A stretch of DNA of 64,000 nucleotides from Minisyncoccota bacterium (lineage in GTDB: Bacteria; Patescibacteriota; Minisyncoccia; Minisyncoccales; JAQTVQ01): positions 3,510 to 67,509 of the forward strand of contig JAQTVQ010000002.1 in assembly GCA_028706715.1 (NCBI GenBank). Direction: 5' to 3'. Below the pieces are notes generated by a model that saw only the letters and a list, made by a program, of their open reading frames with translations, was not told the origin of the DNA and made no database searches. Numbering within the stretch: position 1 is the stretch's first letter; every line of letters begins with the position of its first letter. Made by a program: the position numbers and the translations under genes. Positions 1-64,000 of this stretch are shown here, piece by piece.

Positions 1-464
1 GCTGGAAAGAAATAGCAAAAAAGCTGGCCCCAAAAGAAGGAAAAACCGAAGACAAAGCTATCCAAAGACTGGAGATGCTTTTAAAGGAATGCTTTGGGTT
101 TAAGCTTTACGACGATGCCCGATTCGCTTTTGATCTTCCAATTCAAAAAGCAATTTTAACGGCTGGCAGCCGTTTTTTACTGGAGCCTTGCAATATTCCC
201 AAAAATATTGAAATCTTTACGCCTTTTGAAACAAGATTCCTTAAGCCTGATCCGAAAGCTTTTCTTTTTGTTCTTAAGCAATTAAAAATTTCGCCGAAAG
301 AAGCGGCAATGATAGGGGATGAAACAGAAAGAGATTTAATCCCGGCTTTAAATCTCGGGATGAGAGCCTTTTTGATTGAAAGAGAAGATAAAAACATCGG
401 TATTTTGCCCAACAAAATTATAAAACTAAGCTCTCTCAAAGAATTAGAAAATTACCTCCTTTGA
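1..464 (+). CDS. HAD-superfamily hydrolase, C-terminal part (5' end lies outside the window)
   Basis: The frame is open from the window edge. The translation (MIGDETERDLIPALNLGMRAFLIE...) looks like HAD-family phosphatase motifs III/IV. Confidence 0.55.
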   Translation, partial: WKEIAKKLAPKEGKTEDKAIQRLEMLLKECFGFKLYDDARFAFDLPIQKAILTAGSRFLLEPCNIPKNIEIFTPFETRFLKPDPKAFLFVLKQLKISPKEAAMIGDETERDLIPALNLGMRAFLIEREDKNIGILPNKIIKLSSLKELENYLL

Positions 465-890
465 AATATTCTTTAAAAGCTGATAACCTTTAATGATTGA
501 GGAGTTTTTGCTATGTGCGTTTATGGAGGTCCTGAAAACCGGCCCAAAGGCAAACATCTTTGCGCCAAAGGCAGGCAAAAAAGAGGATTGGCCTTAAGCG
601 ACGGCCCTGATGCCCTAAACGAAGGAGAGAGAAGAAAAAGAGAGGAAGAAGAATGAACAGCCGATCTTTTATAAACAAATACGCTCTTTGTAAGGCCGAA
701 CAGAGGCTTGCCGGCGCTGATTGCTTGCAGCCTCATTTTTTTGCTTAAACAATCTTAGCCCCTTTTTGAGTCAATGATTTTTTGATAAACTGAACCAATC
801 TTCCAATTTAACGGCGGAAAGAAACATCGGGGAAAGTATAAAATCACCGCGGAAATTTCTATATTCCGCCAACATAAAATTTTGCATGTT

Positions 891-962
891 AGGCCTGTAG
901 TCAAGCGGCAAGACGCCGCCCTCCTTCGTTAAAACTATGGCGGGCAAAGCATTCGCATTGCA
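891..962 (+). pseudogene. Partial, degenerate copy of the tRNA-Ala 5' half (acceptor/D-arm plus anticodon-stem sequence, with a ~31-nt insertion and no T-arm or 3' acceptor strand)
   Basis: AGGCCTGTAGTCAAGCGGCAAGACGCCGC ... CATTCGCATTGCA matches the first 29 nt (3 mismatches) and the anticodon stem/loop of the complete tRNA at 997..1067. No complementary 3' acceptor strand is present. Confidence 0.35.
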
Positions 963-996
963 CCCTTCCAAAACAAAATATTCAGCAGTCTTTCAT

Positions 997-1067
997 GGGC
1001 CTGTAGTCAAGTGGCACGACGCCGCATTCGCATTGCGGAAGCGCGAGTCCGATTCTCGCCAGGTCCA
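997..1067 (+). tRNA. tRNA-Ala (anticodon CGC)
   Basis: Hand-folded cloverleaf. Acceptor stem GGGCCTG/CAGGTCC carries the G3:U70 wobble that is the alanine identity element. Anticodon stem CCGCA/TGCGG with loop TTCGCAT gives anticodon CGC. T-stem GCGAG/CTCGC, discriminator A. No encoded CCA. Confidence 0.8.
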
Positions 1068-1076
1068 CAACAATAG

Positions 1077-1247
1077 AATTTTCGGGCACAAGCCCGATTT
1101 TTTGTCGTTGCCGCAATTTCTCGCAAATTAGGAGTTCGCCGAGCTTATATTGGCGGGGTTGAAAACGGAAAAAGAAACCCCACTCTTGCGACAATTCAGA
1201 AAGCAGCCAAAGCTCTTGGATTTTCGGCAGATAAATTGTTGAAATAA
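1077..1247 (+). pseudogene. 5'-truncated remnant of an XRE-family helix-turn-helix regulator gene
   Basis: The in-frame translation ...ISRKLGVRRAYIGGVENGKRNPTLATIQKAAKALGFSADKLLK* corresponds to helix 2-3 and the C-terminus of an HTH_XRE domain. There is no start codon and no N-terminal helix. The frame opens 9 nt after the tRNA. Confidence 0.5.
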
Positions 1248-1304
1248 TAATTATGCCAAAAAAGAGTTATTCAAAATTAGAAAAAGTTGATATAATAAAG
1301 CTAT

Positions 1305-2477
1305 ATGAGTAGGAGCCAAAAACATCTAAATCATATAGACGCCATTAACCTTGGATCTTATTATACTCCCGAGACTATTGTTGATTTGGCTTATTCTGTT
1401 TTGCAAAATAACATTAAAGATATTAAGGATTTTTCAATAATAGATTCTTCTTGTGGTTACGGTTCGTTTTTGACAAAAAACAACATTGCGAAAAGATTGA
1501 TTGGGGCCGATATTGATCAAAAAGCAATTTCTGAAGCAAAAAAAATAATTAGCAAAGTTGATTTTATCTGCCAAAATTCTCTTTTGAATGTTAATCGTCC
1601 AAGTTTAACGATTAAGAATGATGAAAAAATTATAACCATAGGAAACCCCCCATATAACGATACTACGTCTATAATTCGTAGTTCCATTAAAGATACTTCC
1701 ATCCAGGACAAAATTGATGTCGACATAAAAACCAGGGATTTGGGTATGTCATTTTTGTTGTCTTACGACAAACTTAAAGCGGATTATGTTTGCGTTTTGC
1801 ATCCTTTATCTTATTTAATCAAAAAAGCCAACTTTGCCCTGCTTTCAAAATTTGCTAAAAACTATAAATTAATTGACGGGATAATCATAAGTAGTCATGA
1901 ATTTTCTGATACTTCTCGCGGAATGGCCTTTCCGATTTTGATCGCCCTTTATAAAAGGGACGAAATAGGAATGAGTTATGGCTATATTCAAAATTATCAG
2001 TTTAAGGTAAAGGATGATGGCGTCTTTCGTTTAAAAGATTTTGATACGATAGTCAACTATGTTCAAAAGTATCCAAATAAAAAATTTTTAAATAAAAATG
2101 ACAAGCCGATAGCAAAGTTTTGGACACTAAGAGATATAAATGCTCTTAAACGAAACAGAACTTTTATTGATGAAGATACCTACAATACTGTTTATGTGTT
2201 GATGGAAAAACTGCCTTATTATTGCTACATTGATATTTTTAAACAATATACGGATAAGATGCCGTATTTCATTGGAAATTGTGATGTGATAATTGATAAT
2301 GAAAAATTCGGAAAAATAAAAGAATGTTTTATCGCCCAAAGTGTTCATACAAATCCGATATTAAAAAATAAATTTAAGTTTAGAGAAATTCCTGATGCCA
2401 AACTAAAAATAGATAACTATTTTAAAGAATTGCTTGGAAGTAAATTTGGGAAAAAATATGCCGCAAATTTTAATTAA
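1305..2477 (+). CDS. N6-adenine DNA methyltransferase, gamma-class (type II R-M modification subunit, M.TaqI-like architecture)
   Basis: Motif I-like DSSCGYGSFL lies upstream of motif IV IGNPPY (NPPY). This order is the gamma-class arrangement seen in M.TaqI-type enzymes. Length 390 aa. Confidence 0.75.
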   Translation: MSRSQKHLNHIDAINLGSYYTPETIVDLAYSVLQNNIKDIKDFSIIDSSCGYGSFLTKNNIAKRLIGADIDQKAISEAKKIISKVDFICQNSLLNVNRPSLTIKNDEKIITIGNPPYNDTTSIIRSSIKDTSIQDKIDVDIKTRDLGMSFLLSYDKLKADYVCVLHPLSYLIKKANFALLSKFAKNYKLIDGIIISSHEFSDTSRGMAFPILIALYKRDEIGMSYGYIQNYQFKVKDDGVFRLKDFDTIVNYVQKYPNKKFLNKNDKPIAKFWTLRDINALKRNRTFIDEDTYNTVYVLMEKLPYYCYIDIFKQYTDKMPYFIGNCDVIIDNEKFGKIKECFIAQSVHTNPILKNKFKFREIPDAKLKIDNYFKELLGSKFGKKYAANFN

Positions 2478-3219
2478 AAAAGACGAACATAAAATTGAAA
2501 TTCCAATTTTATTAACCGCTGTTAGCGGAAAGATTCGCATTAAAAACCGATCAATCGTAAATGAGTATGGGACGCCAGTTGCAACCAAAAGAGACGGTTT
2601 CTCATTAAGCAATTATGTTGAATGGCAAATTGGCTACGATGTGATTAAAAAGGAAACAGAAAAGCTCGCGGAATCATCGCTGCCTGAAACTGAATTTATT
2701 GGAGCAAACGGAAAAATCAAAGCACTTTACGAATTATCAGAATATATTTGGTATTTCTATAAATGGGATGTCATCTCCAAAGAAGAATTGGAAAATGTTA
2801 TTGCTTATCTTAATTCAATACAAGATCAAAATTTGATTGATAATAATTCTGAGTTGCAAATTGATCGTAGCCACCCAATTGAAAAAAACATAAACGGATT
2901 TGATTTTGAATATACTCAGGTTAAATATCCACTTTTGATTTACAAATTTAACGGATATGAAATAGTTACCGAAATAAAAATTACCGAAAAGCAGTATGCG
3001 GTTGGCACGCAACCAATGCTATATTTATGTTTTCCAATTACAGAATTAAAAGCAAAACATAATTTAATCGGACGATGTGCCGAAGTAAAAGAATTTACCT
3101 ATTTTGAAATTTCAAAGAGTAATATTAAAGTGTTTTTGGAGATGTTAAAAATGTTTGGTCTTCTGTCAAAAAACCATAAACACGATGTCCTACAGATTAT
3201 CAATACGATTATAAATTAG
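2434..3219 (+). CDS. Putative cognate type II restriction endonuclease (no recognisable motif; call rests on context)
   Basis: A 261-aa ORF overlaps the methyltransferase 3' end by 44 nt on the same strand. That is a classic M-then-R arrangement. I could not recognise a PD-(D/E)xK or other nuclease motif by eye. Confidence 0.35.
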   Translation: MEVNLGKNMPQILIKKDEHKIEIPILLTAVSGKIRIKNRSIVNEYGTPVATKRDGFSLSNYVEWQIGYDVIKKETEKLAESSLPETEFIGANGKIKALYELSEYIWYFYKWDVISKEELENVIAYLNSIQDQNLIDNNSELQIDRSHPIEKNINGFDFEYTQVKYPLLIYKFNGYEIVTEIKITEKQYAVGTQPMLYLCFPITELKAKHNLIGRCAEVKEFTYFEISKSNIKVFLEMLKMFGLLSKNHKHDVLQIINTIIN

Positions 3220-3500
3220 GCGGCGTGCCAGCCTTACTGGCACGAAAGATTGCGGTGGCGGAAAAAGAAAAAACGGAAAAGTTTTCTGTTTTGCCACGCG
3301 AAGCGCGGCAATCAGTCGGGGTTTTGTTCAAAATGATTTTTTTTCCAACAAACACCATCAATCGCAACTTTCGCCGTTTTGGAAAGGATCGCTTTGAGGC
3401 TTCGCCGCTCGGCAGAAAGCTTGGGAACGGCAAGAGATAAGCCGCCTTTGAGGCAAGCAAAAAGCGGGATTTTTTGCTGATTTTATGTTATAATATTAGT

Positions 3501-3773
3501 ATGATCCCAAAAGTTATTCGGCCTTTTTTGTGGTCAAACAATTTGGATGAAATGGATCTCCAAAGAGATAAAAGAAGAATAATCCTTAATATTTTGAATA
3601 TCGGCACAAAGCCCGCCACTGATTGGCTTTTTGATTTTTATCCAAGATCAGAAATCGTAAAAATAATTGTTGAGTATGGGGCAAAAGGGGAGTTAAGCGA
3701 AAAGTCTTTGAATTATTGGACATTGATGCTGGATATCCCTTTTAAAAAACTAACAAGCAAACGCTTATCTTAG
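3501..3773 (+). CDS. Small hypothetical protein, possibly the partner/antitoxin of the downstream AbiEii-like gene
   Basis: The ORF is 5 nt upstream of the nucleotidyltransferase gene on the same strand. A TATAAT hexamer lies at 3489..3494, 7 nt before the ATG, which suggests a leaderless transcript. The ORF track extends the frame to a TTG at 3474. Confidence 0.3.
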   Translation: MIPKVIRPFLWSNNLDEMDLQRDKRRIILNILNIGTKPATDWLFDFYPRSEIVKIIVEYGAKGELSEKSLNYWTLMLDIPFKKLTSKRLS

Positions 3774-3777
3774 CGAT

Positions 3778-4395
3778 ATGTTTTATAATATTTTGGATAA
3801 AAAAAGGCTGGAGACGCTGCCTTTGCTGAAAAATTTTAAAGATGGCTATTATTTAGCCGGCGAAACCGGACTGGCCTTGCAACTCGGCCGCCGCGACAGT
3901 ATTGATTTTGATTTTTTTTCGCAGAAAGAAATCAATACTGAAAAATTATTTTCTTTAATTAAAGAGGTTTTTAACGGTCGCAGAATAACTAAAGTCCAAG
4001 AAGAAAAAAATTCTCTTACGGTTTTTATTGACGAAAATATTAAATTAAGCTTTTTTTCATATAAATACAGGCTGATAGACGCTTTGGTTAAAGAAAAAGA
4101 TCTTAATATTGCTTCTGTTATGGATATCGCTTGCATGAAGCTGGCGGCAATTGTCAGCCGCGCGTCCAATAAAGACTATATTGATCTGTATTTTATTTTA
4201 AAACGCTTCTCCTTAAAAGAAATTTTGAATAAAATGAATGAAAAAATGCCTGACCTAGACGCCAATTTGGTTTTAAAAAGCCTAGTCTTCTTTAAAGACG
4301 TAGATCAAGAGCCTATAAAATTTCACAACAATAATGAGACAGATTTTGAAACAATTAAAAATTTTTTGATAAAAGAAGTTAGCAGTTTGACTTAA
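3778..4395 (+). CDS. AbiEii/AbiGii-like nucleotidyltransferase (type IV toxin-antitoxin toxin family)
   Basis: LAGETGLALQLGRRDSIDFDFF resembles the GGTAL...H/R..S.D.D motif, and KDYIDLYFIL resembles the C-terminal KDlyDl motif of the AbiEii family. Confidence 0.45.
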   Translation: MFYNILDKKRLETLPLLKNFKDGYYLAGETGLALQLGRRDSIDFDFFSQKEINTEKLFSLIKEVFNGRRITKVQEEKNSLTVFIDENIKLSFFSYKYRLIDALVKEKDLNIASVMDIACMKLAAIVSRASNKDYIDLYFILKRFSLKEILNKMNEKMPDLDANLVLKSLVFFKDVDQEPIKFHNNNETDFETIKNFLIKEVSSLT

Positions 4396-4682
4396 ACAAA
4401 AAAACTGCCGCAAACAAATCAATCCGCATCAAGAAACGATGCGAAAAAACGCTTCATAATCCGCGAATTCTTTCAAAAACCGGCAAAGCAGGCCTTTTGC
4501 CAAAAGAAAAATGGAAGAAAAACCGTCATTCAATGGAAAATAAGGCGTTCACTGAAAAATTTACGGTTCCTGCCTGCAAAACATCCATAAAATTTATTTT
4601 AAATATTTTTCCCTTAAACAATTTTGGGTTCGTTGTATAATTAAATTGCTTTTAATTAGAAAAATCCTTATTTCAAACAATT

Positions 4683-5075
4683 ATGGCGGCAAATCAAGAA
4701 ATCGGCCGGATAGGGGAAAATCTTGCCGCTCAATATTTAAAAGACAAAAAATACAAAATACTGGATCGTAATTATGTTTTCCGCCCGCTTCAAGGCCCGC
4801 CGCTCGGAGAAATAGACATTATCGCGAAAAAAGACGGAATAATCGTTTTTGTTGAAGTAAAAACATTAAGAATATCGGGAAAAGAACCTTTAATCCGGCC
4901 GGAAGAAAAGGCAAACTCAAAAAAGATGCGCAAAATAGCGATAGCGGCGGAAGGCTGGCTGGCGCGAAAAAAAATAAAGTTGGACGCGCCGTGGCAGATA
5001 GACATAATGGCCGTAAAAATTTTAAACGGCGAAAATAAAATAGTGCATTTTGAAAACGCGGTTTCCGGTTTTTGA
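4683..5075 (+). CDS. yraN: YraN/UPF0102 family endonuclease-like protein
   Basis: IGRIGENLAAQYLKDKKYKILDRNY...GEIDIIAKKDGIIVFVEVKT is the typical YraN signature. Confidence 0.8.
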   Translation: MAANQEIGRIGENLAAQYLKDKKYKILDRNYVFRPLQGPPLGEIDIIAKKDGIIVFVEVKTLRISGKEPLIRPEEKANSKKMRKIAIAAEGWLARKKIKLDAPWQIDIMAVKILNGENKIVHFENAVSGF

Positions 5076-5127
5076 TCCAATGTGGATAACCGTCATTGAC
5101 CGCCGCCTCAAATTAAATATAATTACG

Positions 5128-5153
5128 GTTGTCCGGACAATTATCCGGACAAC
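5128..5153. promoter_or_regulatory. Perfect 26-bp palindrome GTTGTCCGGACAATTATCCGGACAAC (candidate operator), 44 nt upstream of the membrane-protein gene at 5197
   Basis: 10-bp inverted arms around a 6-bp AT spacer. A perfect DnaA-box sequence (TGTGGATAA) lies 40 nt upstream at 5081..5089. Confidence 0.45.
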
Positions 5154-5196
5154 ATTTTTGCCAAACAGAATACAAGTTTGGCTTTCTAAATAAAAT

Positions 5197-5841
5197 ATGC
5201 AGATACAGCAATCTCTCTCGCAAATACAAATTATTTTAGACCAAAGGCTTTCTTTCAGAATCATTTTGGCTGTTTCGGTTTTTTTTCTCGGATGGGCGCT
5301 GTCCTGCTGGCTGGCAAAAAAGATATCCCGCATACTGGAAAAAACAAGCCTTGATAAAATCGCCAAAAGCATTCAATTGGACGGCATCCCCAGAGGAAGC
5401 CTTCACGGTTTTATCGGCGAGATATTAAAATATTCTTTTTTGCTTATAGCCTTAATGGTTGCAACGGACATCGCGGGACTGCAGCAGGTTAGCGGATTTC
5501 TTGTTTCCATTATTAAATTCCTGCCTAATATTTATATCTCTCTCGCCATTCTCTTTATCGCGCTTTTTGCCGAAAGCTTCTGCAGAAAAATCATTGTTGG
5601 AAGCGTTGAGGGAGAAAAATTCGTTTATTCCAAAATATTGGGAGAAACGGCTAGAATCTCCATCAGGATTTTGGCTATTTTAGCCGTTTTATACCAATTA
5701 AAAATAGCTCAAGCGCTGGCATTAAGCGTTTTCATCGCTTTATTGGCCACTTTGGCTTTGGCCGTCGGCATTTCTTTCGGAATGGGAGGCAAAGACATAG
5801 CAAAAAAGTTTTTGGACGAAGTCAAAAAAAAGATTTCTTGA
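5197..5841 (+). CDS. Polytopic membrane protein of unknown function
   Basis: Several hydrophobic segments. No recognisable catalytic motif. Confidence 0.35.
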   Translation: MQIQQSLSQIQIILDQRLSFRIILAVSVFFLGWALSCWLAKKISRILEKTSLDKIAKSIQLDGIPRGSLHGFIGEILKYSFLLIALMVATDIAGLQQVSGFLVSIIKFLPNIYISLAILFIALFAESFCRKIIVGSVEGEKFVYSKILGETARISIRILAILAVLYQLKIAQALALSVFIALLATLALAVGISFGMGGKDIAKKFLDEVKKKIS

Positions 5842-5894
5842 GCCTTTTAAACGGAAAAATCCGAAAGAAAGACACTCTCATTTTTTCTTAAATT

Positions 5895-7688
5895 ATGAAA
5901 AACATTACCCCAAAAGATCTTAAAAAAATGGTTCTCTATTCCTGCGAGAGGATAGAAAAAGAGAAAGAGAACATAAACAAAATTAATGTTTTTCCTATAC
6001 CGGACCAAGACACGGGGAATAATCTTGCCAAGACTCTTGCAGGAATAAAAGAAGCGATTGAAAACAAAAACTATAATTCGGCCGAAGATTTGGCCAATGA
6101 TATTTTGGAGGCATCTCTCTCCAGCGCCCAAGGAAACGCAGGAGTGATTTACACCGGTTTTTTAGCCGGTTTTTTATCGCAAATCGGCCGAAAAGATATT
6201 GACGCCAAAACTTTGGGAGAAGCCTTTCGCAAAGGAGCTGAAAGGGCGAAGCAATCAATCCAAAACCCAAAAGAAGGCACTATTCTCAATGTAATAACCG
6301 CTGCCGCTGAAAGCCTTGAAAAAGAAGCTAAAAAGCAAAAAAATATTCCCTCTGCTTTGAAAGAAGCTTCCAAGGCGGCCGGAGAGGCTCTTTTAAAAAC
6401 TCGGGAGCAAATGCCTGTTTTTAAAAAAGCCAATGTTGTTGATGCGGGAGGGCTTGGGTTTGTGATGATTTTGGAAAGCTATCTTGACGCATTAAAAGAC
6501 AAAAAAACAGCTTCTTTCTCCAAGATCAAGCCGTTGGAAAAAGCCAAGAATATCGTCCAGATAATATCCGCTCGCTTTGAAGTGGTGGCTCTCATTGAAG
6601 ATCCTAGAGCCAGCGACATTGAAATGCGCAGATTTTTATCCCGTTTTGGCAATTCTTTGGATATTGTTCAAATAAAAAACAAAATGAAAATCCACATCCA
6701 TACCGATCTTCCGGATGATGTCGTCTCCGCCATAAGGCAAAAAGGACGGATTGTTTCTTTAAGGACCGAAGATATGGCAAAAGAGATAGTGGGAGAGCCT
6801 TCAATCAAAAAAACAACAATCGGATTGGTCACCGATCCTCTTGCCAATCTGACCGATAAGATTATCAGCCGTTACGACATAGAAATAGTTAAGTATGTTT
6901 ATAGCTGGCCGGAAGAGAATATGCTAAGAGGGGAAAATATCTACCAAAAAATGAAAGACGCCGCTTCCAAGGGGATAGCCAACCTGCCCAAAACGTCCCA
7001 GCCGAGCCCGAAAGACTTCCTTGAAGCGTTTAAAAAGAAGCTGGAGCAGGGGTATAAAGACGTTCTTTGCATCAATTTCTCTTCCAAACTTTCAGGAGGA
7101 TACAATTCCGCCTGCCAAGCTAAAAACCTGTTGCCTGAAAACCAAAAGCAAAAAATCCACATTTTTGATTCTATGAACGCCAGCGCCGGACAAGCCTTAA
7201 TCGTTTTAAGGGCCATTGAGCTTATACAAACGAGAAGAAATATCAAAGAAGCGCTGTCCAGCCTCAAAAAAGAAGCGGACAAGGTAAAGATGTACGGGAT
7301 GCCTCAAGATCCCAAATGGCTGGAATGGGGCGGCCGCATCAGCAAGAGCCAAGCCCAATGGTTAAAAAGACTTCAAAAAATAAGAATCAATCCTTTGCTT
7401 GGGATCAAAAAAGGAAAGATAGAAAAAATAGGATTCAGCGCAGGGGCAAAAGAAATGTCCGAGGCTCTTTTTAAAAAAATAATGTCTGACACAAAAATTT
7501 TGAGAAAAGAAAATAAGAACATCCGCATCGTCATAACGCATTGCGACAATCTCCAAGGAGCCAAAAAGCTTAAAGAAATGCTAAGACAAGAAAATTTTGA
7601 AGTTTCTTTTGTCAATTTGACCGATTCAGTCATCGGCGTCCATACGGGACCGGGGACGCTGCTTGCCGCATGGACCGAAATAGATTAA
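5895..7688 (+). CDS. fakA: Fatty acid kinase FakA-like (DAK2 domain fused to a DegV-like domain)
   Basis: The N-terminal half is Dak2-like (DQDTGNNLAKTL...AQGNAGVIYTGF). The C-terminal half is DegV-like (SQPSPKDFLEAFKKKLEQGY...INFSSKLSGGYNSA...IFDSMNASAGQALIVL). At 597 aa, the size matches YloV/FakA. Confidence 0.65.
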   Translation: MKNITPKDLKKMVLYSCERIEKEKENINKINVFPIPDQDTGNNLAKTLAGIKEAIENKNYNSAEDLANDILEASLSSAQGNAGVIYTGFLAGFLSQIGRKDIDAKTLGEAFRKGAERAKQSIQNPKEGTILNVITAAAESLEKEAKKQKNIPSALKEASKAAGEALLKTREQMPVFKKANVVDAGGLGFVMILESYLDALKDKKTASFSKIKPLEKAKNIVQIISARFEVVALIEDPRASDIEMRRFLSRFGNSLDIVQIKNKMKIHIHTDLPDDVVSAIRQKGRIVSLRTEDMAKEIVGEPSIKKTTIGLVTDPLANLTDKIISRYDIEIVKYVYSWPEENMLRGENIYQKMKDAASKGIANLPKTSQPSPKDFLEAFKKKLEQGYKDVLCINFSSKLSGGYNSACQAKNLLPENQKQKIHIFDSMNASAGQALIVLRAIELIQTRRNIKEALSSLKKEADKVKMYGMPQDPKWLEWGGRISKSQAQWLKRLQKIRINPLLGIKKGKIEKIGFSAGAKEMSEALFKKIMSDTKILRKENKNIRIVITHCDNLQGAKKLKEMLRQENFEVSFVNLTDSVIGVHTGPGTLLAAWTEID

Positions 7689-7730
7689 CAAATAAATCAA
7701 AGTTGGAAAATCAAAATACAAGCGGGAGAA

Positions 7731-7790
7731 TATATCATCGCAAAGCGATACAATAATTTTACATTTTGATACTTGCATTTAAATTAAAGC
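7731..7790. repeat. ~60-nt intergenic repeat element, copy A
   Basis: TATATCATCGCAAAGCGATACAATAATTTTACATTTTGATACTTGCATTTAAATT matches the reverse complement of 22330..22392 nearly base for base. Confidence 0.6.
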
Positions 7791-7849
7791 GCCATTGAAG
7801 ATAAAAAGCCAGAAGTTATCTGAAATTTAATTTTATATTTAATAATACT

Positions 7850-8971
7850 ATGTACATCAAAGGCGTCGGAATGACAAAATTTGATTACAGCCAAAAACAA
7901 TGGTGGGAATTTGCTTATGAAGCGGCCTTGGACGCCTTGGAAGACGCAAAAATGAAAGCAAGCCAGCTTGACGCAATAGTATTAAGCACCATCTCCAGCG
8001 CCGGAGGAGGAGAGCACCAAACGCATAAAGTTTCTTTAATCTCCGATCTTTTTAAAACCCACATACCGATAATAGAAACTCCTTCCGTATGCTCCGGAGG
8101 GGGAGTGGCTTTTTGGACGGCAAACCGGCTCGGTTTTAAAAATGTTTTGGCTTTGAGCGGAGAGAAAGCGGTGGACAATCGCACCGAAATTACAACCGAT
8201 TTGATAATGTCCGCCGCAGACCGCTCCATAGAACAGACGGAAGGGATGATCTTTCCGGCTCAAAACGCCTTTGTTTGGCAGGAATATATGAAAAAATATA
8301 AAGCCACGATGGAAGACCTTTCTTTAATCTCTTATAAAAACCATCAGAACGCGGCTTTAAACCCAAAGGCTTATTATTATAAAAGGCAAGTGTCCTTGGA
8401 AGATATTAAAAAATCCCCGGAAGTCGCTTCTCCCTTGCGCTTAATGGACTGCTCCATGTCGGTTAACGGCGGAGCGGCCGCGATTTTAACTCAAGAAAAA
8501 ACCGACATAGAGGTGGCAGGATCGGGATTCGCAACCGATTATCTTCTTACTTTCGGAAGGGAGGAGACTCACCATTTTCGCGCTACCGAATTGGCGGCAA
8601 AAAGCGCCTACGAGCAAGCCCGGATTTCTCCTAAGGATATTGATGTCGCCGAACTCCACGACGCTTTTTCTCCCATAGAGCTTTTTTCCTATGAAGATTT
8701 GGGGTTCGTGCCGAAAGGACAAGGAGCCGAGCTTATAAGGTCGGGAAAAATAAATTTGGGAGGAGAGTTTCCAATCAACCCATCGGGAGGATTGAAAGCC
8801 AAAGGACATCCCATTTCAGTAACCGGATTGGCTCAAATTTATGAAATTACGAAACAGCTTAGAGGACAGTGCGGAGAGAGGCAGGCGAAAAACGCGCGCA
8901 TCGGATTATGCCAAAATATCGGAGGAGCGGGGGGAAGCATTACAGTGCATATCTTGAGAAAAATTAAATAA
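7850..8971 (+). CDS. Thiolase-like protein of the archaeal/SCP-x type (acetyl-CoA C-acetyltransferase family)
   Basis: GVGMTKF...LDAIVLSTISSAGGGEHQ...ETPSVCSGGGVAF. The active-site Cys context is typical of the thiolases that pair with DUF35 proteins. Confidence 0.7.
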   Translation: MYIKGVGMTKFDYSQKQWWEFAYEAALDALEDAKMKASQLDAIVLSTISSAGGGEHQTHKVSLISDLFKTHIPIIETPSVCSGGGVAFWTANRLGFKNVLALSGEKAVDNRTEITTDLIMSAADRSIEQTEGMIFPAQNAFVWQEYMKKYKATMEDLSLISYKNHQNAALNPKAYYYKRQVSLEDIKKSPEVASPLRLMDCSMSVNGGAAAILTQEKTDIEVAGSGFATDYLLTFGREETHHFRATELAAKSAYEQARISPKDIDVAELHDAFSPIELFSYEDLGFVPKGQGAELIRSGKINLGGEFPINPSGGLKAKGHPISVTGLAQIYEITKQLRGQCGERQAKNARIGLCQNIGGAGGSITVHILRKIK

Positions 8972-9464
8972 TTTTAAAATTGGAAAGAAGATCGTTAAAA
9001 TATTTTTTAATTAAAGGAGAAGATTCAATAACGCAGACCCCTTTGCCGGGCTGGCCGTATACAACGGCAAATCCTTTTTCAGACAACAGCACACAGGGAA
9101 TGGCAAGCAAATCTTCTTCACCTTCAACAAAAACGTTTTTGTTGAAAAAAATCGCTTCTTTGATAATCCTCCACGATTCCGACTGTATCGTCCCCGCCGG
9201 ATTTTCCAAAAAAAGATCATAACCCAACCCTTTTGGAACCGACATTCTCTGCGTCTTGCCGTCAAATATTTTAACATTGGAAGGCAAGTTTAAAGAACAA
9301 TAGTCTCCGACCGTAATCACTTTTTTAAAATTTCTTTGCCACGCAAGCCGGTTAAACCTTATTGATACTTCGTCGTCCGAACCGAAAATAGGAAAGCCTA
9401 TCGGCTCCCGCAATTTTTCCCTTAATGAATCCGGCAAAATGTAAGTTTGAAAGAAAACAGGCAT
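8964..9464 (-). CDS. Hypothetical protein that resembles the DUF359/COG1909 family (archaeal GTP-dependent dephospho-CoA kinase); assignment is tentative
   Basis: 166 aa with VFVEGEEDLLAIPCVLL...VVYGQPGKGVCVI. Family membership is from memory of the conserved EGEEDL-type motif. Confidence 0.3.
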   Translation of the reverse strand: MPVFFQTYILPDSLREKLREPIGFPIFGSDDEVSIRFNRLAWQRNFKKVITVGDYCSLNLPSNVKIFDGKTQRMSVPKGLGYDLFLENPAGTIQSESWRIIKEAIFFNKNVFVEGEEDLLAIPCVLLSEKGFAVVYGQPGKGVCVIESSPLIKKYFNDLLSNFKII

Positions 9465-9556
9465 AAGAAGGCGGCAAATTAAAAAATACCTTGTTTAAAA
9501 AACAAAATCAATAGAAATTAAAATGGTCCTCCAGCGGACGAAAAACCAATAATATT

Positions 9557-10588
9557 ATGTTTTACCAATGCCCGAAATGCAAAAGAAAATGGCAATATCC
9601 GGTTAAAAAATGTCCGGACTGCTTTGAAATGCTTGAAAAAATGAACTCTAAAACGGCAAAAGTTTTTGCCGTCTCCAAGATAAGCGTTCCTTCTTTGGCC
9701 CATCCCCATGTTCCTTATTTCGCTCTGCTTTTGGAAGATGAATTTAAAAACAAGTGGGCCCAAAAAAGCTTTAAAGAATATTCCGTTGGCCAATCCGTTG
9801 ATTATCCCGCTTCAGCGGACGCCAAAACCGTGGCAATTTGGCGCATCAAATATGATCTTTCCGAAGCAATTGAAAAAATCATCGGCTTAATCGGCGAACC
9901 AAACATAAAGCCAAAAAGCAAAATATTGATAATCCCGGCATTAAACGAGCCCAGGCATCCTTATTTCAAAAATAATACTTCTCCTGACTTTTTGGAGCAG
10001 ACCATTCTCCTCCTGATAAACCGCGGAGCTCAAAAAGAAAATATCCAAATAGCGGGGCAAAGCTTTAACGACATTCCCATTGAAGCATGCGCCATGAAGT
10101 CGGGATTGCTCAATGTCTGCCTTAAATACGGGATCCCTCCTTTGGATCTTTCCAAAATCCCTTTTGCCAAAAAGGATGATTTGGAGATTTCCGAAAATGT
10201 TTTTTCGGCGGATATAATTTTAAATCTTGCCATGCTTAAGACAGGAAAGGCCTGCGCTTCTGAAAATCTTTTTAAATTTTTAAATAAAAAAAATTATTTG
10301 GGATTGAAATATCTTTACGGAGAAAAAGAAATTTTTAAGAAAATACAGACCGTCCTGCCCGAAATATTGACTTTGGCGGAAGCCGACAGAATCCAAACAG
10401 AAGAAAAATTCGTCAGCTTTCTCGGTCTTGCCATGGCAAGCCGCGATTCCCTTGGGCTGGATGCCGTTTTTAACAAAATAAGACCCGGCAAGGCCTTGCC
10501 CAAAATATTGGCGGATATTAAGATGGAAGATGTTCTTATCGCCGGAAGGCAATTGGAAGAGTCCAAATTTGACAATATAAATATTTAA
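9557..10588 (+). CDS. DUF35-like Zn-ribbon/OB-fold protein (thiolase partner) fused to an uncharacterised ~230-aa C-terminal domain
   Basis: The N-terminus MFYQCPKCKRKWQYPVKKCPDCFE is a C4 zinc ribbon followed by an OB-like stretch, as in DUF35 proteins that complex with archaeal thiolase/HMG-CoA synthase. The C-terminal domain is unrecognised. Confidence 0.45.
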   Translation: MFYQCPKCKRKWQYPVKKCPDCFEMLEKMNSKTAKVFAVSKISVPSLAHPHVPYFALLLEDEFKNKWAQKSFKEYSVGQSVDYPASADAKTVAIWRIKYDLSEAIEKIIGLIGEPNIKPKSKILIIPALNEPRHPYFKNNTSPDFLEQTILLLINRGAQKENIQIAGQSFNDIPIEACAMKSGLLNVCLKYGIPPLDLSKIPFAKKDDLEISENVFSADIILNLAMLKTGKACASENLFKFLNKKNYLGLKYLYGEKEIFKKIQTVLPEILTLAEADRIQTEEKFVSFLGLAMASRDSLGLDAVFNKIRPGKALPKILADIKMEDVLIAGRQLEESKFDNINI

Positions 10589-10605
10589 AAAATAGAACAA
10601 AAAAA

Positions 10606-11349
10606 ATGAAAAATAAAATCGTTTTAGTAACAGGATCGTCTCAAGGGATAGGAAGAGCAATCGCTCTAAAATTTGCCGCTCTCGGAGCGCAAATCGCTTT
10701 AAACGATATCGCCTGCCAGGAAGAAAAATTAAAAGCCGTTAAATCAGAAATGGAAAACTTTGGGGCAAAAGCCGAATATTTCTTGGCCGACGTCTCCAAT
10801 TTTGAAGAAGTTGAAAAAATGACGGCCGCGATAAAAGAAAATTTCAGCGGATTGGACATTCTAGTAAACAACGCCGGCATCGCCAAAGACAGGACTCTTG
10901 CCAAAATGACGGCTGAAGAATGGCAAAAAGTAATTGATGTTAATCTGACCAGCGTGTTCAATTGCTCTAAAAACGCTTTGCCTCTTCTGATTGCAAGCCA
11001 AGGAAGCATAGTCAATATTTCTTCATTCTCCGCTTTAAGAGGAAATTTCGGACAGGCAAATTACACCGCGGCAAAAGCGGGAATTATCGGTTTTACCAAA
11101 ACTTTGTCAAAAGAAGTCGGAAAATTCGGAGTAAGAGTTAACGCAGTGGCCCCCGGGTTCATTGAATCAAATATGACCCAGGCAATGGATATGCCCGAAG
11201 AAATTAAAATGATGGTAAAAAAGCTCACCTCTCTCGGGAGAGCCGGCCAGCCTGAAGAAGTGGCAAACGCAGTCGCTTTTCTCGCTTCATCCGAAGCAAG
11301 TTTTATTACCGGAACAGTCTTAAACATAGACGGAGGGCTGGCGATATAA
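10606..11349 (+). CDS. fabG: 3-oxoacyl-(ACP/CoA) reductase, SDR family (FabG-like)
   Basis: VLVTGSSQGIGRAIA, NNAGI, YTAAKAG...VNAVAPGFIESNMT are the classical SDR/FabG motifs. Confidence 0.8.
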   Translation: MKNKIVLVTGSSQGIGRAIALKFAALGAQIALNDIACQEEKLKAVKSEMENFGAKAEYFLADVSNFEEVEKMTAAIKENFSGLDILVNNAGIAKDRTLAKMTAEEWQKVIDVNLTSVFNCSKNALPLLIASQGSIVNISSFSALRGNFGQANYTAAKAGIIGFTKTLSKEVGKFGVRVNAVAPGFIESNMTQAMDMPEEIKMMVKKLTSLGRAGQPEEVANAVAFLASSEASFITGTVLNIDGGLAI

Positions 11350-11515
11350 AACAATAAATAATAAATAACATAATTGACCATTGCCTCACAAGCTTTGGAA
11401 AACAAAAAAACATGTTAGCAATAAGCCAAAAACAAGTTAAAAACTTCTTCCTTTAAACAATATAAAAATCGTTATTAAAGCGGTTGAAAACGCTTTCGGC
11501 GATTACGGCAGAGAT

Positions 11516-12387
11516 TTGGTTCAGATGCCCTGCAAGCAATATCTTTATTTTACCGAAAACAACGGCGATTTAAGGGTGATGCCTTCTTATTCTTCGGTTT
11601 TAAAAATGGCCGGAACAAAAATCGTTAACGTCCATCCCGACAATCCGAAAAAAGGATTGCTGACCGTTATGGCCAGCATTCTTTTAAACGATCCCAAAAC
11701 AGGAATGCCCGTATCAATTATGGATGGAAGCTACATCACCGCCATGAGAACCGGCGCCGCCGGAGCGGTGGCAACCAAATATTTGGCTAGAGAAGACGCC
11801 ATTACTTTAGGAGTTGTCGGAGCCGGGATCCAGGCCGTCTATCAAATCGCCGCCATCTCTAAAGTCCGCAAACTTAAATCAATAGCGGTTGCCGATCCCA
11901 ATGAAAAAGCCGTAAAAACCTTAATTAAAACATTGGAGAAAGAAGGAATAGAAGTCCGCGAAGCAAAAATAGAAGAAGTTTGCGGAATGGATATTCTGAC
12001 AACAACCACCCCTGTCAGAAAGCCGATTATCAAAAAAGAGTGGATTAGGCCCGGAACGCATATCAATGCCATCGGCGCGGACGCGGAAGGCAAAGAAGAG
12101 CTTGAACCGGATATTTTAAGAGAAGCAAAATAATTATTGATGATTGGGCCCAAGCCAGCCATTCCGGAGAGATAAACGTTCCGGTCAGCCAAGGGATAAT
12201 ATCCAAAGAAAACGTTTGGGCCGGGCTTGGAGACATTGTAGCCGGAAAAAAAATTGGAAGAAACAGCCCCGAAGAGATAACTATGTTTGATTCTACCGGT
12301 TTGGGACTCCAAGATCTTTACACTGCCGTTGAAGTCTTAAAGCTGGCAAAAAAACAAGGAGTCGGCAAAGAAATAGAACTCATCTAG
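11516..12387 (+). pseudogene. Ornithine cyclodeaminase/mu-crystallin family gene with an unusual or missing 5' start and a -1 frameshift at 12127..12133
   Basis: The first frame (to the TAA at 12131..12133) encodes the Rossmann part (GVVGAGIQAVYQ...INAIGADAEGKEELEPDILREAK*). The family C-terminus (IIIDDWAQASHSGEIN...GRNSPEEITMFDSTGLGLQDL) continues in the -1 frame from 12127 to 12387. The junction is a 4-A run. The frame is open to 11441 upstream, but no ATG is present. Confidence 0.55.
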
Positions 12388-12505
12388 ATTGTAGCTTGCA
12401 GGAGTCTCTCCTTCGGAGAGAAAGGAATAATAATATCATGTCCTTCTTATCCGCTCTTAAACGGATAAAACTTCCTACAAGCTAATTCCTACAAGCTCAA
12501 AATTT

Positions 12506-14005
12506 ATGCTTTATTCCAAAGAACAAATTAAAAAAATTATTCCTTACGACGATCCCTTTCTTTGGGTTGACGAGATAGAAAAGATAGAAGGAGACACTAT
12601 CTTCGGCTATAAGCAAACCTCTCCCAACGATTCTCATTTCAAGGGCCACTTTGTTGATTTTCCCATTATGCCCGGAGTTTTAGTGGTTGAAGGCCTTGCC
12701 CAAACAGGAACCCTTTTGCTCCGCGAAAAGCTGGGCGGAAACCATCAAGAAAAACATATCCTGGCTTATCAGGTAAGAAACACCCTGTTCTATTCGCCCA
12801 TAATGCCCGGGGACAAGATTAAATACAAAGTCAGGCTTCTCGGAACATACGGCGCTAAAATCTCCAACTTTGTCGGAGAAGCTTATGTTGGAGACGCCTT
12901 AAAGTGCGAGTTAAGGTTCTCCGCGGCAATAATGGACAAAAAAGAGATGAAAGAAAAGTTTCTAGCAAAAGAAAGAGGCTCTTCCCAAGAAAAGAAAAAA
13001 TTATTCAACCTTCCGGAACTAAAAGTGGGCAGGCTAAAGGCAAAGCTTCCTATTATTCAAGGGGGAATGGCTGTAAGAGTTTCCTTGCATAAACTGGCCG
13101 GAAATGTCGCCAAAGAAGGAGGAGTCGGAATTATCGCGGTTTCAGGAATGAAAGACTCAAGAGAAGTAAAAGAAGAAATCAAAAAAGCGCGCGAAATTGC
13201 AAAGGGAAACGGCGCAATCGGCATAAACATAATGGGAGTTGTCGGCCAGTTTAAACAACTGGTGGCGGCGGCGGTTGAAGAAAAAGTTGATCTTATAGTC
13301 CAAGGAGCCGGATTTCGCACCGATATTTTTGAAATGGCAGGAAAAGAATCCATTCCGGTTTTTGCGATGGCTTCGTCGGTAAAGGTGGCCAAAAAAGCGG
13401 AAGAAGCCGGAGCGTCGGCAGTCGTCATTGAAGGATGCGATGCCGGCGGACATTTAGGATTTCCCAAAGGACGCCCGTTCAAAAAAACAATAGATATTGT
13501 TAAAGAAGCCGTAAAGGAAGTCAAAATTCCCATTATAGCGGCCGGAGGGATTTTTGACGGAAAAGATATAGTTGAAATGCTAAAAGCCGGAGCAAAAGGA
13601 GTGCAAATGGCAACCCGTTTTGTCGCCACTGAAGAATGCGACGCAGACATAAAGTTCAAGCAAGCGCATATCAATGCCAAAAAAGAAGACGTGGTGATTA
13701 TCCATTCTCCGGTAGGACTGCCCGGCAGGGCCGTCAAAACTCCTTTTGTTGAAAAGCTGCTAAAAGGCTCCGCTCCAAAACCTGATCCGATTGAGTGCCA
13801 AGGATGCATAGGCCCAGTCTGCGATAAAAGCTATTGCATATTAAAAGTCTTGGAAAACGCCAGAAAAGGAGATTTGGAAAACGGATTGGTTTTCGCCGGA
13901 TCCAATGTATGGAGAGTCAACAAAATGACAACAGTAAAAGAGCTTATCAAGGAGCTGGTTGACGAGGCGAACGGAATACTGGCAAAAGAGCCTCTCTATA
14001 TATAA
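12506..14005 (+). CDS. Fusion protein: FabZ/FabA-type hotdog 3-hydroxyacyl dehydratase (N-terminal) plus FabK/nitronate-monooxygenase-type FMN enoyl reductase (C-terminal)
   Basis: The N-terminus PYDDPFLWVDEIEKIE...SHFKGHFVDFPIMPGVLVVEGLAQTG is the FabZ signature. The C-terminus IIQGGMAVRVS...IEGCDAGGHLG...IPIIAAGGIFDGKD is NMO/FabK-like. Confidence 0.7.
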   Translation: MLYSKEQIKKIIPYDDPFLWVDEIEKIEGDTIFGYKQTSPNDSHFKGHFVDFPIMPGVLVVEGLAQTGTLLLREKLGGNHQEKHILAYQVRNTLFYSPIMPGDKIKYKVRLLGTYGAKISNFVGEAYVGDALKCELRFSAAIMDKKEMKEKFLAKERGSSQEKKKLFNLPELKVGRLKAKLPIIQGGMAVRVSLHKLAGNVAKEGGVGIIAVSGMKDSREVKEEIKKAREIAKGNGAIGINIMGVVGQFKQLVAAAVEEKVDLIVQGAGFRTDIFEMAGKESIPVFAMASSVKVAKKAEEAGASAVVIEGCDAGGHLGFPKGRPFKKTIDIVKEAVKEVKIPIIAAGGIFDGKDIVEMLKAGAKGVQMATRFVATEECDADIKFKQAHINAKKEDVVIIHSPVGLPGRAVKTPFVEKLLKGSAPKPDPIECQGCIGPVCDKSYCILKVLENARKGDLENGLVFAGSNVWRVNKMTTVKELIKELVDEANGILAKEPLYI

Positions 14006-14020
14006 AAATTTCAATAACCA

Positions 14021-14045
14021 ATTTACCTGCCTACCGGCAGGCATT
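14021..14045. promoter_or_regulatory. Conserved palindromic intergenic element, copy 1 (TTTACCTGCCTaCCGGCAGGCA)
   Basis: Between the FabZ-FabK fusion stop (14005) and the fabK start. Near-identical to the copy at 18368..18396. Confidence 0.5.
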
Positions 14046-14133
14046 GGATTTTCAATGCTTCAATGATCAAACCGCATACGCTTATTTGAGAATTGAAACA
14101 TTATATTATTTATTGAAAATTAAAAATTGAAAA

Positions 14134-15066
14134 TTGAAAATTTATTCGCAGAATATGCCTGGAGAAAACAAACTTACAAAACTTCTGAATATAGGATATC
14201 CGATCATCCAAGGAGGAATGGCCGGTATTTCCGAATCAAAACTGGTTTCCGCGGTTTCCAATTCCAACGGACTGGGAACTATAGGAGCGGGACTGATGCC
14301 GGCTTCCTGGCTGGAGCAGGAAATCGTAAAAACGCGGCAGCTGACAGAAAAGCCTTTTGCGGTAAATCTTTTTATGCAAAATCCAAAGGTTGAAGAGATA
14401 GTTAAGACCATTATCAAAAATAAAGTTTCTATCGTCTTTATCGGAGGAGGAAATCCCATGCTCGTTATGCCTTACCTGAAAAACGCCGGAATAATTACAA
14501 TCCCAGTCGTTCCCTCTCCAAGGCTCGCGAAAAAAATGGAAGATAGCGGCGCGGACGCCGTAGTTGTTGAAGGAATAGAATCGGGAGGGCATCTTGGTCC
14601 AAATACCACTTTTTGCCTCATCCCCCAAACGGCAAAGCTAGTTGAAAAAATTCCCGTTATCGCGGCCGGAGGGATTTTTGACGGAAAGACTGCAGCAATG
14701 GCTATGGATGCCGGAGCCGACGGCGTCCAAATAGGCACAAGATTTTTGGCTGCTTCGGAGTGCGTTGTTTCTGAAAGCTACAAGCAAAGAATTTTGGACG
14801 CCTCCGCAGACGATATTGAGGTCGTCTTGGCTTTTACCGGCCACCCTTTGAGAGTAATCAAAAACAAATGGGCCGAAGATATGAAAAAGCTGGAAGCAAA
14901 AAACGTCTTCCCTGAAGAATTGAACGCAGGGAAAATAGCCGGATCCTTGGGAGGGGAGAATGTAGATAATATCCCTCTTTTGGCGGGATTATGCTCGGCA
15001 AGCATCAAGGAAATAAAATCCTGCCGGGAGATTATAGAAGAAATTGCCGAATCTTTAAAAAAATGA
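14134..15066 (+). CDS. fabK: FabK-like FMN-dependent enoyl-(acyl) reductase (nitronate monooxygenase family)
   Basis: YPIIQGGMAGISESKLVSAVSNSNGLGTIGAG, GIESGGHLG, IPVIAAGGIFDGKTAAMAMDAGADGVQIGTRF. Confidence 0.7.
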   Translation: MKIYSQNMPGENKLTKLLNIGYPIIQGGMAGISESKLVSAVSNSNGLGTIGAGLMPASWLEQEIVKTRQLTEKPFAVNLFMQNPKVEEIVKTIIKNKVSIVFIGGGNPMLVMPYLKNAGIITIPVVPSPRLAKKMEDSGADAVVVEGIESGGHLGPNTTFCLIPQTAKLVEKIPVIAAGGIFDGKTAAMAMDAGADGVQIGTRFLAASECVVSESYKQRILDASADDIEVVLAFTGHPLRVIKNKWAEDMKKLEAKNVFPEELNAGKIAGSLGGENVDNIPLLAGLCSASIKEIKSCREIIEEIAESLKK

Positions 15067-15719
15067 ACAAAACAGGGGCAACAATTTGCAAAATACTCCT
15101 TAAACCGGCCATAGAAAAGACGTTCATTAATAAAATAAGAGGAGAGAAAAACATTCCGAAGGGCAATTTTATATTGGCCGCGAATCATCAAAGCAACCTT
15201 GACCATATTATTATCGGGTCTTTCCTTGTTCCGAGAAAATTCAAATTTATGGGACAAACCGACGGGCACAAAGGCGTAAAAAAAATATTGGTAAATTTAT
15301 TTTACGGCTTTTTTGGAGTAATTCCCTTAGACAGAGGCAGCAGCAAATCCAAAAAAACAGCCATTCAAAAAGCGGTGGAGGCTATAAAAAAAGGATATGT
15401 TCTAGGCATTTATCCCGAAGGCACAAGAACCCGCACAGGAACGCTGGGAGAGGCAAAACCCGGAGTGGCTAAAATATTTTTGGCCAGCGGTGCGCCGATT
15501 GTCCCGATAGCCATCAAGGGAGCCTTTGAGCTTTTTCCTCCTCACGGAAAATTAAAAATTAAAAGATCCATAGAAGTAAGGATAGGAAAGCCGATTTACT
15601 TTAAAAAAGAGCTGAAAGCGGGGCAAGGAATTCCTTACCGATCCGAAAAGTACCAAAATTTATGCAAAAAAATTTCCGAAAAAGTAATGTCTAAAATTTC
15701 GGAACTGTCCAAAAAATAA
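15064..15719 (+). CDS. plsC: 1-acyl-sn-glycerol-3-phosphate acyltransferase (PlsC family)
   Basis: The HX4D motif ANHQSNLDH and PEGTRT are present. The start was chosen at the ATG at 15064, which overlaps the upstream stop. The ORF track frame extends to 14991. Confidence 0.7.
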
Positions 15720-15723
15720 TATT

Positions 15724-17253
15724 ATGGCAAAAATAAAAAAAATACTAATAGCCAACAGGGGAGAAGTAGCTTTGCGCATAATCCGAACCTGCAAGGAAAT
15801 GGGAATAAAAACGGCGGCTCTTTGCCCTATGCCCGGACAGGAAAAGTTTTTTTTGGAAACCAAATTTGCCGATGAATATCATTTTTTAAACCAAGAAGGA
15901 AGCCATGGATACTTAAGCTCTGAAAAAATTATAAGCATAGCGAAAAAAGCAAACGCTGACGCTATCCATCCGGGATACGGATTCCTTTCTGAAAATTGGA
16001 AGTTCGCAGAGCTTTGCGAAAAAAATAAAATCAAGTTTATCGGACCCGATCCGGACATCTTAAAAATTTTTGAAGATAAAATAAAAGCTAAAAATTTTGC
16101 CGAAAGCGAAGGGCTCCCGATTTTGCCGGCAAGCAAAGGATCTATAAAAACTCAAAAAGACTTGATGGAATGGGCTCAAAAAATTGGCTCTCCTTTTGTT
16201 CTCAAAGCCCAAAGAGGAGGAGGAGGGATCGGCATAAGAATAATTGACGGAGAGATTACCGTAAACCAAATTTCTTCAATTTCTTCCGATATCCAAAGGC
16301 AAATGTCGGTTTCTTTTTCCGACGCGGATTTTTTTCTGGAAAAATATCTGCCCGAGGCCAAGCATATAGAATTTCAAATCCTCGGAGACGGAAAAAACGC
16401 CGTGCATCTCGGAGAAAGGGAATGCACTATCCAAAGAAGATTCCAAAAACTGCTTGAAGAAGCTCCTTCCTCTTTTCTAGACAGCGAGTTAAGAGAAAAA
16501 ATGGGATCGCTGGCGGCCGGACTGGCTAAAAAACTAAAGTATAAAGGAGCCGCTACGGTAGAATTTTTGGTAGACAGAAATAAAAATTTTTATTTTATGG
16601 AGGTTAATCCGCGGCTTCAAGTTGAACATCCGATTACCGAAGCGATTACCGGCATTGATATAGTCGCCGAGCAAATTAAAATAAGCCAAGGAGAAGAATT
16701 GGGCTTCAGCCAAAAAGACATTCGCCTGAACGGCTGGGCGATAGAAGCGAGAATCAACGCCGAAGATCCCCAAAAAAAATTCCGGCCATGCCCGGGGACC
16801 GTTCAAAAATATCTGCCTCCGGGAGGACAGGGAATTTTTATGCATACTTTTCTTCAACAGGGACAAAAAATTTATCCTTATTTTGATTCTATGATGGCAA
16901 AGCTGGTTGCTTGCGGTAAAAACCGGCAAGAAGCTATCGCCAAGCTTAACCGCGCGCTGGACGAATTAATTATTGAAGGAGTCCCCACCACCTCTCCCTT
17001 TTTCAAAATAGTCGCCGCTGACAGCAGCTTTTTGAAAGGAGATTTTTTTACCAATTTTATAGAGAGAAAGGACATCGCGCAGAAGCTTTCCAAGGAACCG
17101 GCTCAGCTTTTCTGCGAGGTGTGCGAAGTAGAAGAAAAAGATATCGCTGAAATTGTTTTTCATATATATAAAGAGCTGAAAAAGGAAAAGCCCGAATCTC
17201 CGCAAAAAACATCAAATTGGATTTTGGCCCAAAGATTAAAAATGCTGGAATAA
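15724..17253 (+). CDS. accC: Biotin carboxylase subunit of acetyl/acyl-CoA carboxylase
   Basis: MAKIKKILIANRGEVALRIIRTCKEMGI..., ATP-grasp motifs, 509 aa. Confidence 0.9.
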   Translation: MAKIKKILIANRGEVALRIIRTCKEMGIKTAALCPMPGQEKFFLETKFADEYHFLNQEGSHGYLSSEKIISIAKKANADAIHPGYGFLSENWKFAELCEKNKIKFIGPDPDILKIFEDKIKAKNFAESEGLPILPASKGSIKTQKDLMEWAQKIGSPFVLKAQRGGGGIGIRIIDGEITVNQISSISSDIQRQMSVSFSDADFFLEKYLPEAKHIEFQILGDGKNAVHLGERECTIQRRFQKLLEEAPSSFLDSELREKMGSLAAGLAKKLKYKGAATVEFLVDRNKNFYFMEVNPRLQVEHPITEAITGIDIVAEQIKISQGEELGFSQKDIRLNGWAIEARINAEDPQKKFRPCPGTVQKYLPPGGQGIFMHTFLQQGQKIYPYFDSMMAKLVACGKNRQEAIAKLNRALDELIIEGVPTTSPFFKIVAADSSFLKGDFFTNFIERKDIAQKLSKEPAQLFCEVCEVEEKDIAEIVFHIYKELKKEKPESPQKTSNWILAQRLKMLE

Positions 17254-17305
17254 AATATTGCGGCAGCGATGCGGCAATATGGAACAGCTTTGAATCCTCT
17301 TAAAA

Positions 17306-17689
17306 ATGCAAATAAAAATAAAAGGAAAAATTTATAACATTGAGGTTTTTGAACCGCAGAAGGGATCTGTTACGGTCAGGGTAAACGGCCAAGAATTTAA
17401 TTTCGGAGAAAAAAAGAATTCTTGCGGCCGCTTAAAAGAAAAAGGCAAAGGGAAAGGAACCTCCTCAAAAGAATCTAAAAAAGAAATAAAAGCCCCCATA
17501 ACGGGAGTTATTTCCAAGATATTTGCAAAAGAAGGAGATCCGATCCTTCCCGGACAAAAAATTTTAAATTTATGCGCTATGAAAATGGAAAACGAGATAG
17601 TGTCGGAGATAGAAGGAAAAATAAAAAAAGTCGCGGTTAAAGAGGGGCAGACGGTAAAGTCCAACGAACTGTTGGCGGAATTAGAATGA
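17306..17689 (+). CDS. accB: Biotin carboxyl carrier protein
   Basis: The C-terminal biotinyl domain carries the AMKM motif (LCAMKMENEI). Confidence 0.8.
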   Translation: MQIKIKGKIYNIEVFEPQKGSVTVRVNGQEFNFGEKKNSCGRLKEKGKGKGTSSKESKKEIKAPITGVISKIFAKEGDPILPGQKILNLCAMKMENEIVSEIEGKIKKVAVKEGQTVKSNELLAELE

Positions 17690-17728
17690 TTGCGTTATTT
17701 CCTAATTTTTAAGATAATTCAATAAAAA

Positions 17729-18277
17729 TTGAAAATTAAAACATCTATGGTCGTCAACTCTTTCCCTCTGCTAAATTCTACCAATATCAAAGCCAAAGAG
17801 CTCGCCCGGGAAGGAGCTGATCCTTGGACGGTTATTCTTGCAGAAGAACAGGCCGGCGGTTACGGCAAAGAAAAACGCCAATGGTTCTCGCCCAAAGGAG
17901 GATTGTATTTTTCAGTCATTCTTCCCAAAAGCGACATTAAGGATATCCAGATCTTAACCGTTCTAGCGGCTTTTTCCGTTGCGAGAATATTAAATGAAGA
18001 ATACAAAGTCCAAGCTTTAATCAAGCCGCCAAACGATATTTGGGTGAATAATAAGAAAATAGCCGGTATTTTAACGGAGAATATCATTGCCGGAGAAAAA
18101 GCGCAAAGTTCGGTTATAGGCATAGGGATAAACACGAATATTAAAAATTTCCCGAAAGATTTGGCTAATATCGCCGCTTCGCTTAAAATAGAAACAGGGC
18201 AAGAATCAGATAATAAAGATTTGATGAAAAAAATAACGGAAGAGCTTAAAAAGCAATTGGAAGCGATAAGCCAATAA
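17729..18277 (+). CDS. birA: Biotin--protein ligase, catalytic domain only
   Basis: ILAEEQAGGYGKEKRQWFSPKGGLYFSVIL matches the BPL signature (GRGRRGR.W.SP.G.LY.S). Confidence 0.6.
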   Translation: MKIKTSMVVNSFPLLNSTNIKAKELAREGADPWTVILAEEQAGGYGKEKRQWFSPKGGLYFSVILPKSDIKDIQILTVLAAFSVARILNEEYKVQALIKPPNDIWVNNKKIAGILTENIIAGEKAQSSVIGIGINTNIKNFPKDLANIAASLKIETGQESDNKDLMKKITEELKKQLEAISQ

Positions 18278-18367
18278 GCCGAATTAAAAATGCAAATATC
18301 AAAAATTAAAATGACAATGCAAAATGTTAAAATGATTGAAACGGAAATTTTATAATTTTACATTGTT

Positions 18368-18396
18368 ATTTTACCTGCCTGCCGGCAGGCAAGCAT
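18368..18396. promoter_or_regulatory. Conserved palindromic intergenic element, copy 2 (TTTTACCTGCCTGCCGGCAGGCAAGCATT). The core GCCTGCCGGCAGGC is a perfect 14-nt palindrome.
   Basis: Between birA and the carboxyltransferase start. Shares 22 nt with the copy at 14021..14045. Confidence 0.5.
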
Positions 18397-18418
18397 TTTG
18401 ATTTTTAAGTTATTTACT

Positions 18419-19957
18419 ATGTCTTTTGAAGAACAAATAAAAAAACTGGAACAAAAAACCGATGCTCTTGACTCTCCTGATTTTACCGTTAAGCAGCGTC
18501 AAAAAGGAAAGCTGACGGCAAGAGAAAGGATAGAAGCTCTCCTAGACAAAGACAGCTTTGTTGAACTTAATCCTTTCGCGCAATCCAGGTTTGACGATTT
18601 TGGAATGGACAAAAAGAAAGTTTCCGGAGATGCGGTCATTTCAGGCTTCGGCAAGATTAACGGACGGCAGGTCTGCCTTTACAGCCAAGACTTTTCAAAA
18701 ATAGGAGGATCTCTGGGAGAAATGCACGGACAAAAAATAATCAGCGTTCTAAAAATGGCTAGAGAAACCGGCTGTCCTTCAATCGGAATCATTGACAGCG
18801 GAGGAGCGCGCATCCAAGAAGGAATATCAAGCCTTGACGGCTATGCCGGAATCTTTAGAGAAATGATCAAATCTTCAGGAGTAATCCCTCAAATTTCCGT
18901 TATCCTGGGGCCTTCCGCCGGAGGAGCTTCTTACGCTCCGGGGCTCTCCGACTTTATTTTTATGGTTGAAGGAATTTCTCAAATGTATATTACCGGTCCG
19001 GAAGTAATTAAATCGGTAACCGGAGAAAAAATTTCTTTCAACGATCTCGGAGGAGCTTCCGTCCATGCTTTGCAGAGCGGATGCGCCCACTTTATTTTCC
19101 AAAACGAAAACGAATGTTTGGAAAATGTTAAGAAACTTTTAAGCTTCCTTCCTTCAAACAACTTGGAAAGCCCTTCCGCCGAAAAGCCCTGCGGCGCAAA
19201 AAACTCCTGCCCAAAGCTTTTGGAAATAGTGCCTGACGAAGAAGGGAAGGGATACGATATGAAAGAAGTGATTGAAGAAATTTTTGACCCGGATTCTTTT
19301 TTTGAAGTCCAAGAGGGTTTCGCTCCCAATTCAATTTCCGGTTTCGGCCGGCTGGGGGGATATGTTGTGGGAATTGCGGCCAACCAAGCCAAAACCATGG
19401 CCGGAACATTGGATGTCAATTCTTCGGATAAAATCGCCCGCTTTGTAAGATTCTGCGATTGTTTCAATATCCCAGTCATTAACTTGATTGACACTCCCGG
19501 ATATCTCCCGGGAACGGATCAAGAGCATAAAGGAATAATTCGGCACGGAGCGAAAATATTATACGCTTACGCCGAAGCCGGCGTTCCTAAAATAAGCTTG
19601 ATTTTAAGAAAAGCTTTCGGCGGAGCCTATATCGCTCTTGCGTCAAAAGAGCTTGGATATGACAAAGTCGTCGCATGGCCTTCGGCTCAAATAGGAGTAA
19701 TGGGCCCAAAGCAAGCTGTAAAAATTATTTTCCGCAAAGAGCTGGAAAAAAATCGGCACAATCCCGAATTTGAAAAAGAAAAAATTTCCGAGCTTTCCGA
19801 AACATTTTTAAGCCCGTGGCAGGCCGCCAAGCTTGGAAAGATAGACTTGATAATCAAGCCTCAAGAGACTAGAACCGTTTTGTTCAAGCTGTTGGAGTCT
19901 TTGCTTAATAAGCGCGGGAATAAAATCCCTAGAAAGCACGGGAATATTCCGCTATAA
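18419..19957 (+). CDS. Acyl-CoA carboxylase carboxyltransferase subunit (PccB/AccD5-like, fused beta-alpha carboxyltransferase)
   Basis: GKLTARERIEALLDKDSFVEL...ISGFGKINGRQVCLYSQDFSKIGGSLGE. Start taken at the ATG at 18419; the ORF track frame starts at a TTG at 18398. Confidence 0.8.
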   Translation: MSFEEQIKKLEQKTDALDSPDFTVKQRQKGKLTARERIEALLDKDSFVELNPFAQSRFDDFGMDKKKVSGDAVISGFGKINGRQVCLYSQDFSKIGGSLGEMHGQKIISVLKMARETGCPSIGIIDSGGARIQEGISSLDGYAGIFREMIKSSGVIPQISVILGPSAGGASYAPGLSDFIFMVEGISQMYITGPEVIKSVTGEKISFNDLGGASVHALQSGCAHFIFQNENECLENVKKLLSFLPSNNLESPSAEKPCGAKNSCPKLLEIVPDEEGKGYDMKEVIEEIFDPDSFFEVQEGFAPNSISGFGRLGGYVVGIAANQAKTMAGTLDVNSSDKIARFVRFCDCFNIPVINLIDTPGYLPGTDQEHKGIIRHGAKILYAYAEAGVPKISLILRKAFGGAYIALASKELGYDKVVAWPSAQIGVMGPKQAVKIIFRKELEKNRHNPEFEKEKISELSETFLSPWQAAKLGKIDLIIKPQETRTVLFKLLESLLNKRGNKIPRKHGNIPL

Positions 19958-19967
19958 TATTATTAAC

Positions 19968-20837
19968 ATGGCAAAAGTCAGCATTATTGTAGGCCAAAGC
20001 GCCTCTCTCTCCAAACAAATAATGGAAAAATATTCTTTGACAATGATTCCTTTTGTAGTTGACTGGAAGTCTGAAAAAAGCAACCTCAACCCGGAAAGCA
20101 TTTTCCAAAAGATGGCTGACGCCGAAGAAAACGGTTCGGAAGATTTGCCAAAAACCTCTCATCCGGCGCCATGGCTTTTTAAAAGCTTTTTTGAAGAAAA
20201 GCTTAAAAATTCCGATTCGGTTCTTTTTGTTTCTTTAAGTTCTAAGCTGTCAGCCACTTTTGAATCCGCCAACACCGGCAAAGAAATGCTCAATCCTTCC
20301 CTCAAGGAAAAAGTTTTTCTTTTTGACAGCCAGAATGTCAGCGCCGGAGAAGGATTGATCGCAATCAAAGCGGCAGAAATTATCGGACAAGGAAAATCAA
20401 TTCAAAAAGCCGTTGAAGAATTGCAGGATTTTAAACAAAAAATTTGTTCAGCGGCGATTGTTGAAAATATCAAATGGCTGGAAAAAGGCGGAAGGGCAAA
20501 AGGCTTGTCAAAACTTGCATTGCCTTTTTTGCAAAAAACGGGAGCGAATATCGTCCTTAAAATTAAAAACGGGAAGATAGAGCCGGCTATGCTGTCCCTA
20601 AAGAACAGCAACCAAGCCTCGGCGGTCTTTAATTTTTTTAAAAAAGACAAAAACAGGCAGAAAGCGCGAGTAGCGATAACTTATGCGCAGAACGAACAAG
20701 AAGCCAAAGACCTCAAAAATCTGATATTGAAAGAATTTCCCGAAACCGAGATAGCTTTCGTCTGTCCGATTGATAATATTATAGGGATACATACCGGTCC
20801 CAACGCCTTAATCTGCGCGTGGCATCCTTTGGAATGA
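19968..20837 (+). CDS. fakB: DegV-family fatty-acid-binding protein (FakB-like)
   Basis: SHPAPWLFKSFFEEKL...VSLSSKLSATFESA...FDSQNVSAGEGLIAIKAAE. Confidence 0.75.
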   Translation: MAKVSIIVGQSASLSKQIMEKYSLTMIPFVVDWKSEKSNLNPESIFQKMADAEENGSEDLPKTSHPAPWLFKSFFEEKLKNSDSVLFVSLSSKLSATFESANTGKEMLNPSLKEKVFLFDSQNVSAGEGLIAIKAAEIIGQGKSIQKAVEELQDFKQKICSAAIVENIKWLEKGGRAKGLSKLALPFLQKTGANIVLKIKNGKIEPAMLSLKNSNQASAVFNFFKKDKNRQKARVAITYAQNEQEAKDLKNLILKEFPETEIAFVCPIDNIIGIHTGPNALICAWHPLE

Positions 20838-20838
20838 T

Positions 20839-21498
20839 ATGCTTTTAAATTGTTATTTGCCAGCCGCTCTTATTTCTTATTTCCTCGGCTCAATTTCCGC
20901 CGCCGTTTTGGTTGGAAAGCTTTTTACCAAAAAAGATTTTCAGAAAGAGGGAAGCGGAAACCTTGGAGCCACCAACGCTTTGCGCATTGTCAGCAAAGAG
21001 AAGGGAAAAGCGTGGGGAGTTTTTGCTTTTCTTGCCGTTTTTCTTTTTGACGCCGGAAAGGCCGTCGCCGCATGCCTTATCTCTCTAAAAATTGTTCCCG
21101 ATTACAATATTGCTTTGACTTTAGCTGTTTTTTTCGCCGTTCTCGGACACAATTATTCCGTATTTCTAAAATTCCGCGGAGGAAGAGGAGCCGCATCTCT
21201 CCTCGGAGTCTTTTTGTTTTTTGACTGGCGCGTTTTCTTGGCATGGTTCGGAACTTTTTTAACAACAGCCTCCATCTTTGAAATAATTGAGAGCAAAAAA
21301 TTTGATAAAAAAACAATTGCCAGAGCCGCAAACCGCCAAATTATCGGCCGGCTTTTCGGAGAGGTATTTGCGCTCGTTCCCGTTTATTTTCTTAATCAGT
21401 CGCTTTTTTGGCCTTGTTTGCTCGCCACTCCGTTAATCCTGGTTCGGCACAAAGACAGGATAGAAAAACAGCTAAAGGAGATTGCAGAGAAAGATTAG
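20839..21498 (+). CDS. plsY: Glycerol-3-phosphate acyltransferase PlsY
   Basis: GSGNLGATNALRIVSKEKG...LGHNYSVFLKFRGGRGAASLLG. Confidence 0.8.
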   Translation: MLLNCYLPAALISYFLGSISAAVLVGKLFTKKDFQKEGSGNLGATNALRIVSKEKGKAWGVFAFLAVFLFDAGKAVAACLISLKIVPDYNIALTLAVFFAVLGHNYSVFLKFRGGRGAASLLGVFLFFDWRVFLAWFGTFLTTASIFEIIESKKFDKKTIARAANRQIIGRLFGEVFALVPVYFLNQSLFWPCLLATPLILVRHKDRIEKQLKEIAEKD

Positions 21499-21638
21499 GC
21501 CGCGAGCATAAATTTCTAAATCCAATAAGCATACCTCTTATTTAAAATCATCCAATCTCTGCCGGCGTTTCATTTTCTTTTAACGGTTAATTTATAGACT
21601 TTTTGGCTTTTTCTTGGTAAGATTTCCTTAGAAATCCA

Positions 21639-21711
21639 GCCCTCGTGGTGTAATGGATAACATGTCTGTCTTCGGAACAGAAGATTGCAGGTCCGACTCC
21701 TGCCGAGGGCA
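21639..21711 (+). tRNA. tRNA-Arg (anticodon TCG)
   Basis: Hand-folded. Acceptor GCCCTCG/CGAGGGC, anticodon stem TCTGT/ACAGA with loop CTTCGGA, T-stem GCAGG/CCTGC, discriminator A. Total 73 nt. Confidence 0.75.
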
Positions 21712-21816
21712 CGAAGAGAAAGCCACGTAAAAATCCGAAAGGATTTTGTATCGTGGCCGAGAGCGTGAAGAGAAAGAGAAAGTCTGCAAACCGCAAGCTA
21801 AGAAGCTATAAAGCAA

Positions 21817-22248
21817 ATGATATTGACTAAAAGTAAAAAAAGTTTCATTATCTTAGCAGGAGCCCTGTCTCTGTTTTTGTTTTTAGCGCCGAACGTATTG
21901 GCCGGAGGCCAAAACTGCCCGACCGAAGGGCTTGTTCCCTGCGGAACGGAAGGCTGTCCTTGCGAAATTTGCGATCTTTTCAAAATGATAAACGGGATTG
22001 TAAACTATATAATCACTGGCATAGTTCCTTTGATTGCCATATTGTTCGTGACTTACGGCGGATTTAAATATATTACCGCAGACGGCGATCCCGGAAAAAT
22101 AAAAGAAGCTAATGACGTTTTTACCGCCGCGATAATAGGATTGGTCATCATTTACGGCGCATGGATGGCCATAGGATTTGCTTTGAATTTAATCGGAGTC
22201 GCCGAGTGGACGGGACTGGGAAACTGGTACCAAATCAATTGCCCTTAA
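21817..22248 (+). CDS. Small secreted/membrane protein that resembles the T4SS-pilin (TrbC/VirB2-like) family reported in candidate phyla
   Basis: Signal peptide, a Cys-rich segment (CPTEGLVPCGTEGCPCEICD), then two hydrophobic helices (VPLIAILFVTYGGFKYITADGDPGKIKEAN ... IIGLVIIYGAWMAIG). Confidence 0.4.
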   Translation: MILTKSKKSFIILAGALSLFLFLAPNVLAGGQNCPTEGLVPCGTEGCPCEICDLFKMINGIVNYIITGIVPLIAILFVTYGGFKYITADGDPGKIKEANDVFTAAIIGLVIIYGAWMAIGFALNLIGVAEWTGLGNWYQINCP

Positions 22249-22255
22249 ATCCTTT

Positions 22256-22328
22256 GCCCTCATAGCTCAATTGGCAGAGCAGTTGCCTCTTAAGCAATTG
22301 GTTACAGGTTCAAGTCCTGTTGAGGGCA
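22256..22328 (+). tRNA. tRNA-Lys (anticodon CTT)
   Basis: Hand-folded. Acceptor GCCCTCA/TGAGGGC, anticodon loop CTCTTAA, T-arm ACAGG-TTCAAGT-CCTGT, discriminator A. Total 73 nt. Confidence 0.8.
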
Positions 22329-22329
22329 C

Positions 22330-22392
22330 AGAATGGAAATTTAAAATGTAAAAATCAAAATGTAAAATTATTGTATCGCTTCGCGACAATAT
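22330..22392. repeat. ~60-nt intergenic repeat element, copy B (inverted orientation), directly downstream of tRNA-Lys
   Basis: AATGGAAATTTAAAATGTAAAAATCAAAATGTAAAATTATTGTATCGCTTCGCGACAATATAT. Its reverse complement aligns with 7731..7790 and includes a conserved small hairpin (TCGC-GAA-GCGA versus ATCGC-AAA-GCGAT). Confidence 0.6.
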
Positions 22393-22520
22393 ATTACCCC
22401 GCGGAAGGGGATACCATAATTTTGCATTTTGATGTTTGAATTTTGCATTTTCGCGTCGAAATTTCCTCATGTTTATAACAGATTTAATAAATTCAGATTA
22501 CTAAATAATACAAAAACGAT

Positions 22521-22781
22521 ATGTTTAAACCAGAAGAAAAATTAAAAATTATAAACGATTATAAAATCCACGAAACCGATACCGGTTCAGTAGAAGTTCA
22601 AATCGCTTTGCTGACCGCTGATATCAAAAGACTGTTGGAACATTTTAAAATCCACAAAAAAGACCTTCATTCCAAAAGGGGGCTTTTAAAAATGGTGGCC
22701 AAAAGAAGAAAGCTTCTAAAAGTCTTGGCCAAAGAAGACGAAAAGAAGCACGATGCTCTTGTTAAAAAATTAGGGTTATAG
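22521..22781 (+). CDS. rpsO: 30S ribosomal protein S15
   Basis: TGSVEVQIALLTADIKRLLEHFKIHKKDLHSKRGLLKMVAKRRKLL. Confidence 0.9.
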   Translation: MFKPEEKLKIINDYKIHETDTGSVEVQIALLTADIKRLLEHFKIHKKDLHSKRGLLKMVAKRRKLLKVLAKEDEKKHDALVKKLGL

Positions 22782-22786
22782 AGCCA

Positions 22787-23293
22787 ATGTTAAAGCTAGG
22801 ACAAAAAGAACAAAGGGTGGCCGTGTTGATTGATGTTCAGAATATGTACTATTCGGCCAGAAACCTTTATCAAGCAAAAGTTAATTTTAACGAACTGCTT
22901 AAAAGCGCCGTCAACGGCCGGAAGCTTATCCGCGCCATTGCTTATGTTGTTAAAAGCGAAGGACAAGAATCCGATCCTTTTTTCAAGGCTCTTTCCCATA
23001 TCGGCATTGAGTTGAAAATGAAAGGCTTGCAGATTTTTCCGGGCGGACTTAAAAAGGGGGACTGGGATGTGGGAATCGCCATGGACGCGGTAAGGCTTAG
23101 CTCTTCCGTGGATAATATTGTGCTGGTTTCCGGAGACGGAGACTTTTTGCCGTTGATTGACTACATTAAAAACGCCACTCCCGTTTTTGTAGAAATAATG
23201 GGATTCGGGAGAACCACGTCCGGAAAGATTAAAGAAGCGGCTGACCGTTATTTTGATTTGGAAGAAAACAAAAAAAAGTACTTAATATCTTAA
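22787..23293 (+). CDS. NYN-domain (LabA/DUF88, PIN-like) protein
   Basis: RVAVLIDVQNMYYSA...IAYVV...DVGIAMDAV...IVLVSGDGDFLPLI. Confidence 0.65.
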   Translation: MLKLGQKEQRVAVLIDVQNMYYSARNLYQAKVNFNELLKSAVNGRKLIRAIAYVVKSEGQESDPFFKALSHIGIELKMKGLQIFPGGLKKGDWDVGIAMDAVRLSSSVDNIVLVSGDGDFLPLIDYIKNATPVFVEIMGFGRTTSGKIKEAADRYFDLEENKKKYLIS

Positions 23294-23297
23294 AATT

Positions 23298-25442
23298 ATG
23301 GAAGAAAAAATTTTTAAATTAGAAATCGGACCTAAAATCCTTGAAGTCAACACTCGGCCTCTCGCCAAGAACGCCAACGGATCGGTTTTGGTAAAATACG
23401 GCGACACGACTGTTTTGGCTACTTGCGTAATGTCCAAAAAACCGCTGGAAGGAATTGATTTTTTCCCTTTAACCGTTGAATATTCCGAGAGATACTACGC
23501 GGCTGGAAAAATTCTAGGATCTAGATTTATCCGCAGAGAAGGAAGGCCTACTGACGAGGCTGTTTTAATTTCCAGGATTATTGACCGCGCCCTGCGCCCG
23601 CTTTTCCCCAAAGACCTTAATTACGAAGTTCAAATAATCATTACTTGCCTTTCTTGGGACGGAGAAAATGATCCCGCAACATTGGGTCTTTTTGCCGCAT
23701 CTCTCGGCCTTTTGATTTCAGACATTCCATGGAACGGCCCGACGGCCGCCGTCCGCGTCTCTAAAAACGACCAAATGAAGCTTTTCCCGAATTATCAAGA
23801 AAGAGAAGAAAGCGTTTATGATTTAATAGCGGCCGGAGTTGATTCGGACAAAGGCGTTCTGATTAATATGATAGACGGCCAGGCGAAAGAGGCTTCCGAG
23901 CAGTCTATTTTTGAAGCTTTTGACTTTGCCAAACCTGAAATCAAAAAACTTCTTGACCTTCAAAAAGAAATTTGCGAAAAAATCGGAAAAGAAAAAATAA
24001 AAATAGAAGAAAAGCCTTCAGACAAAGATCTTGAAGAAAGCGTTAAAAAATTCCTTGCCGGTAAAATTGAGCAGGTCTTGACGACATCAACGGTCAAAGA
24101 CAATTTAAGCACCTACCAAGACTCTCCCGTAAGAGGAGGCGCGTGCAACGGATTCTCTTTGTCCGACCTTAAAAACGAGCTAAAAGACTTTCTGAAAGAC
24201 CAAGATCAGGAAAAGTTGAACTACGGAGTCAGCTTGTTTGAAAAGGAAATAGAAAAAACTTTTGAAGAAAATATTCTAAACAATGAAAAAAGGCCGGACG
24301 GCAGAAAGCTTGACCAAGTCAGGGATCTCTCCTGCGAAGTCGGATTGCTCCCCAGGACCCACGGATGCGGAATGTTTTCCCGCGGAGAGACAAGCGCCTT
24401 GTCTATCTTAACTTTAGGGTCTCCAAGCGACCATAAATTAATGGAAGGAATGGAAGTCAGAGGCAAAAAAAGATTTATGCACCATTATAATTTCCCTCCT
24501 TACTGCACAGGAGAAGTAAAACCGATCCGCGGAACCGGACGCAGGGAAATCGGGCATGGAATGCTTGGCGAAAAAGCAATATTGCCCATGATACCGGATA
24601 TTGAAGATTTTCCTTACACTATTAGAATCGTTTCAGAGGTTTTGTCTTCAAACGGATCTTCCTCAATGGCTTCAACCTGCGCCGCCAGCTTGGCTTTAAT
24701 GGACGCCGGAGTGCCCATTAAAAACCCGGTAGCCGGAATCGCGATGGGACTGGTAACCGATGGAGAAAAATATAAAATCTTAACCGACATCCAAGGCCCT
24801 GAAGACCATCACGGACATATGGACTTTAAAGTAGCCGGAACAAAAAACGGCGTTAACGCCATTCAGCTTGACGTAAAAACCTTGGGACTGACAAAAGAAA
24901 TACTGGAAGAAACAATGATTAAAGCAAAAAAAGCCCGCGAAGAAATCTTGGCTAAAATGCAATCCGTAATTGCGGAGCCTCGCAAAGAGCTCTCCCAGTA
25001 TGCCCCAAGAATATTTGTGTTCTCAATTAAACCGGAAAAAATAAGGGAAGTCATCGGATCGGGAGGAAAGGTGATAAATGAGATAATTGATACGTGCGGG
25101 GTGACGATAGACATTGAAGATTCCGGAAAAGTGTTTATCACCGGAGAGAAAGAGGAAGCGGCGAAGAAAGCTATGGACTGGATTAAAAATATCGTCAGAG
25201 AAGTAAAGGCGGGAGAGTTTTTCCCCCAAGGAAAAGTAAAAAGAATTTTGGATTTCGGAGCCTTCGTTGAGATACTGCCCGGACAAGAAGGAATGGTCCA
25301 CATTTCCCAGCTGGCAGACCGGCGAGTAGAAAAAGTTACGGACGTAGTAAGCGTCGGAGACATTATTCCGGTTAAAGTCATTTCTATTGACCAACAGGGC
25401 AGAATCAATTTATCATTAAAAGAAGCTAAGAATAAAAATTAA
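23298..25442 (+). CDS. pnp: Polynucleotide phosphorylase
   Basis: 714 aa. RNase PH-like repeats (GRPTDEAVLISRIIDRALRPLFP) plus C-terminal KH and S1 domains. Confidence 0.9.
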   Translation: MEEKIFKLEIGPKILEVNTRPLAKNANGSVLVKYGDTTVLATCVMSKKPLEGIDFFPLTVEYSERYYAAGKILGSRFIRREGRPTDEAVLISRIIDRALRPLFPKDLNYEVQIIITCLSWDGENDPATLGLFAASLGLLISDIPWNGPTAAVRVSKNDQMKLFPNYQEREESVYDLIAAGVDSDKGVLINMIDGQAKEASEQSIFEAFDFAKPEIKKLLDLQKEICEKIGKEKIKIEEKPSDKDLEESVKKFLAGKIEQVLTTSTVKDNLSTYQDSPVRGGACNGFSLSDLKNELKDFLKDQDQEKLNYGVSLFEKEIEKTFEENILNNEKRPDGRKLDQVRDLSCEVGLLPRTHGCGMFSRGETSALSILTLGSPSDHKLMEGMEVRGKKRFMHHYNFPPYCTGEVKPIRGTGRREIGHGMLGEKAILPMIPDIEDFPYTIRIVSEVLSSNGSSSMASTCAASLALMDAGVPIKNPVAGIAMGLVTDGEKYKILTDIQGPEDHHGHMDFKVAGTKNGVNAIQLDVKTLGLTKEILEETMIKAKKAREEILAKMQSVIAEPRKELSQYAPRIFVFSIKPEKIREVIGSGGKVINEIIDTCGVTIDIEDSGKVFITGEKEEAAKKAMDWIKNIVREVKAGEFFPQGKVKRILDFGAFVEILPGQEGMVHISQLADRRVEKVTDVVSVGDIIPVKVISIDQQGRINLSLKEAKNKN

Positions 25443-25461
25443 TCTAAAATCGGCGGCTTCC

Positions 25462-27180
25462 ATGTCAGAAGAAATCAGGGACCTCTTCCAAAGAGAAAAT
25501 ATAAAAACAATGAAAAAGGATTTGAGAAGCCTTGCGGAGTCGGAGACCCAAGAAAAAAAAGAGCAATTTTTAGGTTTGCCCCAAAAAGAAAAGGCGGCCG
25601 TTCCGACTCCTCCTGCTCCTCCTGCTCCTTTGGCGAAGGAAAACAAAAAGCCCCAAGTTCCGACTCCTCCCGCATTCAACAAGAAAGAGGATCTTCCAAA
25701 AAACGACCCGGAAGAAAGGCTGGCGGAAAAATTCGCCCAAATCAAAAAAGACCAAGAAGAAAAAGCAAAGATGATTGAAGAAAGGCAAACAAAAGACGTG
25801 GAAGAAACGGAAAAGGCGGAAAAGAAAATTACGGACGAAGAGAAAAGAAGACAGGAAGACCAAAAAGCCGAACAGAAAAAGAAAGAAGAAGAAAAAAAAG
25901 AAAAAGAAAGGCTAGACAGCGCGATCTCTTCCGCCCAAGAAAAAATTATTCAAACGGCAAACGTTCCTCCTTCGGAGAGGACTCTTTCCTCTGAAAAAAA
26001 TTCTTCTTCCTCCGCCGGCTCCGATCGGCCCGCTTCTTTTGAAGACAAATATAAAGAAGAAATAACGGAAGCTCCGAAGCTTCCGGACAAAAAAGGAGCT
26101 CCATTCTTTAGCTCTCCCGAAACAGAAAGCAAAAAAGAAGAGCCCCTTCCGGCCGCCAAAAATCCCCAAGAGCCTGTAAAAAGACCGTTAGACATTTCGG
26201 ACAAAAAAGCTTCAACTGAATTTAAGGCGCCGTTTCCTGCTCAAGAAGAGAAGAAAACGGAAGAAAAAGAAGACAGCCCCCATCAAGAACAAGACCGGGC
26301 AAAGGATAAAAGCGCCGAACCCGTTGGTGAAAAAGAAAGGATTAAGGCGCTGGAAGAAAAAGAAAAAGAAATAGACAAAGCTTTGGAGGAAAACGGCCAA
26401 AAGAAAATACCAATAAGCTTGCAGTCGGAAAAAATATCCAAAGAAATTGAAAAAATCAAGCAATCCCAGCTGCAGGGGATTTTAGCCGAAGAGAAAGAGA
26501 TAGAAGAAAGGGTGAAAGAACTGGAAGAGAGGGAAAAAACCGCTTCCTCGGCAGAAGAAAAAAGAAAAACCGAGACAGAACGGCAAGAATCTGAAAAAGC
26601 TAGAGAAGAAATTGAAGAGAAGAAATACCAAATTGAAGACAGCATTGCGAGCATGGAGTCCCAATTAAACGAATGCAAAAAAAATTCTTCTTTCATATTG
26701 GAGAGAGAGAAAAAACTGCTCAAAGAAAAAGAAAATATAAAAAACCAAAAAGAAGCCGTCGGGCTTCTGAAAAAGAAAGGAGAGCTGGAAAAATCTTTAG
26801 AGGAGCTTAGCGAAAAGACAGACTCTTTGAAAAAGAATCTTTCTTTGCTTCTAAGAGAAAAAGAAGAAAAGGAAAAGGCCTTGGAAGAAGCCGTTGAGGA
26901 AGAAGAGATTGTTGAAAGCAACCTCCGTCAAGTTGAACAGCAAGAAGAAAAAGAAAAAGACCAGGCTCTTTTAAGGAAAATAGAAGCTCAAAGAAAAGAA
27001 TTGTCTGAAAAAAGAAAAGAGAAAGAAAAAGCAAGATGGATGCTGGAAGACGAAAAAGGGGAGATAGAAAAAAAAGAAAAAGAAATTAAAAAAGAATATC
27101 AAAGAGCGGCCAAAAAAATAGAAGAAGAATCAAAAGAGATGAAGATAATTGAAGAAAAAACGAAATTTATCAATGGCTAA
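25462..27180 (+). CDS. Glu/Lys-rich low-complexity coiled-coil protein with an N-terminal Pro-rich repeat
   Basis: TPPAPPAPL / VPTPPAFN repeats, followed by ~450 aa of EK-rich heptad-like sequence. Confidence 0.4.
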   Translation: MSEEIRDLFQRENIKTMKKDLRSLAESETQEKKEQFLGLPQKEKAAVPTPPAPPAPLAKENKKPQVPTPPAFNKKEDLPKNDPEERLAEKFAQIKKDQEEKAKMIEERQTKDVEETEKAEKKITDEEKRRQEDQKAEQKKKEEEKKEKERLDSAISSAQEKIIQTANVPPSERTLSSEKNSSSSAGSDRPASFEDKYKEEITEAPKLPDKKGAPFFSSPETESKKEEPLPAAKNPQEPVKRPLDISDKKASTEFKAPFPAQEEKKTEEKEDSPHQEQDRAKDKSAEPVGEKERIKALEEKEKEIDKALEENGQKKIPISLQSEKISKEIEKIKQSQLQGILAEEKEIEERVKELEEREKTASSAEEKRKTETERQESEKAREEIEEKKYQIEDSIASMESQLNECKKNSSFILEREKKLLKEKENIKNQKEAVGLLKKKGELEKSLEELSEKTDSLKKNLSLLLREKEEKEKALEEAVEEEEIVESNLRQVEQQEEKEKDQALLRKIEAQRKELSEKRKEKEKARWMLEDEKGEIEKKEKEIKKEYQRAAKKIEEESKEMKIIEEKTKFING

Positions 27181-27305
27181 ACATTCTTTCTTCGCAAAAA
27201 TTTTAATCCGATTCTTAATTTTAATAATTTTGGGGGCGATGGCAGCGACGGCAATATTTTTATTTTAAAAGTCCGAGCCGGCATCCTGCCCGAAAACAAA
27301 AAATA

Positions 27306-27662
27306 ATGGAAAAAGAATTTTTAAAAAAGATACAGGAATCTCTTGAGCAAAGAAAAGAAACCATAAGAAAAGAGTTAGGCGGCTTTGCCAATGAAAGCCC
27401 TGAAACCAAGAAAGATTGGAACGCCCGATATCCCCAATTTGAGGGGAGCGGCTTGGAAGACGAAGCTGACGAGGTGGAAGAATACGAAAGCCTCCTTTCC
27501 ATTGAAAAAACCTTGGAAAAAAAACTTAAAGACATTGATGCGGCCTTGGAAAAAATACAAAAAAACAGCTACGGATTATGCGAAAAATGCGGAAAAGAAA
27601 TATCCAAAGAAAGGCTGGAAGTTTGTCCGGAAGCCAAATGGTGTTCTGATTGCATCCAATAA
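27306..27662 (+). CDS. DksA/TraR-family C4 zinc-finger protein
   Basis: C-terminal CEKCGKEI...CPEAKWCSDC. Confidence 0.55.
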   Translation: MEKEFLKKIQESLEQRKETIRKELGGFANESPETKKDWNARYPQFEGSGLEDEADEVEEYESLLSIEKTLEKKLKDIDAALEKIQKNSYGLCEKCGKEISKERLEVCPEAKWCSDCIQ

Positions 27663-27716
27663 CTTTCTGCCGACAGACAAGGCTTAGAAATTAAAAATTA
27701 GAAATTTTTAATAAAA

Positions 27717-29246
27717 GTGCCTGTTAAAATTTTTTCAGCCGCCATAAACGGCCTAGAAGCGCAAATTATTGAAGCGGAGATAGAGGCTTCTTACGGTTTG
27801 CGCTCTTTTAATATAGTAGGGCTGGCCGACAAAACAATCCAGGAATCAAGAGAAAGAATCGGATCCGCCATTAAAAGCTCCGGATTGAAAAGCCCTCTTT
27901 CTCAAGCGGTCAAGCTTTTAGTAAGCCTTGCTCCGGCAGGATTAAAAAAAGAAGGCTCTCTATACGACCTGCCCATAGCTTTAGGATATCTTTTGGCTTC
28001 AAAGCAAGCTTTATTCAAAACTGGCGGGAAAATAATAATAGGAGAGCTTTCTCTCAACGGAACTTTGCGCCCGATCAAAGGAGCGCTTATTATCGCCTCA
28101 AAAGCAAAAGAAAAAGGGTTTGAAGAAATAATCCTTCCTGAATCTAACGCCAAAGAAGCCTCTTTAATAAAAGGAATAAAAACCGTCGGAGTAAAAAGCT
28201 TAAAAGACGCCTTGGCTTATTTGGAAAACCGGCTGAAAATTTCTCCCGCTTCCAATGAGCGCGAAACGGCTGAAATCCGGCCGCCAGACAACTTTGAGGT
28301 AAATATGGATTGGATACAAGGGCAGGAGCTCGCTAAAAGAGCCTTAGAGATAGCGGCTTCAGGCGGACATAATATTTTGATGGAAGGGCCTCCGGGAACG
28401 GGAAAGACGCTTTTAGCCAAAGCCATGGCCTCTATTCTCCCTCCTCTTTCCTTTGAGGAATCATTGGAAGTTACTAAAATTTACAGCGCCAGCGGCCTTC
28501 TCCCTGAAAACAGCTTTATATTAAAAAACCGGCCTTTCCGCTCTCCTCACCATACTGCTTCAGGAGCTTCTTTAATCGGAGGAGGGAATCCTTTGTCCGC
28601 CGGAGAAATAACCTTGGCTCATCGCGGCATTTTATTTTTGGACGAATTTCCTGAATTCCATCGGGACGTTTTGGAAAGCCTTCGTCAACCCATGGAAGAA
28701 GGAACAGTTTCCATCTTGCGGTCCAGCGGCCGAGCCTCCCTTCCGGCCCGCTTCACTTTAGTGGCCGCCGCCAACCCCTGTCCTTGCGGAAACTTTGGAG
28801 ACCCTGAAAAAGAATGCTCTTGTCTTCCCGGACAAATTCTAAGATATCGCCGAAAGCTTTGCGGCCCGATAATGGATCGGATAGATTTATTTATCAAAGT
28901 CCCCCAAATAAAATTTGAAAGGCTGACAGCCCAAGAGAACAGGGGACAAAGCGAAAAGATAAAAGAAAAGGTGATTGAAGCCAGAGCCGTCCAAGAAGAA
29001 AGGCTCAAAAATATCCCCAAATCTTTTACAAACAGCGAGATGGCCGGGCCTCAAATAGAAAAATTCTGCAAGATAAGCGACAGCTCAAAGCAAATATTAA
29101 AAAAAGCGGTTGATTCAGGAACCCTTTCAGCCCGAGGCTTTCACAAGATTTTGAAAGTATCCCGCACCATAGCCGATTTGGAAAAATCAGAAGAAATAAA
29201 AAACTCCCACGTAATGGAAGCTTTGATGTACCGAAAGAAAGACTAA
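27717..29246 (+). CDS. comM: YifB/ComM-family Mg-chelatase-like AAA+ ATPase
   Basis: N-terminal Lon-like domain, Walker A GPPGTGKT, family-typical length of 509 aa. Confidence 0.85.
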   Translation: MPVKIFSAAINGLEAQIIEAEIEASYGLRSFNIVGLADKTIQESRERIGSAIKSSGLKSPLSQAVKLLVSLAPAGLKKEGSLYDLPIALGYLLASKQALFKTGGKIIIGELSLNGTLRPIKGALIIASKAKEKGFEEIILPESNAKEASLIKGIKTVGVKSLKDALAYLENRLKISPASNERETAEIRPPDNFEVNMDWIQGQELAKRALEIAASGGHNILMEGPPGTGKTLLAKAMASILPPLSFEESLEVTKIYSASGLLPENSFILKNRPFRSPHHTASGASLIGGGNPLSAGEITLAHRGILFLDEFPEFHRDVLESLRQPMEEGTVSILRSSGRASLPARFTLVAAANPCPCGNFGDPEKECSCLPGQILRYRRKLCGPIMDRIDLFIKVPQIKFERLTAQENRGQSEKIKEKVIEARAVQEERLKNIPKSFTNSEMAGPQIEKFCKISDSSKQILKKAVDSGTLSARGFHKILKVSRTIADLEKSEEIKNSHVMEALMYRKKD

Positions 29247-29251
29247 AAATT

Positions 29252-30250
29252 CTATTTCTTAAAAGAGAGCAAGGCTCCAAGCCTGTATTTGGCAAGAGGA
29301 TTGGCAGTCCCGCGGACATCAAAATGCAAATGGCATCCGGTTACGCCGATTACTCTGCCCGTATTACCGATATAACCGATGAGCTGGCCCTGGGAAACGG
29401 TTTCGCCGGCGGAAACCAAGACTTTGGACAAATGGGCATAAATAGTAACGACCCCGTTGGGATGGAGAATATTGGTATAAATTCCCAAAGGCCACTGGTT
29501 GGCAGATATTTGCACTTTCCCTCCCGCAGAAGCAAAAACGGGAGTGCCGCACTGGTTTGCAATATCAACAGCATTGTAAAAATGAAGCCTTTGGCTGATC
29601 GTTCCCGTTGTCGGGATGATAAAATATCCTTCCGGCAAGACATTCCCGGCGCTTTGAGCCAAGATCGGAGTGCTGGCCGCGGTAGGAGAAGACACTTTCC
29701 CTCCGGGAACGATAATCATATCTCCAATAATCAATTTTGAGCCTTCTTCCATTTGATTAAAGGCTATAATTTGATCTTGCTGGGCTTTGTAAGTTTTAGC
29801 TATTCCAGAAACAGTATCTTTCTCTTTAACAATATGCATTACTCCGGAAACGGGAAGAATAATCAATTTTTGCCCGGCTTTGATAAATGAGCCCTTTTTT
29901 AAATTATTGGCCCAAAGGACAGTTTCCGTGCTGATTTTAAATTTCTCCGCAATTCCCGCTAAAGTGTCTCCTTCTTTTACGGTATATTGGATAATGTCTT
30001 TTTCTTCTTTTTCTGCTTGAGCTTCTTCCCCAAAATCAGATATGCTCGCCAGCGATTGAGGCTTCACAAAAACGGGAGAGGGCACTCCTTTGAGAATAGA
30101 CCTCTCTAGAATAGTTAAATTTTGGACAGAGTCAACTGTATTTTGAGCATTTAAGAGGACGCAAGAAGCCGATTTTTCTTCTCCGCCGCTTTCCGCGCAA
30201 TGATTCTTATTGTCGGCCGCTGCCAAGCTGAAAACGGCCAAAATCCCCAA
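29252..30250 (-). CDS. LysM-domain M23 family metallopeptidase
   Basis: Two LysM repeats (YTVKEGDTLAGIAEKF ..., HIVKEKDTVSGIAKTY) and the M23 motif GCHLHFDVR. Confidence 0.8.
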   Translation of the reverse strand: MGILAVFSLAAADNKNHCAESGGEEKSASCVLLNAQNTVDSVQNLTILERSILKGVPSPVFVKPQSLASISDFGEEAQAEKEEKDIIQYTVKEGDTLAGIAEKFKISTETVLWANNLKKGSFIKAGQKLIILPVSGVMHIVKEKDTVSGIAKTYKAQQDQIIAFNQMEEGSKLIIGDMIIVPGGKVSSPTAASTPILAQSAGNVLPEGYFIIPTTGTISQRLHFYNAVDIANQCGTPVFASAGGKVQISANQWPLGIYTNILHPNGVVTIYAHLSKVLVSAGETVSQGQLIGYIGNTGRVIGVTGCHLHFDVRGTANPLAKYRLGALLSFKK

Positions 30251-30371
30251 AAAACAAAAAAGAAGGCTTCTTTTGCTTATGCCGTCTTTCGTTCCTCTTA
30301 AAATCAGACTCTTTAATAAAAATTGGATATATTTAGAAATACGCTATATAATTTAATAGTTTCAACTTCAA

Positions 30372-31211
30372 ATGTCAAGCCAATTATCCACAATTAAACA
30401 AACCAAGGATCTTTTGGAAAAATACGGCCTAAGCCCCAAAAAAAGCTTCGGGCAGAATTTCTTGGTAAGAAAAGAAGAAGTTAAAAACCTGATTAATGCC
30501 GGAGAAATAAAAAAAACCGACATTGTTTTGGAAATCGGTCCGGGCATCGGAATTTTGACCAAAGAGCTGGCTAAATCAGCCCGAAAAGTAATTGCCGTAG
30601 AGAAAGATTTCCAAATGGCTAAAATCCTTGAAGAAGAGCTTTCCCTCTTGAAGATCGGCAATGTAGAAATAGTCCGAAAAGATATTTTGGATTACTTGAA
30701 AGAAGACGGTTTAAAGCTAAAAGAATATAAAGCGGCGGGAAATATTCCTTTTTACCTGACGGCTCATTTGATCAGGCTTCTTTTAGAATCTCCCAATCCT
30801 CCAAAAAATATGGCTTTCGTCCTGCAAAAAGAAGTGGGACAGCGCATTGCCAGCCTTCCGCCAAAAATGAGCCTTCTTTCGGCTTCGGTCCAATTTTACG
30901 CCAGCCCCCGATTGTGCGGATATATTAAAAAATCTTCCTTTTGGCCCTCCCCAGCGGTTGATGCGGCAATTATTAAAATCTCCCCGAAGCCCCTTGATCC
31001 AAATGTAAATCGCGATCTTTTTTTTAAAATTTTAAAAGCCGGCTTTTCCCAGCCGCGGAAGCAAATCGCCAACAACTTATCAATTTCTTTAAAAGCTGAT
31101 AAAATAGAAATCAATAACTGGCTTTTAAAAAATAACATCCAGCCTTCCCAAAGAGCAGAAACATTATCAATAGGGGATTGGATAAATTTAACAAAAACTT
31201 TCAATGATTAA
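30372..31211 (+). CDS. rsmA: 16S rRNA (adenine1518/1519-N6)-dimethyltransferase
   Basis: KKSFGQNFLV...LEIGPGIGILT. Confidence 0.85.
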   Translation: MSSQLSTIKQTKDLLEKYGLSPKKSFGQNFLVRKEEVKNLINAGEIKKTDIVLEIGPGIGILTKELAKSARKVIAVEKDFQMAKILEEELSLLKIGNVEIVRKDILDYLKEDGLKLKEYKAAGNIPFYLTAHLIRLLLESPNPPKNMAFVLQKEVGQRIASLPPKMSLLSASVQFYASPRLCGYIKKSSFWPSPAVDAAIIKISPKPLDPNVNRDLFFKILKAGFSQPRKQIANNLSISLKADKIEINNWLLKNNIQPSQRAETLSIGDWINLTKTFND

Positions 31212-33381
31212 AAAAACGGACAAGATTCTCTTTTTCTCTGCCGTTGTTTTTATCTCTTTGTTTTTTTCCGCTTCTTTTTGCTCGGCGGCTTTTGATTTGG
31301 CCACTCCCATAATTATCGGTTTTTTGCAAATTGCCTGCCAAATTGTCCTTTTTTTGACTTCAGGGATTTTAGGCCTGGCTGGAGGCTTTTTAGAAATAAT
31401 GGCCAGCCCGCAGTTTATCGCCGCCAAATTCACCAGCAACGAATTTGTGGCGCTGGGAACGAATATCACGCTAGGGTTTGCCAATATCGTCATCCTTTTG
31501 TCTCTTTTGGCCATAGGAATCGGCACGGCTTTAAGGCTGGACAAGTTTGACGCCAGGAAAAATTTTTCCAGTTTATTGATCGTTATTTTCTTGATTAATT
31601 TTTTTGCTCCTCTTTTTTGCGGATTGATTATAGACGCTTCCAATATTGTAATGAATTTTTTTATCGGTAGCGGATTTTCAGCTTCCAAGGTTCTTTCAAA
31701 CGCCTTGGCCGCCCAAGGAAATAATCTAGCATCTCACGCCAACGGACTTGCCACGATAGTTGAGCTTTTGAATCTAAAATTTCTGATGCAGACTGTCATT
31801 ATGATTGTTTTTAACCTCTCTTTAGCTATTGTCCTCTTTCTTTTCGGCCTTCTTTTCGTTATGAGATACGCCGCGCTTTGGACACTGGTCATCCTTTCTC
31901 CTTTGGCTTTTTCTTGTTATATCCTCCCTTCCACTAGAAAGATATTCAACACTTGGATGAATCAATTCGTCAACTGGTGTTTTGTGGGAGCTATTGCTTC
32001 TTTCTTTCTTTATTTGGGCCAGCAATTAATAGGCCTTATCTCTCAAGGAAACTTGGTGCTGGTTCCTCCCGGCCAAAGCTCAAACTGGTATGGGATGGAG
32101 AGCGTAATGCCATACATAGTGGCAATTATCTTCTTATTCATAGGCTTCTTCTTCTCTCTAAGCTCAAGCGCCATGGGCTCGGGAGCCGTAATCGGATACG
32201 CGCAGGGACAAACTAAAAAACTCGGTAATTGGGGCGCGAGAAGATTTATCAAAGCTCCCGCTAAAGAAGGAGGAAAGGATGCGGTAAGATCAAGGGCGAC
32301 AGAAAAAGTCGCGAAAGGAATTTCCTCTCTCGGCTCAAGCCTTTCTCCTTCTTGGGGAGAAGGAGAAAAAGGAGTCAGCGGCTGGGCGAAAAGACAAGCC
32401 GCAAAAGGCTTGGGCGTTCCGGGAAGAGCTCTCGGAGGAGCGGGAGCGGCCTTGTCTATGGAAAGAGACAAGCAGATAGGAGAGATAACCAAAAAAGCCG
32501 AAGAGATGAAAACCAAAGAGCTGAAAGGAGCTTTAAAGGGAGGCTCTCTCGGAGAAAAAGGATCTTTAAAAAACGGCTTGATCGTGGCGTCTTTCCTTAC
32601 GGATAAAGACGAAGGAAAGAACAAAGAAGCAAGAGAGAAAATAAAAGTTATGAACAAGGGAGAGATTGAAGCTATGGTTAGGGCTCTTTTGAAAGAAGGA
32701 AAGAACAAAGAGGCTGACGCAATGGGAAGAATATCTCTTCTTATGAAAAAGACTAAAGATTTAAAAGAAATAGGATTTAAGGAATTAAGCCCCGAAGAAA
32801 GAGAAAAAAACAAAGAATGGAAAAATAAATGGAGCGGCCATGCCGACAGACTGATAGACACCGCCGACATTGATACTATTAAAAAATACGGCGGAGACAT
32901 TTCAGAGTCCGAAGAGATGATGGCCTCCGCCGCCAGGCTCTGGGGACAGGGGAAAGTTAAGGCTGCAGCGGAACAATTTGAAGACAAATTTATTAAAAAA
33001 TACTGCGAAGCGGCAGACAACATAGGCTTTAAAGAAATGCTGAAAGAAAATCCCGGAGCCGTAATGTTCAGGATAAGCAGCGCCGCGCAGGATGCCGGAT
33101 TTACCCCTCCTGTCAACAATGAAGGAAAATTGATTATGAAAAAAGAAGAAGTGCAAGCGATAAGAAGAGAGATCAAAACTCAAACAGGCTCTTTTGGATT
33201 GGCCGGACCGCACGGCGAGCCGATCAGCCAATTTAAAAAATTTCAAAGCTCGTTAAAAGACGCACAGAGAGACTTGGAAAAAGAAGTAAAAAAAACGGAA
33301 GAAAAAAAAGAAAGACGGAATCCTCCAAGAGGGACGGAAACCGGACCGAAAAGAAGCGACAAGCGGCCTCCGGGGACATAA
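31204..33381 (+). CDS. Large polytopic membrane protein with a ~400-aa charged/Gly-rich C-terminal tail; possibly VirB6/TrbL-like
   Basis: Signal peptide plus at least 6 TM helices in the first ~330 aa, then a hydrophilic K/E/G-rich tail. It sits in the T4SS-like cluster. Confidence 0.35.
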   Translation: MIKKTDKILFFSAVVFISLFFSASFCSAAFDLATPIIIGFLQIACQIVLFLTSGILGLAGGFLEIMASPQFIAAKFTSNEFVALGTNITLGFANIVILLSLLAIGIGTALRLDKFDARKNFSSLLIVIFLINFFAPLFCGLIIDASNIVMNFFIGSGFSASKVLSNALAAQGNNLASHANGLATIVELLNLKFLMQTVIMIVFNLSLAIVLFLFGLLFVMRYAALWTLVILSPLAFSCYILPSTRKIFNTWMNQFVNWCFVGAIASFFLYLGQQLIGLISQGNLVLVPPGQSSNWYGMESVMPYIVAIIFLFIGFFFSLSSSAMGSGAVIGYAQGQTKKLGNWGARRFIKAPAKEGGKDAVRSRATEKVAKGISSLGSSLSPSWGEGEKGVSGWAKRQAAKGLGVPGRALGGAGAALSMERDKQIGEITKKAEEMKTKELKGALKGGSLGEKGSLKNGLIVASFLTDKDEGKNKEAREKIKVMNKGEIEAMVRALLKEGKNKEADAMGRISLLMKKTKDLKEIGFKELSPEEREKNKEWKNKWSGHADRLIDTADIDTIKKYGGDISESEEMMASAARLWGQGKVKAAAEQFEDKFIKKYCEAADNIGFKEMLKENPGAVMFRISSAAQDAGFTPPVNNEGKLIMKKEEVQAIRREIKTQTGSFGLAGPHGEPISQFKKFQSSLKDAQRDLEKEVKKTEEKKERRNPPRGTETGPKRSDKRPPGT

Positions 33382-33415
33382 AAAAAGAAACTGAAAATTC
33401 AGTTTCTTTTTTGTT

Positions 33416-34384
33416 TTATTTGCTCTTTTTCTTTTCTGAAGCTGAAGACACCACTCTTTCAACCATTTGAGACAATCCCGGAACGACCGTCAAGCTGGCA
33501 GAAAGAGGACTTTTTTCCGCGGCCTCAAACATTCGGATAAACTTTCCGTCCTCTCCATGTTTCAGTATTGTATCATACACCTTCTCAATTCTTCCTGCTT
33601 CGGCTTCGGCCAATGCGGAAATGCCGGCGGCTTCATGTTCTTTGGTTCTTTTCGTTAATGTCACTTCCCGATATGAAGCCGGGGGATCAATTTCCTTTGA
33701 TTGCAGAGACTTGACGTCTACCCCATACTCCTTAAACTGCTCAAAAAATTTGCGCTGGGATAAAATTTCCATAAAGGTTTTGTCCAGCTCAAATTTTTTT
33801 TGATCATTTTCTCCTACCATCTCTTCATAGGAATATTCTCCTATGATGTCTTTAATCGCCGGGCCGGCTTTTACGATCGTTAATTCTAGGGAATTTTCTG
33901 CATTAAAGAGCCATTTGTAAACGTTTGACGGAGCGGCAGTCATTATCATTGTAAAATCCAAGGGGACTGAATTTTTATCTTCAGCCTCTTGGATCTTGAA
34001 AGCATAATAGTCGTCTTCAAGAAGGACATAGTCTTGCCATCTTTCTTCGTGAATTTCTATGTTCCCTTCATTGTCCAAAGTAGCCCATCTGAATTTATGG
34101 GCATATATTTTATCAAACGGATAAAATCCTACCCATCGCAAGCCTCCGAAGAAATCCCAAAAGCTTCTTTGTTCTCCTTCTACAACATTCCACTCCAAAT
34201 CAAAAGTTCTTCCTCTCCATGACATCAAGCACTTCTTAAACTTTTTTCCTCTGACGACCACTTTTGCCGTTCCTTCGTCAACAAAGGTAAAACAAATGTT
34301 ATTCGGCGCCAGATAGAACCAAATAAGACAGATAAAGAAAAAAAATATCGCAGCCAATAAGAGCAAAAATATTATTAAATCCAT
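33416..34384 (-). CDS. Membrane-anchored SPFH/band-7-like protein
   Basis: N-terminal TM helix, then a region that resembles SPFH (GVDVKSLQSKEIDPP ... AEAEAGRIEKV). Confidence 0.4.
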   Translation of the reverse strand: MDLIIFLLLLAAIFFFFICLIWFYLAPNNICFTFVDEGTAKVVVRGKKFKKCLMSWRGRTFDLEWNVVEGEQRSFWDFFGGLRWVGFYPFDKIYAHKFRWATLDNEGNIEIHEERWQDYVLLEDDYYAFKIQEAEDKNSVPLDFTMIMTAAPSNVYKWLFNAENSLELTIVKAGPAIKDIIGEYSYEEMVGENDQKKFELDKTFMEILSQRKFFEQFKEYGVDVKSLQSKEIDPPASYREVTLTKRTKEHEAAGISALAEAEAGRIEKVYDTILKHGEDGKFIRMFEAAEKSPLSASLTVVPGLSQMVERVVSSASEKKKSK

Positions 34385-34620
34385 ATTTTTCTTTTAAAAG
34401 ACCTTTTCAGCCCAGGCATAGCCCTCGGCTGGAAAAATAATCTTTTAAAGATTAATTACAGCCTTGGGTTGTCCAAGCTTTATTTCTTTTTTATAAAACA
34501 ATTTTGACATATTGTCAAATATTTTTTCCCGAAAAATTTATCGCGTCTTATTGCTTCTCTTTTTAGAACAGGGGAAAAGTTTGCTTTTGCCAAAAATTTT
34601 TTTATGTTAAAATATCTTAT

Positions 34621-35091
34621 ATGTTAAAAGAAATTTCCGAAAAGCAATTTTGGGAAACATACAAATCTCTGCCGGAAGAGCTTCAAGAAGCGATTTTTTC
34701 CGAAAAAACGGCTGAGATAATTTTTAATATATGTACGGATAACGAGATAGAAGACCTTCGTATTTCTAAAATTGCGAAATGCGTAGGAAGGACTCTTCTT
34801 GGCTTTCTCCCTCCGGAACAGCTGCAGCCCACTTTAGAATTGGATTTGGATATTGCTTCCAAGACGGCTGAAAATATCTGCCAAGCCATATACTCTTCAA
34901 TTTTAGAGCCGGTCAGAGCACAATTAACAAAACTGTATCTTACAAGCAATAAGAGAAAGGAATCTTCTTTGGAAGAAGGAGCTTCTTCGTCCGTTAAAAA
35001 ACAAACTGAAAAAAAAGAAGAAATTTCTCCGGCCGGCGGCGCCAAAGAAAAGGAAAAGTCTTTTGATTCTTACCGTGAATCCATAAATTAA
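34621..35091 (+). CDS. Acidic hypothetical protein
   Basis: ORF only; no motif recognised. Confidence 0.3.
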   Translation: MLKEISEKQFWETYKSLPEELQEAIFSEKTAEIIFNICTDNEIEDLRISKIAKCVGRTLLGFLPPEQLQPTLELDLDIASKTAENICQAIYSSILEPVRAQLTKLYLTSNKRKESSLEEGASSSVKKQTEKKEEISPAGGAKEKEKSFDSYRESIN

Positions 35092-35099
35092 ATTTACAA

Positions 35100-35516
35100 A
35101 TGCAATTTCAAGTTCCTCAATTCATTGAAAAAGAAACAGGTTTTTTAGGGCCTCTGACAATTCGGCAAACCGTTATTTTCTCCGTTGCGGCGGGAGCTGT
35201 TCTTTTTGCATGGATATTTTTCGGCAAATCCAATTTTATGATTTTTTTAATGCTTTCCGTCCTCTTTGTCTCCGGAGCCGCAGCTCTTTCTTTTTTAAAA
35301 GTAAACGGCCTTAACCTAACAATCGTCTTAAAAAACTTCCTGTCTTTTTTTTCAGCTTCCAAGCTTTATCTTTGGCAAAGAAAAGAAATCACCGTTTATT
35401 GCGAAAAAAAGGCTTCCGCCCCGTTGAAGAAAGAACCGGAAAAAGAATCTCCTTTAAAAATCAGCGGAGCAAGCAAAATAAAAGACTTAAATAAAAAAAT
35501 AGAATTTGGAGGATAG
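35100..35516 (+). CDS. PrgI/VirB3-like small membrane protein of the Gram-positive-type T4SS
   Basis: MQFQVPQFIEKETGFLGPLTIRQ followed by two TM helices. Positioned immediately upstream of VirB4. Confidence 0.45.
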   Translation: MQFQVPQFIEKETGFLGPLTIRQTVIFSVAAGAVLFAWIFFGKSNFMIFLMLSVLFVSGAAALSFLKVNGLNLTIVLKNFLSFFSASKLYLWQRKEITVYCEKKASAPLKKEPEKESPLKISGASKIKDLNKKIEFGG

Positions 35517-35519
35517 CTT

Positions 35520-36164
35520 ATGCCAAAATCGTCAACTCAACAATTTTTACCGATAGATCAAATCAGAGAGGGAGTGGCAGTAATGAAAGACAAGTCGCTA
35601 AGGGGAATTTTGCTTGTTTCTTCTTTAAATTTCGCTTTAAAATCAGACGAAGAGCAAACGGCTATAATTTATCAGTTCCAAGATTTTTTAAACTCTTTAG
35701 ACTTTTCCTGCCAAATATTGGCGCAGTCCAGGAAACTTAATATCACCGGGTATCTTGAAAAGCTTAAAGAAATTGAATCAAGGCAAGAAAACGACCTGTT
35801 AAAAACGCAGACCGTTGAATACAGAAAATTTATAGAAAAAATAATCAGCAGCGGATCAATTATGGCTAAAAACTTTTATGTGGTTGTGCCTTATTATCCT
35901 CTGATTGAAATACCGGGAGTGGCCGGAAACGCCGAAAAAAACGCCAAAGCGTCCAAAAAAGACTTAACCGAAGAAAAGTTCCAACGGGGGAAATACCAGC
36001 TTTGGCAAAGAATGGAATATGTCGTTCTAGGATTAAGGCGATGCGGCTTGAGAGCAAGCCCCTTAAGCACTCCCGAGATTATAGAAATTCTTTGGTCTTC
36101 CCATCATCCAAAAGAAGCGGAGTCGGGATACTATCCCGAACTGCCTCCTGAAATGCTGGTTTAA
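35520..36164 (+). CDS. VirB4/TrbE-family ATPase, N-terminal domain, encoded as a separate ORF
   Basis: QQFLPIDQIREGVAVMKDKSLRGILLVSSLNFALKSDEEQTAIIYQFQDFLNSLDF matches the VirB4 N-terminal region. The stop at 36162..36164 is followed 13 nt later by the ATG of the ATPase ORF, in another frame. Confidence 0.55.
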   Translation: MPKSSTQQFLPIDQIREGVAVMKDKSLRGILLVSSLNFALKSDEEQTAIIYQFQDFLNSLDFSCQILAQSRKLNITGYLEKLKEIESRQENDLLKTQTVEYRKFIEKIISSGSIMAKNFYVVVPYYPLIEIPGVAGNAEKNAKASKKDLTEEKFQRGKYQLWQRMEYVVLGLRRCGLRASPLSTPEIIEILWSSHHPKEAESGYYPELPPEMLV

Positions 36165-36177
36165 TTTTTACAAAACA

Positions 36178-37947
36178 ATGAACTTTTTTAAAAAAAACCA
36201 ACCGGAAAAACTCTTTGAAGCGGAGCATATGGACGCCAAAGATATAATCGCCCCCGCTTCCATAGAAATAAAACAAAACTCAATCAAGCTCGGCGAAAAA
36301 TTGGCCAAGACTTATTTTGTTTTTTCTTACCCGAGATATCTTACCACCGGATGGCTTTCTCCCATTATTAACTTGGACATACCTTTAGATATTTCTTTCT
36401 TCTTTCATCCCATGGAAACGGCGGACACTTTAAAAAAATTGAGACGAAAAGTTACCGAAATCCAAGTGGAAATAATCAGAAACGAAGAAAAGGGAAGAGT
36501 AAGAGACCCTTCTTTGGAAACAGCCTATAATGATTTGGAAAACTTGCGCGACAGTCTTCAGACCGCGCAAGAAAAAATGTTTAAATTCGGACTCTATATT
36601 ACCGTCTATGCCGACAGCGACTCCCAGCTTAACGATATTGAAACAACATTAAGATCTGTTTTAGAGTCGCGTCTAATATATTTGAAACCCGCCCTTTACC
36701 AGCAGAAAGAAGGCTTTCTTTCCGTTTCGCCTTACGCTATGGACAAGTTACAAGTCCATACAAGCATCAACACAGGGCCGCTATCTTCCGTTTTTCCTTT
36801 TGTTTCTTTTGACCTTAGCTCCAATGAAGGAATCTTATACGGGATGAACAAACACAACAGTTCTTTGGTCCTTTTTGACCGTTTTACTTTGGAGAACGCC
36901 AATATGGTAATTTTCGCCAAGTCCGGCTCCGGAAAATCTTATGCGGTCAAGCTTGAGATTTTAAGATCTCTAATGATGGGAGTGGAAGGCATTATTGTTG
37001 ATCCGGAAAACGAATATGAAATGCTGGCCGATGCCGTCGGAGGATCATTCTTCAAAATCTCTTTAAGCTCGGACAGCCACATCAACCCTTTTGATCTTCC
37101 CGTTCCCAGGGAAGATGAAGATCCCGAAGACGTTTTAAGGTCAAATATCATCAATTTGGTGGGATTGGTCAGGCTGATGCTTGGAGGATTAAATCCTGAA
37201 GAAGACGCAATCATTGATCGCGCCTTGGCCGAAACTTATGCCGCCAAAGATATCACTCCCGACTCCGATCCAAGCACATGGAAGGAAAAAACTCCCATTA
37301 TGTCGGATTTGGAATCGGTTTTGGAAACCATGGAAGGGGCAGATTCTCTTGTCCAAAGAATAAGAAAGTTCACTCAAGGAACTTTTGCCTCTTTTTTCAA
37401 CCAGCAATCAAACATTTCCATGGACAAATCTTTGGTCGTTTTCGGCATCAGAGACATGGAAGACGAATTAAGGCCGATGGCAATGTTTATTATTATGCGA
37501 TACATTTGGAATGAAATCAGGGCGGAGCTGAAAAAAAGGCTGCTGGTAATAGACGAAGCATGGTGGCTGATGCAGTCCGAAGACGGAGCTTCTTTTCTGT
37601 ACGGGATAGCAAAACGCGCGCGCAAATATTGGCTGGGAGTAACAACCATTACGCAGGACGTCTCCGATTTTATGAAATCTTCCTACGGCAAACCGATTAT
37701 TACCAACTCTTCTCTCCAAATACTCCTTAAGCAAAGCCCTGCCACCGTTGATATCCTGCAGCAAACATTCAACCTTACGGATCAAGAAAAATTCCTGCTT
37801 TTGGAGACGCCGGTGGGAGAGGGAATCTTTTTTGCCGGAATGAAGCATGTTTCCATTAAAATAGTCGCTTCTTATACTGAAGATCAAATCATCACTTCCA
37901 GTCCCGAACAGATATTAAAGATAAAAGAGGCTAAAAACAATCTTTAG
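36178..37947 (+). CDS. VirB4/TrbE/CagE-family T4SS ATPase (central and C-terminal ATPase part)
   Basis: Walker A VIFAKSGSGKSYAV, Walker B LLVIDEAWWL, and the family-typical region ...FVFSYPRYLTTGWLSPI. Confidence 0.75.
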   Translation: MNFFKKNQPEKLFEAEHMDAKDIIAPASIEIKQNSIKLGEKLAKTYFVFSYPRYLTTGWLSPIINLDIPLDISFFFHPMETADTLKKLRRKVTEIQVEIIRNEEKGRVRDPSLETAYNDLENLRDSLQTAQEKMFKFGLYITVYADSDSQLNDIETTLRSVLESRLIYLKPALYQQKEGFLSVSPYAMDKLQVHTSINTGPLSSVFPFVSFDLSSNEGILYGMNKHNSSLVLFDRFTLENANMVIFAKSGSGKSYAVKLEILRSLMMGVEGIIVDPENEYEMLADAVGGSFFKISLSSDSHINPFDLPVPREDEDPEDVLRSNIINLVGLVRLMLGGLNPEEDAIIDRALAETYAAKDITPDSDPSTWKEKTPIMSDLESVLETMEGADSLVQRIRKFTQGTFASFFNQQSNISMDKSLVVFGIRDMEDELRPMAMFIIMRYIWNEIRAELKKRLLVIDEAWWLMQSEDGASFLYGIAKRARKYWLGVTTITQDVSDFMKSSYGKPIITNSSLQILLKQSPATVDILQQTFNLTDQEKFLLLETPVGEGIFFAGMKHVSIKIVASYTEDQIITSSPEQILKIKEAKNNL

Positions 37948-37960
37948 TTTTTATTAAAAA

Positions 37961-38371
37961 ATGGCAGAAGAAATTAAAACAGAAGCGGAAGAAGGAAGCA
38001 AAGGAAATTTTCTAGCTTTTACGACTCCCGAAGGAATGGTAATGATGACTTCCGCGGTGATGGTGGATGTTTCGGGATTCTTTGGGTTTCCTTGGCTTTT
38101 TATTCCGGATCTATTTTTCGGATTTTGGCTGATGATGAGAGGAAGCGTAAAGTCTGCAGAGAATGGGCAAGAGCCAGTAAAAAAGCAAGAGAGAGGACAA
38201 GAGAAAAATAAAAAGCCTTCCGCTCCGCCGAAAGCGGGGAAAAGAGCAAAAAAAGTCAGACGGATTAAGTGGCTTAGGGTAGTTGTTTTTATCGGAGAGC
38301 TGATTCCCGTTATTAACATTTTGCCTCTTTGGATCATCCTTGTTTTTTCAGAATTGTTTTATAACAGCTAA
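37961..38371 (+). CDS. Small membrane protein with a basic linker
   Basis: Two hydrophobic segments separated by a K/R/E-rich stretch. Confidence 0.3.
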   Translation: MAEEIKTEAEEGSKGNFLAFTTPEGMVMMTSAVMVDVSGFFGFPWLFIPDLFFGFWLMMRGSVKSAENGQEPVKKQERGQEKNKKPSAPPKAGKRAKKVRRIKWLRVVVFIGELIPVINILPLWIILVFSELFYNS

Positions 38372-38374
38372 AAA

Positions 38375-40033
38375 ATGAAAAGAATCAAAAAATCTTTAAA
38401 GGTTTTCTTTATCTCCTGCTTTTTTGCCGGCTTTTTATTTTTTTATGTCGCCAACGCCAACGACCTTGAAATATCTTATCCTCCCATGCCGCAAGTGGAA
38501 GCTCCGACAACGACCGAAAGCAGCTTGGAAAATTATATAAAATATTTTTTTAATTTCGCCTTCTCTGCGGCAGGACTCGTCTTGCTTGCCGCTCTTATCC
38601 AAGGAGGCCTTTCTTATCTTTCTTCGGCTGGGAACGCCGCCAAAACAAAACTGGCAAAAGAAAGGATCGTCTCCGGATTTTTGGGAGTAGCCGTTATTCT
38701 TTGTTCTTGGCTCCTTTTGTATGCGCTAAACCCGCGAATAGCCTTTTTTTCTTTTGATAAAGCCCCTGTTTCCGTTTCAATTACAGTGCCTCCGGAAGAA
38801 AAAACGGACAGCAAAAGAACTTTCTTGCAAATACCTCTCGGCGTTTTAGTTGAAAAAGCTTTAACGGGCAACGAAGCCCAAATTAAACTTGACAGCGTAA
38901 AAGGACAAAATGAAGAACTGAAAGAAAAAGCAAAAAAGCTCAAAGAGCTGAATGAAGAACTGAAAGACCTCGCTCTTTCTTGCGACTGCGGCAATTCCAC
39001 CTGCGGAAGCACAGCCGATAACTGCAAAGGAAGCGGATATGGATGCCAAATTAGCTGCGACCAAAACGCGATTAACGCAAAGATAGATGAAATAAATGTA
39101 TTTATAGAAAATCTCAAATCCTTCCAAAAAGATTACTTTGTCTCTACCAGGTGGGATTTTGATGACGGCAGAAACGAATTAAAAATAGCCGCTTCTCTCT
39201 TAACGGGCGCCTGCGACTCTCCCGTAATGACTCAAAACGATATGATGGAAGCCTCTGCGATGATAGGCCGGGACGGCCTTGAGATTAAAACTTTGAGCGG
39301 ATGGCCAAGCAATAAAATCGTCTTTGACGGAAAGACAATAGACGATCCCATTACCTTCTACTGCGAGCATCCGGATATTGACAGCGCGCTGGGGTCAACC
39401 GCTTTTGAAGACATACTTGAAATAGTCGCCATAGAAGATTATCCGGACATCGCAAGCGATCAAGCTCCGGGAAACGCCGCTCCTCCCGCAGGGAGCCAAG
39501 ATTACAGAATAAGAGACAACCAAAATAATTATCCTTATCTAAGCCAAGGAGATTCCAAAACACAATGCATTAGGTGGGTAGGATGCGGACCGACTTCTTT
39601 GGCTACCGTAATAAGATACTTCGATCCTTCAGCAACGACAACGGCAGAAAGCTTGGCAAGAGAGTTTGAATCACAGGGAAGCTTCTATTATTGTTCCTGT
39701 CTAAGTAAATCATGCTCGGGAGGAATAACCTCCGCGGCTTCCGCCTCCAGCTATGTCAGCTCAAAATACAACATCCAGTATGAAAGGCTGGCAAGAGATC
39801 CGCAAACCGTAAAAAACGAGATATTAAAAAATCGGCCGGTATTAATCGCCAGCTGCGTTTTTGGCCCTTACGCCAAATATGGAGGACATCTTTTGGTAAT
39901 TAATGGAGTAAATTATACCGGAGAGACGATAAATTATTTTTACGTTATGGATCCGTGCCACTATAACTACACCACCATCAGCTTGAAAGACCTTAGCAAG
40001 TGCGGAGCTTATATTTACAGTTTTTCTAAATAA
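38375..40033 (+). CDS. Secreted/membrane protein: T4SS-pilin-like N-terminal domain fused to a C-terminal C39-like (papain-fold) cysteine peptidase domain
   Basis: The N-terminal module (signal peptide, then SYPPMP..., TM helix, SSAGNAAKTKLAKERIVSGFLGVAVILCSWLLLYALNP) is paralogous to the N-domain of 40893..42254. The C-terminus carries the C39 catalytic signatures CGPTSLATVIRYF ... NRPVLIAS ... GGHLLVINGV...YFYVMDP. Confidence 0.5.
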   Translation: MKRIKKSLKVFFISCFFAGFLFFYVANANDLEISYPPMPQVEAPTTTESSLENYIKYFFNFAFSAAGLVLLAALIQGGLSYLSSAGNAAKTKLAKERIVSGFLGVAVILCSWLLLYALNPRIAFFSFDKAPVSVSITVPPEEKTDSKRTFLQIPLGVLVEKALTGNEAQIKLDSVKGQNEELKEKAKKLKELNEELKDLALSCDCGNSTCGSTADNCKGSGYGCQISCDQNAINAKIDEINVFIENLKSFQKDYFVSTRWDFDDGRNELKIAASLLTGACDSPVMTQNDMMEASAMIGRDGLEIKTLSGWPSNKIVFDGKTIDDPITFYCEHPDIDSALGSTAFEDILEIVAIEDYPDIASDQAPGNAAPPAGSQDYRIRDNQNNYPYLSQGDSKTQCIRWVGCGPTSLATVIRYFDPSATTTAESLAREFESQGSFYYCSCLSKSCSGGITSAASASSYVSSKYNIQYERLARDPQTVKNEILKNRPVLIASCVFGPYAKYGGHLLVINGVNYTGETINYFYVMDPCHYNYTTISLKDLSKCGAYIYSFSK

Positions 40034-40036
40034 AAT

Positions 40037-40870
40037 ATGAAAAGAGCAACAAAAATATTTTTTATTTTCGCAACGATCTCCGTTTTTTCTTTAACCGCTA
40101 ATCTTTTTTTGCACAAAGCAAAAGCGGAAGAGAACACAAGTAGCGAGCCTCTTTCCTGCAACCAGGAAATACCGATAGGGGAGATAATAGAAGAGACGGT
40201 CGGCTTTATGGGAGGAGTAAGAAGCGACGCAATAGGCCTGCAATCTTTGTTAAAACAAGAGATTTCGGCTTCCCAAGAATTAATCTTGTCTGTGCAGTCT
40301 TGCGACATCGGCAATTGCTCTCCCTCGTGCGATCTCAAAAGTTATTCCGTATCAGACGGACAAGGAGGAGCGCAAGTTTTCTCTTACTGTGAAGCCAATA
40401 ACTGCAACGGACAAATTTGCCCTGAAAGCAAAATATCCTCCGATTTTGCCAAAGTAAAATCTATTTATGAAGAAATTGAACAAGCCCAAGAATCGGCAGA
40501 AAAAGCTATTACAAAAAAAGATTTTTCTTTTTCAATAAAGCCCTATGTCAACCCTCTTCTTCCTTTTCCCGTAGGACTTTATCCAGAAATAACGAATAAG
40601 ACAAAATCTGAAGCAATCCAAGCAAAGCTTGACGCATCTAGAGGCCTTTTTGACTCCTGCTTCTCAACCCCCCAAGAATGGCAAGAAGTTCTAGAAGGGA
40701 AAAAAATCGGCAAGGTTCTTCTTTCTTGCAGAGAGAGTCTTGATTTTGCAAAAGACGACTTGAGCCAAGAATGCAAAGACTCCTGCCTAAACGATCCTAA
40801 AGGAGAAAAATGTACCGAATGCTTGGGATGCAAAAGCGCCGGCAATTTTTTCTGCTGCACTACAAAATAA
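40037..40870 (+). CDS. Secreted Cys-rich protein of unknown function
   Basis: Signal peptide and ~20 cysteines including CCTTK at the C-terminus. Same operon as the pilin-like genes. Confidence 0.35.
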   Translation: MKRATKIFFIFATISVFSLTANLFLHKAKAEENTSSEPLSCNQEIPIGEIIEETVGFMGGVRSDAIGLQSLLKQEISASQELILSVQSCDIGNCSPSCDLKSYSVSDGQGGAQVFSYCEANNCNGQICPESKISSDFAKVKSIYEEIEQAQESAEKAITKKDFSFSIKPYVNPLLPFPVGLYPEITNKTKSEAIQAKLDASRGLFDSCFSTPQEWQEVLEGKKIGKVLLSCRESLDFAKDDLSQECKDSCLNDPKGEKCTECLGCKSAGNFFCCTTK

Positions 40871-40892
40871 GAAATTAAGAAATAAACGATAT

Positions 40893-42254
40893 ATGAAAAA
40901 AATAAAACAACCGTCGGCCGTATTAACATTTTTGGTTTTGATGGGGCTGTCCTCGGCCGGAATCTGCTCCGCGGCGCTTGAATTGGCGTATCCTCCTTTG
41001 GGAAGCATCCAGCTTCCTGCCAACCCGTCTTTGGTGGAATATCTAAGGTATATCTTCGCTTTTACGGTGTTGGTATCCGGCATTATCGCTTTTGGGATGA
41101 CTGTTTCCAGCGGTATCAAGTGGCTGACTTCCGCCGGGAACGTAAGCAAAACATCAGCGGCAAAAGAAGAAATGTTTTCTTCTTTTTTGGGTATTGTTAT
41201 CGTCCTTTGCTCTTGGCTGGTTCTAAACACAATAAACCCGCAGTTGACCGCTTTCAATATTTCTCCCATACAAAAAGAAGGAGTTACCGTGACTCTGGCC
41301 AATGCCAATCCAAACGACAACCTAAGAACATACGCATCTTCTGTCAGCAAGCTAGAAGAAATCAGCCATATTGATTTTGATAAAACAAAAATAGACGTTT
41401 ACTTTTATCCCGAAGAAAACTGGAAAGAAACAAGCTCTAAAAAGACCAAGGCGTTGCCGGGAGACGTAAAAGACAGCCCAAAATCAATGGAAATAGTATG
41501 GAAAACCCCGGGAGTTCAGCTTTGTTACGTCCAAGACGGAAAAGACATTTGCGATTCCTATAACTACAACACTCCCGGCTTCGGAGAAAACGACAACAAA
41601 TACACAAAAATAAAAATTATTGATGAAAGAGGCCAAGGTGGAGATGTTGTTGTAAAATATATAGCTATCGTCTTTGAAGAAGACAATTATAAGGTGGGAG
41701 GACTGGAAATATACAAGTCGCCGGACTCTTCCGGCCAATCAGGCTCCGCATGGCCCCCGCCGCAACAACAGCAAAGCACCGCATATACCAGTCCTTTGCA
41801 GTATCCGACGACACAGCAGGGTTTTAGCAGCGCCGCGACACTAGATCTGACAGCCTATGAAGAGGACATAGACAACGGATGGGCTTCTTCAATAAAAATA
41901 TATACTTATAAGCCCAATGGAGACAATAATGGAAGAGTTGACTTGTATTCCGCCATAGAGTTCGGAGGAGAAAGCTGGGGGACAGACAGCGAAGCAACGG
42001 TAAACTTGCAGTCCGTTAATTCTTCTTTAAGCCAAAACGTTTGGTCCGTCAGTATCTCGGGGAACAGAGTTGTTGTTTTTTGCGAAAATGAAAACTGCGG
42101 AGACACAAAAAATAACAAGTGCCAAATTATTGAAGCTACCGACGCCAACTTAAATGACCAATGGATAGGGAGGTGCCAATCTCATTGGTATAACATTTGG
42201 CAAAAAAACGAACCGTGTATGAAATGCGCGGACATTAGAATCTTCAACAAATAA
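40893..42254 (+). CDS. Secreted/membrane protein: T4SS-pilin-like N-terminal domain plus a large Cys-containing ectodomain
   Basis: LAYPPLGS..., TM helix, TSAGNVSKTSAAKEEMFSSFLGIVIVLCSWLVLNTINP is paralogous to 38375..40033. A Gln-rich linker (PPPQQQQS) follows. Confidence 0.45.
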   Translation: MKKIKQPSAVLTFLVLMGLSSAGICSAALELAYPPLGSIQLPANPSLVEYLRYIFAFTVLVSGIIAFGMTVSSGIKWLTSAGNVSKTSAAKEEMFSSFLGIVIVLCSWLVLNTINPQLTAFNISPIQKEGVTVTLANANPNDNLRTYASSVSKLEEISHIDFDKTKIDVYFYPEENWKETSSKKTKALPGDVKDSPKSMEIVWKTPGVQLCYVQDGKDICDSYNYNTPGFGENDNKYTKIKIIDERGQGGDVVVKYIAIVFEEDNYKVGGLEIYKSPDSSGQSGSAWPPPQQQQSTAYTSPLQYPTTQQGFSSAATLDLTAYEEDIDNGWASSIKIYTYKPNGDNNGRVDLYSAIEFGGESWGTDSEATVNLQSVNSSLSQNVWSVSISGNRVVVFCENENCGDTKNNKCQIIEATDANLNDQWIGRCQSHWYNIWQKNEPCMKCADIRIFNK

Positions 42255-42261
42255 GAAAAAC

Positions 42262-42292
42262 AAAAACGGACCTTTTAAGGTCCGTTTTTTTA
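42262..42292. terminator. Bidirectional intrinsic terminator between the pilin-like operon (+) and jag (-)
   Basis: ACGGACC-TTTTAA-GGTCCGT hairpin, flanked by an A-run upstream and a T-run downstream. Confidence 0.7.
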
Positions 42293-42306
42293 TTCTAGCT
42301 AAAAAA

Positions 42307-42750
42307 TTATAAAGGCCTTATGACTACTCTTCTTTCCGGGTTTTCTCCGATGCTTTCCGTTCTAACATCGGCGCGGTTGGCTAGCTCCAAATGGATTATC
42401 CTACGGTCAAAAGCCGAAAAGGAAGGAAGCATTTTCTCTCTTCCGGAAGATGCGACTTCATCGGCAAAGCTCCTGGCCAGTTCCTTTAAATAGTCTGTCT
42501 TTCTTTTTTTATAATCTTCTATATCCAGCTCCAAAAAAATTTCTTCTTCCGCTGTTTTTTTAATAATTTTTGACAAAAGGTGCTGGAGATCCGCCAAAGT
42601 TTGGCCGTTTTGCCCTATTAAAAGCCTTGCTTCTTCTGACTTCAAATTTACACACAAAACATTTTCTTTAAAAGAGGTTTCTGTTCCTACGGGACATCCC
42701 ATCTTGTCAAAAAAAGTTTTTATTATTTCTTCAAAGATTTTAATATCCAT
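42307..42750 (-). CDS. jag: Jag/KhpB-like R3H RNA-binding protein
   Basis: KH-like plus R3H motif (LSFAFDRRIIHLELANRADV-type: SFSAFDRRIIHLELANRADV). Confidence 0.8.
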   Translation of the reverse strand: MDIKIFEEIIKTFFDKMGCPVGTETSFKENVLCVNLKSEEARLLIGQNGQTLADLQHLLSKIIKKTAEEEIFLELDIEDYKKRKTDYLKELARSFADEVASSGREKMLPSFSAFDRRIIHLELANRADVRTESIGENPERRVVIRPL

Positions 42751-42752
42751 TT

Positions 42753-43475
42753 TTAAGCAGTTTTTTTATTAAAAACAAGATAATTTTGACCGATGGAAAA
42801 AACAGTGTTTATCAGCCAATACAGCCCCAAGCCGGAAGGAAGGGCCGCTAAAATCATTATAGTCATAATTGGAAAGAAATAAAGAGAGTATTTCTGCATC
42901 ATAAAAGAAAATTGCGCCGCTTGATCTTCGGCTCCCGGCTTTGCAGCCCCTGAAGGCATAGCGGTTTTTGTTTGGAAGTATTGAGCGGCTCCCACGACCA
43001 AAGCAAGAAGAATATTGGATTTGGAAAGATCTATCCCTAAAAACATTTGATGAATATCTTGCGGCCTTGGAATGAAAGAATATAAAAGGTCCAAGTGAGT
43101 CTGTCCCACTCCCGATTGAAAGATCTGGTAAAGGGCGATAAAAATAGGAAGCTGGATTAAAAGAGGCAAAAATCCGGAGAAAGGGTTAAACTTTTTTTCT
43201 TTATAAAGCCTCATCATCTCCTCCGCTTGCTTTTGCTTGTCTTCTTTGTATTTCTTTTGTATTTCTTTAATCTTCGGCTGAAGCTCATTCATTATTTTTT
43301 GAGACTTTAGAGCTTGCTGAGTAGGGGAGAAAAGAACTATCTTAAGAAACAATGTAGTTAAAATTATAGCCAAACCAAGACTTTGGCCCGGAAAAAAAAC
43401 ATAGAAAGAGACTATAAGGTTTACCAGGGGCTGATAGAAAAAAAGATGGAAAAAAGTACCGACAAACTCAAACAT
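42753..43475 (-). CDS. yidC: Membrane protein insertase YidC (short form)
   Basis: LGLAIILTTLFLKIVLFPL-type TM1 and a conserved C-terminal region. Positioned between jag and rnpA. Confidence 0.85.
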   Translation of the reverse strand: MFEFVGTFFHLFFYQPLVNLIVSFYVFFPGQSLGLAIILTTLFLKIVLFSPTQQALKSQKIMNELQPKIKEIQKKYKEDKQKQAEEMMRLYKEKKFNPFSGFLPLLIQLPIFIALYQIFQSGVGQTHLDLLYSFIPRPQDIHQMFLGIDLSKSNILLALVVGAAQYFQTKTAMPSGAAKPGAEDQAAQFSFMMQKYSLYFFPIMTIMILAALPSGLGLYWLINTVFSIGQNYLVFNKKTA

Positions 43476-43478
43476 AAA

Positions 43479-43823
43479 TTATTTCTCTAAAAATTTGATT
43501 TTTTTAAGACTGTTTTCAACAATAAGAGATTTTTCTTCGTAGCTTTTGTCTTTTATCTCCGGCCAAGCCATAAAGACTAAATCGTATCCTTTTCTAGCTC
43601 TGTCTATATTCCTCCAAATAATTTCTCTTATTTGACGTTTTATTTTATTCCTGTCCACCGCCCTCTTTGCCGTTTTCTTGCTTACTATTATTCCAAAACG
43701 GCTCCATGGCAAGCCGTTTTCAACGGCTTTTAAAAAAAGGGTTTTTTGTTTAAACCCTTTTCCTTTCTTCAAGACTTTTTCAAAATCCTTCTTTTTGGTT
43801 AGCCTGTTCTCTTTCGGCAACAT
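43479..43823 (-). CDS. rnpA: RNase P protein component
   Basis: LPKENRLTKKKDFEKVLKKGK...KRAVDRNKIKRQIRE. Confidence 0.8.
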   Translation of the reverse strand: MLPKENRLTKKKDFEKVLKKGKGFKQKTLFLKAVENGLPWSRFGIIVSKKTAKRAVDRNKIKRQIREIIWRNIDRARKGYDLVFMAWPEIKDKSYEEKSLIVENSLKKIKFLEK

Positions 43824-43875
43824 ATTAATTCCTAATAATTGGCTAAAATAAAAAACCGCCCAAACCCAAAGATAT

Positions 43876-44010
43876 TTAGACGGTTAGCTTCCATCGGCCT
43901 TTTTGCCTTCTTCTTGCTAGTGTTCTTTTGCCTGCCTTGGTAGATTTTCTAGCTAAAAAGCCGTGAGTTCTTGCTCTCTTTTTCTTTTTTGGACTGTAAG
44001 TTTGGCTCAT
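43876..44010 (-). CDS. rpmH: 50S ribosomal protein L34
   Basis: [44 protein letters not shown] (44 aa). The ORF track extends the frame upstream, but the L34 start is the internal Met. Confidence 0.85.
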
Positions 44011-44247
44011 GCATTTAAATATATCAAAAAATCCTTTTTTGTCAATCAAAATCGGCTTGGGAAGCTGCCAACAGCTTGTCCACAATTATTACACAGAAAA
44101 ATTAAAAACCTTGAAAAAGATACGGTTCTTTACTTATCCACAGGTTATACTCTATAATAATTTCAGACAAGAAGACTCAATTGTTTTAAACAAAAAAGCC
44201 ATAACTCTAAAATTAGAAGACAATATCATTTTAAGAATAGAGAACAT
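44011..44247. promoter_or_regulatory. rpmH-dnaA intergenic region with DnaA boxes (likely dnaA promoter/autoregulation and oriC-proximal region)
   Basis: TTGTCCACA at 44076..44084 (one mismatch) and a perfect TTATCCACA at 44134..44142. Confidence 0.55.
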
Positions 44248-45612
44248 ATGACACATCAAGAACTTTGGCAGACGGTACTGGCTCAAATCCAGTTAAACAT
44301 TTCTCCCGCTAACTTCGCTACATGGTTTACAAACACTAAAATTGTCTGCCAAGAAGAAGGAACCGTTACAGTGTCTGTCCCGAATTCTTTTGCAAAAGAA
44401 TGGCTAGAGCAAAAATACAACAAAGAAATACTAAAGATATTAAGAACTTTAGATTTATCAATTAAGGAAATCATTTATCAAATAGAGCTGCCTGCAACAA
44501 AAATAAAAGAAAACTCCAGGCGCGCTGAGACTCAAGAACTCCCCGCCGAACAGCTTGGCTTTGCCGAACTGGAAACAGACAAGGAGACAAACCTTAATTC
44601 AAAATACAGCTTCCAAAACTACATAATCGGACCGTTTAACGAGCTGGCTTATGCCGCGGCGGAAGCCATCATCAAAGAGCCCGGAAAAGCCTACAACCCT
44701 CTTTTTATTTATGGGGGAGTTGGGCTGGGAAAAACCCACCTTCTCCAGGCCGTCGGAAACGAACTGTCTAAGGGTTCTTCTCCTTACAAGGTAAAATATA
44801 TCCCTTCCGACAAATTGATTTCCGTCATTGTAAACTCTATTCGCAACAACAGTATTGAAAGCTTAAAATCAGATCTTAGAAAAGTAGACGTGTTAATCGT
44901 TGACGATGTCCAGTTTTTTGCCGGAAAAGAAAAAACACAGGAAGAGTTTTTTCATACTTTTAACGATCTTTACCAAAAAGGGAAACAAATTATCCTTTCT
45001 TCCGATCGTCCGCCAAAAGCCATTCCCGCCATAACAGAAAGACTAAAGTCGCGATTTGAAGGAGGAATGGTGGCAGATGTAAGTCTTCCGGACTACGAAA
45101 CAAGGCTGGCTATTTTAAAGCAAAAAACATTGGAAAAGAACACTGAAGTTCCTCCAAAGGTTTTAGAATATATAGCCGCAAACATCCAAAAAAATGTCAG
45201 AGAAATAGAAAGCGCTTTAAACCGGCTTTTGATTTTTCAAAAAATAAACAATAAAGTTCCCAGCTTTGAAGAGGCAAAAAAACTCTTAAGAACCATTATT
45301 GTTTCTCCTTCAAAATTCACCAATCCCACTCGCATAATACAAGCGATAAGCGAATTTTACGACCTTGAAGATAAAAGCTTGTTTTGTTCCTCTCGCAAAA
45401 AAGAATTTGTTAAGCCTCGCCAATTGGCAATGTATTTACTAAGAAAAGAGTTAAGTTTTTCTTTTCCCGCCATAGGCAGAAAATTCGGAGGGAAGGATCA
45501 CACAACCGTAATGCATGCCTGCCAGTTGATTAATCGAGAGATACAAGAGAGTGAAAGATTTTCCCAGGAGGTGGATTTGATTTTGCAAAAAATATACATT
45601 ATGGATGCTTAA
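44248..45612 (+). CDS. dnaA: Chromosomal replication initiator DnaA
   Basis: MTHQELWQTVLAQIQ...NPLFIYGGVGLGKTHLLQA...C-terminal DNA-binding domain. 454 aa. Confidence 0.95.
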   Translation: MTHQELWQTVLAQIQLNISPANFATWFTNTKIVCQEEGTVTVSVPNSFAKEWLEQKYNKEILKILRTLDLSIKEIIYQIELPATKIKENSRRAETQELPAEQLGFAELETDKETNLNSKYSFQNYIIGPFNELAYAAAEAIIKEPGKAYNPLFIYGGVGLGKTHLLQAVGNELSKGSSPYKVKYIPSDKLISVIVNSIRNNSIESLKSDLRKVDVLIVDDVQFFAGKEKTQEEFFHTFNDLYQKGKQIILSSDRPPKAIPAITERLKSRFEGGMVADVSLPDYETRLAILKQKTLEKNTEVPPKVLEYIAANIQKNVREIESALNRLLIFQKINNKVPSFEEAKKLLRTIIVSPSKFTNPTRIIQAISEFYDLEDKSLFCSSRKKEFVKPRQLAMYLLRKELSFSFPAIGRKFGGKDHTTVMHACQLINREIQESERFSQEVDLILQKIYIMDA

Positions 45613-45890
45613 TTTTTAAAAGCTGTGGATTGCTTGTTTAAAAAACTTTTACAAAACAGAGGAAAAAGAAAGAATTAAAAATGGATATTTTTACCTCTTT
45701 TTATTTTTTCTTTTCTTTATTGCAAACAACAACAAGCTACTCCTTTCTTTCCTCCTCTTACAATCCACAATTTTTTTAAATTTAAGATATTTAAAAAAAT
45801 ACATTTCCATATATTATCCACAAAGATTTTATAGGGAGTAACAATAATAATAAAATAAATTTTATAAATTAATTATTTATTATATTTATT
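45613..45890. promoter_or_regulatory. dnaA-dnaN intergenic region: candidate oriC with DnaA boxes and an AT-rich unwinding stretch
   Basis: TGTGGATTG at 45624..45632 (revcomp CAATCCACA), CAATCCACA at 45761..45769, a perfect TTATCCACA at 45814..45822, then ~70 nt of more than 90% A+T before dnaN. Confidence 0.55.
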
Positions 45891-47039
45891 ATGAAAATCA
45901 CCTTACTGGCCAAAAACCTAAAAAAGGGCTTGGGAATAGTTGAGAAAATAACAGGAAGAGTTTCAACTTTACCCATATTAAATAATGTTTTAATTGAAGT
46001 TAAATCCAATTTTATTAAACTGTCTACAACGGATTTAGAATTGGGAATTCAATGGTGGGGGCTTTGCAAAACCGAAAGAGAAGGGAAAATAACAGTGCCT
46101 GCGAAGTTCTTTTCCCAATTAATAAATTCCCTAAACGATGAAAAAATAAACATAGAAGAAAAAAATAAAACAGTTTCCATTGAGAGCGATGCTTATAACG
46201 CTAAAGTTAAAGGAATATCAGCCGAGGACTTTCCCATTATTCCGGTTTTTTCCAAGGATATTTTTATTGAGATAAACAGTAAAAAATTAAGAGACGGCTT
46301 GGCGGAAGTTATTGATTTTACCAGTTTATCTCAAGTAAGGCCGGAAATTTCAGGAGTTTTTTTCTTTTTTACAGATAAGGATTTGAAGCTTGTTACAACC
46401 GACAGTTTTCGGCTGGCTGAAAAAACCGTAAAGTTTTCTTCCGAAAAAAAAGAAGATTATAAAAATTTATTTAAAAAAGAGATCAGTTTTATTCTTCCTC
46501 AAAAAACAGCCAAGGAATTGATTTCCATTTTAAGCGAAACGGAAAAGAACACAAAGATATATTTATCAGAGTCTCAAATTATGTTTGAAACCTCATTAAA
46601 GGAAACAGATCATCCGGAGGTTAATTTGGTTTCCAGGCTGATAGAGGGAGAATATCCGGCTTATCAAGAAATAATACCGAAAGAAAGCAAAACAAAAATT
46701 ACCGCAAAAAAAGAAGACTTTGTTAAGCAATTAAAAGTGGCCAGCTTGTTTGGAGGAAAAATAAACGAAATAAAAATCAAAACCGCTCCGGAAAAAAAGA
46801 GTTTTGAAATCTTAAGCCAAGACTCTGATTTGGGAGAAAACAGATCTGTTATATCGGCGAAAGTAGAAGGAGATAAAGATGAGGTTTCTTTTAACTGGAA
46901 GTTTCTCTTGGAAGGACTAAACCATATAAAAAGCTCTGAAGTTGTTTTTGGCTTGCAAGACAATAAAGGTCCGGCGATCTTAAGGCCGGTAGGAGATGCA
47001 AGTTATCTTTATGTGGTGATGCCTATAAACCCCGACTAA
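45891..47039 (+). CDS. dnaN: DNA polymerase III beta sliding clamp
   Basis: Three-domain clamp, 382 aa (ITLLAKNLKKGLGIVEKITGRVSTLPILNNVLIEV). Confidence 0.9.
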   Translation: MKITLLAKNLKKGLGIVEKITGRVSTLPILNNVLIEVKSNFIKLSTTDLELGIQWWGLCKTEREGKITVPAKFFSQLINSLNDEKINIEEKNKTVSIESDAYNAKVKGISAEDFPIIPVFSKDIFIEINSKKLRDGLAEVIDFTSLSQVRPEISGVFFFFTDKDLKLVTTDSFRLAEKTVKFSSEKKEDYKNLFKKEISFILPQKTAKELISILSETEKNTKIYLSESQIMFETSLKETDHPEVNLVSRLIEGEYPAYQEIIPKESKTKITAKKEDFVKQLKVASLFGGKINEIKIKTAPEKKSFEILSQDSDLGENRSVISAKVEGDKDEVSFNWKFLLEGLNHIKSSEVVFGLQDNKGPAILRPVGDASYLYVVMPINPD

Positions 47040-47096
47040 TCGCGTGAAATTTATAATTTTCAGAGGCTCAATTTTAAAAAATTGAAAATTCTTAAA

Positions 47097-47127
47097 CAAA
47101 AACATCTAATAAGATAGATGTTTTTGT
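47097..47127. terminator. Bidirectional intrinsic terminator between dnaN (+) and the PBP gene (-)
   Basis: ACATCTA-ATAAGA-TAGATGT hairpin between A- and T-runs. Confidence 0.65.
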
Positions 47128-47133
47128 TTGGGA

Positions 47134-49179
47134 TTAATATATCATCTCTCCGGTGGTGGTGCTGTAAAGGTGGACAGGAGTTGTTGTTTGGTTTGGGTTT
47201 AATGAGTTTTCCGTTGCCGGAGGAGGAGAGGGATCGCTGTTTGAAGCGGGAAGATTAATCATTTGTTCTCCCACTTTTGGCAAGGCGTAAAGAAGAAACG
47301 ACCTCCAAATAGGTCCGGCTAAAGCTTCACTAATCTTCTGCATTGTTGCCCTGTTGTTGTTGCCCGTCCAAACGCCGACAGCTAAATTTGAAGTATATCC
47401 GATCGTCCAGCCGTCTTTGTTTTCTTGGGTTGTTCCGGTCTTAACGGAAACTTTGTAATTCTCAAAATAAAGATTTGATCTTGGCCCGAAAACAGGAGTT
47501 CTAGCTTCGTTGTCGGACAAAATATCGGTTATTAAACTGCAGACATCTTTTTCTAAAACTTTTTTAGGAGTGGGGCTGTTTTTGTATAAAATATTTCCGT
47601 TTGCATCTTCTATTTTTAAGATGGCGGAGGGCGGGATGCGGTATCCTCCGTTGGCAAAAACGCTATAAGCGGAAACCATATCTATTAGCTTGACGTCTCC
47701 GGCGCCGAGAACCAAAGGAAGGCCGTAAAACGAGGCCGGCTCATTGAGAGTTGTTATTCCCATTGCTTTTGCCATAGCAATGCTGTCCTCCAGTCCGGCC
47801 ATATCTCTTAAAACCTTTAAAGCCGGAATGTTGAGGGATTGAGCCAAGGCGTTTCTTAAGGTAATCGGGCCTCGGAAGTATCCGTCATAATTTTGAGGAA
47901 TATAGTGTTTTCCTCCAAAAACTCCAAAATCGGTCAATTCGTCTACAACGATGCTTTTATCGTTAAATCCTTTGCGAAAAGCTTCAGCGTAAACAAAAGG
48001 CTTGAAAGAAGATCCCGGCTGTCTGTTTCCCTGCGAGGCAACATTGAAGTCGGGAACAAACTTACAAGTGGCGGTCGGATCGCATCCTTCAGGGAAAGGA
48101 TCGGCTTCAGGGTCTGCCGAACCGACCATTGCCAGTATCTCTCCGTTCTTGGGGTTTATCGCGACGAGAGAGCCGTTATACGCTCCGTAAGCATTGTTTC
48201 TTTCTGTTCCTTCTTTGACTTCTTTTTCCGCCGCTCTTTGCAAATCCCAGTCAAGAGTTGTATAAACTTTTAATCCTTTTGTTTCCAAAAAGCTTTGGCC
48301 GTATTCTCTTTCTATTTGTTGTTTTACATAATTGACAAAATGAGGAGAGAGGGTTTTAGGGAGGCTGTTAAAGGAAAGAACTTCTTCTTTTGCCTCTTCT
48401 GCCTCCTTTTCCGTAATGTAGTGCTCTTGAGCCATTCTGTCCAAAACGTAATCTTTTCTTATTAAAAGCCTTTCCAACTTTTCTCCATAAGGGTTGTAGT
48501 AGCTGGGAGCTTGGATTATTGCCGCCAAAAGAGCGGCTTGAGCCAGGCTTATTTCAGAAACAGGCCTGTTAAAATAAGTCAAAGACGCTTCCTGGGCTCC
48601 GTAAATATTTATACCGAAAGGAACTTGATTTAAATACCATTCCAATATTTGCTCTTTGGAATATTTATTATCCAATTCAATGGCTAAAATTATTTCTTTT
48701 AATTTTCTGTCTATTGTCTTTTCGTTACTTAAAAGAGATGATCTGATTAGCTGCTGGGTGATAGTAGAGGCTCCCTGTTGAGCTTCTTTAATCTGTAAAT
48801 CCACCTTGATAGCTCTGGCTATTCCTTGAAAATCTATTCCATGGTGCTGGTAAAATCTGGCGTCTTCGGTAGATACCACCGCTTTTTGTAAAATTTCCGG
48901 CAATTTATCAATAGTTAAATATGTTCTTTTTTCTTCTCCGTAAATGCTTGAAAGAACGATTTCTCCGGTTCTGTCATAAATTTTTGTCGCTTGGTTTATT
49001 ATGTTTTCGTTAAAGTTTTCGGGGCGGGGAAGCTCTTTAGTGTAAAGAAAAAACAGGGCTGCGACCAAAACAGAGCCGGATAACGCCCCCCAAAAAGCAA
49101 CCTTAAAAACAAAAAACAAACTCTTGCCGAGGCCGTTTATTGTTTTATAAACCGTTAAAAATCTTTTTCTTTTTACCAT
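47134..49179 (-). CDS. Class A penicillin-binding protein (glycosyltransferase + transpeptidase)
   Basis: GT51 motifs (EDARFYQHHGIDFQGIARA), transpeptidase SxxK/SxN/KTG-type (KTGTT), N-terminal TM anchor. Confidence 0.85.
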   Translation of the reverse strand: MVKRKRFLTVYKTINGLGKSLFFVFKVAFWGALSGSVLVAALFFLYTKELPRPENFNENIINQATKIYDRTGEIVLSSIYGEEKRTYLTIDKLPEILQKAVVSTEDARFYQHHGIDFQGIARAIKVDLQIKEAQQGASTITQQLIRSSLLSNEKTIDRKLKEIILAIELDNKYSKEQILEWYLNQVPFGINIYGAQEASLTYFNRPVSEISLAQAALLAAIIQAPSYYNPYGEKLERLLIRKDYVLDRMAQEHYITEKEAEEAKEEVLSFNSLPKTLSPHFVNYVKQQIEREYGQSFLETKGLKVYTTLDWDLQRAAEKEVKEGTERNNAYGAYNGSLVAINPKNGEILAMVGSADPEADPFPEGCDPTATCKFVPDFNVASQGNRQPGSSFKPFVYAEAFRKGFNDKSIVVDELTDFGVFGGKHYIPQNYDGYFRGPITLRNALAQSLNIPALKVLRDMAGLEDSIAMAKAMGITTLNEPASFYGLPLVLGAGDVKLIDMVSAYSVFANGGYRIPPSAILKIEDANGNILYKNSPTPKKVLEKDVCSLITDILSDNEARTPVFGPRSNLYFENYKVSVKTGTTQENKDGWTIGYTSNLAVGVWTGNNNRATMQKISEALAGPIWRSFLLYALPKVGEQMINLPASNSDPSPPPATENSLNPNQTTTPVHLYSTTTGEMIY

Positions 49180-49286
49180 TTTTTAATTTTATCATTATAT
49201 CTTAAAACATCAACCGTTTTTACAAATAATTTTTTTTAAGATAAACTGGAAAAAGTAATTTAATAAGAAATAATGCTTATACTATT

Positions 49287-50183
49287 GTGCAGGAAAAAAT
49301 AGAAGATGTTTTAACCAGGGGAGTAAAGAAAGTTTTAAGCCAAGATCTTTTAAAAAGAGAGATTGAATCGGAAAAAATATCCATTAAAATGGGGATAGAT
49401 CCCGCTAACTCCGGTTTTCATTTAGGAGATTTGGCCTCTTTTCTTAAATTGAAGGATTTTCAAGATTTGGGCCATAAAATTATTTTGGTTATAGGGGATT
49501 TTACTTCGCAGATTGAAGATATCCCGGACAATATTGTTTCTTTCAGTCCTGTGTCAGAGAAAGAAATTGAAGCAAACATTGAGAGGTTAACGCCCCAAAT
49601 AAAAAACTTTTTAGATCCGGAGAAAACAAGAATATACCGCAATAAAGAGTGGCTAACCCGTATGACCGCAAAAAATCTATTTATGGTCTCTCAAGGGTTT
49701 GCTTTACAGAAGATGATTGAAAGAGAGAAAATTGAGGATGGATGGGAGAAGGGCCGGCCCATAAGATTGCACGAGCTTTTGCGTCCTCTTTTTCAGGGAT
49801 ACGATTCCGTAGCCGTAAGGTGCGACCTTGAAATAGGAGGAGAAGACCAGTGGCTTAGCCTTCAAGCAGGAAGAGAAGTCCAAAAATTTTTTGGACAAAA
49901 ACAGCAGAATTTAATGGCTTTAAAAACTGTCAGCGGCCTTGACGGGCAAAAGATGTCTTTTGACCGGAAAAATGCCATTGATATAGAAAGCTCTTCAGAG
50001 GAATTACGTAAAAAAATAATGCTTTTAAAAAATAATCAAGTCTTTGATTATTTTGAGTGTTGCACGAGAGTCCCAACGGAAGAGATAGAAGAAATGCAAA
50101 GATCTGCGCAGAACAGGCCGTCCGGACTTGAAGATTTGAAGAAAAAACTGTCAGAGGAAATTATAAAAATTCTAAAAGAGTAG
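49287..50183 (+). CDS. tyrS: Tyrosyl-tRNA synthetase, short archaeal/eukaryal-like form with no S4 domain
   Basis: GIDPANSGFHLGDLASFLKLKDFQDLGHKIILVIGDFTSQIEDIPD matches TyrRS HIGH-region conservation (G.DPT...LHLGH...FQ..GH....IGD.T..IGDP). KMSFD is a KMSKS-like motif. Only 298 aa. Confidence 0.6.
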   Translation: MQEKIEDVLTRGVKKVLSQDLLKREIESEKISIKMGIDPANSGFHLGDLASFLKLKDFQDLGHKIILVIGDFTSQIEDIPDNIVSFSPVSEKEIEANIERLTPQIKNFLDPEKTRIYRNKEWLTRMTAKNLFMVSQGFALQKMIEREKIEDGWEKGRPIRLHELLRPLFQGYDSVAVRCDLEIGGEDQWLSLQAGREVQKFFGQKQQNLMALKTVSGLDGQKMSFDRKNAIDIESSSEELRKKIMLLKNNQVFDYFECCTRVPTEEIEEMQRSAQNRPSGLEDLKKKLSEEIIKILKE

Positions 50184-50202
50184 AAGTTTTGGATTGTTGA
50201 AT

Positions 50203-50709
50203 TTAAGACTTTCCTGCAAGCTTTAAAGCGTCGCTTCCGCAGATTGCCGCAGCCAAAGCGTCTGCCGCATCGTCGGGTTTCGGCAGCTTTTTTAATTTTA
50301 AAAGGAACTGAACCATTTTTTGCACTTGCAGTTTTTCCGCTCGGCCGTATCCGCAAACACTGGTCTTGATCTGCAGAGGGGTAAACTCATAGATAGGGAT
50401 GCCTTTTTTTGCCGTTTCCAATAAAATAACTCCGCGCGCTTGGCTTACGGGCATAGCGGTTTTTAGATTTTTGAAAAAATAAAGGCTTTCAATAACGACA
50501 GCCCGCGGTTCGTATTTGTCAATTAACTTTACCAAGCTGGAGCTGATTTGGACCAGTCTTCTGCCCGCTTCCGATTTAGAGCTGGTTTTTATAACGCCGT
50601 AATCAACGCAAGACAAAATCCTGTCTTTCTTTTCTTTTAAGATTTTGCTCTCAATCACTCCGTAGCCGGTAGTTGCCGTTCCGGGATCTATCCCCAAAAT
50701 AATCATCAA
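50203..50709 (-). CDS. ruvC: Holliday junction resolvase RuvC
   Basis: MIILGIDPGTATTGYGVIE... Confidence 0.9.
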   Translation of the reverse strand: MMIILGIDPGTATTGYGVIESKILKEKKDRILSCVDYGVIKTSSKSEAGRRLVQISSSLVKLIDKYEPRAVVIESLYFFKNLKTAMPVSQARGVILLETAKKGIPIYEFTPLQIKTSVCGYGRAEKLQVQKMVQFLLKLKKLPKPDDAADALAAAICGSDALKLAGKS

Positions 50710-50728
50710 AGGAAAAAATTAATCTTGT

Positions 50729-51460
50729 TTAAAATTTTAAATTTGAAAAAGTCTTGGAGACGTCATCGCTGGCTTCCAATTCTTCCAAGAGTTTTTGGTT
50801 CGCCGCCATTGCTTTTTCGTCAACGGCGACTTCTTCCTTTGCAAACCAGCCCAAAGAAGATTCCTCAATTTTTATTCCTGCCGATTCAATATTTTTTTTG
50901 ACCTGGTCCAGCTCTTCCATCTTTGTAAAAACCTCTAAAATATTTTCATCCCAGCTTGTGTTTTCGGCTCCGGCTTCAATGGCCGCCATCTCAAGATCTT
51001 CTTTTGAACTTTTTTCAGGAGATTGGGAGTCAATATCAATAACTATATATCCTTTATTGTCAAACATCCAGCGAATTGCTCCTTCGTTAACAATCTTGCC
51101 GTTGTTTTTATTAAGGATATTCCTTGTTTCGCTTAAAGATCTGTTTTTGTTGTCAGTGATTCCTTCCGCTATTATGGCTGTCCCTCCCGGGCCGTAAGCC
51201 TCTATTGAGAAACACTCCAGCGCCGCGCCCGGAAGTTTTCCGGCGCCTCTTAAAATGGCGCGTTCAATGTTTTCCCTTGGCATATTAAAGCCTCGCGCCT
51301 TTTCAATAACCGCTTTTAACTTGGAGTTTGTTTCCGGGTTGTCCCCGGTCTTTGCTTCTATAGCAATTTCTCTAGCCAGTTTGGAAAAATTGGCGCTTCT
51401 CTGCGCGTCAGCCAATCCTTTTTTATGTTTTATTCCTGCCCAATGGGAATGACCGCTCAT
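50729..51460 (-). CDS. yebC: YebC/PmpR-family transcriptional regulator
   Basis: MSGHSHWAGIKHKKG... Confidence 0.9.
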   Translation of the reverse strand: MSGHSHWAGIKHKKGLADAQRSANFSKLAREIAIEAKTGDNPETNSKLKAVIEKARGFNMPRENIERAILRGAGKLPGAALECFSIEAYGPGGTAIIAEGITDNKNRSLSETRNILNKNNGKIVNEGAIRWMFDNKGYIVIDIDSQSPEKSSKEDLEMAAIEAGAENTSWDENILEVFTKMEELDQVKKNIESAGIKIEESSLGWFAKEEVAVDEKAMAANQKLLEELEASDDVSKTFSNLKF

Positions 51461-51530
51461 AGTTTTTTGATCGCCTTGCCATAGCTCCCGAAGACCTGCT
51501 CTCGGCAGGAAGAGGAGAGAAAAGGCGGAG

Positions 51531-52271
51531 TTAATAGCCTTGATTATTTAAAGACCTTTTTAAGAAAACGATAATTATTCCGCTAAAAAAAGAATAAAGA
51601 AAAGAAAAGCCCTGTTTTTTTAATCCTATTGTCTTGCGAGCTGCGTCAATGTTGCCGTCAAAGCTATAATCAGGGGAGTTTGCGGCAATGGCCTGTTCTG
51701 CGTATTCTTGCTTTTCTATAAGGCCGTTTTCTTTTTTAGGGGTTCCTCCGGCGAAAGCGCTTGTCTGCCAACTGTCAGCCGAAGATCCGTCTTTGCCGAA
51801 GCTTATTCTTTCCATGGTTTGCTTGGAAGAATTGTCTCCCTTGAACCATCCGCCGGAACAATCAACCTCGTCAACAAGAACGCCGTTTCCATCATAAAGG
51901 CCCAGTTTTTTTCCTTTATTTGACAATGGGCCCTTAAAGATAATGTCCGCGGGAATTTCCGGCAAAGATTGATCGTCGGTTCGTTCTAAAATGTAAAAGC
52001 CTTTAGCAGGGATTGTTCCTGTTAGCTCAATATTAATAGAATCTTGAGCTTTTAAGCTCCAGCTGTTTAAACTTATACCATAATTAGCGTTATTGTAAAG
52101 CTCTATCCACTCATCGTTGGCGGACTTTTCTGTTCCCATCCATGCTATTTCGTTGATTTCAACCTTTCTTTCTTCTGAAGCTAAGCATTTGGAAAAAAGA
52201 AAAAACAAGCAAAAAAACAGAAAGAAGGAAAAGAGAATCAAATCAAATAAGATTGGCTGTCTTTTTCCCAT
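51531..52271 (-). CDS. Membrane-anchored lamin-tail-domain (LTD) protein
   Basis: N-terminal TM helix, then VEINEIAWMGT...DEWIELYNNANYGISLNSWSLK (LTD signature). Confidence 0.55.
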   Translation of the reverse strand: MGKRQPILFDLILFSFFLFFCLFFLFSKCLASEERKVEINEIAWMGTEKSANDEWIELYNNANYGISLNSWSLKAQDSINIELTGTIPAKGFYILERTDDQSLPEIPADIIFKGPLSNKGKKLGLYDGNGVLVDEVDCSGGWFKGDNSSKQTMERISFGKDGSSADSWQTSAFAGGTPKKENGLIEKQEYAEQAIAANSPDYSFDGNIDAARKTIGLKKQGFSFLYSFFSGIIIVFLKRSLNNQGY

Positions 52272-53254
52272 TTTATTTTTAGGTGGTTGTAAGCCGATTT
52301 AGCGGCAATTCGGCCTTGAGAGGTTCTTTCAATCATTCCCAGCTGCATTAAATAGGGCTCGTAAAGATTTAAAATGGTTTCTTCTTCTTCCGCTGCGGCC
52401 GCAGCCAAAGATTTTATCCCCACAGGGCCTCCTTGAAATTTTTTTATCATTATTTCCAAAAGGTTTCTATCGGAAGGCCCCAGCCCTTTTTCGTCAATTT
52501 CCAAAAAACTTAAAGAGCTTTTTACTATTTTTTCAGTAACTATTCCTTCTCCTTCTATTTCGGCAAAGTCCCGAACTCTTTTTAGCAGGTTGTTGGCGAT
52601 GCGAGGAGTGAAGCGGGAACTGCGAGCCAAAAAAGACAGGGCTTCGGATTTTATTTTTATTCCAAGAATATCTGCCGATCTTTGCAGTATTCTTTCCAGT
52701 TCTTCTTGCTTATAAAAGTTCAATTGGTATACTCCTCCGAACCGGCTGTGCAGGGGAGAGGAAAGAAGGCCGGCTCTTGTGGTAGCTCCGATAAGGGTAA
52801 ATTTCGGCAAATCAATTTCCAAGGTTTTTGCCATAGGCCCCTTTCCCATCACAATGTTCATTTTGAAATCTTCAATTGCGGAATACAAGTATTCTTCAAT
52901 TGTTTTGCAAATGCGATGAATTTCGTCAATAAAAATAACATCTCCCTCGGAAAGGCTTGTCAGGAGGGCGGCGAGATCTCCAATTCTTTCAATCGCCGGG
53001 CCGGAAGTTACCCTTATGTCCGAGCCTAGCTCTTTTGCAATAAGATAAGCCAAACTTGTTTTTCCCAAACCGGCGTTGCCGTAGAAAAGAAGATGATCCG
53101 GCGCCTCTTTTCTTTTTTTTGCCGCGTCAATTATTATTTTAACGTTTCTTTTAATCTTTTCTTGGCCGATATAATCACCCCATGCTTGAGGCCTTAAAGT
53201 GGAATCTATTTTTTCGTCAGGGCCTTCTTCAATTGTTTTGTTCTTGACAGACAT
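52238..53254 (-). CDS. ruvB: Holliday junction branch-migration ATPase RuvB
   Basis: LLFYGNAGLGKTSLAYLIAKELG... Confidence 0.9.
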   Translation of the reverse strand: MSVKNKTIEEGPDEKIDSTLRPQAWGDYIGQEKIKRNVKIIIDAAKKRKEAPDHLLFYGNAGLGKTSLAYLIAKELGSDIRVTSGPAIERIGDLAALLTSLSEGDVIFIDEIHRICKTIEEYLYSAIEDFKMNIVMGKGPMAKTLEIDLPKFTLIGATTRAGLLSSPLHSRFGGVYQLNFYKQEELERILQRSADILGIKIKSEALSFLARSSRFTPRIANNLLKRVRDFAEIEGEGIVTEKIVKSSLSFLEIDEKGLGPSDRNLLEIMIKKFQGGPVGIKSLAAAAAEEEETILNLYEPYLMQLGMIERTSQGRIAAKSAYNHLKIKWEKDSQSYLI

Positions 53255-53427
53255 TTTGAATTATGTTATTTTTAGGAAACTGAAACAACTTCCAGACTGG
53301 GGGTAGGGGTTTCTTCTGATTTGGACAATCTGGATTCGTCTGGGCTGATCCTCAAAGAAATTCTGCGCCTAAGTAAGCCTATACTTAAGTCCCCCAGTCC
53401 GGGGGTTGTTTTTTTTGCTTTAAAATC

Positions 53428-54732
53428 TTACCCGGCCGCTTTTTCTATCTCTTCTATTGTTGTTGTCCCTTCTAAAACTTTTAAAAACCCGTCTGCTTTC
53501 ATAGGGATCATCCCTTTTTCTATGGCTTTTTTGGACAGCTCGGAAATGGTGGGTTCGGAAGCTATAAAGTTTTCCAAATCGCTGTCTCTTTTTATGGCTT
53601 CATATATTCCAACCCGCCCCTTGTATCCGGTATTGTTGCATTTTTCACATCCTTTAGGCTCATAGACGACAAGGTCTTCTGCTTTTGGATATCTTTTGAG
53701 TATTTCTGCGGGAACAGCGCTTAAAAAGTTTTCAATTTTAGAGATTTCTTCAATTGATGCCGGTCTTGGCTCTGCGCAGTTCTTGCAGATTTTTCTAACC
53801 AGCCTTTGGGCGATAATAAGATTGATGGCGGGGCCGATATTGCAGGCCTTTATTCCCATGCTGGCCAGCCTGGAAACGGTTCCGGCCGCGTCGTTTGTAT
53901 GGAGAGTGCTAAAGACCAAATGTCCTGTTAAGGAAGCTTGAAGAGCTATTTCAGCCGTTTCCGCGTCTCTTATTTCTCCTACCAATATAACGTCCGGATC
54001 TTGCCTCACTATTGATTTTAATCCGGAGGCAAAATCGTATCCTTTTTCAGCGGCTGTTTGCGTTTGGGAAATGTCTTTTAAATGATACTCTATCGGGTCT
54101 TCAATGGTAATGATTTTTATTTCGGGATCTTTTATTTTTTTTAAGAAAGCGTAAAGGGTGGTTGTCTTTCCGGATCCTGTCGGCCCCGTTACGATAATCA
54201 TTCCATTCGGCTTTTTAATCTCGGAGGTAAAAGTTTCGTAAAGGTCTTCTCTTAGCCCCAAATCTTCCAAATTTATTAAATTTTTAGGGTTTAATATTCT
54301 TAAAACCGCCGTTTCTCCGTATTCGGTAGGCAAAGTAGAAGCTCTTATTTCTATCTCCTCATCAGGCATAGATATTGAGAACCTTCCGTCTTGAGGCTTG
54401 TCTTCAACATTAAGCTTGAGTCCCGACAAAAGCTTGATTCTTGAGACAAGCAGAGATTGTTTTTTTGAGTCAAAAACGATAACGTCGTGGAGGCATCCGT
54501 CCAATCTTGTTCTTAATTTAGCTTGTTCTTCTTGCGCTTCCAAATGAAGGTCGGAACATCCTAAAAAAACGGATCCGGCCAAAATAGCCTGTAAGGTATA
54601 AGAAATGTCTTTATCTAAAGACGAAGATATCAGCTGATGAAAATCAGTTAAGTTTTTAACTTCGCCGGATATTTTTTCGGCAAAAGTTTTTTCAATTTCA
54701 ATTCTTCCGCTTATTTTTTGTTGCATATACAA
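53428..54732 (-). CDS. GspE/PilB-family secretion ATPase (type IV pilus/competence assembly ATPase)
   Basis: Walker A GPTGSGKTTT, the Asp and His boxes, and the C-terminal tetracysteine CKNC...CEKC. Confidence 0.8.
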   Translation of the reverse strand: MYMQQKISGRIEIEKTFAEKISGEVKNLTDFHQLISSSLDKDISYTLQAILAGSVFLGCSDLHLEAQEEQAKLRTRLDGCLHDVIVFDSKKQSLLVSRIKLLSGLKLNVEDKPQDGRFSISMPDEEIEIRASTLPTEYGETAVLRILNPKNLINLEDLGLREDLYETFTSEIKKPNGMIIVTGPTGSGKTTTLYAFLKKIKDPEIKIITIEDPIEYHLKDISQTQTAAEKGYDFASGLKSIVRQDPDVILVGEIRDAETAEIALQASLTGHLVFSTLHTNDAAGTVSRLASMGIKACNIGPAINLIIAQRLVRKICKNCAEPRPASIEEISKIENFLSAVPAEILKRYPKAEDLVVYEPKGCEKCNNTGYKGRVGIYEAIKRDSDLENFIASEPTISELSKKAIEKGMIPMKADGFLKVLEGTTTIEEIEKAAG

Positions 54733-54816
54733 TTAATTTACCATATATGAAGGGCTTAGCCCAAGAGGGCAGAGCAAGAGAAGCTTTTAAGCCTTTTGGG
54801 CGGAAGATTTTTGGAC

Positions 54817-55920
54817 TTAACTCTGCCGGCTGATAATGTTCAAAATCTCTTTTTTGGCTTGGCCTAAATCCGCGACGGGAGAAGTGAAAAGGACTCCTTT
54901 GCCTCTTCTTTTTCCTTTAAGCTCTTTTTCCGATTTTTCAACAATATCTTCGTTTTCAGAATAAAAAACTCCGGCGATTTTTTTTGGGCTGCTTTGGCCT
55001 CTTTCCTCCCATAAAAAAAGAAAAGAAGGGACATTAACGGCGTCTTTGATCTCCTTTATAACGGCTCCAAGGCTTTTTGGAGAAGTTTTTGTCTTCTCAA
55101 AGTCTTTTTCAGTCAAAGAGACGGAGAAAAAAGAACCGTTTTCGCTGATTTCCATTTTTTTGAAAATTTCGGAAAGAAGCTCGCGGTATTCGTTGTCCGT
55201 CCACAAAGAAAAATCCGCTTTTTCTTTTGCTAGCCAGCTTAAAAACGGCAAAGACCTTTGATATGAGTCTTCTTTGGCGCCGTCCAAGAAGCCGTATAGA
55301 AGAGAGCTGGCGGACTTTTCGTTGACAAGCCCTAAATTTTTTAAAAAATAAGCGCAAATACGGGACAGAGAATTATCTTTTTTAACTAAATTGAAATCAG
55401 CGTATTTTTGGTTGAGGCCGGACCTGCCGATGTTAATAATTTTTATTTGAGGCAAAGAAAGCTCCGGATTTTTTTCAGCCGCCTTTTCAACATCCTGAAA
55501 ATTTTCCAGTCCCAAAGCTATTAAAAGGTCTGCGGGAGCTTCTTGATCTTCCGCGGAAGGAAGCGTTTGCCCTTGAGAAAACGGCACAGTCTTAAAAGAA
55601 AAGTCTTCCAGGCTGATTTCTCCTTCTTTCGGAGCTATATATAAGTTAACTTTTTCTCCTTTTTTTTCATAATAAACTTCAGATATGTTTTTTTTAAAAG
55701 ATATTAAAAAAGTTTTTTGCGGTGATCTTTCCTTAAAAGAGAAGATGCTTTCCGGAGCTTTTGGAAGAAAAGGGATGTTTACAATTTTATCAATATTTTT
55801 TAAACTGAAAAAAAGCGCCAAAACGGCCCCTGAAATATCCCGGTTCAGATTGCTTTGCGTAAGAATAGTTATTCTTTTTGCGCTTTTTACAGCTTCTTTT
55901 ATCCCTTTAAAGTCGTCCAT
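54817..55920 (-). CDS. Hypothetical protein, possibly a degenerate DHH-like fold
   Basis: The N-terminus ITILTQSNLNRDISGAVLAL loosely resembles the NrnA motif I, but the catalytic DHH is absent. Confidence 0.25.
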   Translation of the reverse strand: MDDFKGIKEAVKSAKRITILTQSNLNRDISGAVLALFFSLKNIDKIVNIPFLPKAPESIFSFKERSPQKTFLISFKKNISEVYYEKKGEKVNLYIAPKEGEISLEDFSFKTVPFSQGQTLPSAEDQEAPADLLIALGLENFQDVEKAAEKNPELSLPQIKIINIGRSGLNQKYADFNLVKKDNSLSRICAYFLKNLGLVNEKSASSLLYGFLDGAKEDSYQRSLPFLSWLAKEKADFSLWTDNEYRELLSEIFKKMEISENGSFFSVSLTEKDFEKTKTSPKSLGAVIKEIKDAVNVPSFLFLWEERGQSSPKKIAGVFYSENEDIVEKSEKELKGKRRGKGVLFTSPVADLGQAKKEILNIISRQS

Positions 55921-55970
55921 AAGCTTAATCCAAGCTACTTTATTTCCGCTTAAAAGTCAATTTAAAAATC

Positions 55971-56516
55971 TTGCCTGAAACAAAGAAAAATCCGATGCAA
56001 ATTGAAACGGCCGGGCACAAAAAAACACAAGAGCTCGGCAAAATTTTTGCTCAAGAAATTTTAAGAAAAGAGCCGCAAGGGAAAGCGGTTGTTTTGGCCT
56101 TAACAGGAGATCTCGGAGGGGGAAAAACCACTTTTTGCCAAGGGATTGCCAAAGGGCTTGGAGTAAAGAATAAAATTACAAGCCCCACTTTCAATATTTT
56201 CAAAAAATTCAAGATCCCCCTATATGGAAGAGGGGCCTTCCAAAAAAAGAAATTCCAGTATTTTTATCATTTTGACTGCTACCGTCTTTTGGGGCCGAAA
56301 GATTTAAAAGAGCTAGGATTTAAAGATATTGTTTCTTCTCCTGAAAATGTCGTTTTGCTGGAGTGGGCGGAAAAGGTGGAAAAAGCCCTGCCCAAAGACT
56401 CTGTTTGGCTGCATTTTGATTTTGCCGGCAAAACCAAAAGAAAAATATTGCTGGATAAAAAAAGAGAAAAAGAACCAAAAGGAACCTCCCGGCGGCAAAA
56501 AGTTAAAAAGCCATAA
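55971..56516 (+). CDS. tsaE: tRNA t6A37 biosynthesis ATPase TsaE (YjeE)
   Basis: LALTGDLGGGKTTFCQGIAKGLG...SPTFNI...YHFDCYRL. A basic C-terminal extension follows. Confidence 0.75.
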   Translation: MPETKKNPMQIETAGHKKTQELGKIFAQEILRKEPQGKAVVLALTGDLGGGKTTFCQGIAKGLGVKNKITSPTFNIFKKFKIPLYGRGAFQKKKFQYFYHFDCYRLLGPKDLKELGFKDIVSSPENVVLLEWAEKVEKALPKDSVWLHFDFAGKTKRKILLDKKREKEPKGTSRRQKVKKP

Positions 56517-56530
56517 GCGATTTTGAAGCT

Positions 56531-57478
56531 ATGGACAAAAAAACCAACGAGAAGCTGTTAATCATTGACGGAAACGCGATAATCCATCGCGCTTATCACG
56601 CGTTGCCTCCTTTGACCAATAAAAAGGGCCGCCCTACGGGTGCGGCTTACGGATTTTTGCTTGCCTTTTTCAAGTCTTTAAATGATTTTAAGCCCGAGTA
56701 TTTGGTTTCTTGCTTTGATTTTCCCGCTCCTAATTTTAGAATGGAAATAAGCAAGGATTATAAGGCAAATCGGCAAAAAGCAGATCCGGAGCTATACGAG
56801 CAGATCCCCCTCGTCAAAAAAATCTTAGAAGCTTTGGGCGTAAAGATCTTTGAAGAAAAAGGATTTGAGGCGGACGATTTGATCGGCGCCGTAGCAAAAA
56901 AATGCATGGGAAAAAATTCTTTGGATAAAATTATTTTAAGCGGAGATCATGACGTTTTACAGCTGGTTGATAAAAACACTTTTGCCTGCCTCCTTAAGCA
57001 GGGGATTAAGGATTCGGCGCTTTTTGACGAAGAATCCGTAAAAGAGAAATATGGCATAGCTCCTTCCCAACTCGTTGATTATAAGGCTTTGAGAGGAGAT
57101 CCGTCGGACAATATTTCCGGAGTGAAAGGAATAGGTCCGAAAACCGCCGCAATGCTTCTTCAAAAATTCCAAAACTTAGAAAATCTTTACGAGGCGATTG
57201 AAAAGAATACGGAATCCGCGGGAGATATAAGCAAGAAAACAAAAGAGATGCTTTTGTCTCAAAAAGAGCAATGTTTTAAAAGCAGAATTCTTTCAAAAAT
57301 TGAAGCAGACACGCCGATTAGCTTCAGCCTTGAAGAATGCAGAAGGCAAGAAGAAAGAGAGGGCGAGGCGGAAGCGCTGGAAAAATTTGAATTTTTTAAC
57401 TTGGCAAAAAGGCTAAGAGAAGAAAAGGCGGAAGAGAAAGAGCGAAAAAGTTTTAAAAAAAATTTGGAATTGTGGTAA
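56531..57478 (+). CDS. 5'-3' exonuclease (Pol I N-terminal/FEN-like domain, stand-alone)
   Basis: LLIIDGNAIIHRAYHALP...GIGPKTAAMLL. Confidence 0.8.
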   Translation: MDKKTNEKLLIIDGNAIIHRAYHALPPLTNKKGRPTGAAYGFLLAFFKSLNDFKPEYLVSCFDFPAPNFRMEISKDYKANRQKADPELYEQIPLVKKILEALGVKIFEEKGFEADDLIGAVAKKCMGKNSLDKIILSGDHDVLQLVDKNTFACLLKQGIKDSALFDEESVKEKYGIAPSQLVDYKALRGDPSDNISGVKGIGPKTAAMLLQKFQNLENLYEAIEKNTESAGDISKKTKEMLLSQKEQCFKSRILSKIEADTPISFSLEECRRQEEREGEAEALEKFEFFNLAKRLREEKAEEKERKSFKKNLELW

Positions 57479-57518
57479 CATAAGATAGGAATTAATTTAT
57501 TTTTAAAGGAAATAAAAA

Positions 57519-58532
57519 ATGAAGTTCAGCTCTTTATATTTAAAAATACTCAGCGGAATAATTTTTTTCTGTTTTTTGATATTCGCGCTGATTTTTTATT
57601 TGATAGTTCTTTATCAAAAAGAAGCTTTTTTTGACTTCGCCAAATCACAGGCTTATTCTTCTTCAATCCATTTACAGACCGTGTTTTCCCAATCCAAAGA
57701 TGTTGCCGATAAAACAAAAGTGCAGGAGCTTGTTTATAGCTTAAGCTCCTCCTATCCAAGCTTGACGAAAATAGATGTCAACCTAATGCAAGAAGGAAAG
57801 CTGATAACATCCGCTTCTTTGGATTTTGAAAAAGTGGGGAAAGAGGCAAATATTGAAAATTATGAAGTTTTCCATAGGGGAAAGGCAGAAACAGAAGAAT
57901 TTTTTTCTTCCGTTTTCAGCAAAGATAAAAGCTTCTTTAAAGTCATTTTACCGGTTAAGCTTTCCGGCGCTATTTACGGCACTTACGAAATAGTCGCTTT
58001 TCCGGACAAATTTTCCAGCTCCTTTGAGATTGTCCAAGGGAAGATAATGCAGACCATGTTGCTTGGGGTGGCTCTTTTAGCTTTGGTTTTGTTTTTGTTT
58101 TTGGACTCCTTGGTCTTAAGGCCCATTAAAAAATTGGAAAAAGGGGTGGATTTTTTCTCCAAGGGGAAATTTGACTATAAGATTGAAGAAAAAGGGCTTG
58201 ACGAATTTAGCGGCTTGGCAAAAAAGCTTAACGAAATGTCAAAAGAGCTTTATAAATCTTATGATTCTTTAGAAGAAGCCATAGATCAAAGGACGAAAGA
58301 ACTGGAAGAAGCAAGGGCGGTTTTGGAGATTAAAGTTTCTGCGAGAACCAGGCAGCTTCAAGAAATGAATAATATGCTGGAAGACCAAGTTAGAGAACAA
58401 ACCAAGGAGCTTCAAAAAAAGATTAAAGAATTGGAAAAATTTAACAAGCTGATGATAGACAGGGAATTGAGAATGGTTGAACTAAAAAAAGAGCTGAAAA
58501 AATTTAAAGACTCTGAAAATAATAAAAGGTAA
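57519..58532 (+). CDS. Membrane sensor module (two TM helices, periplasmic loop, HAMP and coiled coil) with no kinase domain
   Basis: TM1, ~150-aa loop, TM2, HAMP-like LVLRPIKKLEKGVDFFSKGKFDYKIEEKGLDEFSGLAKKLNEM, then a coiled coil. A TAA follows in the same frame as the downstream kinase. Confidence 0.5.
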   Translation: MKFSSLYLKILSGIIFFCFLIFALIFYLIVLYQKEAFFDFAKSQAYSSSIHLQTVFSQSKDVADKTKVQELVYSLSSSYPSLTKIDVNLMQEGKLITSASLDFEKVGKEANIENYEVFHRGKAETEEFFSSVFSKDKSFFKVILPVKLSGAIYGTYEIVAFPDKFSSSFEIVQGKIMQTMLLGVALLALVLFLFLDSLVLRPIKKLEKGVDFFSKGKFDYKIEEKGLDEFSGLAKKLNEMSKELYKSYDSLEEAIDQRTKELEEARAVLEIKVSARTRQLQEMNNMLEDQVREQTKELQKKIKELEKFNKLMIDRELRMVELKKELKKFKDSENNKR

Positions 58533-58538
58533 ACCAAT

Positions 58539-59738
58539 ATGGAAGAAGAAAAAGATTTAACTTCCAACGAAGACCCCAAAGAAAAAAATCTTCATCAAGA
58601 AACGGAAGGAGAGCTTAGGCATGCCCGCAGCGCTTTGTTGAATATTTTGGACGATACGGAAGCGGCAAGAAAAGTGGCGGTGGAAGAAAGAAACAAAACA
58701 CTGGCTATTATCCAAAACTTTTCTGATGCGATTTTGGTTTTTAACGAAAACAATATTTTGGAGCTGATTAATCCTTTGGCGGAAGAATACCTGGGAGAGA
58801 AAAAAGAAAATTTAATAGGCAAAAAGGCGGAAGATCTTTTGGCTTCTCCCAAAACTAAATTATTTATGGAATTTTTGGAAGTTTCCAAAGGCTCGCCGAT
58901 TAAGCAGGTGTTTAGAAAGGAATTTATGGCGCGGCCTGATTTTTATCTTGAGATTACTTCATTGATGCTGATTATGGATTCCAAAATGAAAGGAACGCTG
59001 TTGGTTTTGCATGATATTACGAGAGAGAAGAATATTGAAAAAATGAAAACGGAATTTGTTTCCATCTCCGCCCATCAGCTTCGCACTCCTCTCTCGGCGA
59101 TAAAATGGACATTAAGAATGATTCTTGACGAGGATGTAGGAGGCATTACTCCCGAACAGAGAGAGGTTCTGCAAAAAAGCTATGCCAGCAACGAAAGAAT
59201 GATAAACCTTGTTAACGACCTTTTGAACGTTACCCGCATAGAAGAAGGCCGCTTTTTGTATAAATTGGAGGCGGCGCAGCTAGAAGACTTGGCCCAAACA
59301 AGCATTGATAACTTGCAGGAGGAAATAAAAAGAAAAGGAGCTTCGGTGGTTCTTGTCAAAGAGAATTTTCCTCTTCCTTCCGTAAAGATAGACAAAGAGA
59401 AAATGAAACTGGTTTTAGATAACCTGATTACCAATGCTTTGAAATACAACAAGAACAAAAGCGGAAAAGTGGAAGTTTTTATGGAAGACAATGAAGGAAA
59501 AGAGATTCGGGTGCAGGTAAAAGACAACGGACTTGGGATCCCTCAAAAGCAGCAATCCAGGATTTTTACAAAATTTTTCAGAGGAGAAAATGTTGTCAGG
59601 CTGGAAGTTGACGGTTCCGGGCTTGGTCTTTATACTACCAAAAATATAATTGAAGCCCACGGAGGAAAGATTTGGTTTGAATCGGAAGAAGGAAAAGGCA
59701 CTTCGTTTTACTTTACCGTCCCCATCAAAAAAGAATAA
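58539..59738 (+). CDS. Histidine kinase (PAS, HisKA and HATPase_c domains), cytoplasmic
   Basis: H-box SAHQLRTPLSAIKW. N/G boxes DNGLGIP...GSGLGLY...GGKIWFESEEGKGTSF. Confidence 0.8.
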   Translation: MEEEKDLTSNEDPKEKNLHQETEGELRHARSALLNILDDTEAARKVAVEERNKTLAIIQNFSDAILVFNENNILELINPLAEEYLGEKKENLIGKKAEDLLASPKTKLFMEFLEVSKGSPIKQVFRKEFMARPDFYLEITSLMLIMDSKMKGTLLVLHDITREKNIEKMKTEFVSISAHQLRTPLSAIKWTLRMILDEDVGGITPEQREVLQKSYASNERMINLVNDLLNVTRIEEGRFLYKLEAAQLEDLAQTSIDNLQEEIKRKGASVVLVKENFPLPSVKIDKEKMKLVLDNLITNALKYNKNKSGKVEVFMEDNEGKEIRVQVKDNGLGIPQKQQSRIFTKFFRGENVVRLEVDGSGLGLYTTKNIIEAHGGKIWFESEEGKGTSFYFTVPIKKE

Positions 59739-59806
59739 AGATGTGGATAAAAAAGTTGATTTAAAGAATAAAAAAGAAGTAAGATACAATAACAACCTTA
59801 AATTTT

Positions 59807-60178
59807 ATGGCAAAAAAAATTCTGATAATTGAAGATGAAGAAATAATGATGAATCTGCTTGAAAAAAAGCTGAAGGGGGCGGGTTACGACATAACAACAG
59901 CAAAAAACGGCCAAGAAGGATTGGACATATTGCAAACCAAAATTTTTGACTTGATATTGTCAGATATTATTATGCCGAGAATGGGAGGATTGGAGCTGAT
60001 GGAAAAAATAAGCCGCGATACGAGGCTTAAGAATATTCCTATCATTGTTGTTTCCAATTCCGGCCAGCCGGTAGAAATAGATCAGGCTAAAAAATTCGGA
60101 GCAAAAGACTGGCTGGTCAAAACAGAATTTGATCCTCAAGAAGTAATTTTTAAAGTAAAAAGAATTTTAGGGGAATAA
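59807..60178 (+). CDS. Single-domain response regulator (receiver only)
   Basis: KILIIEDEE...LILSDIIMPRMGGLEL...KDWLVK. Confidence 0.8.
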   Translation: MAKKILIIEDEEIMMNLLEKKLKGAGYDITTAKNGQEGLDILQTKIFDLILSDIIMPRMGGLELMEKISRDTRLKNIPIIVVSNSGQPVEIDQAKKFGAKDWLVKTEFDPQEVIFKVKRILGE

Positions 60179-60222
60179 TCCTTTTTAATCCCAAAAAATA
60201 ATTAATTTTTCCCAACCAAGAT

Positions 60223-60591
60223 ATGCCTCACAAAATTTTACTAGTAGAAGACGATCGTTTTTTAAGGGAGCTTATGAGCCAAAAGATTATAAAGATGGGA
60301 GACGATTTGACTGTCGCCGTTGACGGGGAAGAAGGAGTAGTGAAGGCGAAAGAAGTAAAACCGGAAATTATTTTGCTGGACTTGATGCTTCCCGGGATTG
60401 ACGGATTTGGAGTTCTTTCCCAAATTAAGGCTGATCCGGAGACGGCGGAAATTCCCGTCATTATTCTTTCCAATCTCGGACAAAGAGAAGACATAGACAG
60501 AGCCTTAAAACTTGGAGCTACCGATTTTTTGGTAAAAGCCCATTTCACTCCCCAGGAAATTATTGACAAAATAGACCAATATTTAAAATAA
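60223..60591 (+). CDS. Single-domain response regulator (receiver only), second copy
   Basis: KILLVEDDRFLREL...ILLDLMLPGIDGF...TDFLVK. Confidence 0.8.
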   Translation: MPHKILLVEDDRFLRELMSQKIIKMGDDLTVAVDGEEGVVKAKEVKPEIILLDLMLPGIDGFGVLSQIKADPETAEIPVIILSNLGQREDIDRALKLGATDFLVKAHFTPQEIIDKIDQYLK

Positions 60592-60599
60592 CCGATTAA

Positions 60600-61475
60600 T
60601 TGATGCCGGAGCTTCCAGAAGTGGAAACAATCGTTAGAGATTTAAGATTAAAGGTCCTTCAAAGGACCTTTATTGATATTTGGACCGACGCCGAAAAACT
60701 AATCAAATTTCCTGCTTTTCCTAAATTTAAAAAAGAAATTATCGGGCTAAAGGTAGAAGGCGTCAATCGCAGAGGGAAAAACATCATCTTTGAATTATCA
60801 GAGAGGAGGATCCTTTTGGTTCATTTGAAAATGACAGGGCATTTATTGCTGGGAAAATGGAGAAAGACGGGAGCTCTTTGGAGATCCGAAGTTTCGGGCC
60901 CTATGCAAGACGACCCGACGAACAGATTTCTTCACTTAATTTTTTGGCTTGACAGCGGCCAAATGATTGCCTTGTCCGATATGCGTAAATTTGCCAAAGT
61001 AGAATTGCGGAAGGCAAGCGAATTTTATTCCTCAAAATATTTTAAAGATTTGGGTCCGGAGCCTTTGAGCAAAAGTTTTTCTTCTAAAGAACTTGGAGAA
61101 AGGATCCAAAAAAGAAAAAGGAAGATAAAACAAATTCTTATGGATCAAAGCGTAATAGCCGGAATAGGGAACATCTATGCCGATGAAATTTTATGGCAGG
61201 CGAAAATTAGCCCCTTCAGGCCGGCCGAAAGCCTTTCCTTTTGGGAAGTAGAAGACCTTTGTTCCGCAATGAAAGAAGTGTTAAAAAAGGCTGTCGCAGC
61301 CAAGGGATCCAGCGTATCCGATTACAGGACCCTTTCGGGAGAAAAAGGAAAGTTTCAGGAAATTAGAAAAGTTTATCGCAAAGAAGGAGAAAGATGTCCT
61401 AAATGCGGAGAAAAAATAAAAAGGCAAAAGATAGGGGGAAGGTCGGCGCATTTTTGTCCAAAATGCCAAAAATAG
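60600..61475 (+). CDS. mutM: Formamidopyrimidine-DNA glycosylase
   Basis: MPELPEVE N-terminus and the C-terminal zinc finger CPKCGEKI...CPKCQK. Confidence 0.85.
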   Translation: MMPELPEVETIVRDLRLKVLQRTFIDIWTDAEKLIKFPAFPKFKKEIIGLKVEGVNRRGKNIIFELSERRILLVHLKMTGHLLLGKWRKTGALWRSEVSGPMQDDPTNRFLHLIFWLDSGQMIALSDMRKFAKVELRKASEFYSSKYFKDLGPEPLSKSFSSKELGERIQKRKRKIKQILMDQSVIAGIGNIYADEILWQAKISPFRPAESLSFWEVEDLCSAMKEVLKKAVAAKGSSVSDYRTLSGEKGKFQEIRKVYRKEGERCPKCGEKIKRQKIGGRSAHFCPKCQK

Positions 61476-61505
61476 CGCAAAAATTGATTATAACTTTTAT
61501 TATTT

Positions 61506-62462
61506 ATGATTATTCTTTTATACGGTCCGGATACTTATAGGAGCAAGCAAAAGCTCAAAGAAATTATTGAAGGATACAAAAAAGCCCACAAGAGCGGGTT
61601 AAATTTAAGCATTGTTGAAGGAAAGGACTTGTCTTTTCAAGAGATAAAAAACAAAACGCAGTCCGTTTCAATGTTTAAGGAAAAAAAATTAATTATAATT
61701 AAAAATTCTTTAGGCGGCAATAAAAAATTCAAAGAAGATTTTTTGGCAAACAAAGACAGCTTTTTAAAGACAGAAGACATTTTCGTTTTTTTTGAAGAGG
61801 GAAGCCTCCCCGCCAAAGACGCTTTAGCGGATTTTTTGAAGAAAAAAGCGGCAAAAAGCCAGGAGTTTTCTTTTTTGTCGGGGACTCGCCTTAAGGAATG
61901 GATACGAAAAGAGCTGGAAAAATACCAAGCTTCGGCGGAAGGCCTTGCGGTTGAAAAGCTTGGCGTTGACGTTGGCGGAGATCTTTGGCAAATGTCTAAT
62001 GAGATAAGCAAACTGGCAAGTTTCAAAAAGGGAGAAAAGATAACCGTTGAAGATGTTAATCTGCTTGTGAGGCCGAAAGTTGAAGCGGATATTTTTAAAA
62101 CAGTTGATTTTATCGCAAAAAAAGACAAAAAAAGCGCGCTCCTTTTGGTTAAAAAACATTTGGAGAAAGGGGAGTCTCCTTTCTATATTTTTTCAATGAT
62201 TAATTTTCAGTTTAGAAACTTGCTTATCGTTAAAGCAAAAAGCGAAGAAGAAAAAGAGGCCGTCCAAGGAAATCCTAATTCTTGGGCGAAAGAGCTCGGG
62301 ATGCATCCTTTTGTTTTTAGAAAAGCTCTTTCCCAGTCAAAATACTTTAAAATGGAAGATCTCAAAAAAATTTATCGGAATATTTTTAAAATAGATTTGG
62401 CAACAAAAACCGGAGAGTTGTCTCCGGAGATTGCTTTAGATATTTTTATTGCCCAGCTTTGA
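61506..62462 (+). CDS. holA: DNA polymerase III delta subunit
   Basis: MIILLYGPDTY... 318 aa, typical delta architecture. Confidence 0.65.
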   Translation: MIILLYGPDTYRSKQKLKEIIEGYKKAHKSGLNLSIVEGKDLSFQEIKNKTQSVSMFKEKKLIIIKNSLGGNKKFKEDFLANKDSFLKTEDIFVFFEEGSLPAKDALADFLKKKAAKSQEFSFLSGTRLKEWIRKELEKYQASAEGLAVEKLGVDVGGDLWQMSNEISKLASFKKGEKITVEDVNLLVRPKVEADIFKTVDFIAKKDKKSALLLVKKHLEKGESPFYIFSMINFQFRNLLIVKAKSEEEKEAVQGNPNSWAKELGMHPFVFRKALSQSKYFKMEDLKKIYRNIFKIDLATKTGELSPEIALDIFIAQL

Positions 62463-62463
62463 T

Positions 62464-62730
62464 CTATTTGCCGGTTTTGGCGACGAACTTTGAAATCCTT
62501 GATTTTCTTCGGCTGGCGTTGTTTTTTTTAATAACCCCGGCTTTTGCCGCTTTATCAAGAGCTTTATAAACTTGAGGAAGAACGGCTTTTAGCTCTTCCG
62601 TCTTTTTTTCGGCAGACAAAACTCTTACTTTTTTTAAAGATTCTTTAATTCTTTTTTTGTATTGCAAATTTCCGATCTTTCTTTTTTCGGACTGGCGGCG
62701 CGCTTTTTTGGCAGATGCTTTAATAGCCAT
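62464..62730 (-). CDS. rpsT: 30S ribosomal protein S20
   Basis: MAIKASAKKARRQSEKRK... Confidence 0.85.
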   Translation of the reverse strand: MAIKASAKKARRQSEKRKIGNLQYKKRIKESLKKVRVLSAEKKTEELKAVLPQVYKALDKAAKAGVIKKNNASRRKSRISKFVAKTGK

Positions 62731-62941
62731 AAGAGAATAAGCTAAAATTTATTTGATTTAACGATTAACTAACGGGGGAATAATAGCATAAAAGCCTAAA
62801 ATAGGCAACCTGTCCGAGGCTTTCCAATCCTCAATTTTCAATGAGCGTCTCAAATTTTGATATCCAAAATCTCGCCGCCGTCAGAAATCGCCGTTGGATC
62901 ATCCAATGTAAATTAGAACTTTTCGTGATATAATATATCCA

Positions 62942-63508
62942 ATGTTTAGCTACATCTCCGGCATTATTACAGATAAAGACGCCCGAAAAGCGGTTTTGGA
63001 AAATCGCGGCATCGGCTTTGAAATTTTTTGCTCGGCTAAAACTCTGGGAAAATTGATCATAGGAAAAGAAGCAAAAATATATGTCTTTTTGAACGTTAGC
63101 GAAAGAGCCTTGGATCTTTACGGCTTTTTGACGAAAACAGAAAAAGACTCTTTTGATGTTCTAAACAATGTTTCCGGAATCGGCCCTAAAATCGCTATGG
63201 GCCTTGCCTCTATCGGCTCAATGGAGAAAATTAAAGAAGATCTGGAAAAAGGAAAAGTTCCTTGCGACGTTAAAGGGCTGGGCCAAAAAAGACTGCAAAA
63301 AATTCTTTTAGAGCTGACAGGAAAGATTAAGGATATTTCCCGGAAAAGCGGAAAAAAATCAGAAGATCAAGACGATGCTCTAAGCGCTTTAATTTCTCTT
63401 GGTTTTCCCAGGCAGGAAGCCAAAGAAGCGTTGTCTTCCTTGCCGTTAGAGATAGAAGGAGCGAAAGAGAGAGTAAAGCAAGCCTTAAAAATATTAGGAG
63501 GAAAATAA
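62942..63508 (+). CDS. ruvA: Holliday junction DNA helicase RuvA
   Basis: MFSYISGIITDKD... HhH motifs GIGPKIAMGL. Confidence 0.85.
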   Translation: MFSYISGIITDKDARKAVLENRGIGFEIFCSAKTLGKLIIGKEAKIYVFLNVSERALDLYGFLTKTEKDSFDVLNNVSGIGPKIAMGLASIGSMEKIKEDLEKGKVPCDVKGLGQKRLQKILLELTGKIKDISRKSGKKSEDQDDALSALISLGFPRQEAKEALSSLPLEIEGAKERVKQALKILGGK

Positions 63509-63533
63509 AAGAACCGGAAGGAAAAATAAGCAA

Positions 63534-64000
63534 ATGACGATTAAAGGCTTAATTAAAAAAGCAGCGCCTAAATTTTTAATAAACTGGTATCATTTCGGGC
63601 TGGCTTTTTTAGGCGCGCTTGTTTATGGCTTCCCTTCCCGCCGGATGGAAGTTATAGGGGTAACCGGAACGAGCGGGAAGTCCACCGTTGTAAAGCTGGC
63701 TTCTGAAATTTACGAGGATGCCGGAATTCCTACGGCTTCAATCTCTTCAATAAGGTTTAGAATTAACGGCGAAGACACTCCGAACCTTTTGAAAATGACG
63801 ATGCCCGGACGATGGCGTATTCAAAAATTTTTAAAAGAAGCGGCAGACAAAGGGTGCAAAACGGCGATTATTGAGGTTACCTCCGAAGGCATCAAACAGC
63901 ACCGCCACAGGTTCATAAAATTTAAAACGGCTGTTTTTAACAATCTTGCGATGGAGCACATTGAATCTCACGGCAGTTTTGAAAAATACCGCAAGGCCAA
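63534..64000 (+). CDS. Mur ligase family protein (MurE/MurF-like), N-terminal part; continues beyond the window
   Basis: P-loop VIGVTGTSGKST, then the Mur ligase middle-domain start. Confidence 0.55.
   Translation, partial: MTIKGLIKKAAPKFLINWYHFGLAFLGALVYGFPSRRMEVIGVTGTSGKSTVVKLASEIYEDAGIPTASISSIRFRINGEDTPNLLKMTMPGRWRIQKFLKEAADKGCKTAIIEVTSEGIKQHRHRFIKFKTAVFNNLAMEHIESHGSFEKYRKA

Follow-up and report, generated by a model that had tools for sequence, protein, structure and literature searches.

What lies between the tRNA-Ala(CGC) gene and yraN in this Paceibacteria (CPR) genome, and did it arrive as one integrated island? We analysed the window, i.e. the whole 64-kb stretch of DNA, for which an earlier note had proposed a single small defence island at the tRNA. 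Every feature which that note listed is present in the sequence. We consider it probable that the variable interval is instead a two-layer defence islet. The younger layer is most likely a horizontally acquired cassette of ~2.3 kb (~1069-3356) from the bacterial branch of the PabI restriction-modification family, and the older layer is a DUF6922-AbiEii pair, most likely a toxin-antitoxin or abortive-infection module. The type of system is already known, and the islet is ordinary but well resolved; its hairpin-rich end modules are the one feature that is possibly new. We found no published account of the recent spread of the cassette among CPR bacteria, or of the hairpin-rich ends that flank its copies elsewhere. 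All features described below are on the + strand.

Borders of the interval and its older layer

The intact tRNA-Ala(CGC) (997-1068; ARAGORN, and Rfam with 59.5 bits) forms the left border of the interval, and synteny of the window with the relatives L015 and L016 stops ~13 nt past it. Conserved synteny with all relatives restarts at the YraN/UPF0102 gene (4683-5075; Pfam), where the earlier note had also placed the return to normal chromosome. The more distant relatives L014, L015, L016 and L175 hold ~6 kb of unrelated genes between tRNA-Ala and yraN, confirming that this region is variable. In the closest informative relative, L013, 9-27 nt separate the 3' end of tRNA-Ala (28/28 identical) from the region upstream of DUF6922, and ~1069-3356 alone is missing. 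Homology with this empty site restarts at 3357, which coincides with the sharply defined outer end of an arm module described below. The empty site is represented by one contig, which starts inside the tRNA gene; the left junction is placed no finer than 1069-1112, and several choices of boundary give equally good alignment scores. Four elements make up the recent insertion: a helix-turn-helix (HTH) remnant, the methyltransferase gene M, the restriction gene R and a GC-rich end module that has decayed.

In L013, DUF6922-AbiEii follows tRNA-Ala with no M-R in between; the pair is therefore older and outside the R-M insertion. The proposed comparison with relatives lacking the island thus divided it, as the M-R cassette is absent from L013 but DUF6922-AbiEii is present there. 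The AbiEii-type module itself had been correctly recognised. It encodes an AbiEii-family nucleotidyltransferase of 205 aa (3778-4395; Pfam PF08843, 1.4e-7; PADLOC AbiEii, 2e-6) with the N-terminal NTase motif GETGLALQLGRRDSIDFDF, although the AbiEii profile scores are modest (E 1e-7). The gene 4 nt upstream encodes a DUF6922 protein of 90 aa (3501-3773; Pfam PF21956), the presumed antitoxin or partner. DUF6922 homologues have 89-91 aa, and DUF6922 is followed by AbiEii in three further independent contexts as well as in L013. The NTase motif, the small upstream gene and the conservation of the pair in defence-rich neighbourhoods are features shared with the AbiE (AbiEi/AbiEii) type IV toxin-antitoxin/abortive infection systems. 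In contrast to AbiE, the partner is DUF6922 and not the AbiEi (COG5340) winged-helix antitoxin, and the NTase is short, with a putative role. AbiEii is presumed to be the toxin and DUF6922 a small partner of a non-AbiEi type.

The GC-rich non-coding patch upstream of this pair was found as described (3220-3500, 45-47% GC, versus 31% in M-R), and its origin is twofold: 3220-3356 belongs to the cassette, as its decayed right end, and 3357-3500 is native intergenic DNA that carries the DUF6922-AbiEii operon promoter (TTGCTG, 17-nt spacer, TATAAT).

The degenerate copy of the 5' half of the tRNA, previously noted upstream of tRNA-Ala, is real. This pseudo-tRNA (891-962), recognised by sequence match to tRNA-Ala, lies outside the R-M insertion and ends 34 nt from the intact gene. 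Its first block (891-920) matches tRNA-Ala positions 1-30 at 26/30, a partial copy that exceeds chance, and a second block (950-962), read from the sequence, matches the anticodon stem-loop at 13/13; a 29-nt unrelated insert separates the two. It lacks the T arm and the 3' acceptor strand, was called by neither ARAGORN nor Rfam, and has no counterpart upstream of tRNA-Ala in L015 and L016. The fragment and the insertion lie on opposite sides of the tRNA, upstream and downstream respectively; the fragment is therefore not an att scar of the R-M insertion, and its suggested tie to island integration does not hold. Just 3' of tRNA-Ala, a terminator-like hairpin (TCGGGC-ACAA-GCCCGA, then a T run; 1082-1103) falls within a 44-nt stretch (1069-1112) without a match in L013 or in the intact version of the cassette's controller gene.

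A PabI-family restriction-modification pair

M (1305-2477; Pfam N6_Mtase, PADLOC and motifs) is predicted to be a gamma-class N6-adenine DNA methyltransferase of 390 aa. It matches PADLOC MTase_II at 1.9e-83, and motif I, DSSCGYGSF (residues 47-55), stands ahead of NPPY (114-117), the gamma-class order. On a Campylobacter coli plasmid, the MTase gene immediately preceding R.Pab1 encodes a protein with 49% identity to M (E 7e-104). Campylobacter plasmids have the same M-then-R order, which agrees with what PMC4615327 describes for the bacterial PabI lineage. By homology and gene order M is the cognate partner of the PabI-family R, which bears out the type II-like pair with a gamma-class NPPY enzyme read earlier. 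The label "M.TaqI-like" is correct at class level only, since no M.TaqI structure was among the structural matches of M and the extreme TCGA depletion of the window is common to relatives without the cassette at this locus.

R had been taken for an endonuclease. Profiling the fold of the 2434-3219 ORF instead identified a candidate PabI-family (HALFPIPE) restriction DNA glycosylase/AP lyase, and not a classical nuclease fold. R matches Pfam RE_R_Pab1 (PF09522) at E 8e-45, and phmmer aligned it at full length with R.CcoLI (PDB 7cfa; E 2.7e-58) and with R.PabI at E 1e-13. Foldseek of an AF2 model of moderate confidence (pLDDT 68.7) against the PDB returned only R.CcoLI and R.PabI chains (13 matches with E<=1e-3, TM 0.53-0.69). 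Residues Y60, H240, D243, D61, N84 and K88 are conserved as catalytic residues and invariant in 20 homologues. The full-length PabI/HALFPIPE match and these conserved residues led us to reject a PD-(D/E)xK nuclease. The 44-nt overlap between M and a 261-aa ORF is correct when R is started at TTG 2434; the gene callers start R at ATG 2458 (2458-3219), with an overlap of 20 nt. More than 100 homologues have 253 aa, and R is more likely 253 than 261 aa long.

The extended -10 promoter within the cassette would drive transcription of M and R, and the 20-nt overlap suggests translational coupling. From characterised homologues, M would methylate the adenine of GTAC on host DNA, and R, as a HALFPIPE-fold homodimer, would flip out and excise the unmethylated adenine of GTAC on incoming DNA. 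Excision would use residues equivalent to R.PabI Tyr68/His211/Asp214, and the abasic site would be nicked by beta-elimination through a lysine equivalent to R.CcoLI Lys71, leaving ends that may be hard to re-ligate.

GTAC is recognised by all characterised PabI-family members (PMC10273834, PMC7806768) and is the predicted target of M and R; this prediction draws on 43-50% identity to characterised enzymes and on depletion of the motif. The window contains 12 GTAC sites versus 39.4 expected; with this ratio of 0.30 it ranks under the 10th percentile of 68 related loci, whose median is 0.68, and the cassette itself contains none. The ratio is 0.9-1.7 in L014, L016, L017, L018 and L175, relatives without the cassette at this locus; L015 also lacks it there and is nonetheless GTAC-depleted (5/14.4).

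The closest characterised systems are those of the lineage of CcoLI (Campylobacter coli) and HpyAXII (Helicobacter pylori). The identity of R to R.CcoLI and plasmid R.Pab1, 43-50%, extends over its full length, the catalytic Tyr/His/Asp and the AP-lyase Lys are kept, and M lies on the same strand upstream of R. The window differs in its CPR host, in the very wide distribution of its subclade, in the C-type HTH gene and the inverted, GC-rich end modules of some subclade copies, and in that its specificity and activity are predicted. R.PabI of the archaeal lineage (Pyrococcus abyssi; PDB 2DVY, 3WAZ) has the HALFPIPE fold and equivalents of the three excision residues in common with R. It is only ~23% identical to R, the archaeal M and R genes are tail to tail, and R has an insertion typical of bifunctional (AP-lyase) bacterial enzymes.

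Controller remnant and end modules

The HTH gene beside tRNA-Ala is truncated, as the earlier note had observed. Its open frame (1077-1241) ends in two stop codons (1242-1247) and contains no ATG, GTG or TTG start, and its match to the Pfam HTH_3 profile (E 3e-11) covers only positions 14-55 out of 55, so that the first helix is missing. Intact 68-aa versions were found upstream of M only in two unrelated contexts, L096 and L097. Homology to these begins at 1113; the remnant lacks the start codon and the first ~23 codons, and both forms end at the same position. The remnant DNA is 91% identical to L096 (M, 93%), and 9/45 residues are changed. The intact proteins, like the remnant, match PADLOC "Control_protein" models best (E 1.4e-17). 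By these alignments the remnant (1077-1247) is what is left of the cassette's controller (C) protein gene after truncation at the 5' end. No HTH gene was found upstream in 54/63 family loci, indicating that C is dispensable.

An XRE-type HTH protein of ~68 aa directly upstream of R-M, as in L096 and L097, recalls the C.PvuII, C.AhdI and C.Esp1396I systems. The differences are the C-M-R order with a separate conserved promoter ahead of M, a C-type role read from sequence match rather than from a demonstrated C-box, and, in the window, a truncated C that is untranslatable from a normal start codon. The promoter region (1262-1304), a block identical in unrelated loci, contains TTCAAA (1270-1275) and the extended -10 TGATATAAT (1288-1296), 8 nt short of the M start codon; the M mRNA is probably leaderless. 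For most of 80 loci, homology begins at 1242-1317.

In L096 and L097 a three-hairpin module of ~185 nt stands on either side of the C-M-R unit, the two copies being inverted. The window has a decayed right-end module, or arm (3220-3356; alignments), which retains hairpin 1 (GTGCCAGC-CTTA-CTGGCAC, 3227-3245) and hairpin 3, the long middle hairpin being mostly deleted. Its outer end, TCCAACAAACACC (3344-3356), is the arm end of other loci, and an nhmmer arm profile matched 3280-3356 (E 3e-6) and nowhere else in the window. The original cassette would have had the C gene with inverted GC-rich modules on both sides, and the left module and the opening third of C would since have disappeared from the window copy while its right module decayed. 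Left and right modules are unlike in hairpin 1, and these repeats also bracket other cargo. Non-autonomous repeat-bounded cassettes include MITE-flanked cargo, cis-mobilizable elements (CIMEs) and the Neisseria "minimal mobile elements" with Correia repeats. The cassette resembles these in its defence cargo without a recombinase of its own, its structured inverted repeats and its sharp outer end; it differs in that we identified neither a target-site duplication nor a transposase or att site for it. The modules could equally be terminator/insulator units that serve as substrates for homologous recombination.

Origin, spread and integrity of the cassette

Bacterial PabI-family systems are small mobile units of 2-3 genes that land in intergenic DNA and beside toxin-antitoxin genes (PMC4615327). 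The window cassette, intergenic and beside toxin-antitoxin-like genes, fits this description. The M-R unit occurs in at least 36 different contexts at 78-94% nucleotide identity. We found 1,388 R homologues, of which the best 120 are all >=80% identical, with 80-92% amino-acid identity in several named CPR lineages, unlike the housekeeping FakA-DegV protein (43-58% identity within Paceibacteria).

One alternative is that 1069-4395, from HTH to AbiEii, is one tyrosine-integrase island at tRNA-Ala, with the 5'-half fragment as the att scar of an unusual mechanism. It would account for an interval unlike that of the four more distant relatives and for tRNA fragments at this locus in both the window and L016. 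Direct repeats of tRNA 3' ends also occur near the M-R loci L124 and L131, and the cassette family lies just 3' of co-oriented tRNA genes in 9/58 loci besides the window; yet this enrichment vanishes if insertions are assumed to be confined to non-coding DNA. Positions 1-5200 contain no integrase or recombinase gene, and the 3' end of tRNA-Ala is not repeated (>=12 nt) downstream of R or AbiEii. With the fragment on the wrong side of the tRNA, and DUF6922-AbiEii present in L013 without M-R, which largely refutes it, we regard the single island as highly improbable. It is also very unlikely that M-R is ancestral at this site and was deleted in L013. In favour of such a loss, the sole empty-site contig starts inside the tRNA, and the 9 nt after that tRNA (CCAAAGTTA) bear a loose resemblance to the beginning of the M-R leader beside tRNAs elsewhere. 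Against such a deletion, the cassette is 89-94% DNA-identical to copies in unrelated contexts whereas the host flanks are 76-88% identical to L013, its GC is 31% versus 40% for the window, the homology restart coincides with the outer arm end, and more distant relatives lack the cassette too. A recent insertion would have proceeded without a tRNA-targeting integrase encoded at the locus, most likely by illegitimate or flank-homology recombination at a recombination-prone tRNA-proximal intergenic spot.

The cassette might also be a decaying relic in which R is unexpressed or inactive and only M, or nothing, works. Loss of the 5' end of C and of the central hairpin of the right arm would suit such decay, as would the frequent disruption of PabI R genes in Helicobacter (PMC4615327). 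We consider this unlikely, as M and R are full length with intact catalytic residues, the C-M promoter is conserved, C is not required in the family and the window is GTAC-depleted. Eight of 20 contigs with the exact AbiEii sequence were compared; they come from seven samples, and all 8 have R or an R fragment at the site. M is complete in 6/8 of these population contigs, and complete M and R were called in 6/8; the other two end inside the cassette.

The restriction-modification pair beside tRNA-Ala

Every feature listed in the earlier note was found in the sequence: a tRNA-Ala, a helix-turn-helix (HTH) gene, a methyltransferase gene (M), an ORF overlapping it (R), a GC-rich patch, an AbiEii gene with a small partner, yraN and a tRNA fragment. 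R had been taken for an endonuclease, possibly of PD-(D/E)xK fold, and profile and fold searches placed it elsewhere. R starts at an ATG at 2458 according to the gene callers (253 aa), or at an alternative TTG at 2434 (the 261-aa ORF). It matched the Pfam family PF09522 RE_R_Pab1 with an E-value of 8.2e-45 (152 bits, cut-off 25), and in phmmer comparisons it matched R.CcoLI (7cfa) over its full length (E 2.7e-58, residues 19-261 of the 261-aa ORF) and R.PabI (2dvy) at E 9.5e-14. When an AF2 model of R (pLDDT 68.7, pTM 0.74) was compared with the PDB using Foldseek, all 13 matches at E<=1e-3 were R.CcoLI or R.PabI (TM 0.53-0.69), and the next match after these chains came at E 0.14. Catalytic residues have been reported as Tyr68, His211 and Asp214 in R.PabI and as Asp53, Asn67, Lys71 (AP lyase) and Asp225 in R.CcoLI (PMC7806768). 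The phmmer alignments to these two proteins gave Y60, H240, D243, D61, N84 and K88 as the equivalents in the 253-aa form of R, and these six residues were invariant in 20/20 R homologues. On the strength of the family profile, the full-length homology, the catalytic residues and the fold matches, R is predicted to be a HALFPIPE restriction DNA glycosylase and not a PD-(D/E)xK nuclease. Unusually for restriction enzymes, PabI-family proteins excise a base and do not cut the phosphodiester backbone. R is probably bifunctional, with AP-lyase activity as well. The 44-nt overlap between M and R that had been described holds if translation begins at TTG 2434; however, homologues are 253 aa long and the callers use ATG 2458, which reduces the overlap to 20 nt.

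M (1305-2477, 390 aa) carries motif I (DSSCGYGSF, residues 47-55) N-terminal to NPPY (114-117), with approximately 270 residues C-terminal to these, which is the gamma-class order. It matched Pfam N6_Mtase and the PADLOC type II model MTase_II (E 1.9e-83). An R.Pab1 gene annotated on Campylobacter conjugative plasmids encodes a protein 43% identical to the window R, and the methyltransferase encoded directly upstream of R.Pab1 on the same strand of a C. coli plasmid is 49% identical to M (E 7e-104). In the bacterial PabI lineage as described by Kojima and Kobayashi, M is located upstream of R and the methyltransferases are of gamma type with a C-terminal recognition domain (PMC4615327); the window has the same M-upstream-of-R arrangement. 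M is thus placed, by sequence, as the predicted cognate partner of R. Every feature of the bacterial PabI lineage that could be checked was present in the pair, and we regard it as nearly certain that the two genes form a PabI-family restriction-modification (R-M) system.

All characterised members of the family, PabI, HpyAXII and CcoLI, act on GTAC (PMC10273834, PMC7806768). In the window, GTAC occurred 12 times, whereas a maximal-order Markov estimate predicted 39.4 occurrences (ratio 0.30), making it the second most depleted 4-bp palindrome, and it was completely absent from the cassette (approximately 1069-3356). This ratio fell under the 10th percentile for related Paceibacteria loci (n = 68, median 0.68), and ratios of 0.9-1.7 were obtained for five loci without a cassette at this position (L014, L016, L017, L018 and L175). 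This depletion is indirect support for GTAC as the putative target, where R would excise adenine unless protected as GTm6AC, and would fit long-term activity; that the pair recognises GTAC and is active is a prediction we consider likely.

M had also been described as M.TaqI-like. A phmmer comparison of M with all PDB chains (E<=1) returned no DNA methyltransferase chain, neither M.TaqI nor any other; the chains searched presumably included the M.TaqI structures. The palindrome TCGA was indeed depleted in the window, far more so than GTAC (4 observed, 115 expected). However, observed against expected counts were similarly low in L013 (0/15.5), L016 (2/30) and L175 (1/17), relatives that lack the cassette at this locus, so the depletion was not caused by the cassette; counts were normal in L014, L015, L017 and L018. 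Neither result supports membership of M in the TCGA-specific M.TaqI family proper. The pattern points to a TCGA-specific (TaqI-type) restriction system, absent from the window, as the source of a strong pressure particular to certain lineages. A second methyltransferase was considered as an explanation for the TCGA depletion, but the sole other xPPY ORF (32043-33176, minus strand) runs opposite to an overlapping 725-aa ORF and is unlikely to be a gene.

Spread of the pair and history of the tRNA-Ala locus

A search with R gave 1,388 homologues (E<=1e-5), of which the best 120 were 80-92% identical to R, and their source names included Moranbacteria, Buchananbacteria, Falkowbacteria, Yanofskybacteria and Paceibacterota. 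One 'Pacearchaeota' label among the homologues is probably a binning or labelling issue; MAGs so labelled have, in addition, a FakA-DegV resembling that of Paceibacteria. Identity between FakA-DegV orthologues within Paceibacteria is only 43-58%, which, set against the 80-92% identity of R, argues for recent horizontal spread of the R-M pair. We compared 80 metagenome loci carrying M with the window at the DNA level. In most of these, similarity spanned from 1242-1317 to 3209-3265, a segment comprising M and R, a promoter block of approximately 45 nt with an extended -10 element (TGATATAAT) located 8 nt before the M ATG, and up to 45 nt downstream. Upstream flanks fell into at least 36 distinct contexts. 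IMG/VR viral contigs contained no relative of M and no 22-mer of the arm core (the arm is a GC-rich hairpin module found at cassette ends), and INPHARED phages contained no relative of R; nothing found here thus points to a phage vector. In published surveys, bacterial PabI members come almost entirely from Campylobacter and Helicobacter (PMC4615327, PMC10273834). Our literature search found no paper connecting PabI and CPR, and public databases (NCBI, Pfam) already annotate such CPR genes, for example as 'R.Pab1 family'. Together with its more than 1,300 close homologues, this locus indicates that one subclade of the PabI family is frequent, and has moved recently, among CPR bacteria, a group with tiny genomes and few defences of other kinds.

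The window has a GC content of 40%, and its FakA-DegV fusion protein (5895-7688) has its top matches in 'Candidatus Paceibacterota' MAGs, with an amino-acid identity not above 82% to the closest species representative. Contigs of the same population, 99.4-100% identical to the window in DNA, came from seven samples. In L013, a relative with 82% FakA-DegV identity and an empty site at tRNA-Ala, the first 28 nt of the sequence equal the tRNA-Ala 3' end (window 1041-1068). A short stretch then separates the tRNA from the upstream region of the DUF6922 gene, and L013 goes on through DUF6922, AbiEii and yraN onward at 76-88% DNA identity. L013 thus has the AbiEii pair, but neither the HTH remnant, M and R nor the initial 137 nt of the GC-rich patch (3220-3500, 45-47% GC). 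Four more distant relatives (L014, L015, L016 and L175) have neither M-R nor the AbiEii pair; their tRNA-Ala to yraN interval is filled by approximately 6 kb of other genes, including membrane proteins and a Clp-like ATPase, none of which is in the window. Since L013 has the AbiEii pair without M-R and the more distant relatives have neither, the interval from tRNA-Ala(CGC) (997-1068, identified by ARAGORN and Rfam) to yraN (from 4683) is variable and was built in at least two steps. The proposed island therefore survives as a variable interval, but not as a single acquisition, the AbiEii pair being already present in L013. The segment at approximately 1069-3356 is very likely a later insertion, separate from that pair.

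Gain of M-R in the window lineage, as opposed to its loss in L013, is favoured by the GC content of M-R (31%, against 40% for the window), by the 89-94% DNA identity of the cassette to copies in unrelated contexts, and by its boundaries. The right arm of the window ends with TCCAACAAACACC (3344-3356), immediately followed by ATCAATCGC, from which point the window again resembles L013 (ATCAATTGCC); on its right side the insertion thus stops where the module has its outer end. On the left, its limit falls within 1069-1112, a 44-nt stretch which contains a terminator-like hairpin and matches neither L013 nor the intact controller (C) gene described below. A 9-mer (CACAACAAT) shared by the left junction of the window and the inner left region of L097 was judged to be chance (approximately 0.15 expected, no further similarity).

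The HTH gene was confirmed as truncated. Its frame (1077-1241, translation NFRAQARFFVVAAISRKLGVRRAYIGGVENGKRNPTLATIQKAAKALGFSADKLLK) lacks an ATG, GTG or TTG start, runs into two stop codons and covers the HTH_3 profile only at positions 14-55 of 55. Among the 80 loci with M, only L096 and L097 had similarity reaching left to window 1112-1113, and both contain an intact HTH gene of 68 aa, 61 nt upstream of M, with the product MAEISTKLGKNLKRIRTAKKLSQGAISRKLEVHRAYISGIENGKRNPTLATIQKLAEALGVSADELLK. The top PADLOC match of this protein was the R-M 'Control_protein' (E 1.4e-17), which the window remnant also matched (E 8.6e-9). Homology of the remnant starts at approximately codon 24 of the intact C protein, and the start codon is missing. 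DNA identity to L096 was 91% for the remnant and 93% for M, and from this similar divergence we infer that the two were probably acquired together. The 12 nucleotide differences between the remnant and L096 cause 9 amino-acid changes in 45 residues, and far fewer amino-acid changes per nucleotide change were seen in M, a pattern consistent with relaxed selection on a dead gene. We therefore consider it highly probable that the HTH remnant is the truncated controller gene of the cassette. An HTH gene upstream of M is missing in 54/63 family loci and has an in-frame stop in L150, so the controller appears to be accessory and frequently lost; the present locus shows its loss while the R-M pair was kept. 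As regards a C-box operator, short palindromes were noticed, by eye only, upstream of C in L097. Kojima and Kobayashi described an insertion bringing 'part of a penicillinase repressor' together with R and M, and linkage to toxin-antitoxin genes (PMC4615327); these cases are close parallels to the window locus.

The tRNA gene itself was considered as a target of the cassette. A co-oriented tRNA gene ends 110-420 nt before M in 9/58 loci with enough upstream sequence, and none is on the opposite strand. The tRNAs near M across the family are Pro, Glu, Asp and three different Ser, and several of these loci have the M-R leader directly against the tRNA CCA end or a tRNA 3'-end fragment. Counted by context, 8/37 were tRNA-adjacent compared to 3.8% of random genomic positions (p = 6e-5), an enrichment that is not significant on the assumption that insertions occur only in non-coding DNA. 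No integrase was found in window 1-5200, where ORFs were assigned to other families or unsupported. No repeat of the tRNA-Ala 3' end (12-30 nt, mismatches allowed) was present within 8 kb, including downstream of R or AbiEii, and no tRNA 3'-end repeats flanked the M-R cassette in the window or in eight tRNA-adjacent loci. We read this as a hot-spot effect and not as targeting of tRNA genes: M-R copies would accumulate in tRNA-proximal hot spots, and the pattern does not argue for a tRNA-specific mechanism encoded by the cassette. Short tRNA-to-M-R segments bracketed by tRNA 3'-end repeats were seen only in L124, with a 16-nt exact repeat (87-102, 295-310), and in L131, with a diverged T-arm/acceptor copy ending CCGCCA (approximately 925-950). 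These segments, of 190-250 nt, look like remnants of small integrated elements.

The partial tRNA copy (891-920, 26/30 matching the tRNA, and 950-962, 13/13, separated by a 29-nt insert) had been proposed as either a trace of an unusual integration or a decayed older tRNA copy. It lies upstream of the intact tRNA-Ala, in its leader, and the insertion lies downstream, so it cannot bracket the insertion. This pseudo-tRNA is absent in L015 and L016, and is best read as a remnant of an older duplication or recombination at tRNA-Ala. In L016, an 18-nt exact copy from the 3' half of the tRNA-Ala of window type (TGCGGAAGCGCGAGTCCG, approximately 2873-2890) lies some 20 nt past its own, differently sequenced tRNA-Ala(CGC), which suggests that the tRNA-Ala locus has a history of recombination events. 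A GC-rich unit of approximately 38 nt (GCTTTGCCTCGCCGTAGCTCT[A/C]GCAAGAGCGAAGGAGG) occurs in the tRNA-Ala leader of L015 (1560-1682), as two full tandem copies, and of L016 (2700-2782), as one full copy after a diverged partial one; the window has the pseudo-tRNA in that place.

Inverted hairpin modules at cassette ends

In L096 and L097, a 2,354-nt C-M-R unit is bracketed by inverted repeats, at least 98-114 nt long and 100% complementary, with one arm of each locus running into the contig end. Across aligned instances the module is approximately 185 nt long, starts at the R stop codon and contains three hairpins (DNA fold -45 kcal/mol, z = -3.65). Its conserved outer end reads ...GTTCGAACTTCGTCCAAAAAACACCGC, also given as ...TCCAAAAAACACCGC. 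Beyond this end the flanks are unrelated in L097, L107, L109 and L119; L096 and L119 have similar flanks outside their left arms, which makes the left boundary less certain there. Immediately beyond the left arm, L096 (14-147, 1631-1764; copies 93% complementary) and L119 (92-255) share another GC-rich repeat module (134 nt), with a similar open frame of 66-71 codons in both that has no Pfam match.

Inverted modules surround the unit in L096, L097, L095 and L101. An HTH gene, a 262-aa gene, M and R lie between them in L095, and four small ORFs, M and R in L101. In L119, the modules enclose a 4.6-kb unit (256-4873) with an entirely different set of defence genes, encoding a C-like HTH protein, a restriction nuclease of the MvaI/BcnI family, a fusion of LexA(S24) to an N6/N4 methyltransferase, a GIY-YIG protein, a membrane protein resembling 8xMP and a TIR protein of ThsB type. 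An inward-reading HTH gene follows every left module for which adjacent DNA was available, except in L101. Hairpin 1 is ATTTTGC-AAA-GCAAAAT in left modules and GCCAAC-TTC-GTTGGC in right modules, and paired changes were read from alignments of the right modules (A-T to G-C, and C-G to T-A in L095 and L165). An nhmmer profile of the module gave exactly one match in the window (3280-3356, E 3e-6), where hairpins 1 and 3 are kept and the central hairpin is mostly deleted, and no match in 80 Paceibacteria loci totalling 1.27 Mb. Rfam contained no family for the GC-rich patch, the arms or the pseudo-tRNA (window 1-6000, L096, L119). A candidate third arm in L119 (7968-8106) was not counted, as it lies inside an 865-aa ORF and aligns poorly.

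These modules could be the termini of a previously undescribed, non-autonomous family of mobile elements that moves defence genes between CPR genomes, a reading we put forward only tentatively and consider rather doubtful. It is favoured by the sharp outer end, which is also the junction with the empty site in the window, by the difference between left and right hairpin 1 with its compensatory changes, by the absence of modules in 1.3 Mb outside these defence cassettes, and by the tendency of metagenome contigs to end inside modules. Terminal inverted repeats with a definite outer end, a trait of transposon or MITE-type elements, were seen in the related loci, and the window retains a single decayed arm. 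Target-site duplication amounts to at most a 2-nt TG, in L119, and a search for a transposase inside the cassettes found none in any; a DDE gene adjoins arm-less copies in L008-L012. Structure and sharp boundaries were demonstrated, and a target-site duplication, a recombinase and an excision product were not. Two other identities for the arms were rejected. Integron attC sites did not fit, since the orientation is inverted and not direct and the R'/R'' core motifs are absent; and a reading of the outer end (GTTCGAAC...GTCCA) as the T-loop and acceptor end of a tRNA failed because its stems are not complementary. If the modules are the ends of a mobile cassette, the window copy would be a truncated, immobilised member. 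The R-M system itself is of a known type; the inverted hairpin module around different defence cargoes is possibly a new element. Modules that proved to be mobile-element termini would offer a handle on defence-gene movement in CPR, where almost no mobile elements have been characterised.

An M-R subclade approximately 80% identical to the window (L008-L012, L145, L147 and L148) has a DDE_Tnp_4/DDE_Tnp_1 transposase gene directly upstream of M and no GC-rich arms.

The DUF6922-AbiEii pair and neighbouring sequences

The AbiEii-family gene (3778-4395, 205 aa) begins 4 nt after a 90-aa gene with its ATG at 3501. The AbiEii protein matched PF08843 (E 1.4e-7, 32.1 bits, cut-off 22.5) and PADLOC AbiEii (2e-6), and has the NTase motif GETGLALQLGRRDSIDFDF. 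Its upstream partner matched only DUF6922 in Pfam and nothing in PADLOC or NCBIfam, and so there is no AbiEi (COG5340, winged-helix) antitoxin. The window pair thus differs from AbiE (AbiEi/AbiEii) in having the AbiEii domain without the defining antitoxin. DUF6922 was named in no paper found by literature search. DUF6922 followed by AbiEii was also found in L013 and in three further contexts at 55-75% identity, the neighbours in those three including GmrSD, SocA/Panacea and diversity-generating retroelement genes. DUF6922-AbiEii is a conserved two-gene module, predicted to act in the manner of an AbiE-type toxin-antitoxin system. The locus as a whole is a clean example of the layered growth of a defence islet beside a tRNA gene.

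In L183/L184, from a co-occurring Paceibacteria species, DUF6922-AbiEii (partner 75% identical) is upstream of Clp-like genes of 125 and 842 aa, beside SocA/Panacea, DUF3850 and GmrSD. The same Clp-like genes fill the interval from tRNA-Ala to yraN in L015/L016. This suggests that the AbiEii pair was already part of the variable region when the Clp-like block was lost from the lineage of the window.

A 47-aa ORF (MCVYGGPENRPKGKHLCAKGRQKRGL...) at 513-656 on the plus strand, between a HAD gene and tRNA-Ala, had no match in Pfam or NCBIfam. It was gene-called in several contigs of the window population, and L016 has a recognisable homologue in the corresponding place. Further downstream, a 65-nt sequence 3' of FakA-DegV (approximately 7712-7775) recurs inverted, at 86% identity, right after tRNA-Lys(CTT) (22338-22402), and is possibly a shared terminator or small repeat.

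Follow-up and report, generated by a model that had tools for sequence, protein, structure and literature searches.

We have found that two intergenic elements, copies A and B, of a 64,000-nt window (the whole stretch of DNA analysed) are paralogous members of a dispersed intergenic "hairpin + heptad-array" family. Rfam returned no family at gathering or E<=1, save spurious AU-hairpin miRNA models, and since neither an Rfam family nor a paper describing it was found, this hairpin-plus-heptad family is apparently undescribed. With moderate confidence, we interpret it as a dispersed, recombining or mobile gene-boundary repeat acting at the RNA level.

Two inverted copies and a degenerate third member

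An earlier note on this DNA had reported a near base-for-base alignment, in opposite orientations, of sequences after fakA and after tRNA-Lys, and both the alignment and the locations were borne out (ORF list, Pfam, ARAGORN). Window positions 7722-7785 (+) and 22338-22402 (-) share ~86% identity (E=6e-14, blastn). When the fakA-thiolase spacer was used as a blastn query against the window, the top match was 86% identical across 65 nt (E=6e-14), the second was the other arm of copy B (22382-22443, +; E=1e-6) and the third lay at 18288-18312 (E=0.009). An inverted-repeat scan of the window ranked 7722-7783 versus 22341-22402 first by length (62 nt, 85%), the runner-up being 44 nt at 73%. The likeness extends upstream (AAATCAAAG..AAAATCAAAATACAA versus AAATGCAAAATT..CATCAAAATGCAA), where copy A has a 19-nt gap (MAFFT). 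The AAAATG(C/T)AAAA iterations noted around copy B are genuine, as the window contains six TTTTRCATTTT sites where 1.36 would be expected; copies A and B hold five of them, at 7757, 22343, 22357 (-) and 22420, 22441 (+). Low-complexity AT-richness does not account for the match at E=6e-14, and copies exist in other genomes, so the A/B finding stands.

The following features make up copy A and its surroundings.

5895..7688, +: upstream gene, FakA-DegV fusion (Dak2 + FakA-like_M + DegV), 597 aa (Pfam, ORF list)
7700..7721, +: decayed A-rich left arm AAGTTGGAAAATCAAAATACAA (MAFFT alignment to the copy B A-rich arm)
7722..7728, +: remnant GCGGGAG, the 3' half of hairpin 1 (MAFFT alignment)
7730..7735, unstranded: central ATATAT linker (sequence; same linker in homologues)
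7737..7749, +: hairpin ATCGC-AAA-GCGAT, ATC...GAT type (sequence, parsed hairpins)
7747..7787, +: T-rich unit GATACAATAATTTTACATTTTGATACTTGCATTTAAATT (nhmmer 34.0 bits, E=9e-9)
7850..8971, +: downstream gene, thiolase-family protein, 373 aa (Pfam)

Copy A (7700-7787; ATATATCATCGCAAAGCGATACAATAATTTTACATTTTGATACTTGCATTTAAATT at 7730-7785, +) is decayed: the 5' half of hairpin 1 is absent (the 19-nt gap versus B) and most of the left-arm similarity is gone. It folds no better than its shuffles (z=-0.4). Its T-rich unit faces the thiolase ATG (7850), 62 nt beyond.

Copy B (22338-22449) is a complete element.

22256..22329, +: upstream gene, tRNA-Lys (CTT) (ARAGORN, Rfam)
22338..22377, -: unit 1 GATACAATAATTTTACATTTTGATTTTTACATTTTAAATT, minus-strand reading (nhmmer 39.0 bits, E=2.7e-10)
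22375..22387, -: hairpin 2, GTCGC-GAA-GCGAT, GCGAAGC mini-hairpin motif, minus-strand G.T wobble (sequence)
22388..22396, unstranded: central linker TAATATATT (sequence)
22397..22410, +: hairpin 1, CCCC-GCGGAA-GGGG, plus-strand reading (sequence)
22410..22449, +: unit 2 GATACCATAATTTTGCATTTTGATGTTTGAATTTTGCATT (nhmmer 31.7 bits, E=5e-8)
22521..22781, +: downstream gene, ribosomal protein S15 (rpsO) (Pfam)

Unit 1, which reads as an A-rich arm on the plus strand, is aimed at the 3' end of tRNA-Lys, and unit 2 faces rpsO, with the ATG 71 nt beyond; an NYN-domain gene and then PNPase follow rpsO (Pfam). The minus-strand sequence is ATATATTGTCGCGAAGCGATACAATAATTTTACATTTTGATTTTTACATTTTAAATTT (22392 down to about 22335). 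Together the two units are predicted to form a rod of ~40 bp (MFE -38.9 kcal/mol, z=-6.5). Of the compensatory or wobble differences ascribed to the A/B hairpin, only the wobble survived: ATCGC..GCGAT and GTCGC..GCGAT differ by a one-sided G.T plus a loop change, and genuine compensatory changes were seen only once homologues from other genomes were added.

A third member occupies the spacer between the BPL and ACC-carboxyltransferase (ACC-CT) genes.

18282..18418, unstranded: degenerate family member (nhmmer, blastn, comparison with relatives)

In order, it has A-rich heptads, then TATAATTTTACATTG, then a hairpin CCTGCCTGCCGGCAGG inserted at 18374-18389, and last GCATTTTGATTTTTAAGTTATTTACT-ATG, and it is orthologous to a complete element, L031b. 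This site is common to three related species, which suggests function rather than recent insertion.

Architecture and distribution of the family

In the strand-specific unit of ~60 nt, a hairpin is followed by AC(A/C)ATAATTTT and this by an array of four or five T-rich heptads with the consensus NCATTTT GATNTTT NNATTTT NAATT. Its stem starts ATC and closes GAT, the inner pairs covary, and the loop is mostly a purine triloop, often within a GCGAAGC motif. ATC...GAT stems were present in most of 20 parsed hairpin-bearing units, where the depth-3 pairs were G-C (12), C-G (5) and A-T (1) and the loops on the T-arm strand were mainly GAA, AAA or GGA. Unit positions 24-41, although left free in the search pattern, are still conserved with a 7-nt period, and T autocorrelation is 0.55 at lag 7. 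Heptad number varies between arms, and hairpin-less members exist (L028, L033, L039), reading TGATACAAT. Other heptad "flavours" occur in related spacers: ATTTGGN (L040, L041), TTGAAAA (window) and ATTCACT with GCATTCT (L025).

In a full element two units point outward from a shared centre, and each strand therefore runs from an A-rich arm through one or two hairpins to a T-rich arm; a long A:U rod with GC hairpin caps is predicted. A mirror unit adjoins most copies (nhmmer), with additional elements in L026, L031 and L033. Most two-armed elements have fold z-scores between -2.8 and -6.8, the weak-fold exceptions being copy A (z=-0.4), L023 (-1.1) and the phage copy L043 (-1.8). Arms agree at 24/33 positions within one element versus 25.1/33 between elements; because they are no more alike within than between, the rod may be a by-product of the shared consensus and not itself under selection for pairing.

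Further copies were recovered from the same and from other genomes. The core 23-mer is exact in 5 GTDB genomes and 14 metagenome contigs, with the same flanking architecture in both, and its hosts span several Patescibacteria classes (Paceibacterota, Wildermuthbacteria, Moranbacteria and Saccharibacteria MAGs) plus a Clostridia-labelled MAG. By a looser T-arm pattern, a tailed-phage contig carries 4 copies between tail and terminase genes. Copy density is low, ~1 per 20-30 kb of the DNA examined. Typically the element fills the spacer between two co-directional genes and begins directly after the stop codon, and the T-arm often ends ~7 nt ahead of an ATG (S7, S11, RRF, MreB, GatB). Translation-apparatus genes are often downstream of the T-arm; members occupy the S12|S7 and S13|S11 spacers and precede NusG, RRF, MreB, MurA, GatB and NiFe hydrogenase, and in the window S15, thiolase and ACC-CT. 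One member, L021, follows a 16S rRNA gene whose end is 190 nt away. Members are not constant in the way they are oriented to neighbouring genes.

These data leave an independent small RNA gene, or a chance likeness of AT-rich low-complexity DNA, barely credible. The fold of copy B is highly stable (z=-6.5) and the element is AT-rich and repetitive, as such readings would have it. The E-value of 6e-14 and the large number of homologues whose hairpins covary rule out chance, and the small RNA gene proposed earlier was not upheld, given the lack of an Rfam match, the inconstant orientation, the copy A fold (z=-0.4) and the lack of consistent promoter-to-terminator boundaries.

Turnover, the ribosomal insert and competing explanations

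Element positions mostly differ between species of 84-91% protein identity. In L040 and L041 another palindrome occupies the fakA-thiolase spacer, and L042 has an additional gene there. L042 carries an element behind the SDR gene, a position where the spacer measures 62-65 nt in the window and in L041. The tRNA-Lys-rpsO spacer of L044 and L015 is without hairpins and T-arm. Between L026 and L030, arms and flanks are common and the central hairpins differ. Non-orthologous sites in relatives and the L026/L030 hairpin exchange would thus count for mobility or turnover. Neither a target-site duplication nor sharp termini were seen among the compared copies, and no transposase or RAYT linked to the family was identified. 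Of the three suggestions in the earlier note, a miniature mobile or repeat element is the best supported, as a dispersed repeat with further copies at non-orthologous sites; transposition is at most a candidate mechanism.

In Wildermuthbacteria, an element sits at the tip of 23S rRNA helix 25, at LSU model positions 573-594 (cmscan), the classical site of intervening sequences (IVSs). Short insertions that are not introns have been reported in 23S genes of CPR bacteria at known RNase III IVS sites (PMC11270868), and IVSs are regarded as sporadic, horizontally spread and cut out by RNase III (PMC4990558; PMC11270868). The 23S copies of L036 and L035 differ by three stem substitutions, each of which yields G.U when read in the rRNA sense and C.A when read on the other strand; this points to RNA-level constraint on this copy.

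Ribbon-helix-helix omega-type proteins bind heptad arrays, and the inverted 7-bp repeats might likewise act at the DNA level, as an operator or centromere-like array to which a small DNA-binding protein or a nucleoid protein binds cooperatively. The strict 7-nt period, the other heptad flavours (L040, L041, window, L025) and the fit of every arm to the consensus independently of its partner, as protein recognition predicts, are in keeping with this. We nevertheless consider it very doubtful: loop-strand asymmetry and the G.U-preserving substitutions are signs of a single-stranded or RNA form, the family occurs inside 23S rRNA, the host classes are unlikely to have one common regulator, and no candidate protein was identified.

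A promoter/terminator cassette, as put forward in the earlier note, finds partial support in T-arms that end ~7 nt before ATGs in many homologues and in simple scans that flag promoter-like and terminator-like sites in both copies; it does not agree with a box unlike a -10 hexamer, a U-tract apart from the hairpin and a copy inside 23S rRNA. In its promoter form, the family would be a native, non-mobile expression cassette, each outward unit being a promoter plus U-rich leader. The promoter could be an extended -10-like (T)GATACAAT, with transcription beginning around unit position 15-17, or TTTNCA-N17-TNAATT, with leaderless transcripts that begin at the ATG itself. Hairpins would insulate against upstream transcription or terminate it, and the palindrome would be two divergent promoters. 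We regard this as unlikely, though a serious contender. The promoter scan found TTTACA-N16/17-TAAATT in both A and B, a TNAATT box lies ~7 nt before the ATG in L023, L024, L031b, L033b and L039, and the hairpin-less TGATACAAT resembles the TGnTAnnAT boxes of the window, 6-8 nt before ATGs. Where a single arm is well conserved (A, L023, L024, L028, L039), that arm invariably precedes a gene in the sense direction, highly expressed genes are often downstream (S7, S11, S15, NusG, RRF), and the Neisseria REP2 and Borrelia IR repeats provide a precedent (PMC3184786). Yet the box is conserved as nAnAC, with an invariant C at the normally least-conserved third hexamer position, the "-7" T varies (T/A/G) and the second position of TNAATT is A in only 7/15 units, which is the opposite of a real -10 pattern. 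The best-conserved unit also runs antisense into tRNA-Lys (B) and into upstream gene ends (L026b, L031b), and faces against all genes on the phage contig. Moreover, a whole element lies within 23S rRNA, the S12-S7 and S13-S11 junctions are normally operon-internal, and identity of 33-60 nt across classes far exceeds promoter needs.

Rather improbable in our view is a bidirectional intrinsic terminator, possibly NusA/NusG-assisted, made of the A-arm and GC hairpin(s) with the stop in the T-arm. The layout of A-tract, GC hairpin and T-tract fits, elements open directly after stop codons, GAA-type loops lie on the strand where the T-arm comes next, and on the phage coding strand AUAUUUUU directly follows the hairpin. 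A terminator scan found one site in A and three around B, where ~0.1-0.2 were expected. The U-rich tract, however, does not start until 7-8 nt past the stem, after GAUACAAU, whereas the canonical terminators of the window (33382-33415, 42255-42306, 47040-47133) have U7-8 directly after the stem. The element is absent from all three convergent junctions in the window, and hairpin-less members lie between S12 and S7. In two diverged lineages, moreover, the 23S rRNA gene appears functional with an intact element inside it; efficient termination at that place would be lethal.

In the gene-boundary repeat that we favour, the family would spread and turn over via recombination or some mobility mechanism, and each element would be co-transcribed with its neighbours as an RNA-level module. 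The rod and hairpins, as a substrate of RNase III type, may be a site at which transcripts are processed or their 3' ends stabilised; inside rRNA the element would be an IVS. The U-rich arm, unstructured and lacking a Shine-Dalgarno sequence, would form the leader of the downstream gene. An internal promoter within the element is possible.

We counted the lack of target-site duplications and sharp ends, the low copy number and the shared BPL to ACC-CT site against this reading. A native promoter or leader would account just as well for the constant T-arm phase to the ATG and for the highly expressed downstream genes.

Comparison with known repeat systems

REP/BIME/REPIN elements are mobilised by RAYT transposases and share with the family GC-rich hairpins, a short conserved tag by the stem, inverted intergenic doublets and hairpin sequences exchangeable between copies (L026 versus L030). 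The tag of the family is GTATC/GATAC, not the GTAG or CGTC given in the available part of PMC3733652. The family also differs in its far lower copy number and long heptad tails, and no RAYT was identified.

Correia RNA is cut by RNase III, and Correia repeats have 26-bp TIRs and TA duplications, ends not seen in the family. Like the family, Correia, REP2 and Borrelia IR repeats are small and intergenic with long stem-loops, and they can carry promoters (PMC3184786). REP2 and IR repeats have two internal stem-loops and bring an RBS and an ATG besides the promoter, immediately before ORFs (PMC3184786); the family T-arm likewise reaches the ATG in phase, but its promoter activity is only predicted and its box conservation is unlike that of a -10 element.

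ERIC/IRU (~127-bp) and the family are both imperfect palindromes of ~100-130 bp in transcribed intergenic spacers, kept in sequence across distant hosts at sites that differ between relatives, with low to moderate copy number (in part after PMC3184786). They have no sequence similarity; in place of defined TIRs the family has arms of T/A-rich heptads, variable in length, neither TA flanks nor target duplications were seen, and its hosts are Patescibacteria, not Enterobacteriaceae.

As with 23S IVSs, the Wildermuthbacteria members form an extended stem-loop at the helix 25 tip with G.U-compatible stem changes, whereas window copies A and B lie outside rRNA and excision of a family member is only proposed. 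The available parts of the IVS literature (PMC11270868; PMC4990558) make no mention of an IVS identical to dispersed intergenic repeats.

Cyanobacterial STRRs are, like the family, intergenic arrays of 7-nt period, sometimes inverted and able to form hairpins between co-transcribed genes (PMC2670836), and the copy B T-arm matches (TTTTGAA)n arrays on Nostoc, Aulosira and Calothrix plasmids. An RNase P RNA gene is reported to contain an STRR (Vioque 1997, as cited in PMC2858038), so structural RNA genes can host either kind of repeat. An STRR repeats a single heptamer almost perfectly in tandem and is without the ATC..GAT hairpin and ACAATAATTTT core, whereas the heptads of the family are imperfect, its entire 60-nt unit is conserved and its hosts are unrelated. 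Overall, the family appears to resemble the ERIC, Correia, REP2 and rRNA-IVS repeat classes, with arms reminiscent of STRR heptamer arrays.

Structure of the repeat pair and its unit

The near-identical 60-nt pair in opposite orientations reported by an earlier note is real: copy A (7730-7785, +) aligns with copy B read from 22392 down to ~22335 (-). A repeat search returned 7722-7783 / 22341-22402 as the longest inverted repeat of the window (62 nt, 85%), with a runner-up of 44 nt and 73%. When the fakA-thiolase spacer was used as a blastn query against the window, it matched copy B (E=6e-14), the opposite arm of copy B (E=1e-6) and a third site at 18288-18312 (E=0.009). The placement after fakA and after tRNA-Lys also held, with copy A located between the genes for a FakA-DegV fusion and a thiolase, and copy B between tRNA-Lys and rpsO. 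The reported AAAATG(C/T)AAAA iterations were borne out as well, with TTTTRCATTTT occurring six times in the window against 1.36 expected and five of the six lying within copies A and B. The hairpin differences, described in that note as compensatory or wobble, consist of a G.T wobble and a loop change, with no compensatory pair. The window belongs to a Nealsonbacteria-like genome of the Paceibacteria (Patescibacteria). Both spacers are 100% identical across the public contigs of the same species (L001-L014), and thus give no information on variation. Four of these assemblies (L001, L004, L005 and L007) call a 67-aa ORF at 22267-22470 (-) that spans tRNA-Lys and the element. This ORF is almost certainly spurious, and recognition of the element, which accounts for it, is of use in annotation. 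In the window, a single 597-aa fusion protein (5895-7688) combines FakA (Dak2 and middle domain) with a DegV (FakB-like) domain, and a separate DegV gene at 19968-20837 adjoins plsY.

In nearly all units, a hairpin lies directly 5' of the GATAC box, with a stem of 5-9 bp that begins with ATC and finishes with GAT. Inner stem pairs vary with compensation (at depth 3: G-C 12, C-G 5, A-T 1), and GAA, AAA or GGA predominates in the loop when it is read on the strand where the T-rich arm (T-arm) follows. This layout makes the unit strand-specific. The full element is two units back to back, the A-rich arm (A-arm) being the T-arm of the oppositely oriented unit. Many of the hairpins contain GCGAAGC, which forms an exceptionally stable mini-hairpin (PMC13037366).

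Two-armed elements are predicted to fold as long A:U rods with z-scores mostly of -2.8 to -6.8 (copy B: MFE -38.9 kcal/mol, z=-6.5, predicted rod of ~40 bp). One phage copy (L043) reached z=-1.8, and no such rod was predicted for copy A (z=-0.4) or the compared locus L023 (z=-1.1). Copy A is a decayed copy that keeps hairpin 2 and the T-arm; its hairpin 1 is reduced to GCGGGAG and it has a 19-nt gap relative to copy B. An arm-arm covariation test, weakened by heptad register shifts, gave no sign of selection for pairing, with identity at 24/33 positions within elements versus 25.1/33 between elements. Since arms are no more alike within an element than across elements, each arm seems to be held to the consensus and not to its partner. 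Two metagenome contigs, L026 (7250-7300) and L030 (2995-3020), have identical flanks and arms and differ at 9/18 central hairpin bases (ATCGCGAAGCGAT versus TCGCCCGCGGCGA). This suggests that sequence was exchanged locally between copies, for instance by gene conversion.

Distribution of the family and its copies in 23S rRNA

The refuting condition set in the earlier note, a similarity no greater than AT-rich low complexity with no further copies, failed, as homologues occur in other genomes. The 23-mer GCGATACAATAATTTTRCATTTT is present in five GTDB genomes, assigned to Paceibacterota, Wildermuthbacteria, Moranbacteria, Saccharibacteria and a Clostridia-labelled MAG (52% GC), and a similar 23-mer, GATACAATAATTTTNCATTTTGA, in 14 metagenome contigs. 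The surrounding layout is common to all of these genomes and contigs. Among 15 distinct units, conservation continues through the 18 positions that follow the search pattern (GA T W TTT N M A TTTT N A A TT), and the aligned units (n=15) have a 7-nt period, with a T autocorrelation of 0.55 at lag 7. An HMM of the 41-nt unit revealed a mirror unit on the opposite strand adjoining most copies, as in copy B:

Mirror units of copy B (41-nt unit HMM)
22377-22338 (-), unit on the reverse strand
22410-22449 (+), unit on the forward strand

The same HMM detected further elements in these contigs (two each in L026 and L031, three in L033). The density of elements in the loci examined is ~1 per 20-30 kb. 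A tailed-phage contig (50% GC) with terminase, neck and tail genes carries four copies in intergenic spacers. In the viral collection, the strict pattern had 0 matches and a looser pattern recovered one phage contig only; BLAST against INPHARED phages gave no match. No Rfam family matched the elements at gathering score or at E<=1, where only tRNA and rRNA reached threshold, and the sub-threshold matches of the elements were plant miRNA-precursor models, i.e. generic AU hairpins. The family was not described in the literature searched, and searches on CPR promoters, MITEs and palindromic repeats gave nothing relevant. Of the options raised initially (small RNA, promoter/terminator cassette, mobile or repeat element), the dispersed repeat family has the best support, the cassette has partial support and the small RNA gene has none; neither an Rfam small-RNA match nor defined mobile ends were found. 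The repeat is real and significant; its family, widely distributed and apparently undescribed, is of a known general kind.

In Wildermuthbacteria (L022, L034-L037), cmscan alignment placed the complete element at the tip of 23S rRNA helix 25, one of the classical sites of intervening sequences (IVSs). In these five loci the insertion replaces the helix-25 loop, as an IVS does in helix 25 or 45; the window copies are intergenic and fall outside that definition. Three stem substitutions separate two lineages of the helix-25 copy, and each of them pairs as G.U in the rRNA strand but as C.A in its complement. Such substitutions are direct evidence of hairpin maintenance at the RNA level in the 23S copy. 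Short non-intron insertions at IVS sites have been described in CPR 23S rRNA, where they are considered IVSs of RNase III type (PMC11270868). Beyond its helix-25 insert, the 23S fragment of L036 (1-1907) is interrupted near LSU model positions 230, 285 and 312 by further insertions of ~69, 170 and 60 nt. A 23S_rRNA_IVP-family gene (PF05635) sits among acetyl-CoA carboxylase genes in a close relative (L015, 3969-4358) and in L016 and L017; in the window, biotin carboxylase and BCCP are separated by 52 nt, with no PF05635 gene.

Gene-boundary position and candidate functions

Most members occupy the spacer between two co-directional genes, in the order stop codon, A-arm, hairpin(s), T-arm, 0-8 nt and ATG. 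Confirmed neighbours include S12|S7 and S13|S11, and copies lie ahead of NusG, RRF, MreB, MurA, GatB and NiFe hydrogenase genes; in the window, the downstream genes encode S15, thiolase and the ACC carboxyltransferase. One copy lies 190 nt past a 16S rRNA gene. The presence of members at the S12-S7 and S13-S11 junctions, inside ribosomal-protein operons, and of a complete element inside 23S rRNA in two lineages argues against a simple intrinsic terminator, even though a terminator scan flagged four sites in and around copies A and B. Moreover, the element has 7-8 nt between its stem and its T-run, in contrast to the canonical terminators that serve all three convergent junctions of the window.

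The T-arm keeps a constant phase relative to the ATG, and wherever only one arm is well conserved, that arm is in every case sense and upstream of the gene; both features argue for a role at gene 5' ends. This role could be that of a simple sigma-70-type promoter, as 9/12 matches to TTTACA-N16/17-TAAATT and the occurrence of TGATACAAT in hairpin-less members would suggest. In a -10 hexamer, A(-11) and T(-7) are near-invariant, and a suitably spaced -35 or a TGn accompanies it. Column conservation of the GATAC(A/C)AT and TNAATT boxes is opposite to these rules and fits neither possible register, which tells against the -10 box reading. Furthermore, the best-conserved unit is often antisense (copy B, L026b, L031b and all four phage copies), which also speaks against a simple promoter. 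The ordinary promoters of the window appear to be TGnTAnnAT boxes, which precede the ATG of long ORFs (90-681 aa) by 6-8 nt:

Extended -10-like TGnTAnnAT boxes in the window
1288-1307 (+), extended -10-like box
3486-3503 (+), extended -10-like box
34605-34623 (+), extended -10-like box
62926-62944 (+), extended -10-like box
49177-49194 (-), extended -10-like box

This spacing suggests that many mRNAs of the organism may be leaderless. In those window spacers that were inspected by eye, nothing resembled a Shine-Dalgarno sequence, which makes an unstructured U-rich leader plausible. As a transcription-factor site common to lipid genes, AATTTTRCATTTTGAT was rejected, with 12 matches (<=3 mismatches) against 8.65 expected and no enrichment outside the elements; its match at 51988 is within a coding region. 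N4-type hairpin promoters, an idea prompted by PMC13037366, were set aside on sequence grounds, as were dif/Xer and IHF sites, DnaA boxes, DNA-uptake sequences, attC sites and nut/boxA-boxB.

We give roughly even chances to the element being a dispersed repeat of gene boundaries, recombining or mobile, that would be co-transcribed with its neighbouring genes. The hairpins and rod would then form an RNA processing or stabilizing site, acting as an IVS when inside rRNA, and the T-arm would provide the leader, and perhaps the promoter, of the next gene. To our knowledge, gene-expression signals of Patescibacteria are almost unknown, and nothing on the promoters, terminators or intergenic repeats of these bacteria appeared in the literature searched. 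A ~60-nt noncoding unit that is near-identical across classes, at core-gene boundaries, on a phage and in helix 25 needs explaining, and such conservation implies either a conserved recognizing machine or horizontal spread. If it is a processing or leader module, it would offer practical parts for Saccharibacteria genetics and an origin for CPR rRNA IVSs.

Turnover, possible mobility and known repeat classes

Spacer content turns over between relatives. In relatives with an 86-89% identical thiolase, the fakA-thiolase spacer holds another palindrome, made up of an A/C-rich arm, a CCTGCCGGCAGG hairpin and ATTTGGN heptads, and in an 84% relative it holds an extra gene instead of the element. That 84% relative has a full element after an SDR gene, where the window and the compared contig L041 have spacers of 62-65 nt. 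The tRNA-Lys-rpsO spacer keeps only an A-arm-like stretch in a 91% relative and almost nothing in a 90% relative. Between the BPL and ACC-CT genes, three related species share the A-arm/T-arm architecture with differing hairpins, and a more distant relative (L018) has a 7-nt spacer. In the Nealsonbacteria relatives L018 (8734-8952), L019 and L020, the tRNA-Lys-rpsO spacer has, where the element would be, 5-6 tandem octamers, AAGCATTT. The L018 contig also encodes a 1066-aa FtsH homologue (14221-17421) with intein and LAGLIDADG Pfam matches, which appears to contain an intein.

Relatives do not carry the element at the same sites, but their spacers have been remodelled throughout, and a precise empty site did not come to light. 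Although the arms are similar and inverted, as terminal inverted repeats would be, they vary in their number of heptads and show no sharp termini. Inspection by eye of the ends of copy B, L026b, L031a/b, L033c and the 23S copy revealed no target-site duplication, and across ~370 kb of loci examined there was no widely spaced pair of arms with a gene between them. With neither target-site duplication nor defined ends seen, the family does not match MITEs of Correia or ERIC type on the features compared. The family has hairpins and inverted doublets, which are REP-like traits, but differs from REP/BIME/REPIN in its tag (GTATC/GATAC, not GTAG/CGTC) and in its density of ~1 per 20-30 kb in these loci, not hundreds of copies. 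We regard as improbable a horizontally spreading element, transposase-less or guided by single-strand hairpins, with the 60-nt unit (ATC-stem-GAA-stem-GAT, ACAATAATTTT and heptads) as its recognition module. Such an element would pass among Patescibacteria, some Firmicutes and their phages, would provide genes with ready-made boundaries (an RNA processing site plus a Shine-Dalgarno-independent leader or promoter) and would be the source of CPR helix-25 IVSs. If true, one mechanism would connect the IVSs of rRNA with STRR-like heptamer arrays and with palindromic repeats of intergenic DNA. Even a merely selfish palindrome would still serve as a marker of recombination and of phage-host links.

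Other heptad arrays (TTGAAAA/AAAATTG) lie just upstream of genes at 14113-14143, 17725-17742, 27687-27709 and 47076-47091, and relatives carry ATTTGGN, GCATTCT and ATTCACT heptads. Intergenic DNA of these genomes seems generally to carry such 7-nt periodic arrays, which resemble cyanobacterial STRR. A second GC hairpin, CCTGCCT(A/G)CCGGCAGG, occurs in two intergenic spacers (14026-14041 and 18374-18389; 4 matches with <=1 mismatch against 0.02 expected), with close variants in spacers of the compared contigs L040, L041 and L042. It looks like a separate REP-like hairpin family inserting into heptad spacers.

The closest known classes are ERIC, Correia and REP2, which are intergenic palindromes (PMC3184786), the 23S IVSs (PMC4990558; PMC11270868) and STRR; by sequence, the family is a member of none of them. 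Cyanobacterial STRR heptamer arrays form intercistronic hairpins (PMC2670836) and also occur inside RNase P RNA (Vioque 1997, cited in PMC2858038). Plasmid BLAST gave matches only on (TTTTGAA)n arrays of Nostocales plasmids, and we treat this likeness as analogy, not homology. The family shares with STRR its tandem 7-nt repeats in intergenic DNA, but differs in that the repeats are imperfect and are joined to a conserved non-repetitive core.

Follow-up and report, generated by a model that had tools for sequence, protein, structure and literature searches.

Acyl-CoAs are made without acyl carrier protein (ACP) in Sulfolobus acidocaldarius, where a complex of a KT/DUF35 pair (Saci_1121/1120), a FabG-like reductase (Saci_1104), a MaoC dehydratase (Saci_1085), and an MDR enoyl-CoA reductase (Saci_1115) provides a biochemical precedent for a fatty acid cycle based on coenzyme A (CoA) (bioRxiv 10.1101/2024.07.05.601840). 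The thiolase/DUF35 systems described have short or medium products only (C4 in mevalonate synthesis and C6–C10 in Sulfolobus) and use acetyl-CoA, not malonyl-CoA, as substrate (same preprint). Also related are the thiolase/HMG-CoA synthase/DUF35 complex of the mevalonate pathway (PDB 6ESQ), the FabK-type FAS II of Streptococcus and Clostridia fab operons, and Helicobacter pylori FabX (PDB 7E1Q), a [4Fe-4S] flavoprotein dehydrogenase/isomerase acting in unsaturated fatty acid synthesis. For Nealsonbacteria, Probst et al. 2020 (ISME J, PMC7242380) reported nearly complete pathways for fatty acids and phospholipids, with FAS-II homologs, PlsY, and PlsC, did not find AcpS, FabD, or PlsX, and raised an ACP-independent pathway in one paragraph in which the condensing enzyme is not named.

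The stretch of DNA analysed here (the window, 64,000 nt) is from a Minisyncoccota bacterium (GCA_028706715.1, contig JAQTVQ010000002.1, positions 3,510 to 67,509 of the forward strand). The host is a tiny symbiotic bacterium of the CPR/Paceibacteria. Domains were called with Pfam and NCBIfam on the window proteins, with the Pfam scan taking in all plausible ORFs.

Overview of the cluster

The cluster looks like an archaeal-type thiolase and DUF35-type partner combined with bacterial FabG/FabZ/FabK-type enzymes, and its proteins all score under the NCBIfam equivalog cutoffs. The odds are about even (a probability of roughly 0.5) that the block is a conserved lipid supercluster of Paceibacteria (Nealsonbacteria and relatives), for type-II-like fatty acid synthesis or elongation on CoA thioesters without ACP and with products passing to phospholipids; a CPR bacterium could then build both fatty acids and phospholipids on CoA. 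The notion of ACP-independence is not new, having been proposed for the same lineage by Probst et al. 2020; unmentioned in that paper are the pairing of a thiolase with DUF35-DUF362, the fusion of FabZ to a FabX-like domain, the DUF359 gene, acyl-phosphate formation by way of Fak, the conservation of gene order, and a link to mevalonate genes.

The original prediction, an ACP-independent CoA-based elongation cycle feeding PlsC and PlsY, is partly supported. The genes that it named are present at the coordinates given, and the archaeal-type thiolase, its DUF35-fold neighbour, the synteny, and the lost ACP-docking arginines agree with it; the DUF35-DUF362 and FabZ-FabX proteins were misjudged, and the mevalonate genes at 5 of 44 informative loci and a carboxylase for which an acetyl-CoA-only pathway does not account weigh against it. 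The block is also not uninterrupted and same-stranded as had been described: an antisense DUF359 gene and a frameshifted ornithine cyclodeaminase gene lie within it.

In common with the Sulfolobus complex there are an SCP2/archaeal-type thiolase with a DUF35-fold protein, a FabG-like short-chain dehydrogenase/reductase (SDR), a proposed use of CoA thioesters in place of ACP, and the absence of ACP and AcpS (here, from the window). The dehydratase is a FabZ-type hotdog protein rather than MaoC, the enoyl reductase a FabK-type FMN enzyme rather than an MDR, DUF35 is fused to DUF362, and there is a FabX-like domain as well; the cluster includes a biotin carboxylase set (the Sulfolobus pathway uses acetyl-CoA only) and connects, through PlsC, PlsY, and Fak, to ester phospholipids in a bacterial host. 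With the Streptococcus and Clostridia fab operons it shares FabG, FabZ, FabK, acetyl-CoA carboxylase (ACC), and PlsC/PlsY in an operon-like block, but the window lacks acpP, fabD, fabH/fabF, acpS, and plsX, one PccB-type chain makes up the carboxyltransferase, FabG is without the ACP-docking arginines, and a thiolase occupies the position of the condensing enzyme.

The thiolase, its partner, and DUF359

All genes described below are on the forward strand except where stated. The candidate condensing enzyme (7850..8971; Pfam Thiolase_C_1, 4e-44) is, as predicted, an archaeal ACAT/SCP2-type (SCP-x type) thiolase. Its top PDB match is the acetyl-CoA acetyltransferase 7yvy_A (2e-62), another of the best is 6esq_A (2e-52), the thiolase subunit in the archaeal complex with HMGCS and DUF35, and its NCBIfam match is AcCoTHIOL_METTL; judged by sequence, it is closest to archaeal acetoacetyl-CoA thiolases partnered with DUF35. 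It has Cys81, His270 in HDAF, His320 in KGHP, and QNIGG with the second cysteine absent; the Cys, HDxF-His, and GHP-His motifs, as defined in PMC12960953, are invariant in 120/120 CPR homologs. Whether the motif reads HDAF or HDCF does not reveal the mechanism, since each variant occurs widely in the thiolase family. No beta-oxidation genes, the neighbours that the original prediction had named as speaking against it, were found near the thiolase.

The adjacent partner gene (9557..10588) had been described as DUF35-like, which fits its N-terminal domain, the whole protein being a fusion with a C-terminal DUF362. Pfam matches DUF362 alone, with no match to DUF35, but in a high-confidence AlphaFold model (pLDDT 92) residues ~1–100 form a DUF35-type Zn ribbon (C5, C8, C19, C22) and OB fold that fits every solved thiolase-partner DUF35 structure, and residues ~120–343 form the DUF362 domain, which resembles the LarA N-domain. 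On this modelling, the thiolase neighbour does carry a DUF35-fold domain. Among solved structures, the components of 6ESQ are nearest to both the thiolase and this domain, and the Cys/HDxF/GHx motifs are shared; the DUF35 domain here is N-terminally shortened as well as fused, and FabG always accompanies the pair.

Between the two genes, and antisense to them, is a gene (8964..9464, reverse strand; Pfam DUF359, 6e-24) of the archaeal GTP-dependent dephospho-CoA kinase family, which matches NCBIfam deph_CoA_kin_Thcocales at 2e-18, far under the equivalog cutoff. It has the same position in 35/67 related loci, and we count an embedded archaeal-type dephospho-CoA kinase gene as fitting a CoA-based, ACP-independent cycle.

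Reductases and dehydratase

The predicted FabG is found as a FabG-like 3-ketoacyl reductase of the SDR family (10606..11349; Pfam adh_short_C2, 3e-70), which scores 287.6 bits against TIGR01830, slightly under the cutoff of 297.75, and 239 bits against TIGR01829, the acetoacetyl-CoA reductase family. The Ser/Tyr/Lys triad is intact, but the ACP-docking arginines of E. coli FabG, R129 and R172, are replaced by Q and F, and position 172 is Arg or Lys in 0/52 CPR homologs.

Downstream is an ornithine cyclodeaminase/mu-crystallin family gene that the original prediction does not mention (~11412..12387; Pfam OCD_Mu_crystall, 3e-71 on a 205-aa fragment). Compared with the related locus L001, it has lost 1 nt from an A-run near 12126, which shifts its reading frame. 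It is a variable accessory insertion outside the conserved core, present in only nine related loci and at varying positions.

The next gene (12506..14005; Pfam FabA-like and NMO) codes for a FabZ-type dehydratase (residues 1 to ~150, His/Glu dyad intact, motif GHFVDFPIMPGVLVVEGLAQ) fused to an FMN TIM-barrel domain. It had been called a FabZ-FabK fusion; the FabZ part holds, but a FabK identity for the flavoprotein part is rejected on its best PDB match, H. pylori FabX (7e1q, 185 bits, compared with 129 bits for FabK 7l00), and on four cysteines (C431, C434, C439, C444) present as a motif in 27/27 CPR homologs. With FabX it shares the FMN TIM barrel, the GGH histidine, and the placement in the C-terminal subdomain of four cysteines; these overlap the [4Fe-4S] ligands of FabX in the alignment, although the spacing is CxxCxxxxCxxxxC here and Cx3Cx3Cx11C in FabX. 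The domain also differs in its fusion to FabZ and in not conserving the docking residues R164, R160, and K152; FabX requires an electron acceptor (O2 in vitro), whereas the host here is probably anaerobic.

The second FabK that had been proposed (14155..15066; Pfam NMO, 7e-69) is the sole true FabK of the cluster, an FMN enoyl reductase that matches Clostridium difficile FabK (PDB 7l00) at 1e-76 and TIGR03151 with 309 bits (cutoff 453). The four-Cys motif is absent from this protein and found in 0/36 of its homologs.

Carboxylase and phospholipid genes

The remaining genes assigned to the block, PlsC, AccC-AccB-BirA-carboxyltransferase, FakB, and PlsY, all have Pfam matches. The PlsC-type 1-acylglycerol-3-phosphate acyltransferase gene (15063..15719, a gene call taken from L001; Pfam Acyltransferase, 2e-27) has a start overlapping the FabK stop (ATGA), and its HX4D motif is present as NHQSNLD. 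It is followed by an AccC-like biotin carboxylase (15724..17253; Pfam CPSase_L_D2, Biotin_carb_N, and Biotin_carb_C) that matches NCBIfam accC families at 1e-163, under cutoffs, a biotin carboxyl carrier protein (BCCP; 17306..17689; Pfam Biotin_lipoyl, 2e-16) with an AMKM motif (Lys93), and a short biotin-protein ligase (BPL) with the catalytic domain only (17729..18277; Pfam BPL_LplA_LipB, 8e-21). The carboxyltransferase (18398..19957; Pfam Carboxyl_trans, 3e-172; 685 bits against TIGR01117 mmdA, cutoff 999) is one fused chain of PccB/MmdA type and not a bacterial AccA plus AccD pair. Catalytic residues are kept in FabZ, FabG, PlsC, and BCCP.

A DegV/FakB-type fatty-acid-binding protein (19968..20837; Pfam DegV, 2e-52) and the acyl-phosphate:glycerol-3-phosphate acyltransferase PlsY (20839..21498; Pfam G3P_acyltransf, 6e-36) complete the block. 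FakA is encoded just upstream as had been noted (5895..7688), and this FakA-like fatty-acid kinase consists of Dak2 (1e-34) and middle (FakA-like_M, 2e-11) domains fused to DegV (1.6e-51). Residues 4–296 match FakA_VfrB, and the fatty-acid-binding (FakB-like) domain, a true DegV, scores 193 bits (NCBIfam cutoff 99.7). Relatives also have genes for CDP-alcohol transferases and CarS/CdsA-like proteins interspersed among those of the cluster.

Gene order and proposed pathway

The order thiolase-(DUF359)-DUF35/DUF362-FabG-FabZ/FabX-FabK-PlsC-AccC-BCCP-BPL-CT-(PlsY) is present in 40/44 informative loci from different species, and its recurrence across ~40 Paceibacteria species far exceeds chance. 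This order, together with the domain identities, catalytic motifs, lost docking residues, and lack of local ACP genes, is the local evidence for the CoA cycle.

We infer the steps from the carboxylase to the DUF359 kinase as follows. Malonyl-CoA would be made by an archaeal-type carboxylase of biotin carboxylase, BCCP, and PccB-type carboxyltransferase, with BCCP biotinylated by the clustered ligase. The archaeal ACAT-type thiolase, held in complex by the DUF35-fold domain, would catalyze Claisen condensation on acyl-CoA. The extender could be either acetyl-CoA, the substrate in Sulfolobus, or malonyl-CoA, and a decarboxylating use of malonyl-CoA would account for the clustered carboxylase. 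The 3-ketoacyl-CoA would be reduced by the FabG-like SDR and dehydrated by the FabZ domain, and the enoyl-CoA reduced by the FabK-type flavoprotein; the FabX-like iron-sulfur flavoprotein domain may supply the cis double bond of unsaturated chains. PlsC would transfer acyl-CoA to position 2, FakA-DegV and FakB would convert free, scavenged, or released fatty acids to acyl-phosphate for PlsY at position 1, and the DUF359 kinase would perform the last part of CoA synthesis.

Several features stand against the CoA cycle. The nearest characterised FabG, FabZ, FabK, and FabX all use acyl-ACP, and no evident step converts acyl-CoA into the acyl-phosphate needed by PlsY. Because the known systems make short or medium chains from acetyl-CoA, long-chain capacity and a consumer of malonyl-CoA are only putative, and the thiolase does not explain the clustered carboxylase, acetyl-CoA being the sole substrate of the archaeal pathway that has been characterised.

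Alternative explanations

Mevalonate or isoprenoid genes, HMG-CoA synthase among them, join the thiolase/DUF35-DUF362/FabG core in 5/44 informative loci, so that the pair may be (also) a mevalonate-pathway thiolase. At L010, L014, L017, and L067 FabG is followed by genes drawn from UbiA, GGR, polyprenyl synthase, IDI, HMG-CoA synthase, and HMG-CoA reductase, although not every gene is at each locus; L014 has a GHMP kinase gene as well, and at L016 PPS-HMGCS-HMGR sits between FabG and FabZ/FabX. It is somewhat unlikely, but consistent with these loci, that the pair is a mevalonate acetoacetyl-CoA thiolase lying near fatty acid genes only through a lipid-gene supercluster, and that FabG/FabZ-FabX/FabK/ACC have no dedicated condensing enzyme and either elongate, desaturate, or saturate scavenged fatty acids or use an unrecognised condensing activity. 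The nearest characterised homologs are indeed the ACAT of archaeal mevalonate synthesis and the DUF35 protein that partners it, and C4 products are the main known output of such systems. However, 40/44 informative loci are free of mevalonate genes, HMG-CoA synthase included, within 10 kb, and so is the whole 64-kb window; FabG, which has no mevalonate role, accompanies the pair even at the mevalonate-type loci, and the conserved ACC/BioY/BPL set and full reduction cycle would be substrate-less if no condensing enzyme were there. The two thiolase roles are compatible, and in lineages with a mevalonate pathway the thiolase may additionally supply it.

An ordinary ACP-dependent type II FAS, with acpP, acpS, fabD, and fabH/fabF elsewhere or missed as small or divergent genes and a thiolase unrelated to the cycle, is improbable. 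FabG, FabZ, FabK, FabX, and ACC homologs are typical members of such systems, and in metagenome-assembled genomes an acpP gene, being short, easily escapes notice. As had been noted, KAS (FabH/FabF), FabD, and FabI, and also AcpS and PlsX, are missing from the 64-kb window by Pfam scan, six-frame phmmer over the window with two ACP queries has a best E-value of 2.3, and no ACP match is found within ±10 kb of the cluster in 66 related loci, even though acpP is usually within fab clusters. Absence of ACP genes here refers to 64 kb of the genome and ±10 kb in relatives; genome-wide absence of acpP, fabD, and KAS genes is putative and rests on Probst et al. 2020 (PMC7242380), who did not find AcpS, FabD, or PlsX. 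The docking arginines are lost in both FabG and the FabX-like domain, and the thiolase and its partner hold the condensing-enzyme position of a tightly conserved operon.

A redox-balancing fermentation that converts acetyl-CoA to butyryl-CoA or a similar short acyl-CoA, or a degradative beta-oxidation set, accords with the TIGR01829 score of FabG and the short chains favoured by thiolase/DUF35 systems, but is very improbable given the interleaved PlsC, PlsY, FakA/FakB, and relatives' phospholipid genes, the conserved biotin carboxylase set, the long-chain unsaturated products indicated by the FabX-like domain, and a window that by Pfam scan lacks acyl-CoA dehydrogenase/ETF, crotonase, (S)-3-hydroxyacyl-CoA dehydrogenase, phosphotransbutyrylase, and butyrate kinase.

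The cluster is also carried by the complete genomes CP179887.1, CP179889.1, and CP179892.1.

Organization and conservation of the lipid gene cluster

The genes between 5.9 and 21.5 kb of the window, mapped from an ORF listing with Pfam and NCBIfam scans, form a real and strongly conserved cluster. All are on the forward strand with the exception of a DUF359 gene. The cluster begins with a FakA-like kinase fused to a true DegV domain (5895–7688), followed by a thiolase of the Thiolase_C_1 (archaeal/SCP2) type (7850–8971), the reverse-strand gene for a DUF359 protein of the archaeal GTP-dependent dephospho-CoA kinase family (8964–9464), a 343-aa protein whose sole Pfam match is DUF362 (9557–10588), a FabG-like SDR (10606–11349), a frameshifted OCD/mu-crystallin gene (~11412–12387), a FabA/FabZ-like domain fused to an NMO-type flavoprotein domain (12506–14005), a second NMO-type protein (14155–15066), PlsC (15063–15719), biotin carboxylase (15724–17253), BCCP with an AMKM motif (17306–17689), a short biotin-protein ligase (17729–18277), a single-chain carboxyltransferase of the PccB/MmdA type (18398–19957), DegV/FakB (19968–20837), and PlsY (20839–21498). 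Identical proteins are also present in NCBI MAG GCA_028709945.1 and in three metagenomes.

A scan with a profile of the DUF35-DUF362 fusion protein (9557–10588), using one genome per species, identified 66 related loci, nearly all of them in Paceibacterota, Nealsonbacteria or Parcubacteria, and three in complete genomes of ~650–690 kb. By local phmmer, the order thiolase–(DUF359, antisense)–DUF35/DUF362–FabG–FabZ/FabX–FabK–PlsC–AccC–BCCP–BPL–CT–(PlsY) is kept in 40 of the 44 loci that extend far enough to be assessed. Genes often found nearby are BioY, a CarS/CdsA-like gene, a CDP-alcohol phosphatidyltransferase and UppS. The OCD gene is present in only nine of the 66 loci and at variable positions, and we treat it as an accessory insertion; relative to a same-species assembly (L001), an A-run near 12126 is 1 nt short and the frame is lost, so that the gene is a pseudogene unless the missing base is a homopolymer sequencing error. 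We note that the DUF359 gene is a CPR, and thus bacterial, member of an archaeal family, and that its antisense placement between the thiolase and its partner is kept in 35 related loci.

The CPR, or Patescibacteria, are the textbook case of cells that are said to be incapable of synthesizing their membrane lipids. That view would need revision if a large CPR class possessed a conserved and apparently complete pathway without ACP, which would also be a hybrid, bacterial extension of the CoA-based fatty-acid synthesis recently described in archaea. We put the probability that the cluster encodes a coherent CoA-based fatty-acid and phospholipid pathway at roughly one half. In gene content it is a hybrid variant of archaeal ACP-independent synthesis in a bacterial lineage thought to be without lipid synthesis, anticipated in outline by Probst et al. 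2020 (PMC7242380).

The thiolase and its DUF35-DUF362 partner

The product of 7850–8971 had been predicted to be an archaeal/SCP-x-type thiolase, and this is what we find: it is of the Thiolase_C_1 type, and its closest solved relatives are archaeal-type acetoacetyl-CoA thiolases/acetyl-CoA acetyltransferases (ACATs). The best PDB matches are the acetyl-CoA acetyltransferase 7yvy (2e-62) and 6esq_A (2e-52), the Methanothermococcus thermolithotrophicus thiolase of the thiolase/HMGCS/DUF35 complex, with SCP2 thiolases and BbsB ranking behind them. Among NCBIfam models a general thiolase-domain subfamily ranks first and the M. thermolithotrophicus ACAT equivalog second, with lipid-transfer-protein models and BbsB placed below the latter.

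The nucleophile Cys81, His270 (in HDAF) and His320 (in GHP) are invariant among 120 CPR homologs with 72–100% identity to the window thiolase, which has the catalytic cysteine and two histidines of the SCP2/archaeal-type ketothiolase of Sulfolobus-type fatty-acid synthesis (FAS) and, as in that system, is encoded beside a DUF35-fold protein. Archaeal ACATs have been defined by Cys, HDxF and GHx motifs (PMC12960953), and the window thiolase is counted with them by virtue of HDAF and GHP; the cysteine motif reads C-S-G-G or C-A-G-G, in which glycine replaces the serine of CxS. Neither of the usual general-base positions holds a cysteine (HDAF, QNIGG). We considered HDAF, as opposed to the HDCF of SCP2 thiolases, as a sign of a lost general base and hence of a decarboxylative mechanism, and rejected it as evidence: the two motifs are about equally common among 150 family representatives (41 and 45, respectively), so that HDAF gives nothing certain on mechanism, and the solved ACAT 7yvy likewise has HDAF. 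The nearest non-CPR relatives of the thiolase (P0363 and P0365) lie on contigs too short to show a gene context. Literature searches for Patescibacteria with thiolase, or for 7YVY, returned nothing useful.

The partner encoded at 9557–10588 does not match the Pfam DUF35 model even at E = 10. Its N-terminus contains CPKC-x10-CPDC followed by a beta-rich stretch, several of its homologs are labelled "uncharacterized OB-fold protein" by JGI, and its AlphaFold model, built with 35 homologs as input, has a pLDDT of 92 and gives Foldseek matches to BbsA, PhlB, ChsH2-DUF35, 6esq_E, MucC, Trf and 3irb, each with a probability of 1.00. From these structural matches together with the DUF362 Pfam domain we conclude that the product is a DUF35-DUF362 fusion; the original prediction had correctly recognized the DUF35-like part and overlooked the second domain. 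A literature search on DUF362 function yielded nothing useful.

Five distant relatives of the thiolase (P0368, P0385, P0421, P0431 and P0436) are ~500–540-aa thiolases with a C-terminal OB-like extension, which is similar to the OB half of DUF35 but has no Zn ribbon. These extensions suggest that thiolase and DUF35 modules have fused repeatedly.

Association with mevalonate and isoprenoid genes

Mevalonate or isoprenoid genes are part of the cluster in five of the 44 informative related loci, with HMGCS detected in four (L010, L014, L016 and L067). In L010, L014, L017 and L067, genes for UbiA, a geranylgeranyl-reductase-like protein, polyprenyl synthase, IDI, HMG-CoA synthase and HMG-CoA reductase come after the thiolase/DUF35-DUF362/FabG core, the set being incomplete in some loci and L014 having a GHMP kinase in addition; in L016, a PPS-HMGCS-HMGR insertion separates FabG from FabZ/FabX. 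With such genes beside the core in five loci, the thiolase pair may be, or may also be, the thiolase of the mevalonate pathway. That the thiolase serves this pathway only is one of the two main rivals to the CoA-based explanation and, in our judgement, unlikely. Neither HMGCS nor any of the relatives' other isoprenoid genes is found in the 64-kb window; the window differs in this from the archaeal thiolase/HMGCS/DUF35 complex (6ESQ), in which HMGCS is co-encoded.

In these five loci (L014 3932–18826 and L067 11894–17800, and also L010, L016 and L017) the core lies within a set of isoprenoid lipid genes of archaeal appearance, which also includes a CarS-like CDP-archaeol-synthase family protein and a CDP-alcohol transferase. 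By extending CoA-based synthesis to bacteria, an ACP-free pathway of this kind would be relevant to how the lipid divide between bacteria and archaea evolved; mevalonate, geranylgeranyl reductase (GGR), UbiA and CarS-like genes are found in the clusters of relatives.

FabG-like, FabZ-FabX-like and FabK-type enzymes

The fusion gene at 12506–14005 had been read as FabZ-FabK. The FabZ half stands, with its His/Glu dyad intact, and the flavoprotein half is instead FabX-like, matching Helicobacter pylori FabX (7E1Q) with 185 bits versus 129 bits for the best FabK. As in FabX, an NMO-type FMN barrel with the catalytic histidine (GGH aligned) is joined to a C-terminal four-Cys subdomain, where C431-x2-C434-x4-C439-x4-C444 (CxxCxxxxCxxxxC, ~nt 13796–13837) aligns to the FabX loop holding the [4Fe-4S] ligands, with different spacing. 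The motif is present in 27 of 27 CPR homologs of FabZ-FabX and in none of 36 homologs of the second NMO protein, and is probably a [4Fe-4S] site. The second NMO protein (14155–15066) is a genuine FabK relative (Clostridioides difficile FabK, 1e-76), and the FabG-like protein (10606–11349) retains the Ser/Tyr/Lys triad. FabG, FabZ and FabK are clear homologs that fall below the NCBIfam equivalog cutoffs (FabG, 287.6 vs 297.75; FabZ, 98–101 vs 113–155; FabK, 309 vs 453). Enzymes for keto reduction, dehydration and enoyl reduction are thus all encoded in the cluster, together with a probable unsaturated-fatty-acid module, a fuller set than the original prediction assumed. We did not find a FabZ-FabX fusion described in the literature searched.

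Absence of ACP machinery from the window

The lack of ACP-pathway genes noted earlier is upheld for the 64-kb window by Pfam, phmmer and motif searches. Pfam scans of all plausible ORFs revealed no KAS, FabD, FabI, AcpS/PPTase or PlsX, and no ORF matches PP-binding, Acyl_transf_1 or ketoacyl-synt/ACP_syn_III; the acpP, fabD and KAS (fabH/fabF/fabB) genes that distinguish bacterial ACP-dependent type II FAS are thus missing from the window. A six-frame phmmer search with Escherichia coli and Bacillus subtilis ACP sequences yielded no match better than E = 2.3, and no DSL-type motif is present in the small ORFs of the window. An 80-aa ORF (8980–9222) was considered as an ACP and discarded, as neither Pfam nor phmmer supports it and the DUF359 gene overlaps it on the opposite strand. 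An ordinary ACP-dependent FAS with its genes elsewhere in the genome, the other main rival, is in our judgement quite unlikely. No ACP match was found in the window or, at lenient thresholds, within ±10 kb in the 66 related loci. The original prediction had allowed that a place among degradative thiolases, with beta-oxidation genes alongside, would count against it; no such gene is nearby, and with acyl-CoA dehydrogenase, crotonase and HADH genes absent from the window we dismiss a role in beta-oxidation.

ACP-docking positions were compared by alignment with E. coli FabG. Its ACP-docking arginines R129 and R172 correspond to Q132 and F174 in the window FabG; among 52 CPR homologs, position 172 is never basic (F, L, T, V, H or I), and position 129 is Arg in one. 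In the phmmer alignment of the FabX-like domain, the H. pylori FabX docking residues K152, R160 and R164 are replaced by Ser, Ala and a gap, respectively, with T130 kept; mutation of R164 abolishes binding of acyl-ACP by FabX. The loss of docking residues in both proteins is suggestive of ACP independence but not decisive.

Carboxylase, acyl donors and phospholipid assembly

The carboxylase set of biotin carboxylase, BCCP, carboxyltransferase and ligase (15724–19957) is complete and conserved in the cluster, often alongside BioY, and suggests that malonyl-CoA is used. Thiolases do not normally use malonyl-CoA, so either the cluster thiolase would be decarboxylative, which would be new, or malonyl-CoA has some other consumer.

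FakA, FakB, PlsY and PlsC are all present, as in Firmicutes-type incorporation of exogenous fatty acids. PlsY requires acyl-phosphate. No window ORF matches the Pfam FA_synthesis/PlsX model, leaving the window without the PlsX link between acyl-phosphate and acyl-ACP, and a route from acyl-CoA to acyl-phosphate is not evident in the cluster. FakA-DegV/FakB could supply acyl-phosphate for PlsY from free fatty acids, which would answer the question of the missing PlsX posed by Probst et al. 2020 (PMC7242380). The FakA-like kinase (5895–7688) has a full C-terminal DegV/FakB-type fatty-acid-binding domain (Pfam DegV, 176 bits; FakA-like_C, 21 bits), and this kinase/binding-protein fusion comes on top of the separate DegV gene (19968–20837).

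Comparison with known systems

A biochemical precedent for a CoA-based pathway is that of Sulfolobus, in which a ketothiolase/DUF35 pair, a FabG-like reductase, a MaoC dehydratase and an MDR reductase act on CoA esters using acetyl-CoA only (bioRxiv 10.1101/2024.07.05.601840). The window differs in having a FabZ-type (PF07977) dehydratase in place of the MaoC type and a FabK-type (PF03060) enoyl reductase in place of the MDR type. Acetyl-CoA is the sole building block in Sulfolobus; here the complete carboxylase set suggests, as noted above, the use of malonyl-CoA. Thiolase/DUF35 systems characterized so far yield short or medium chains.

In a screen of 675 CPR genomes, Probst et al. 2020 (PMC7242380) reported near-complete fatty-acid and phospholipid pathways in some Nealsonbacteria, with FAS-II homologs, PlsY and PlsC, and with AcpS, FabD, PlsB and PlsX missing; no condensing enzyme is named. 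The central idea of ACP independence is thus already in print as a remark, and we found no follow-up to it in the literature searched. Clonable candidates can now be named, the thiolase and DUF35-DUF362 protein for a new kind of condensing system and the FabZ-FabX fusion for an anaerobic FabX-type desaturation step, and with these in hand the question raised in 2020 is directly testable.

A more specific and quite unlikely proposal is that Paceibacteria make their own fatty acids with an ACP-free hybrid synthase. The archaeal-type thiolase, with its Cys/His/His active site lacking cysteine at the usual general-base positions, would be organized by the DUF35-DUF362 scaffold and act as a decarboxylative, malonyl-CoA-dependent condensing enzyme; its product would pass to CoA-adapted FabG, FabZ and FabK, and the FabZ-FabX iron-sulfur fusion would form unsaturated chains anaerobically. 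If true, a third architecture would be added to those of fatty-acid synthesis. Such a synthase may owe its assembly to genes transferred from archaea, the hosts of these episymbionts; Nealsonbacteria have been reported as episymbionts of methanogens.

Other features of the window

The remainder of the window is typical of CPR genomes, with T4SS-like pilins and ATPase, dnaA-dnaN, PBP1, RuvABC and few metabolic genes. Three large ORFs have no Pfam match (25462–27180, 572 aa; 31204–33381, 725 aa; and 54817–55920, 367 aa). A defence island (1305–4395) contains an N6-methylase-like gene, an R.Pab1-type restriction endonuclease and a DUF6922/AbiEii toxin-antitoxin pair. The T4SS-like block (34621–42254) codes for a PrgI-like protein, a VirB4/TraG-type ATPase and several T4SS_pilin-domain proteins, one with a Peptidase_C39-like domain, and an extra pilin-domain gene (21817–22248) adjoins the lipid cluster. 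At 42307–47039, leftwards rnpA, yidC and a Jag/KhpB-like gene face rightwards dnaA-dnaN, and the cumulative GC skew has its minimum near 44–46 kb; this is probably the replication origin region.
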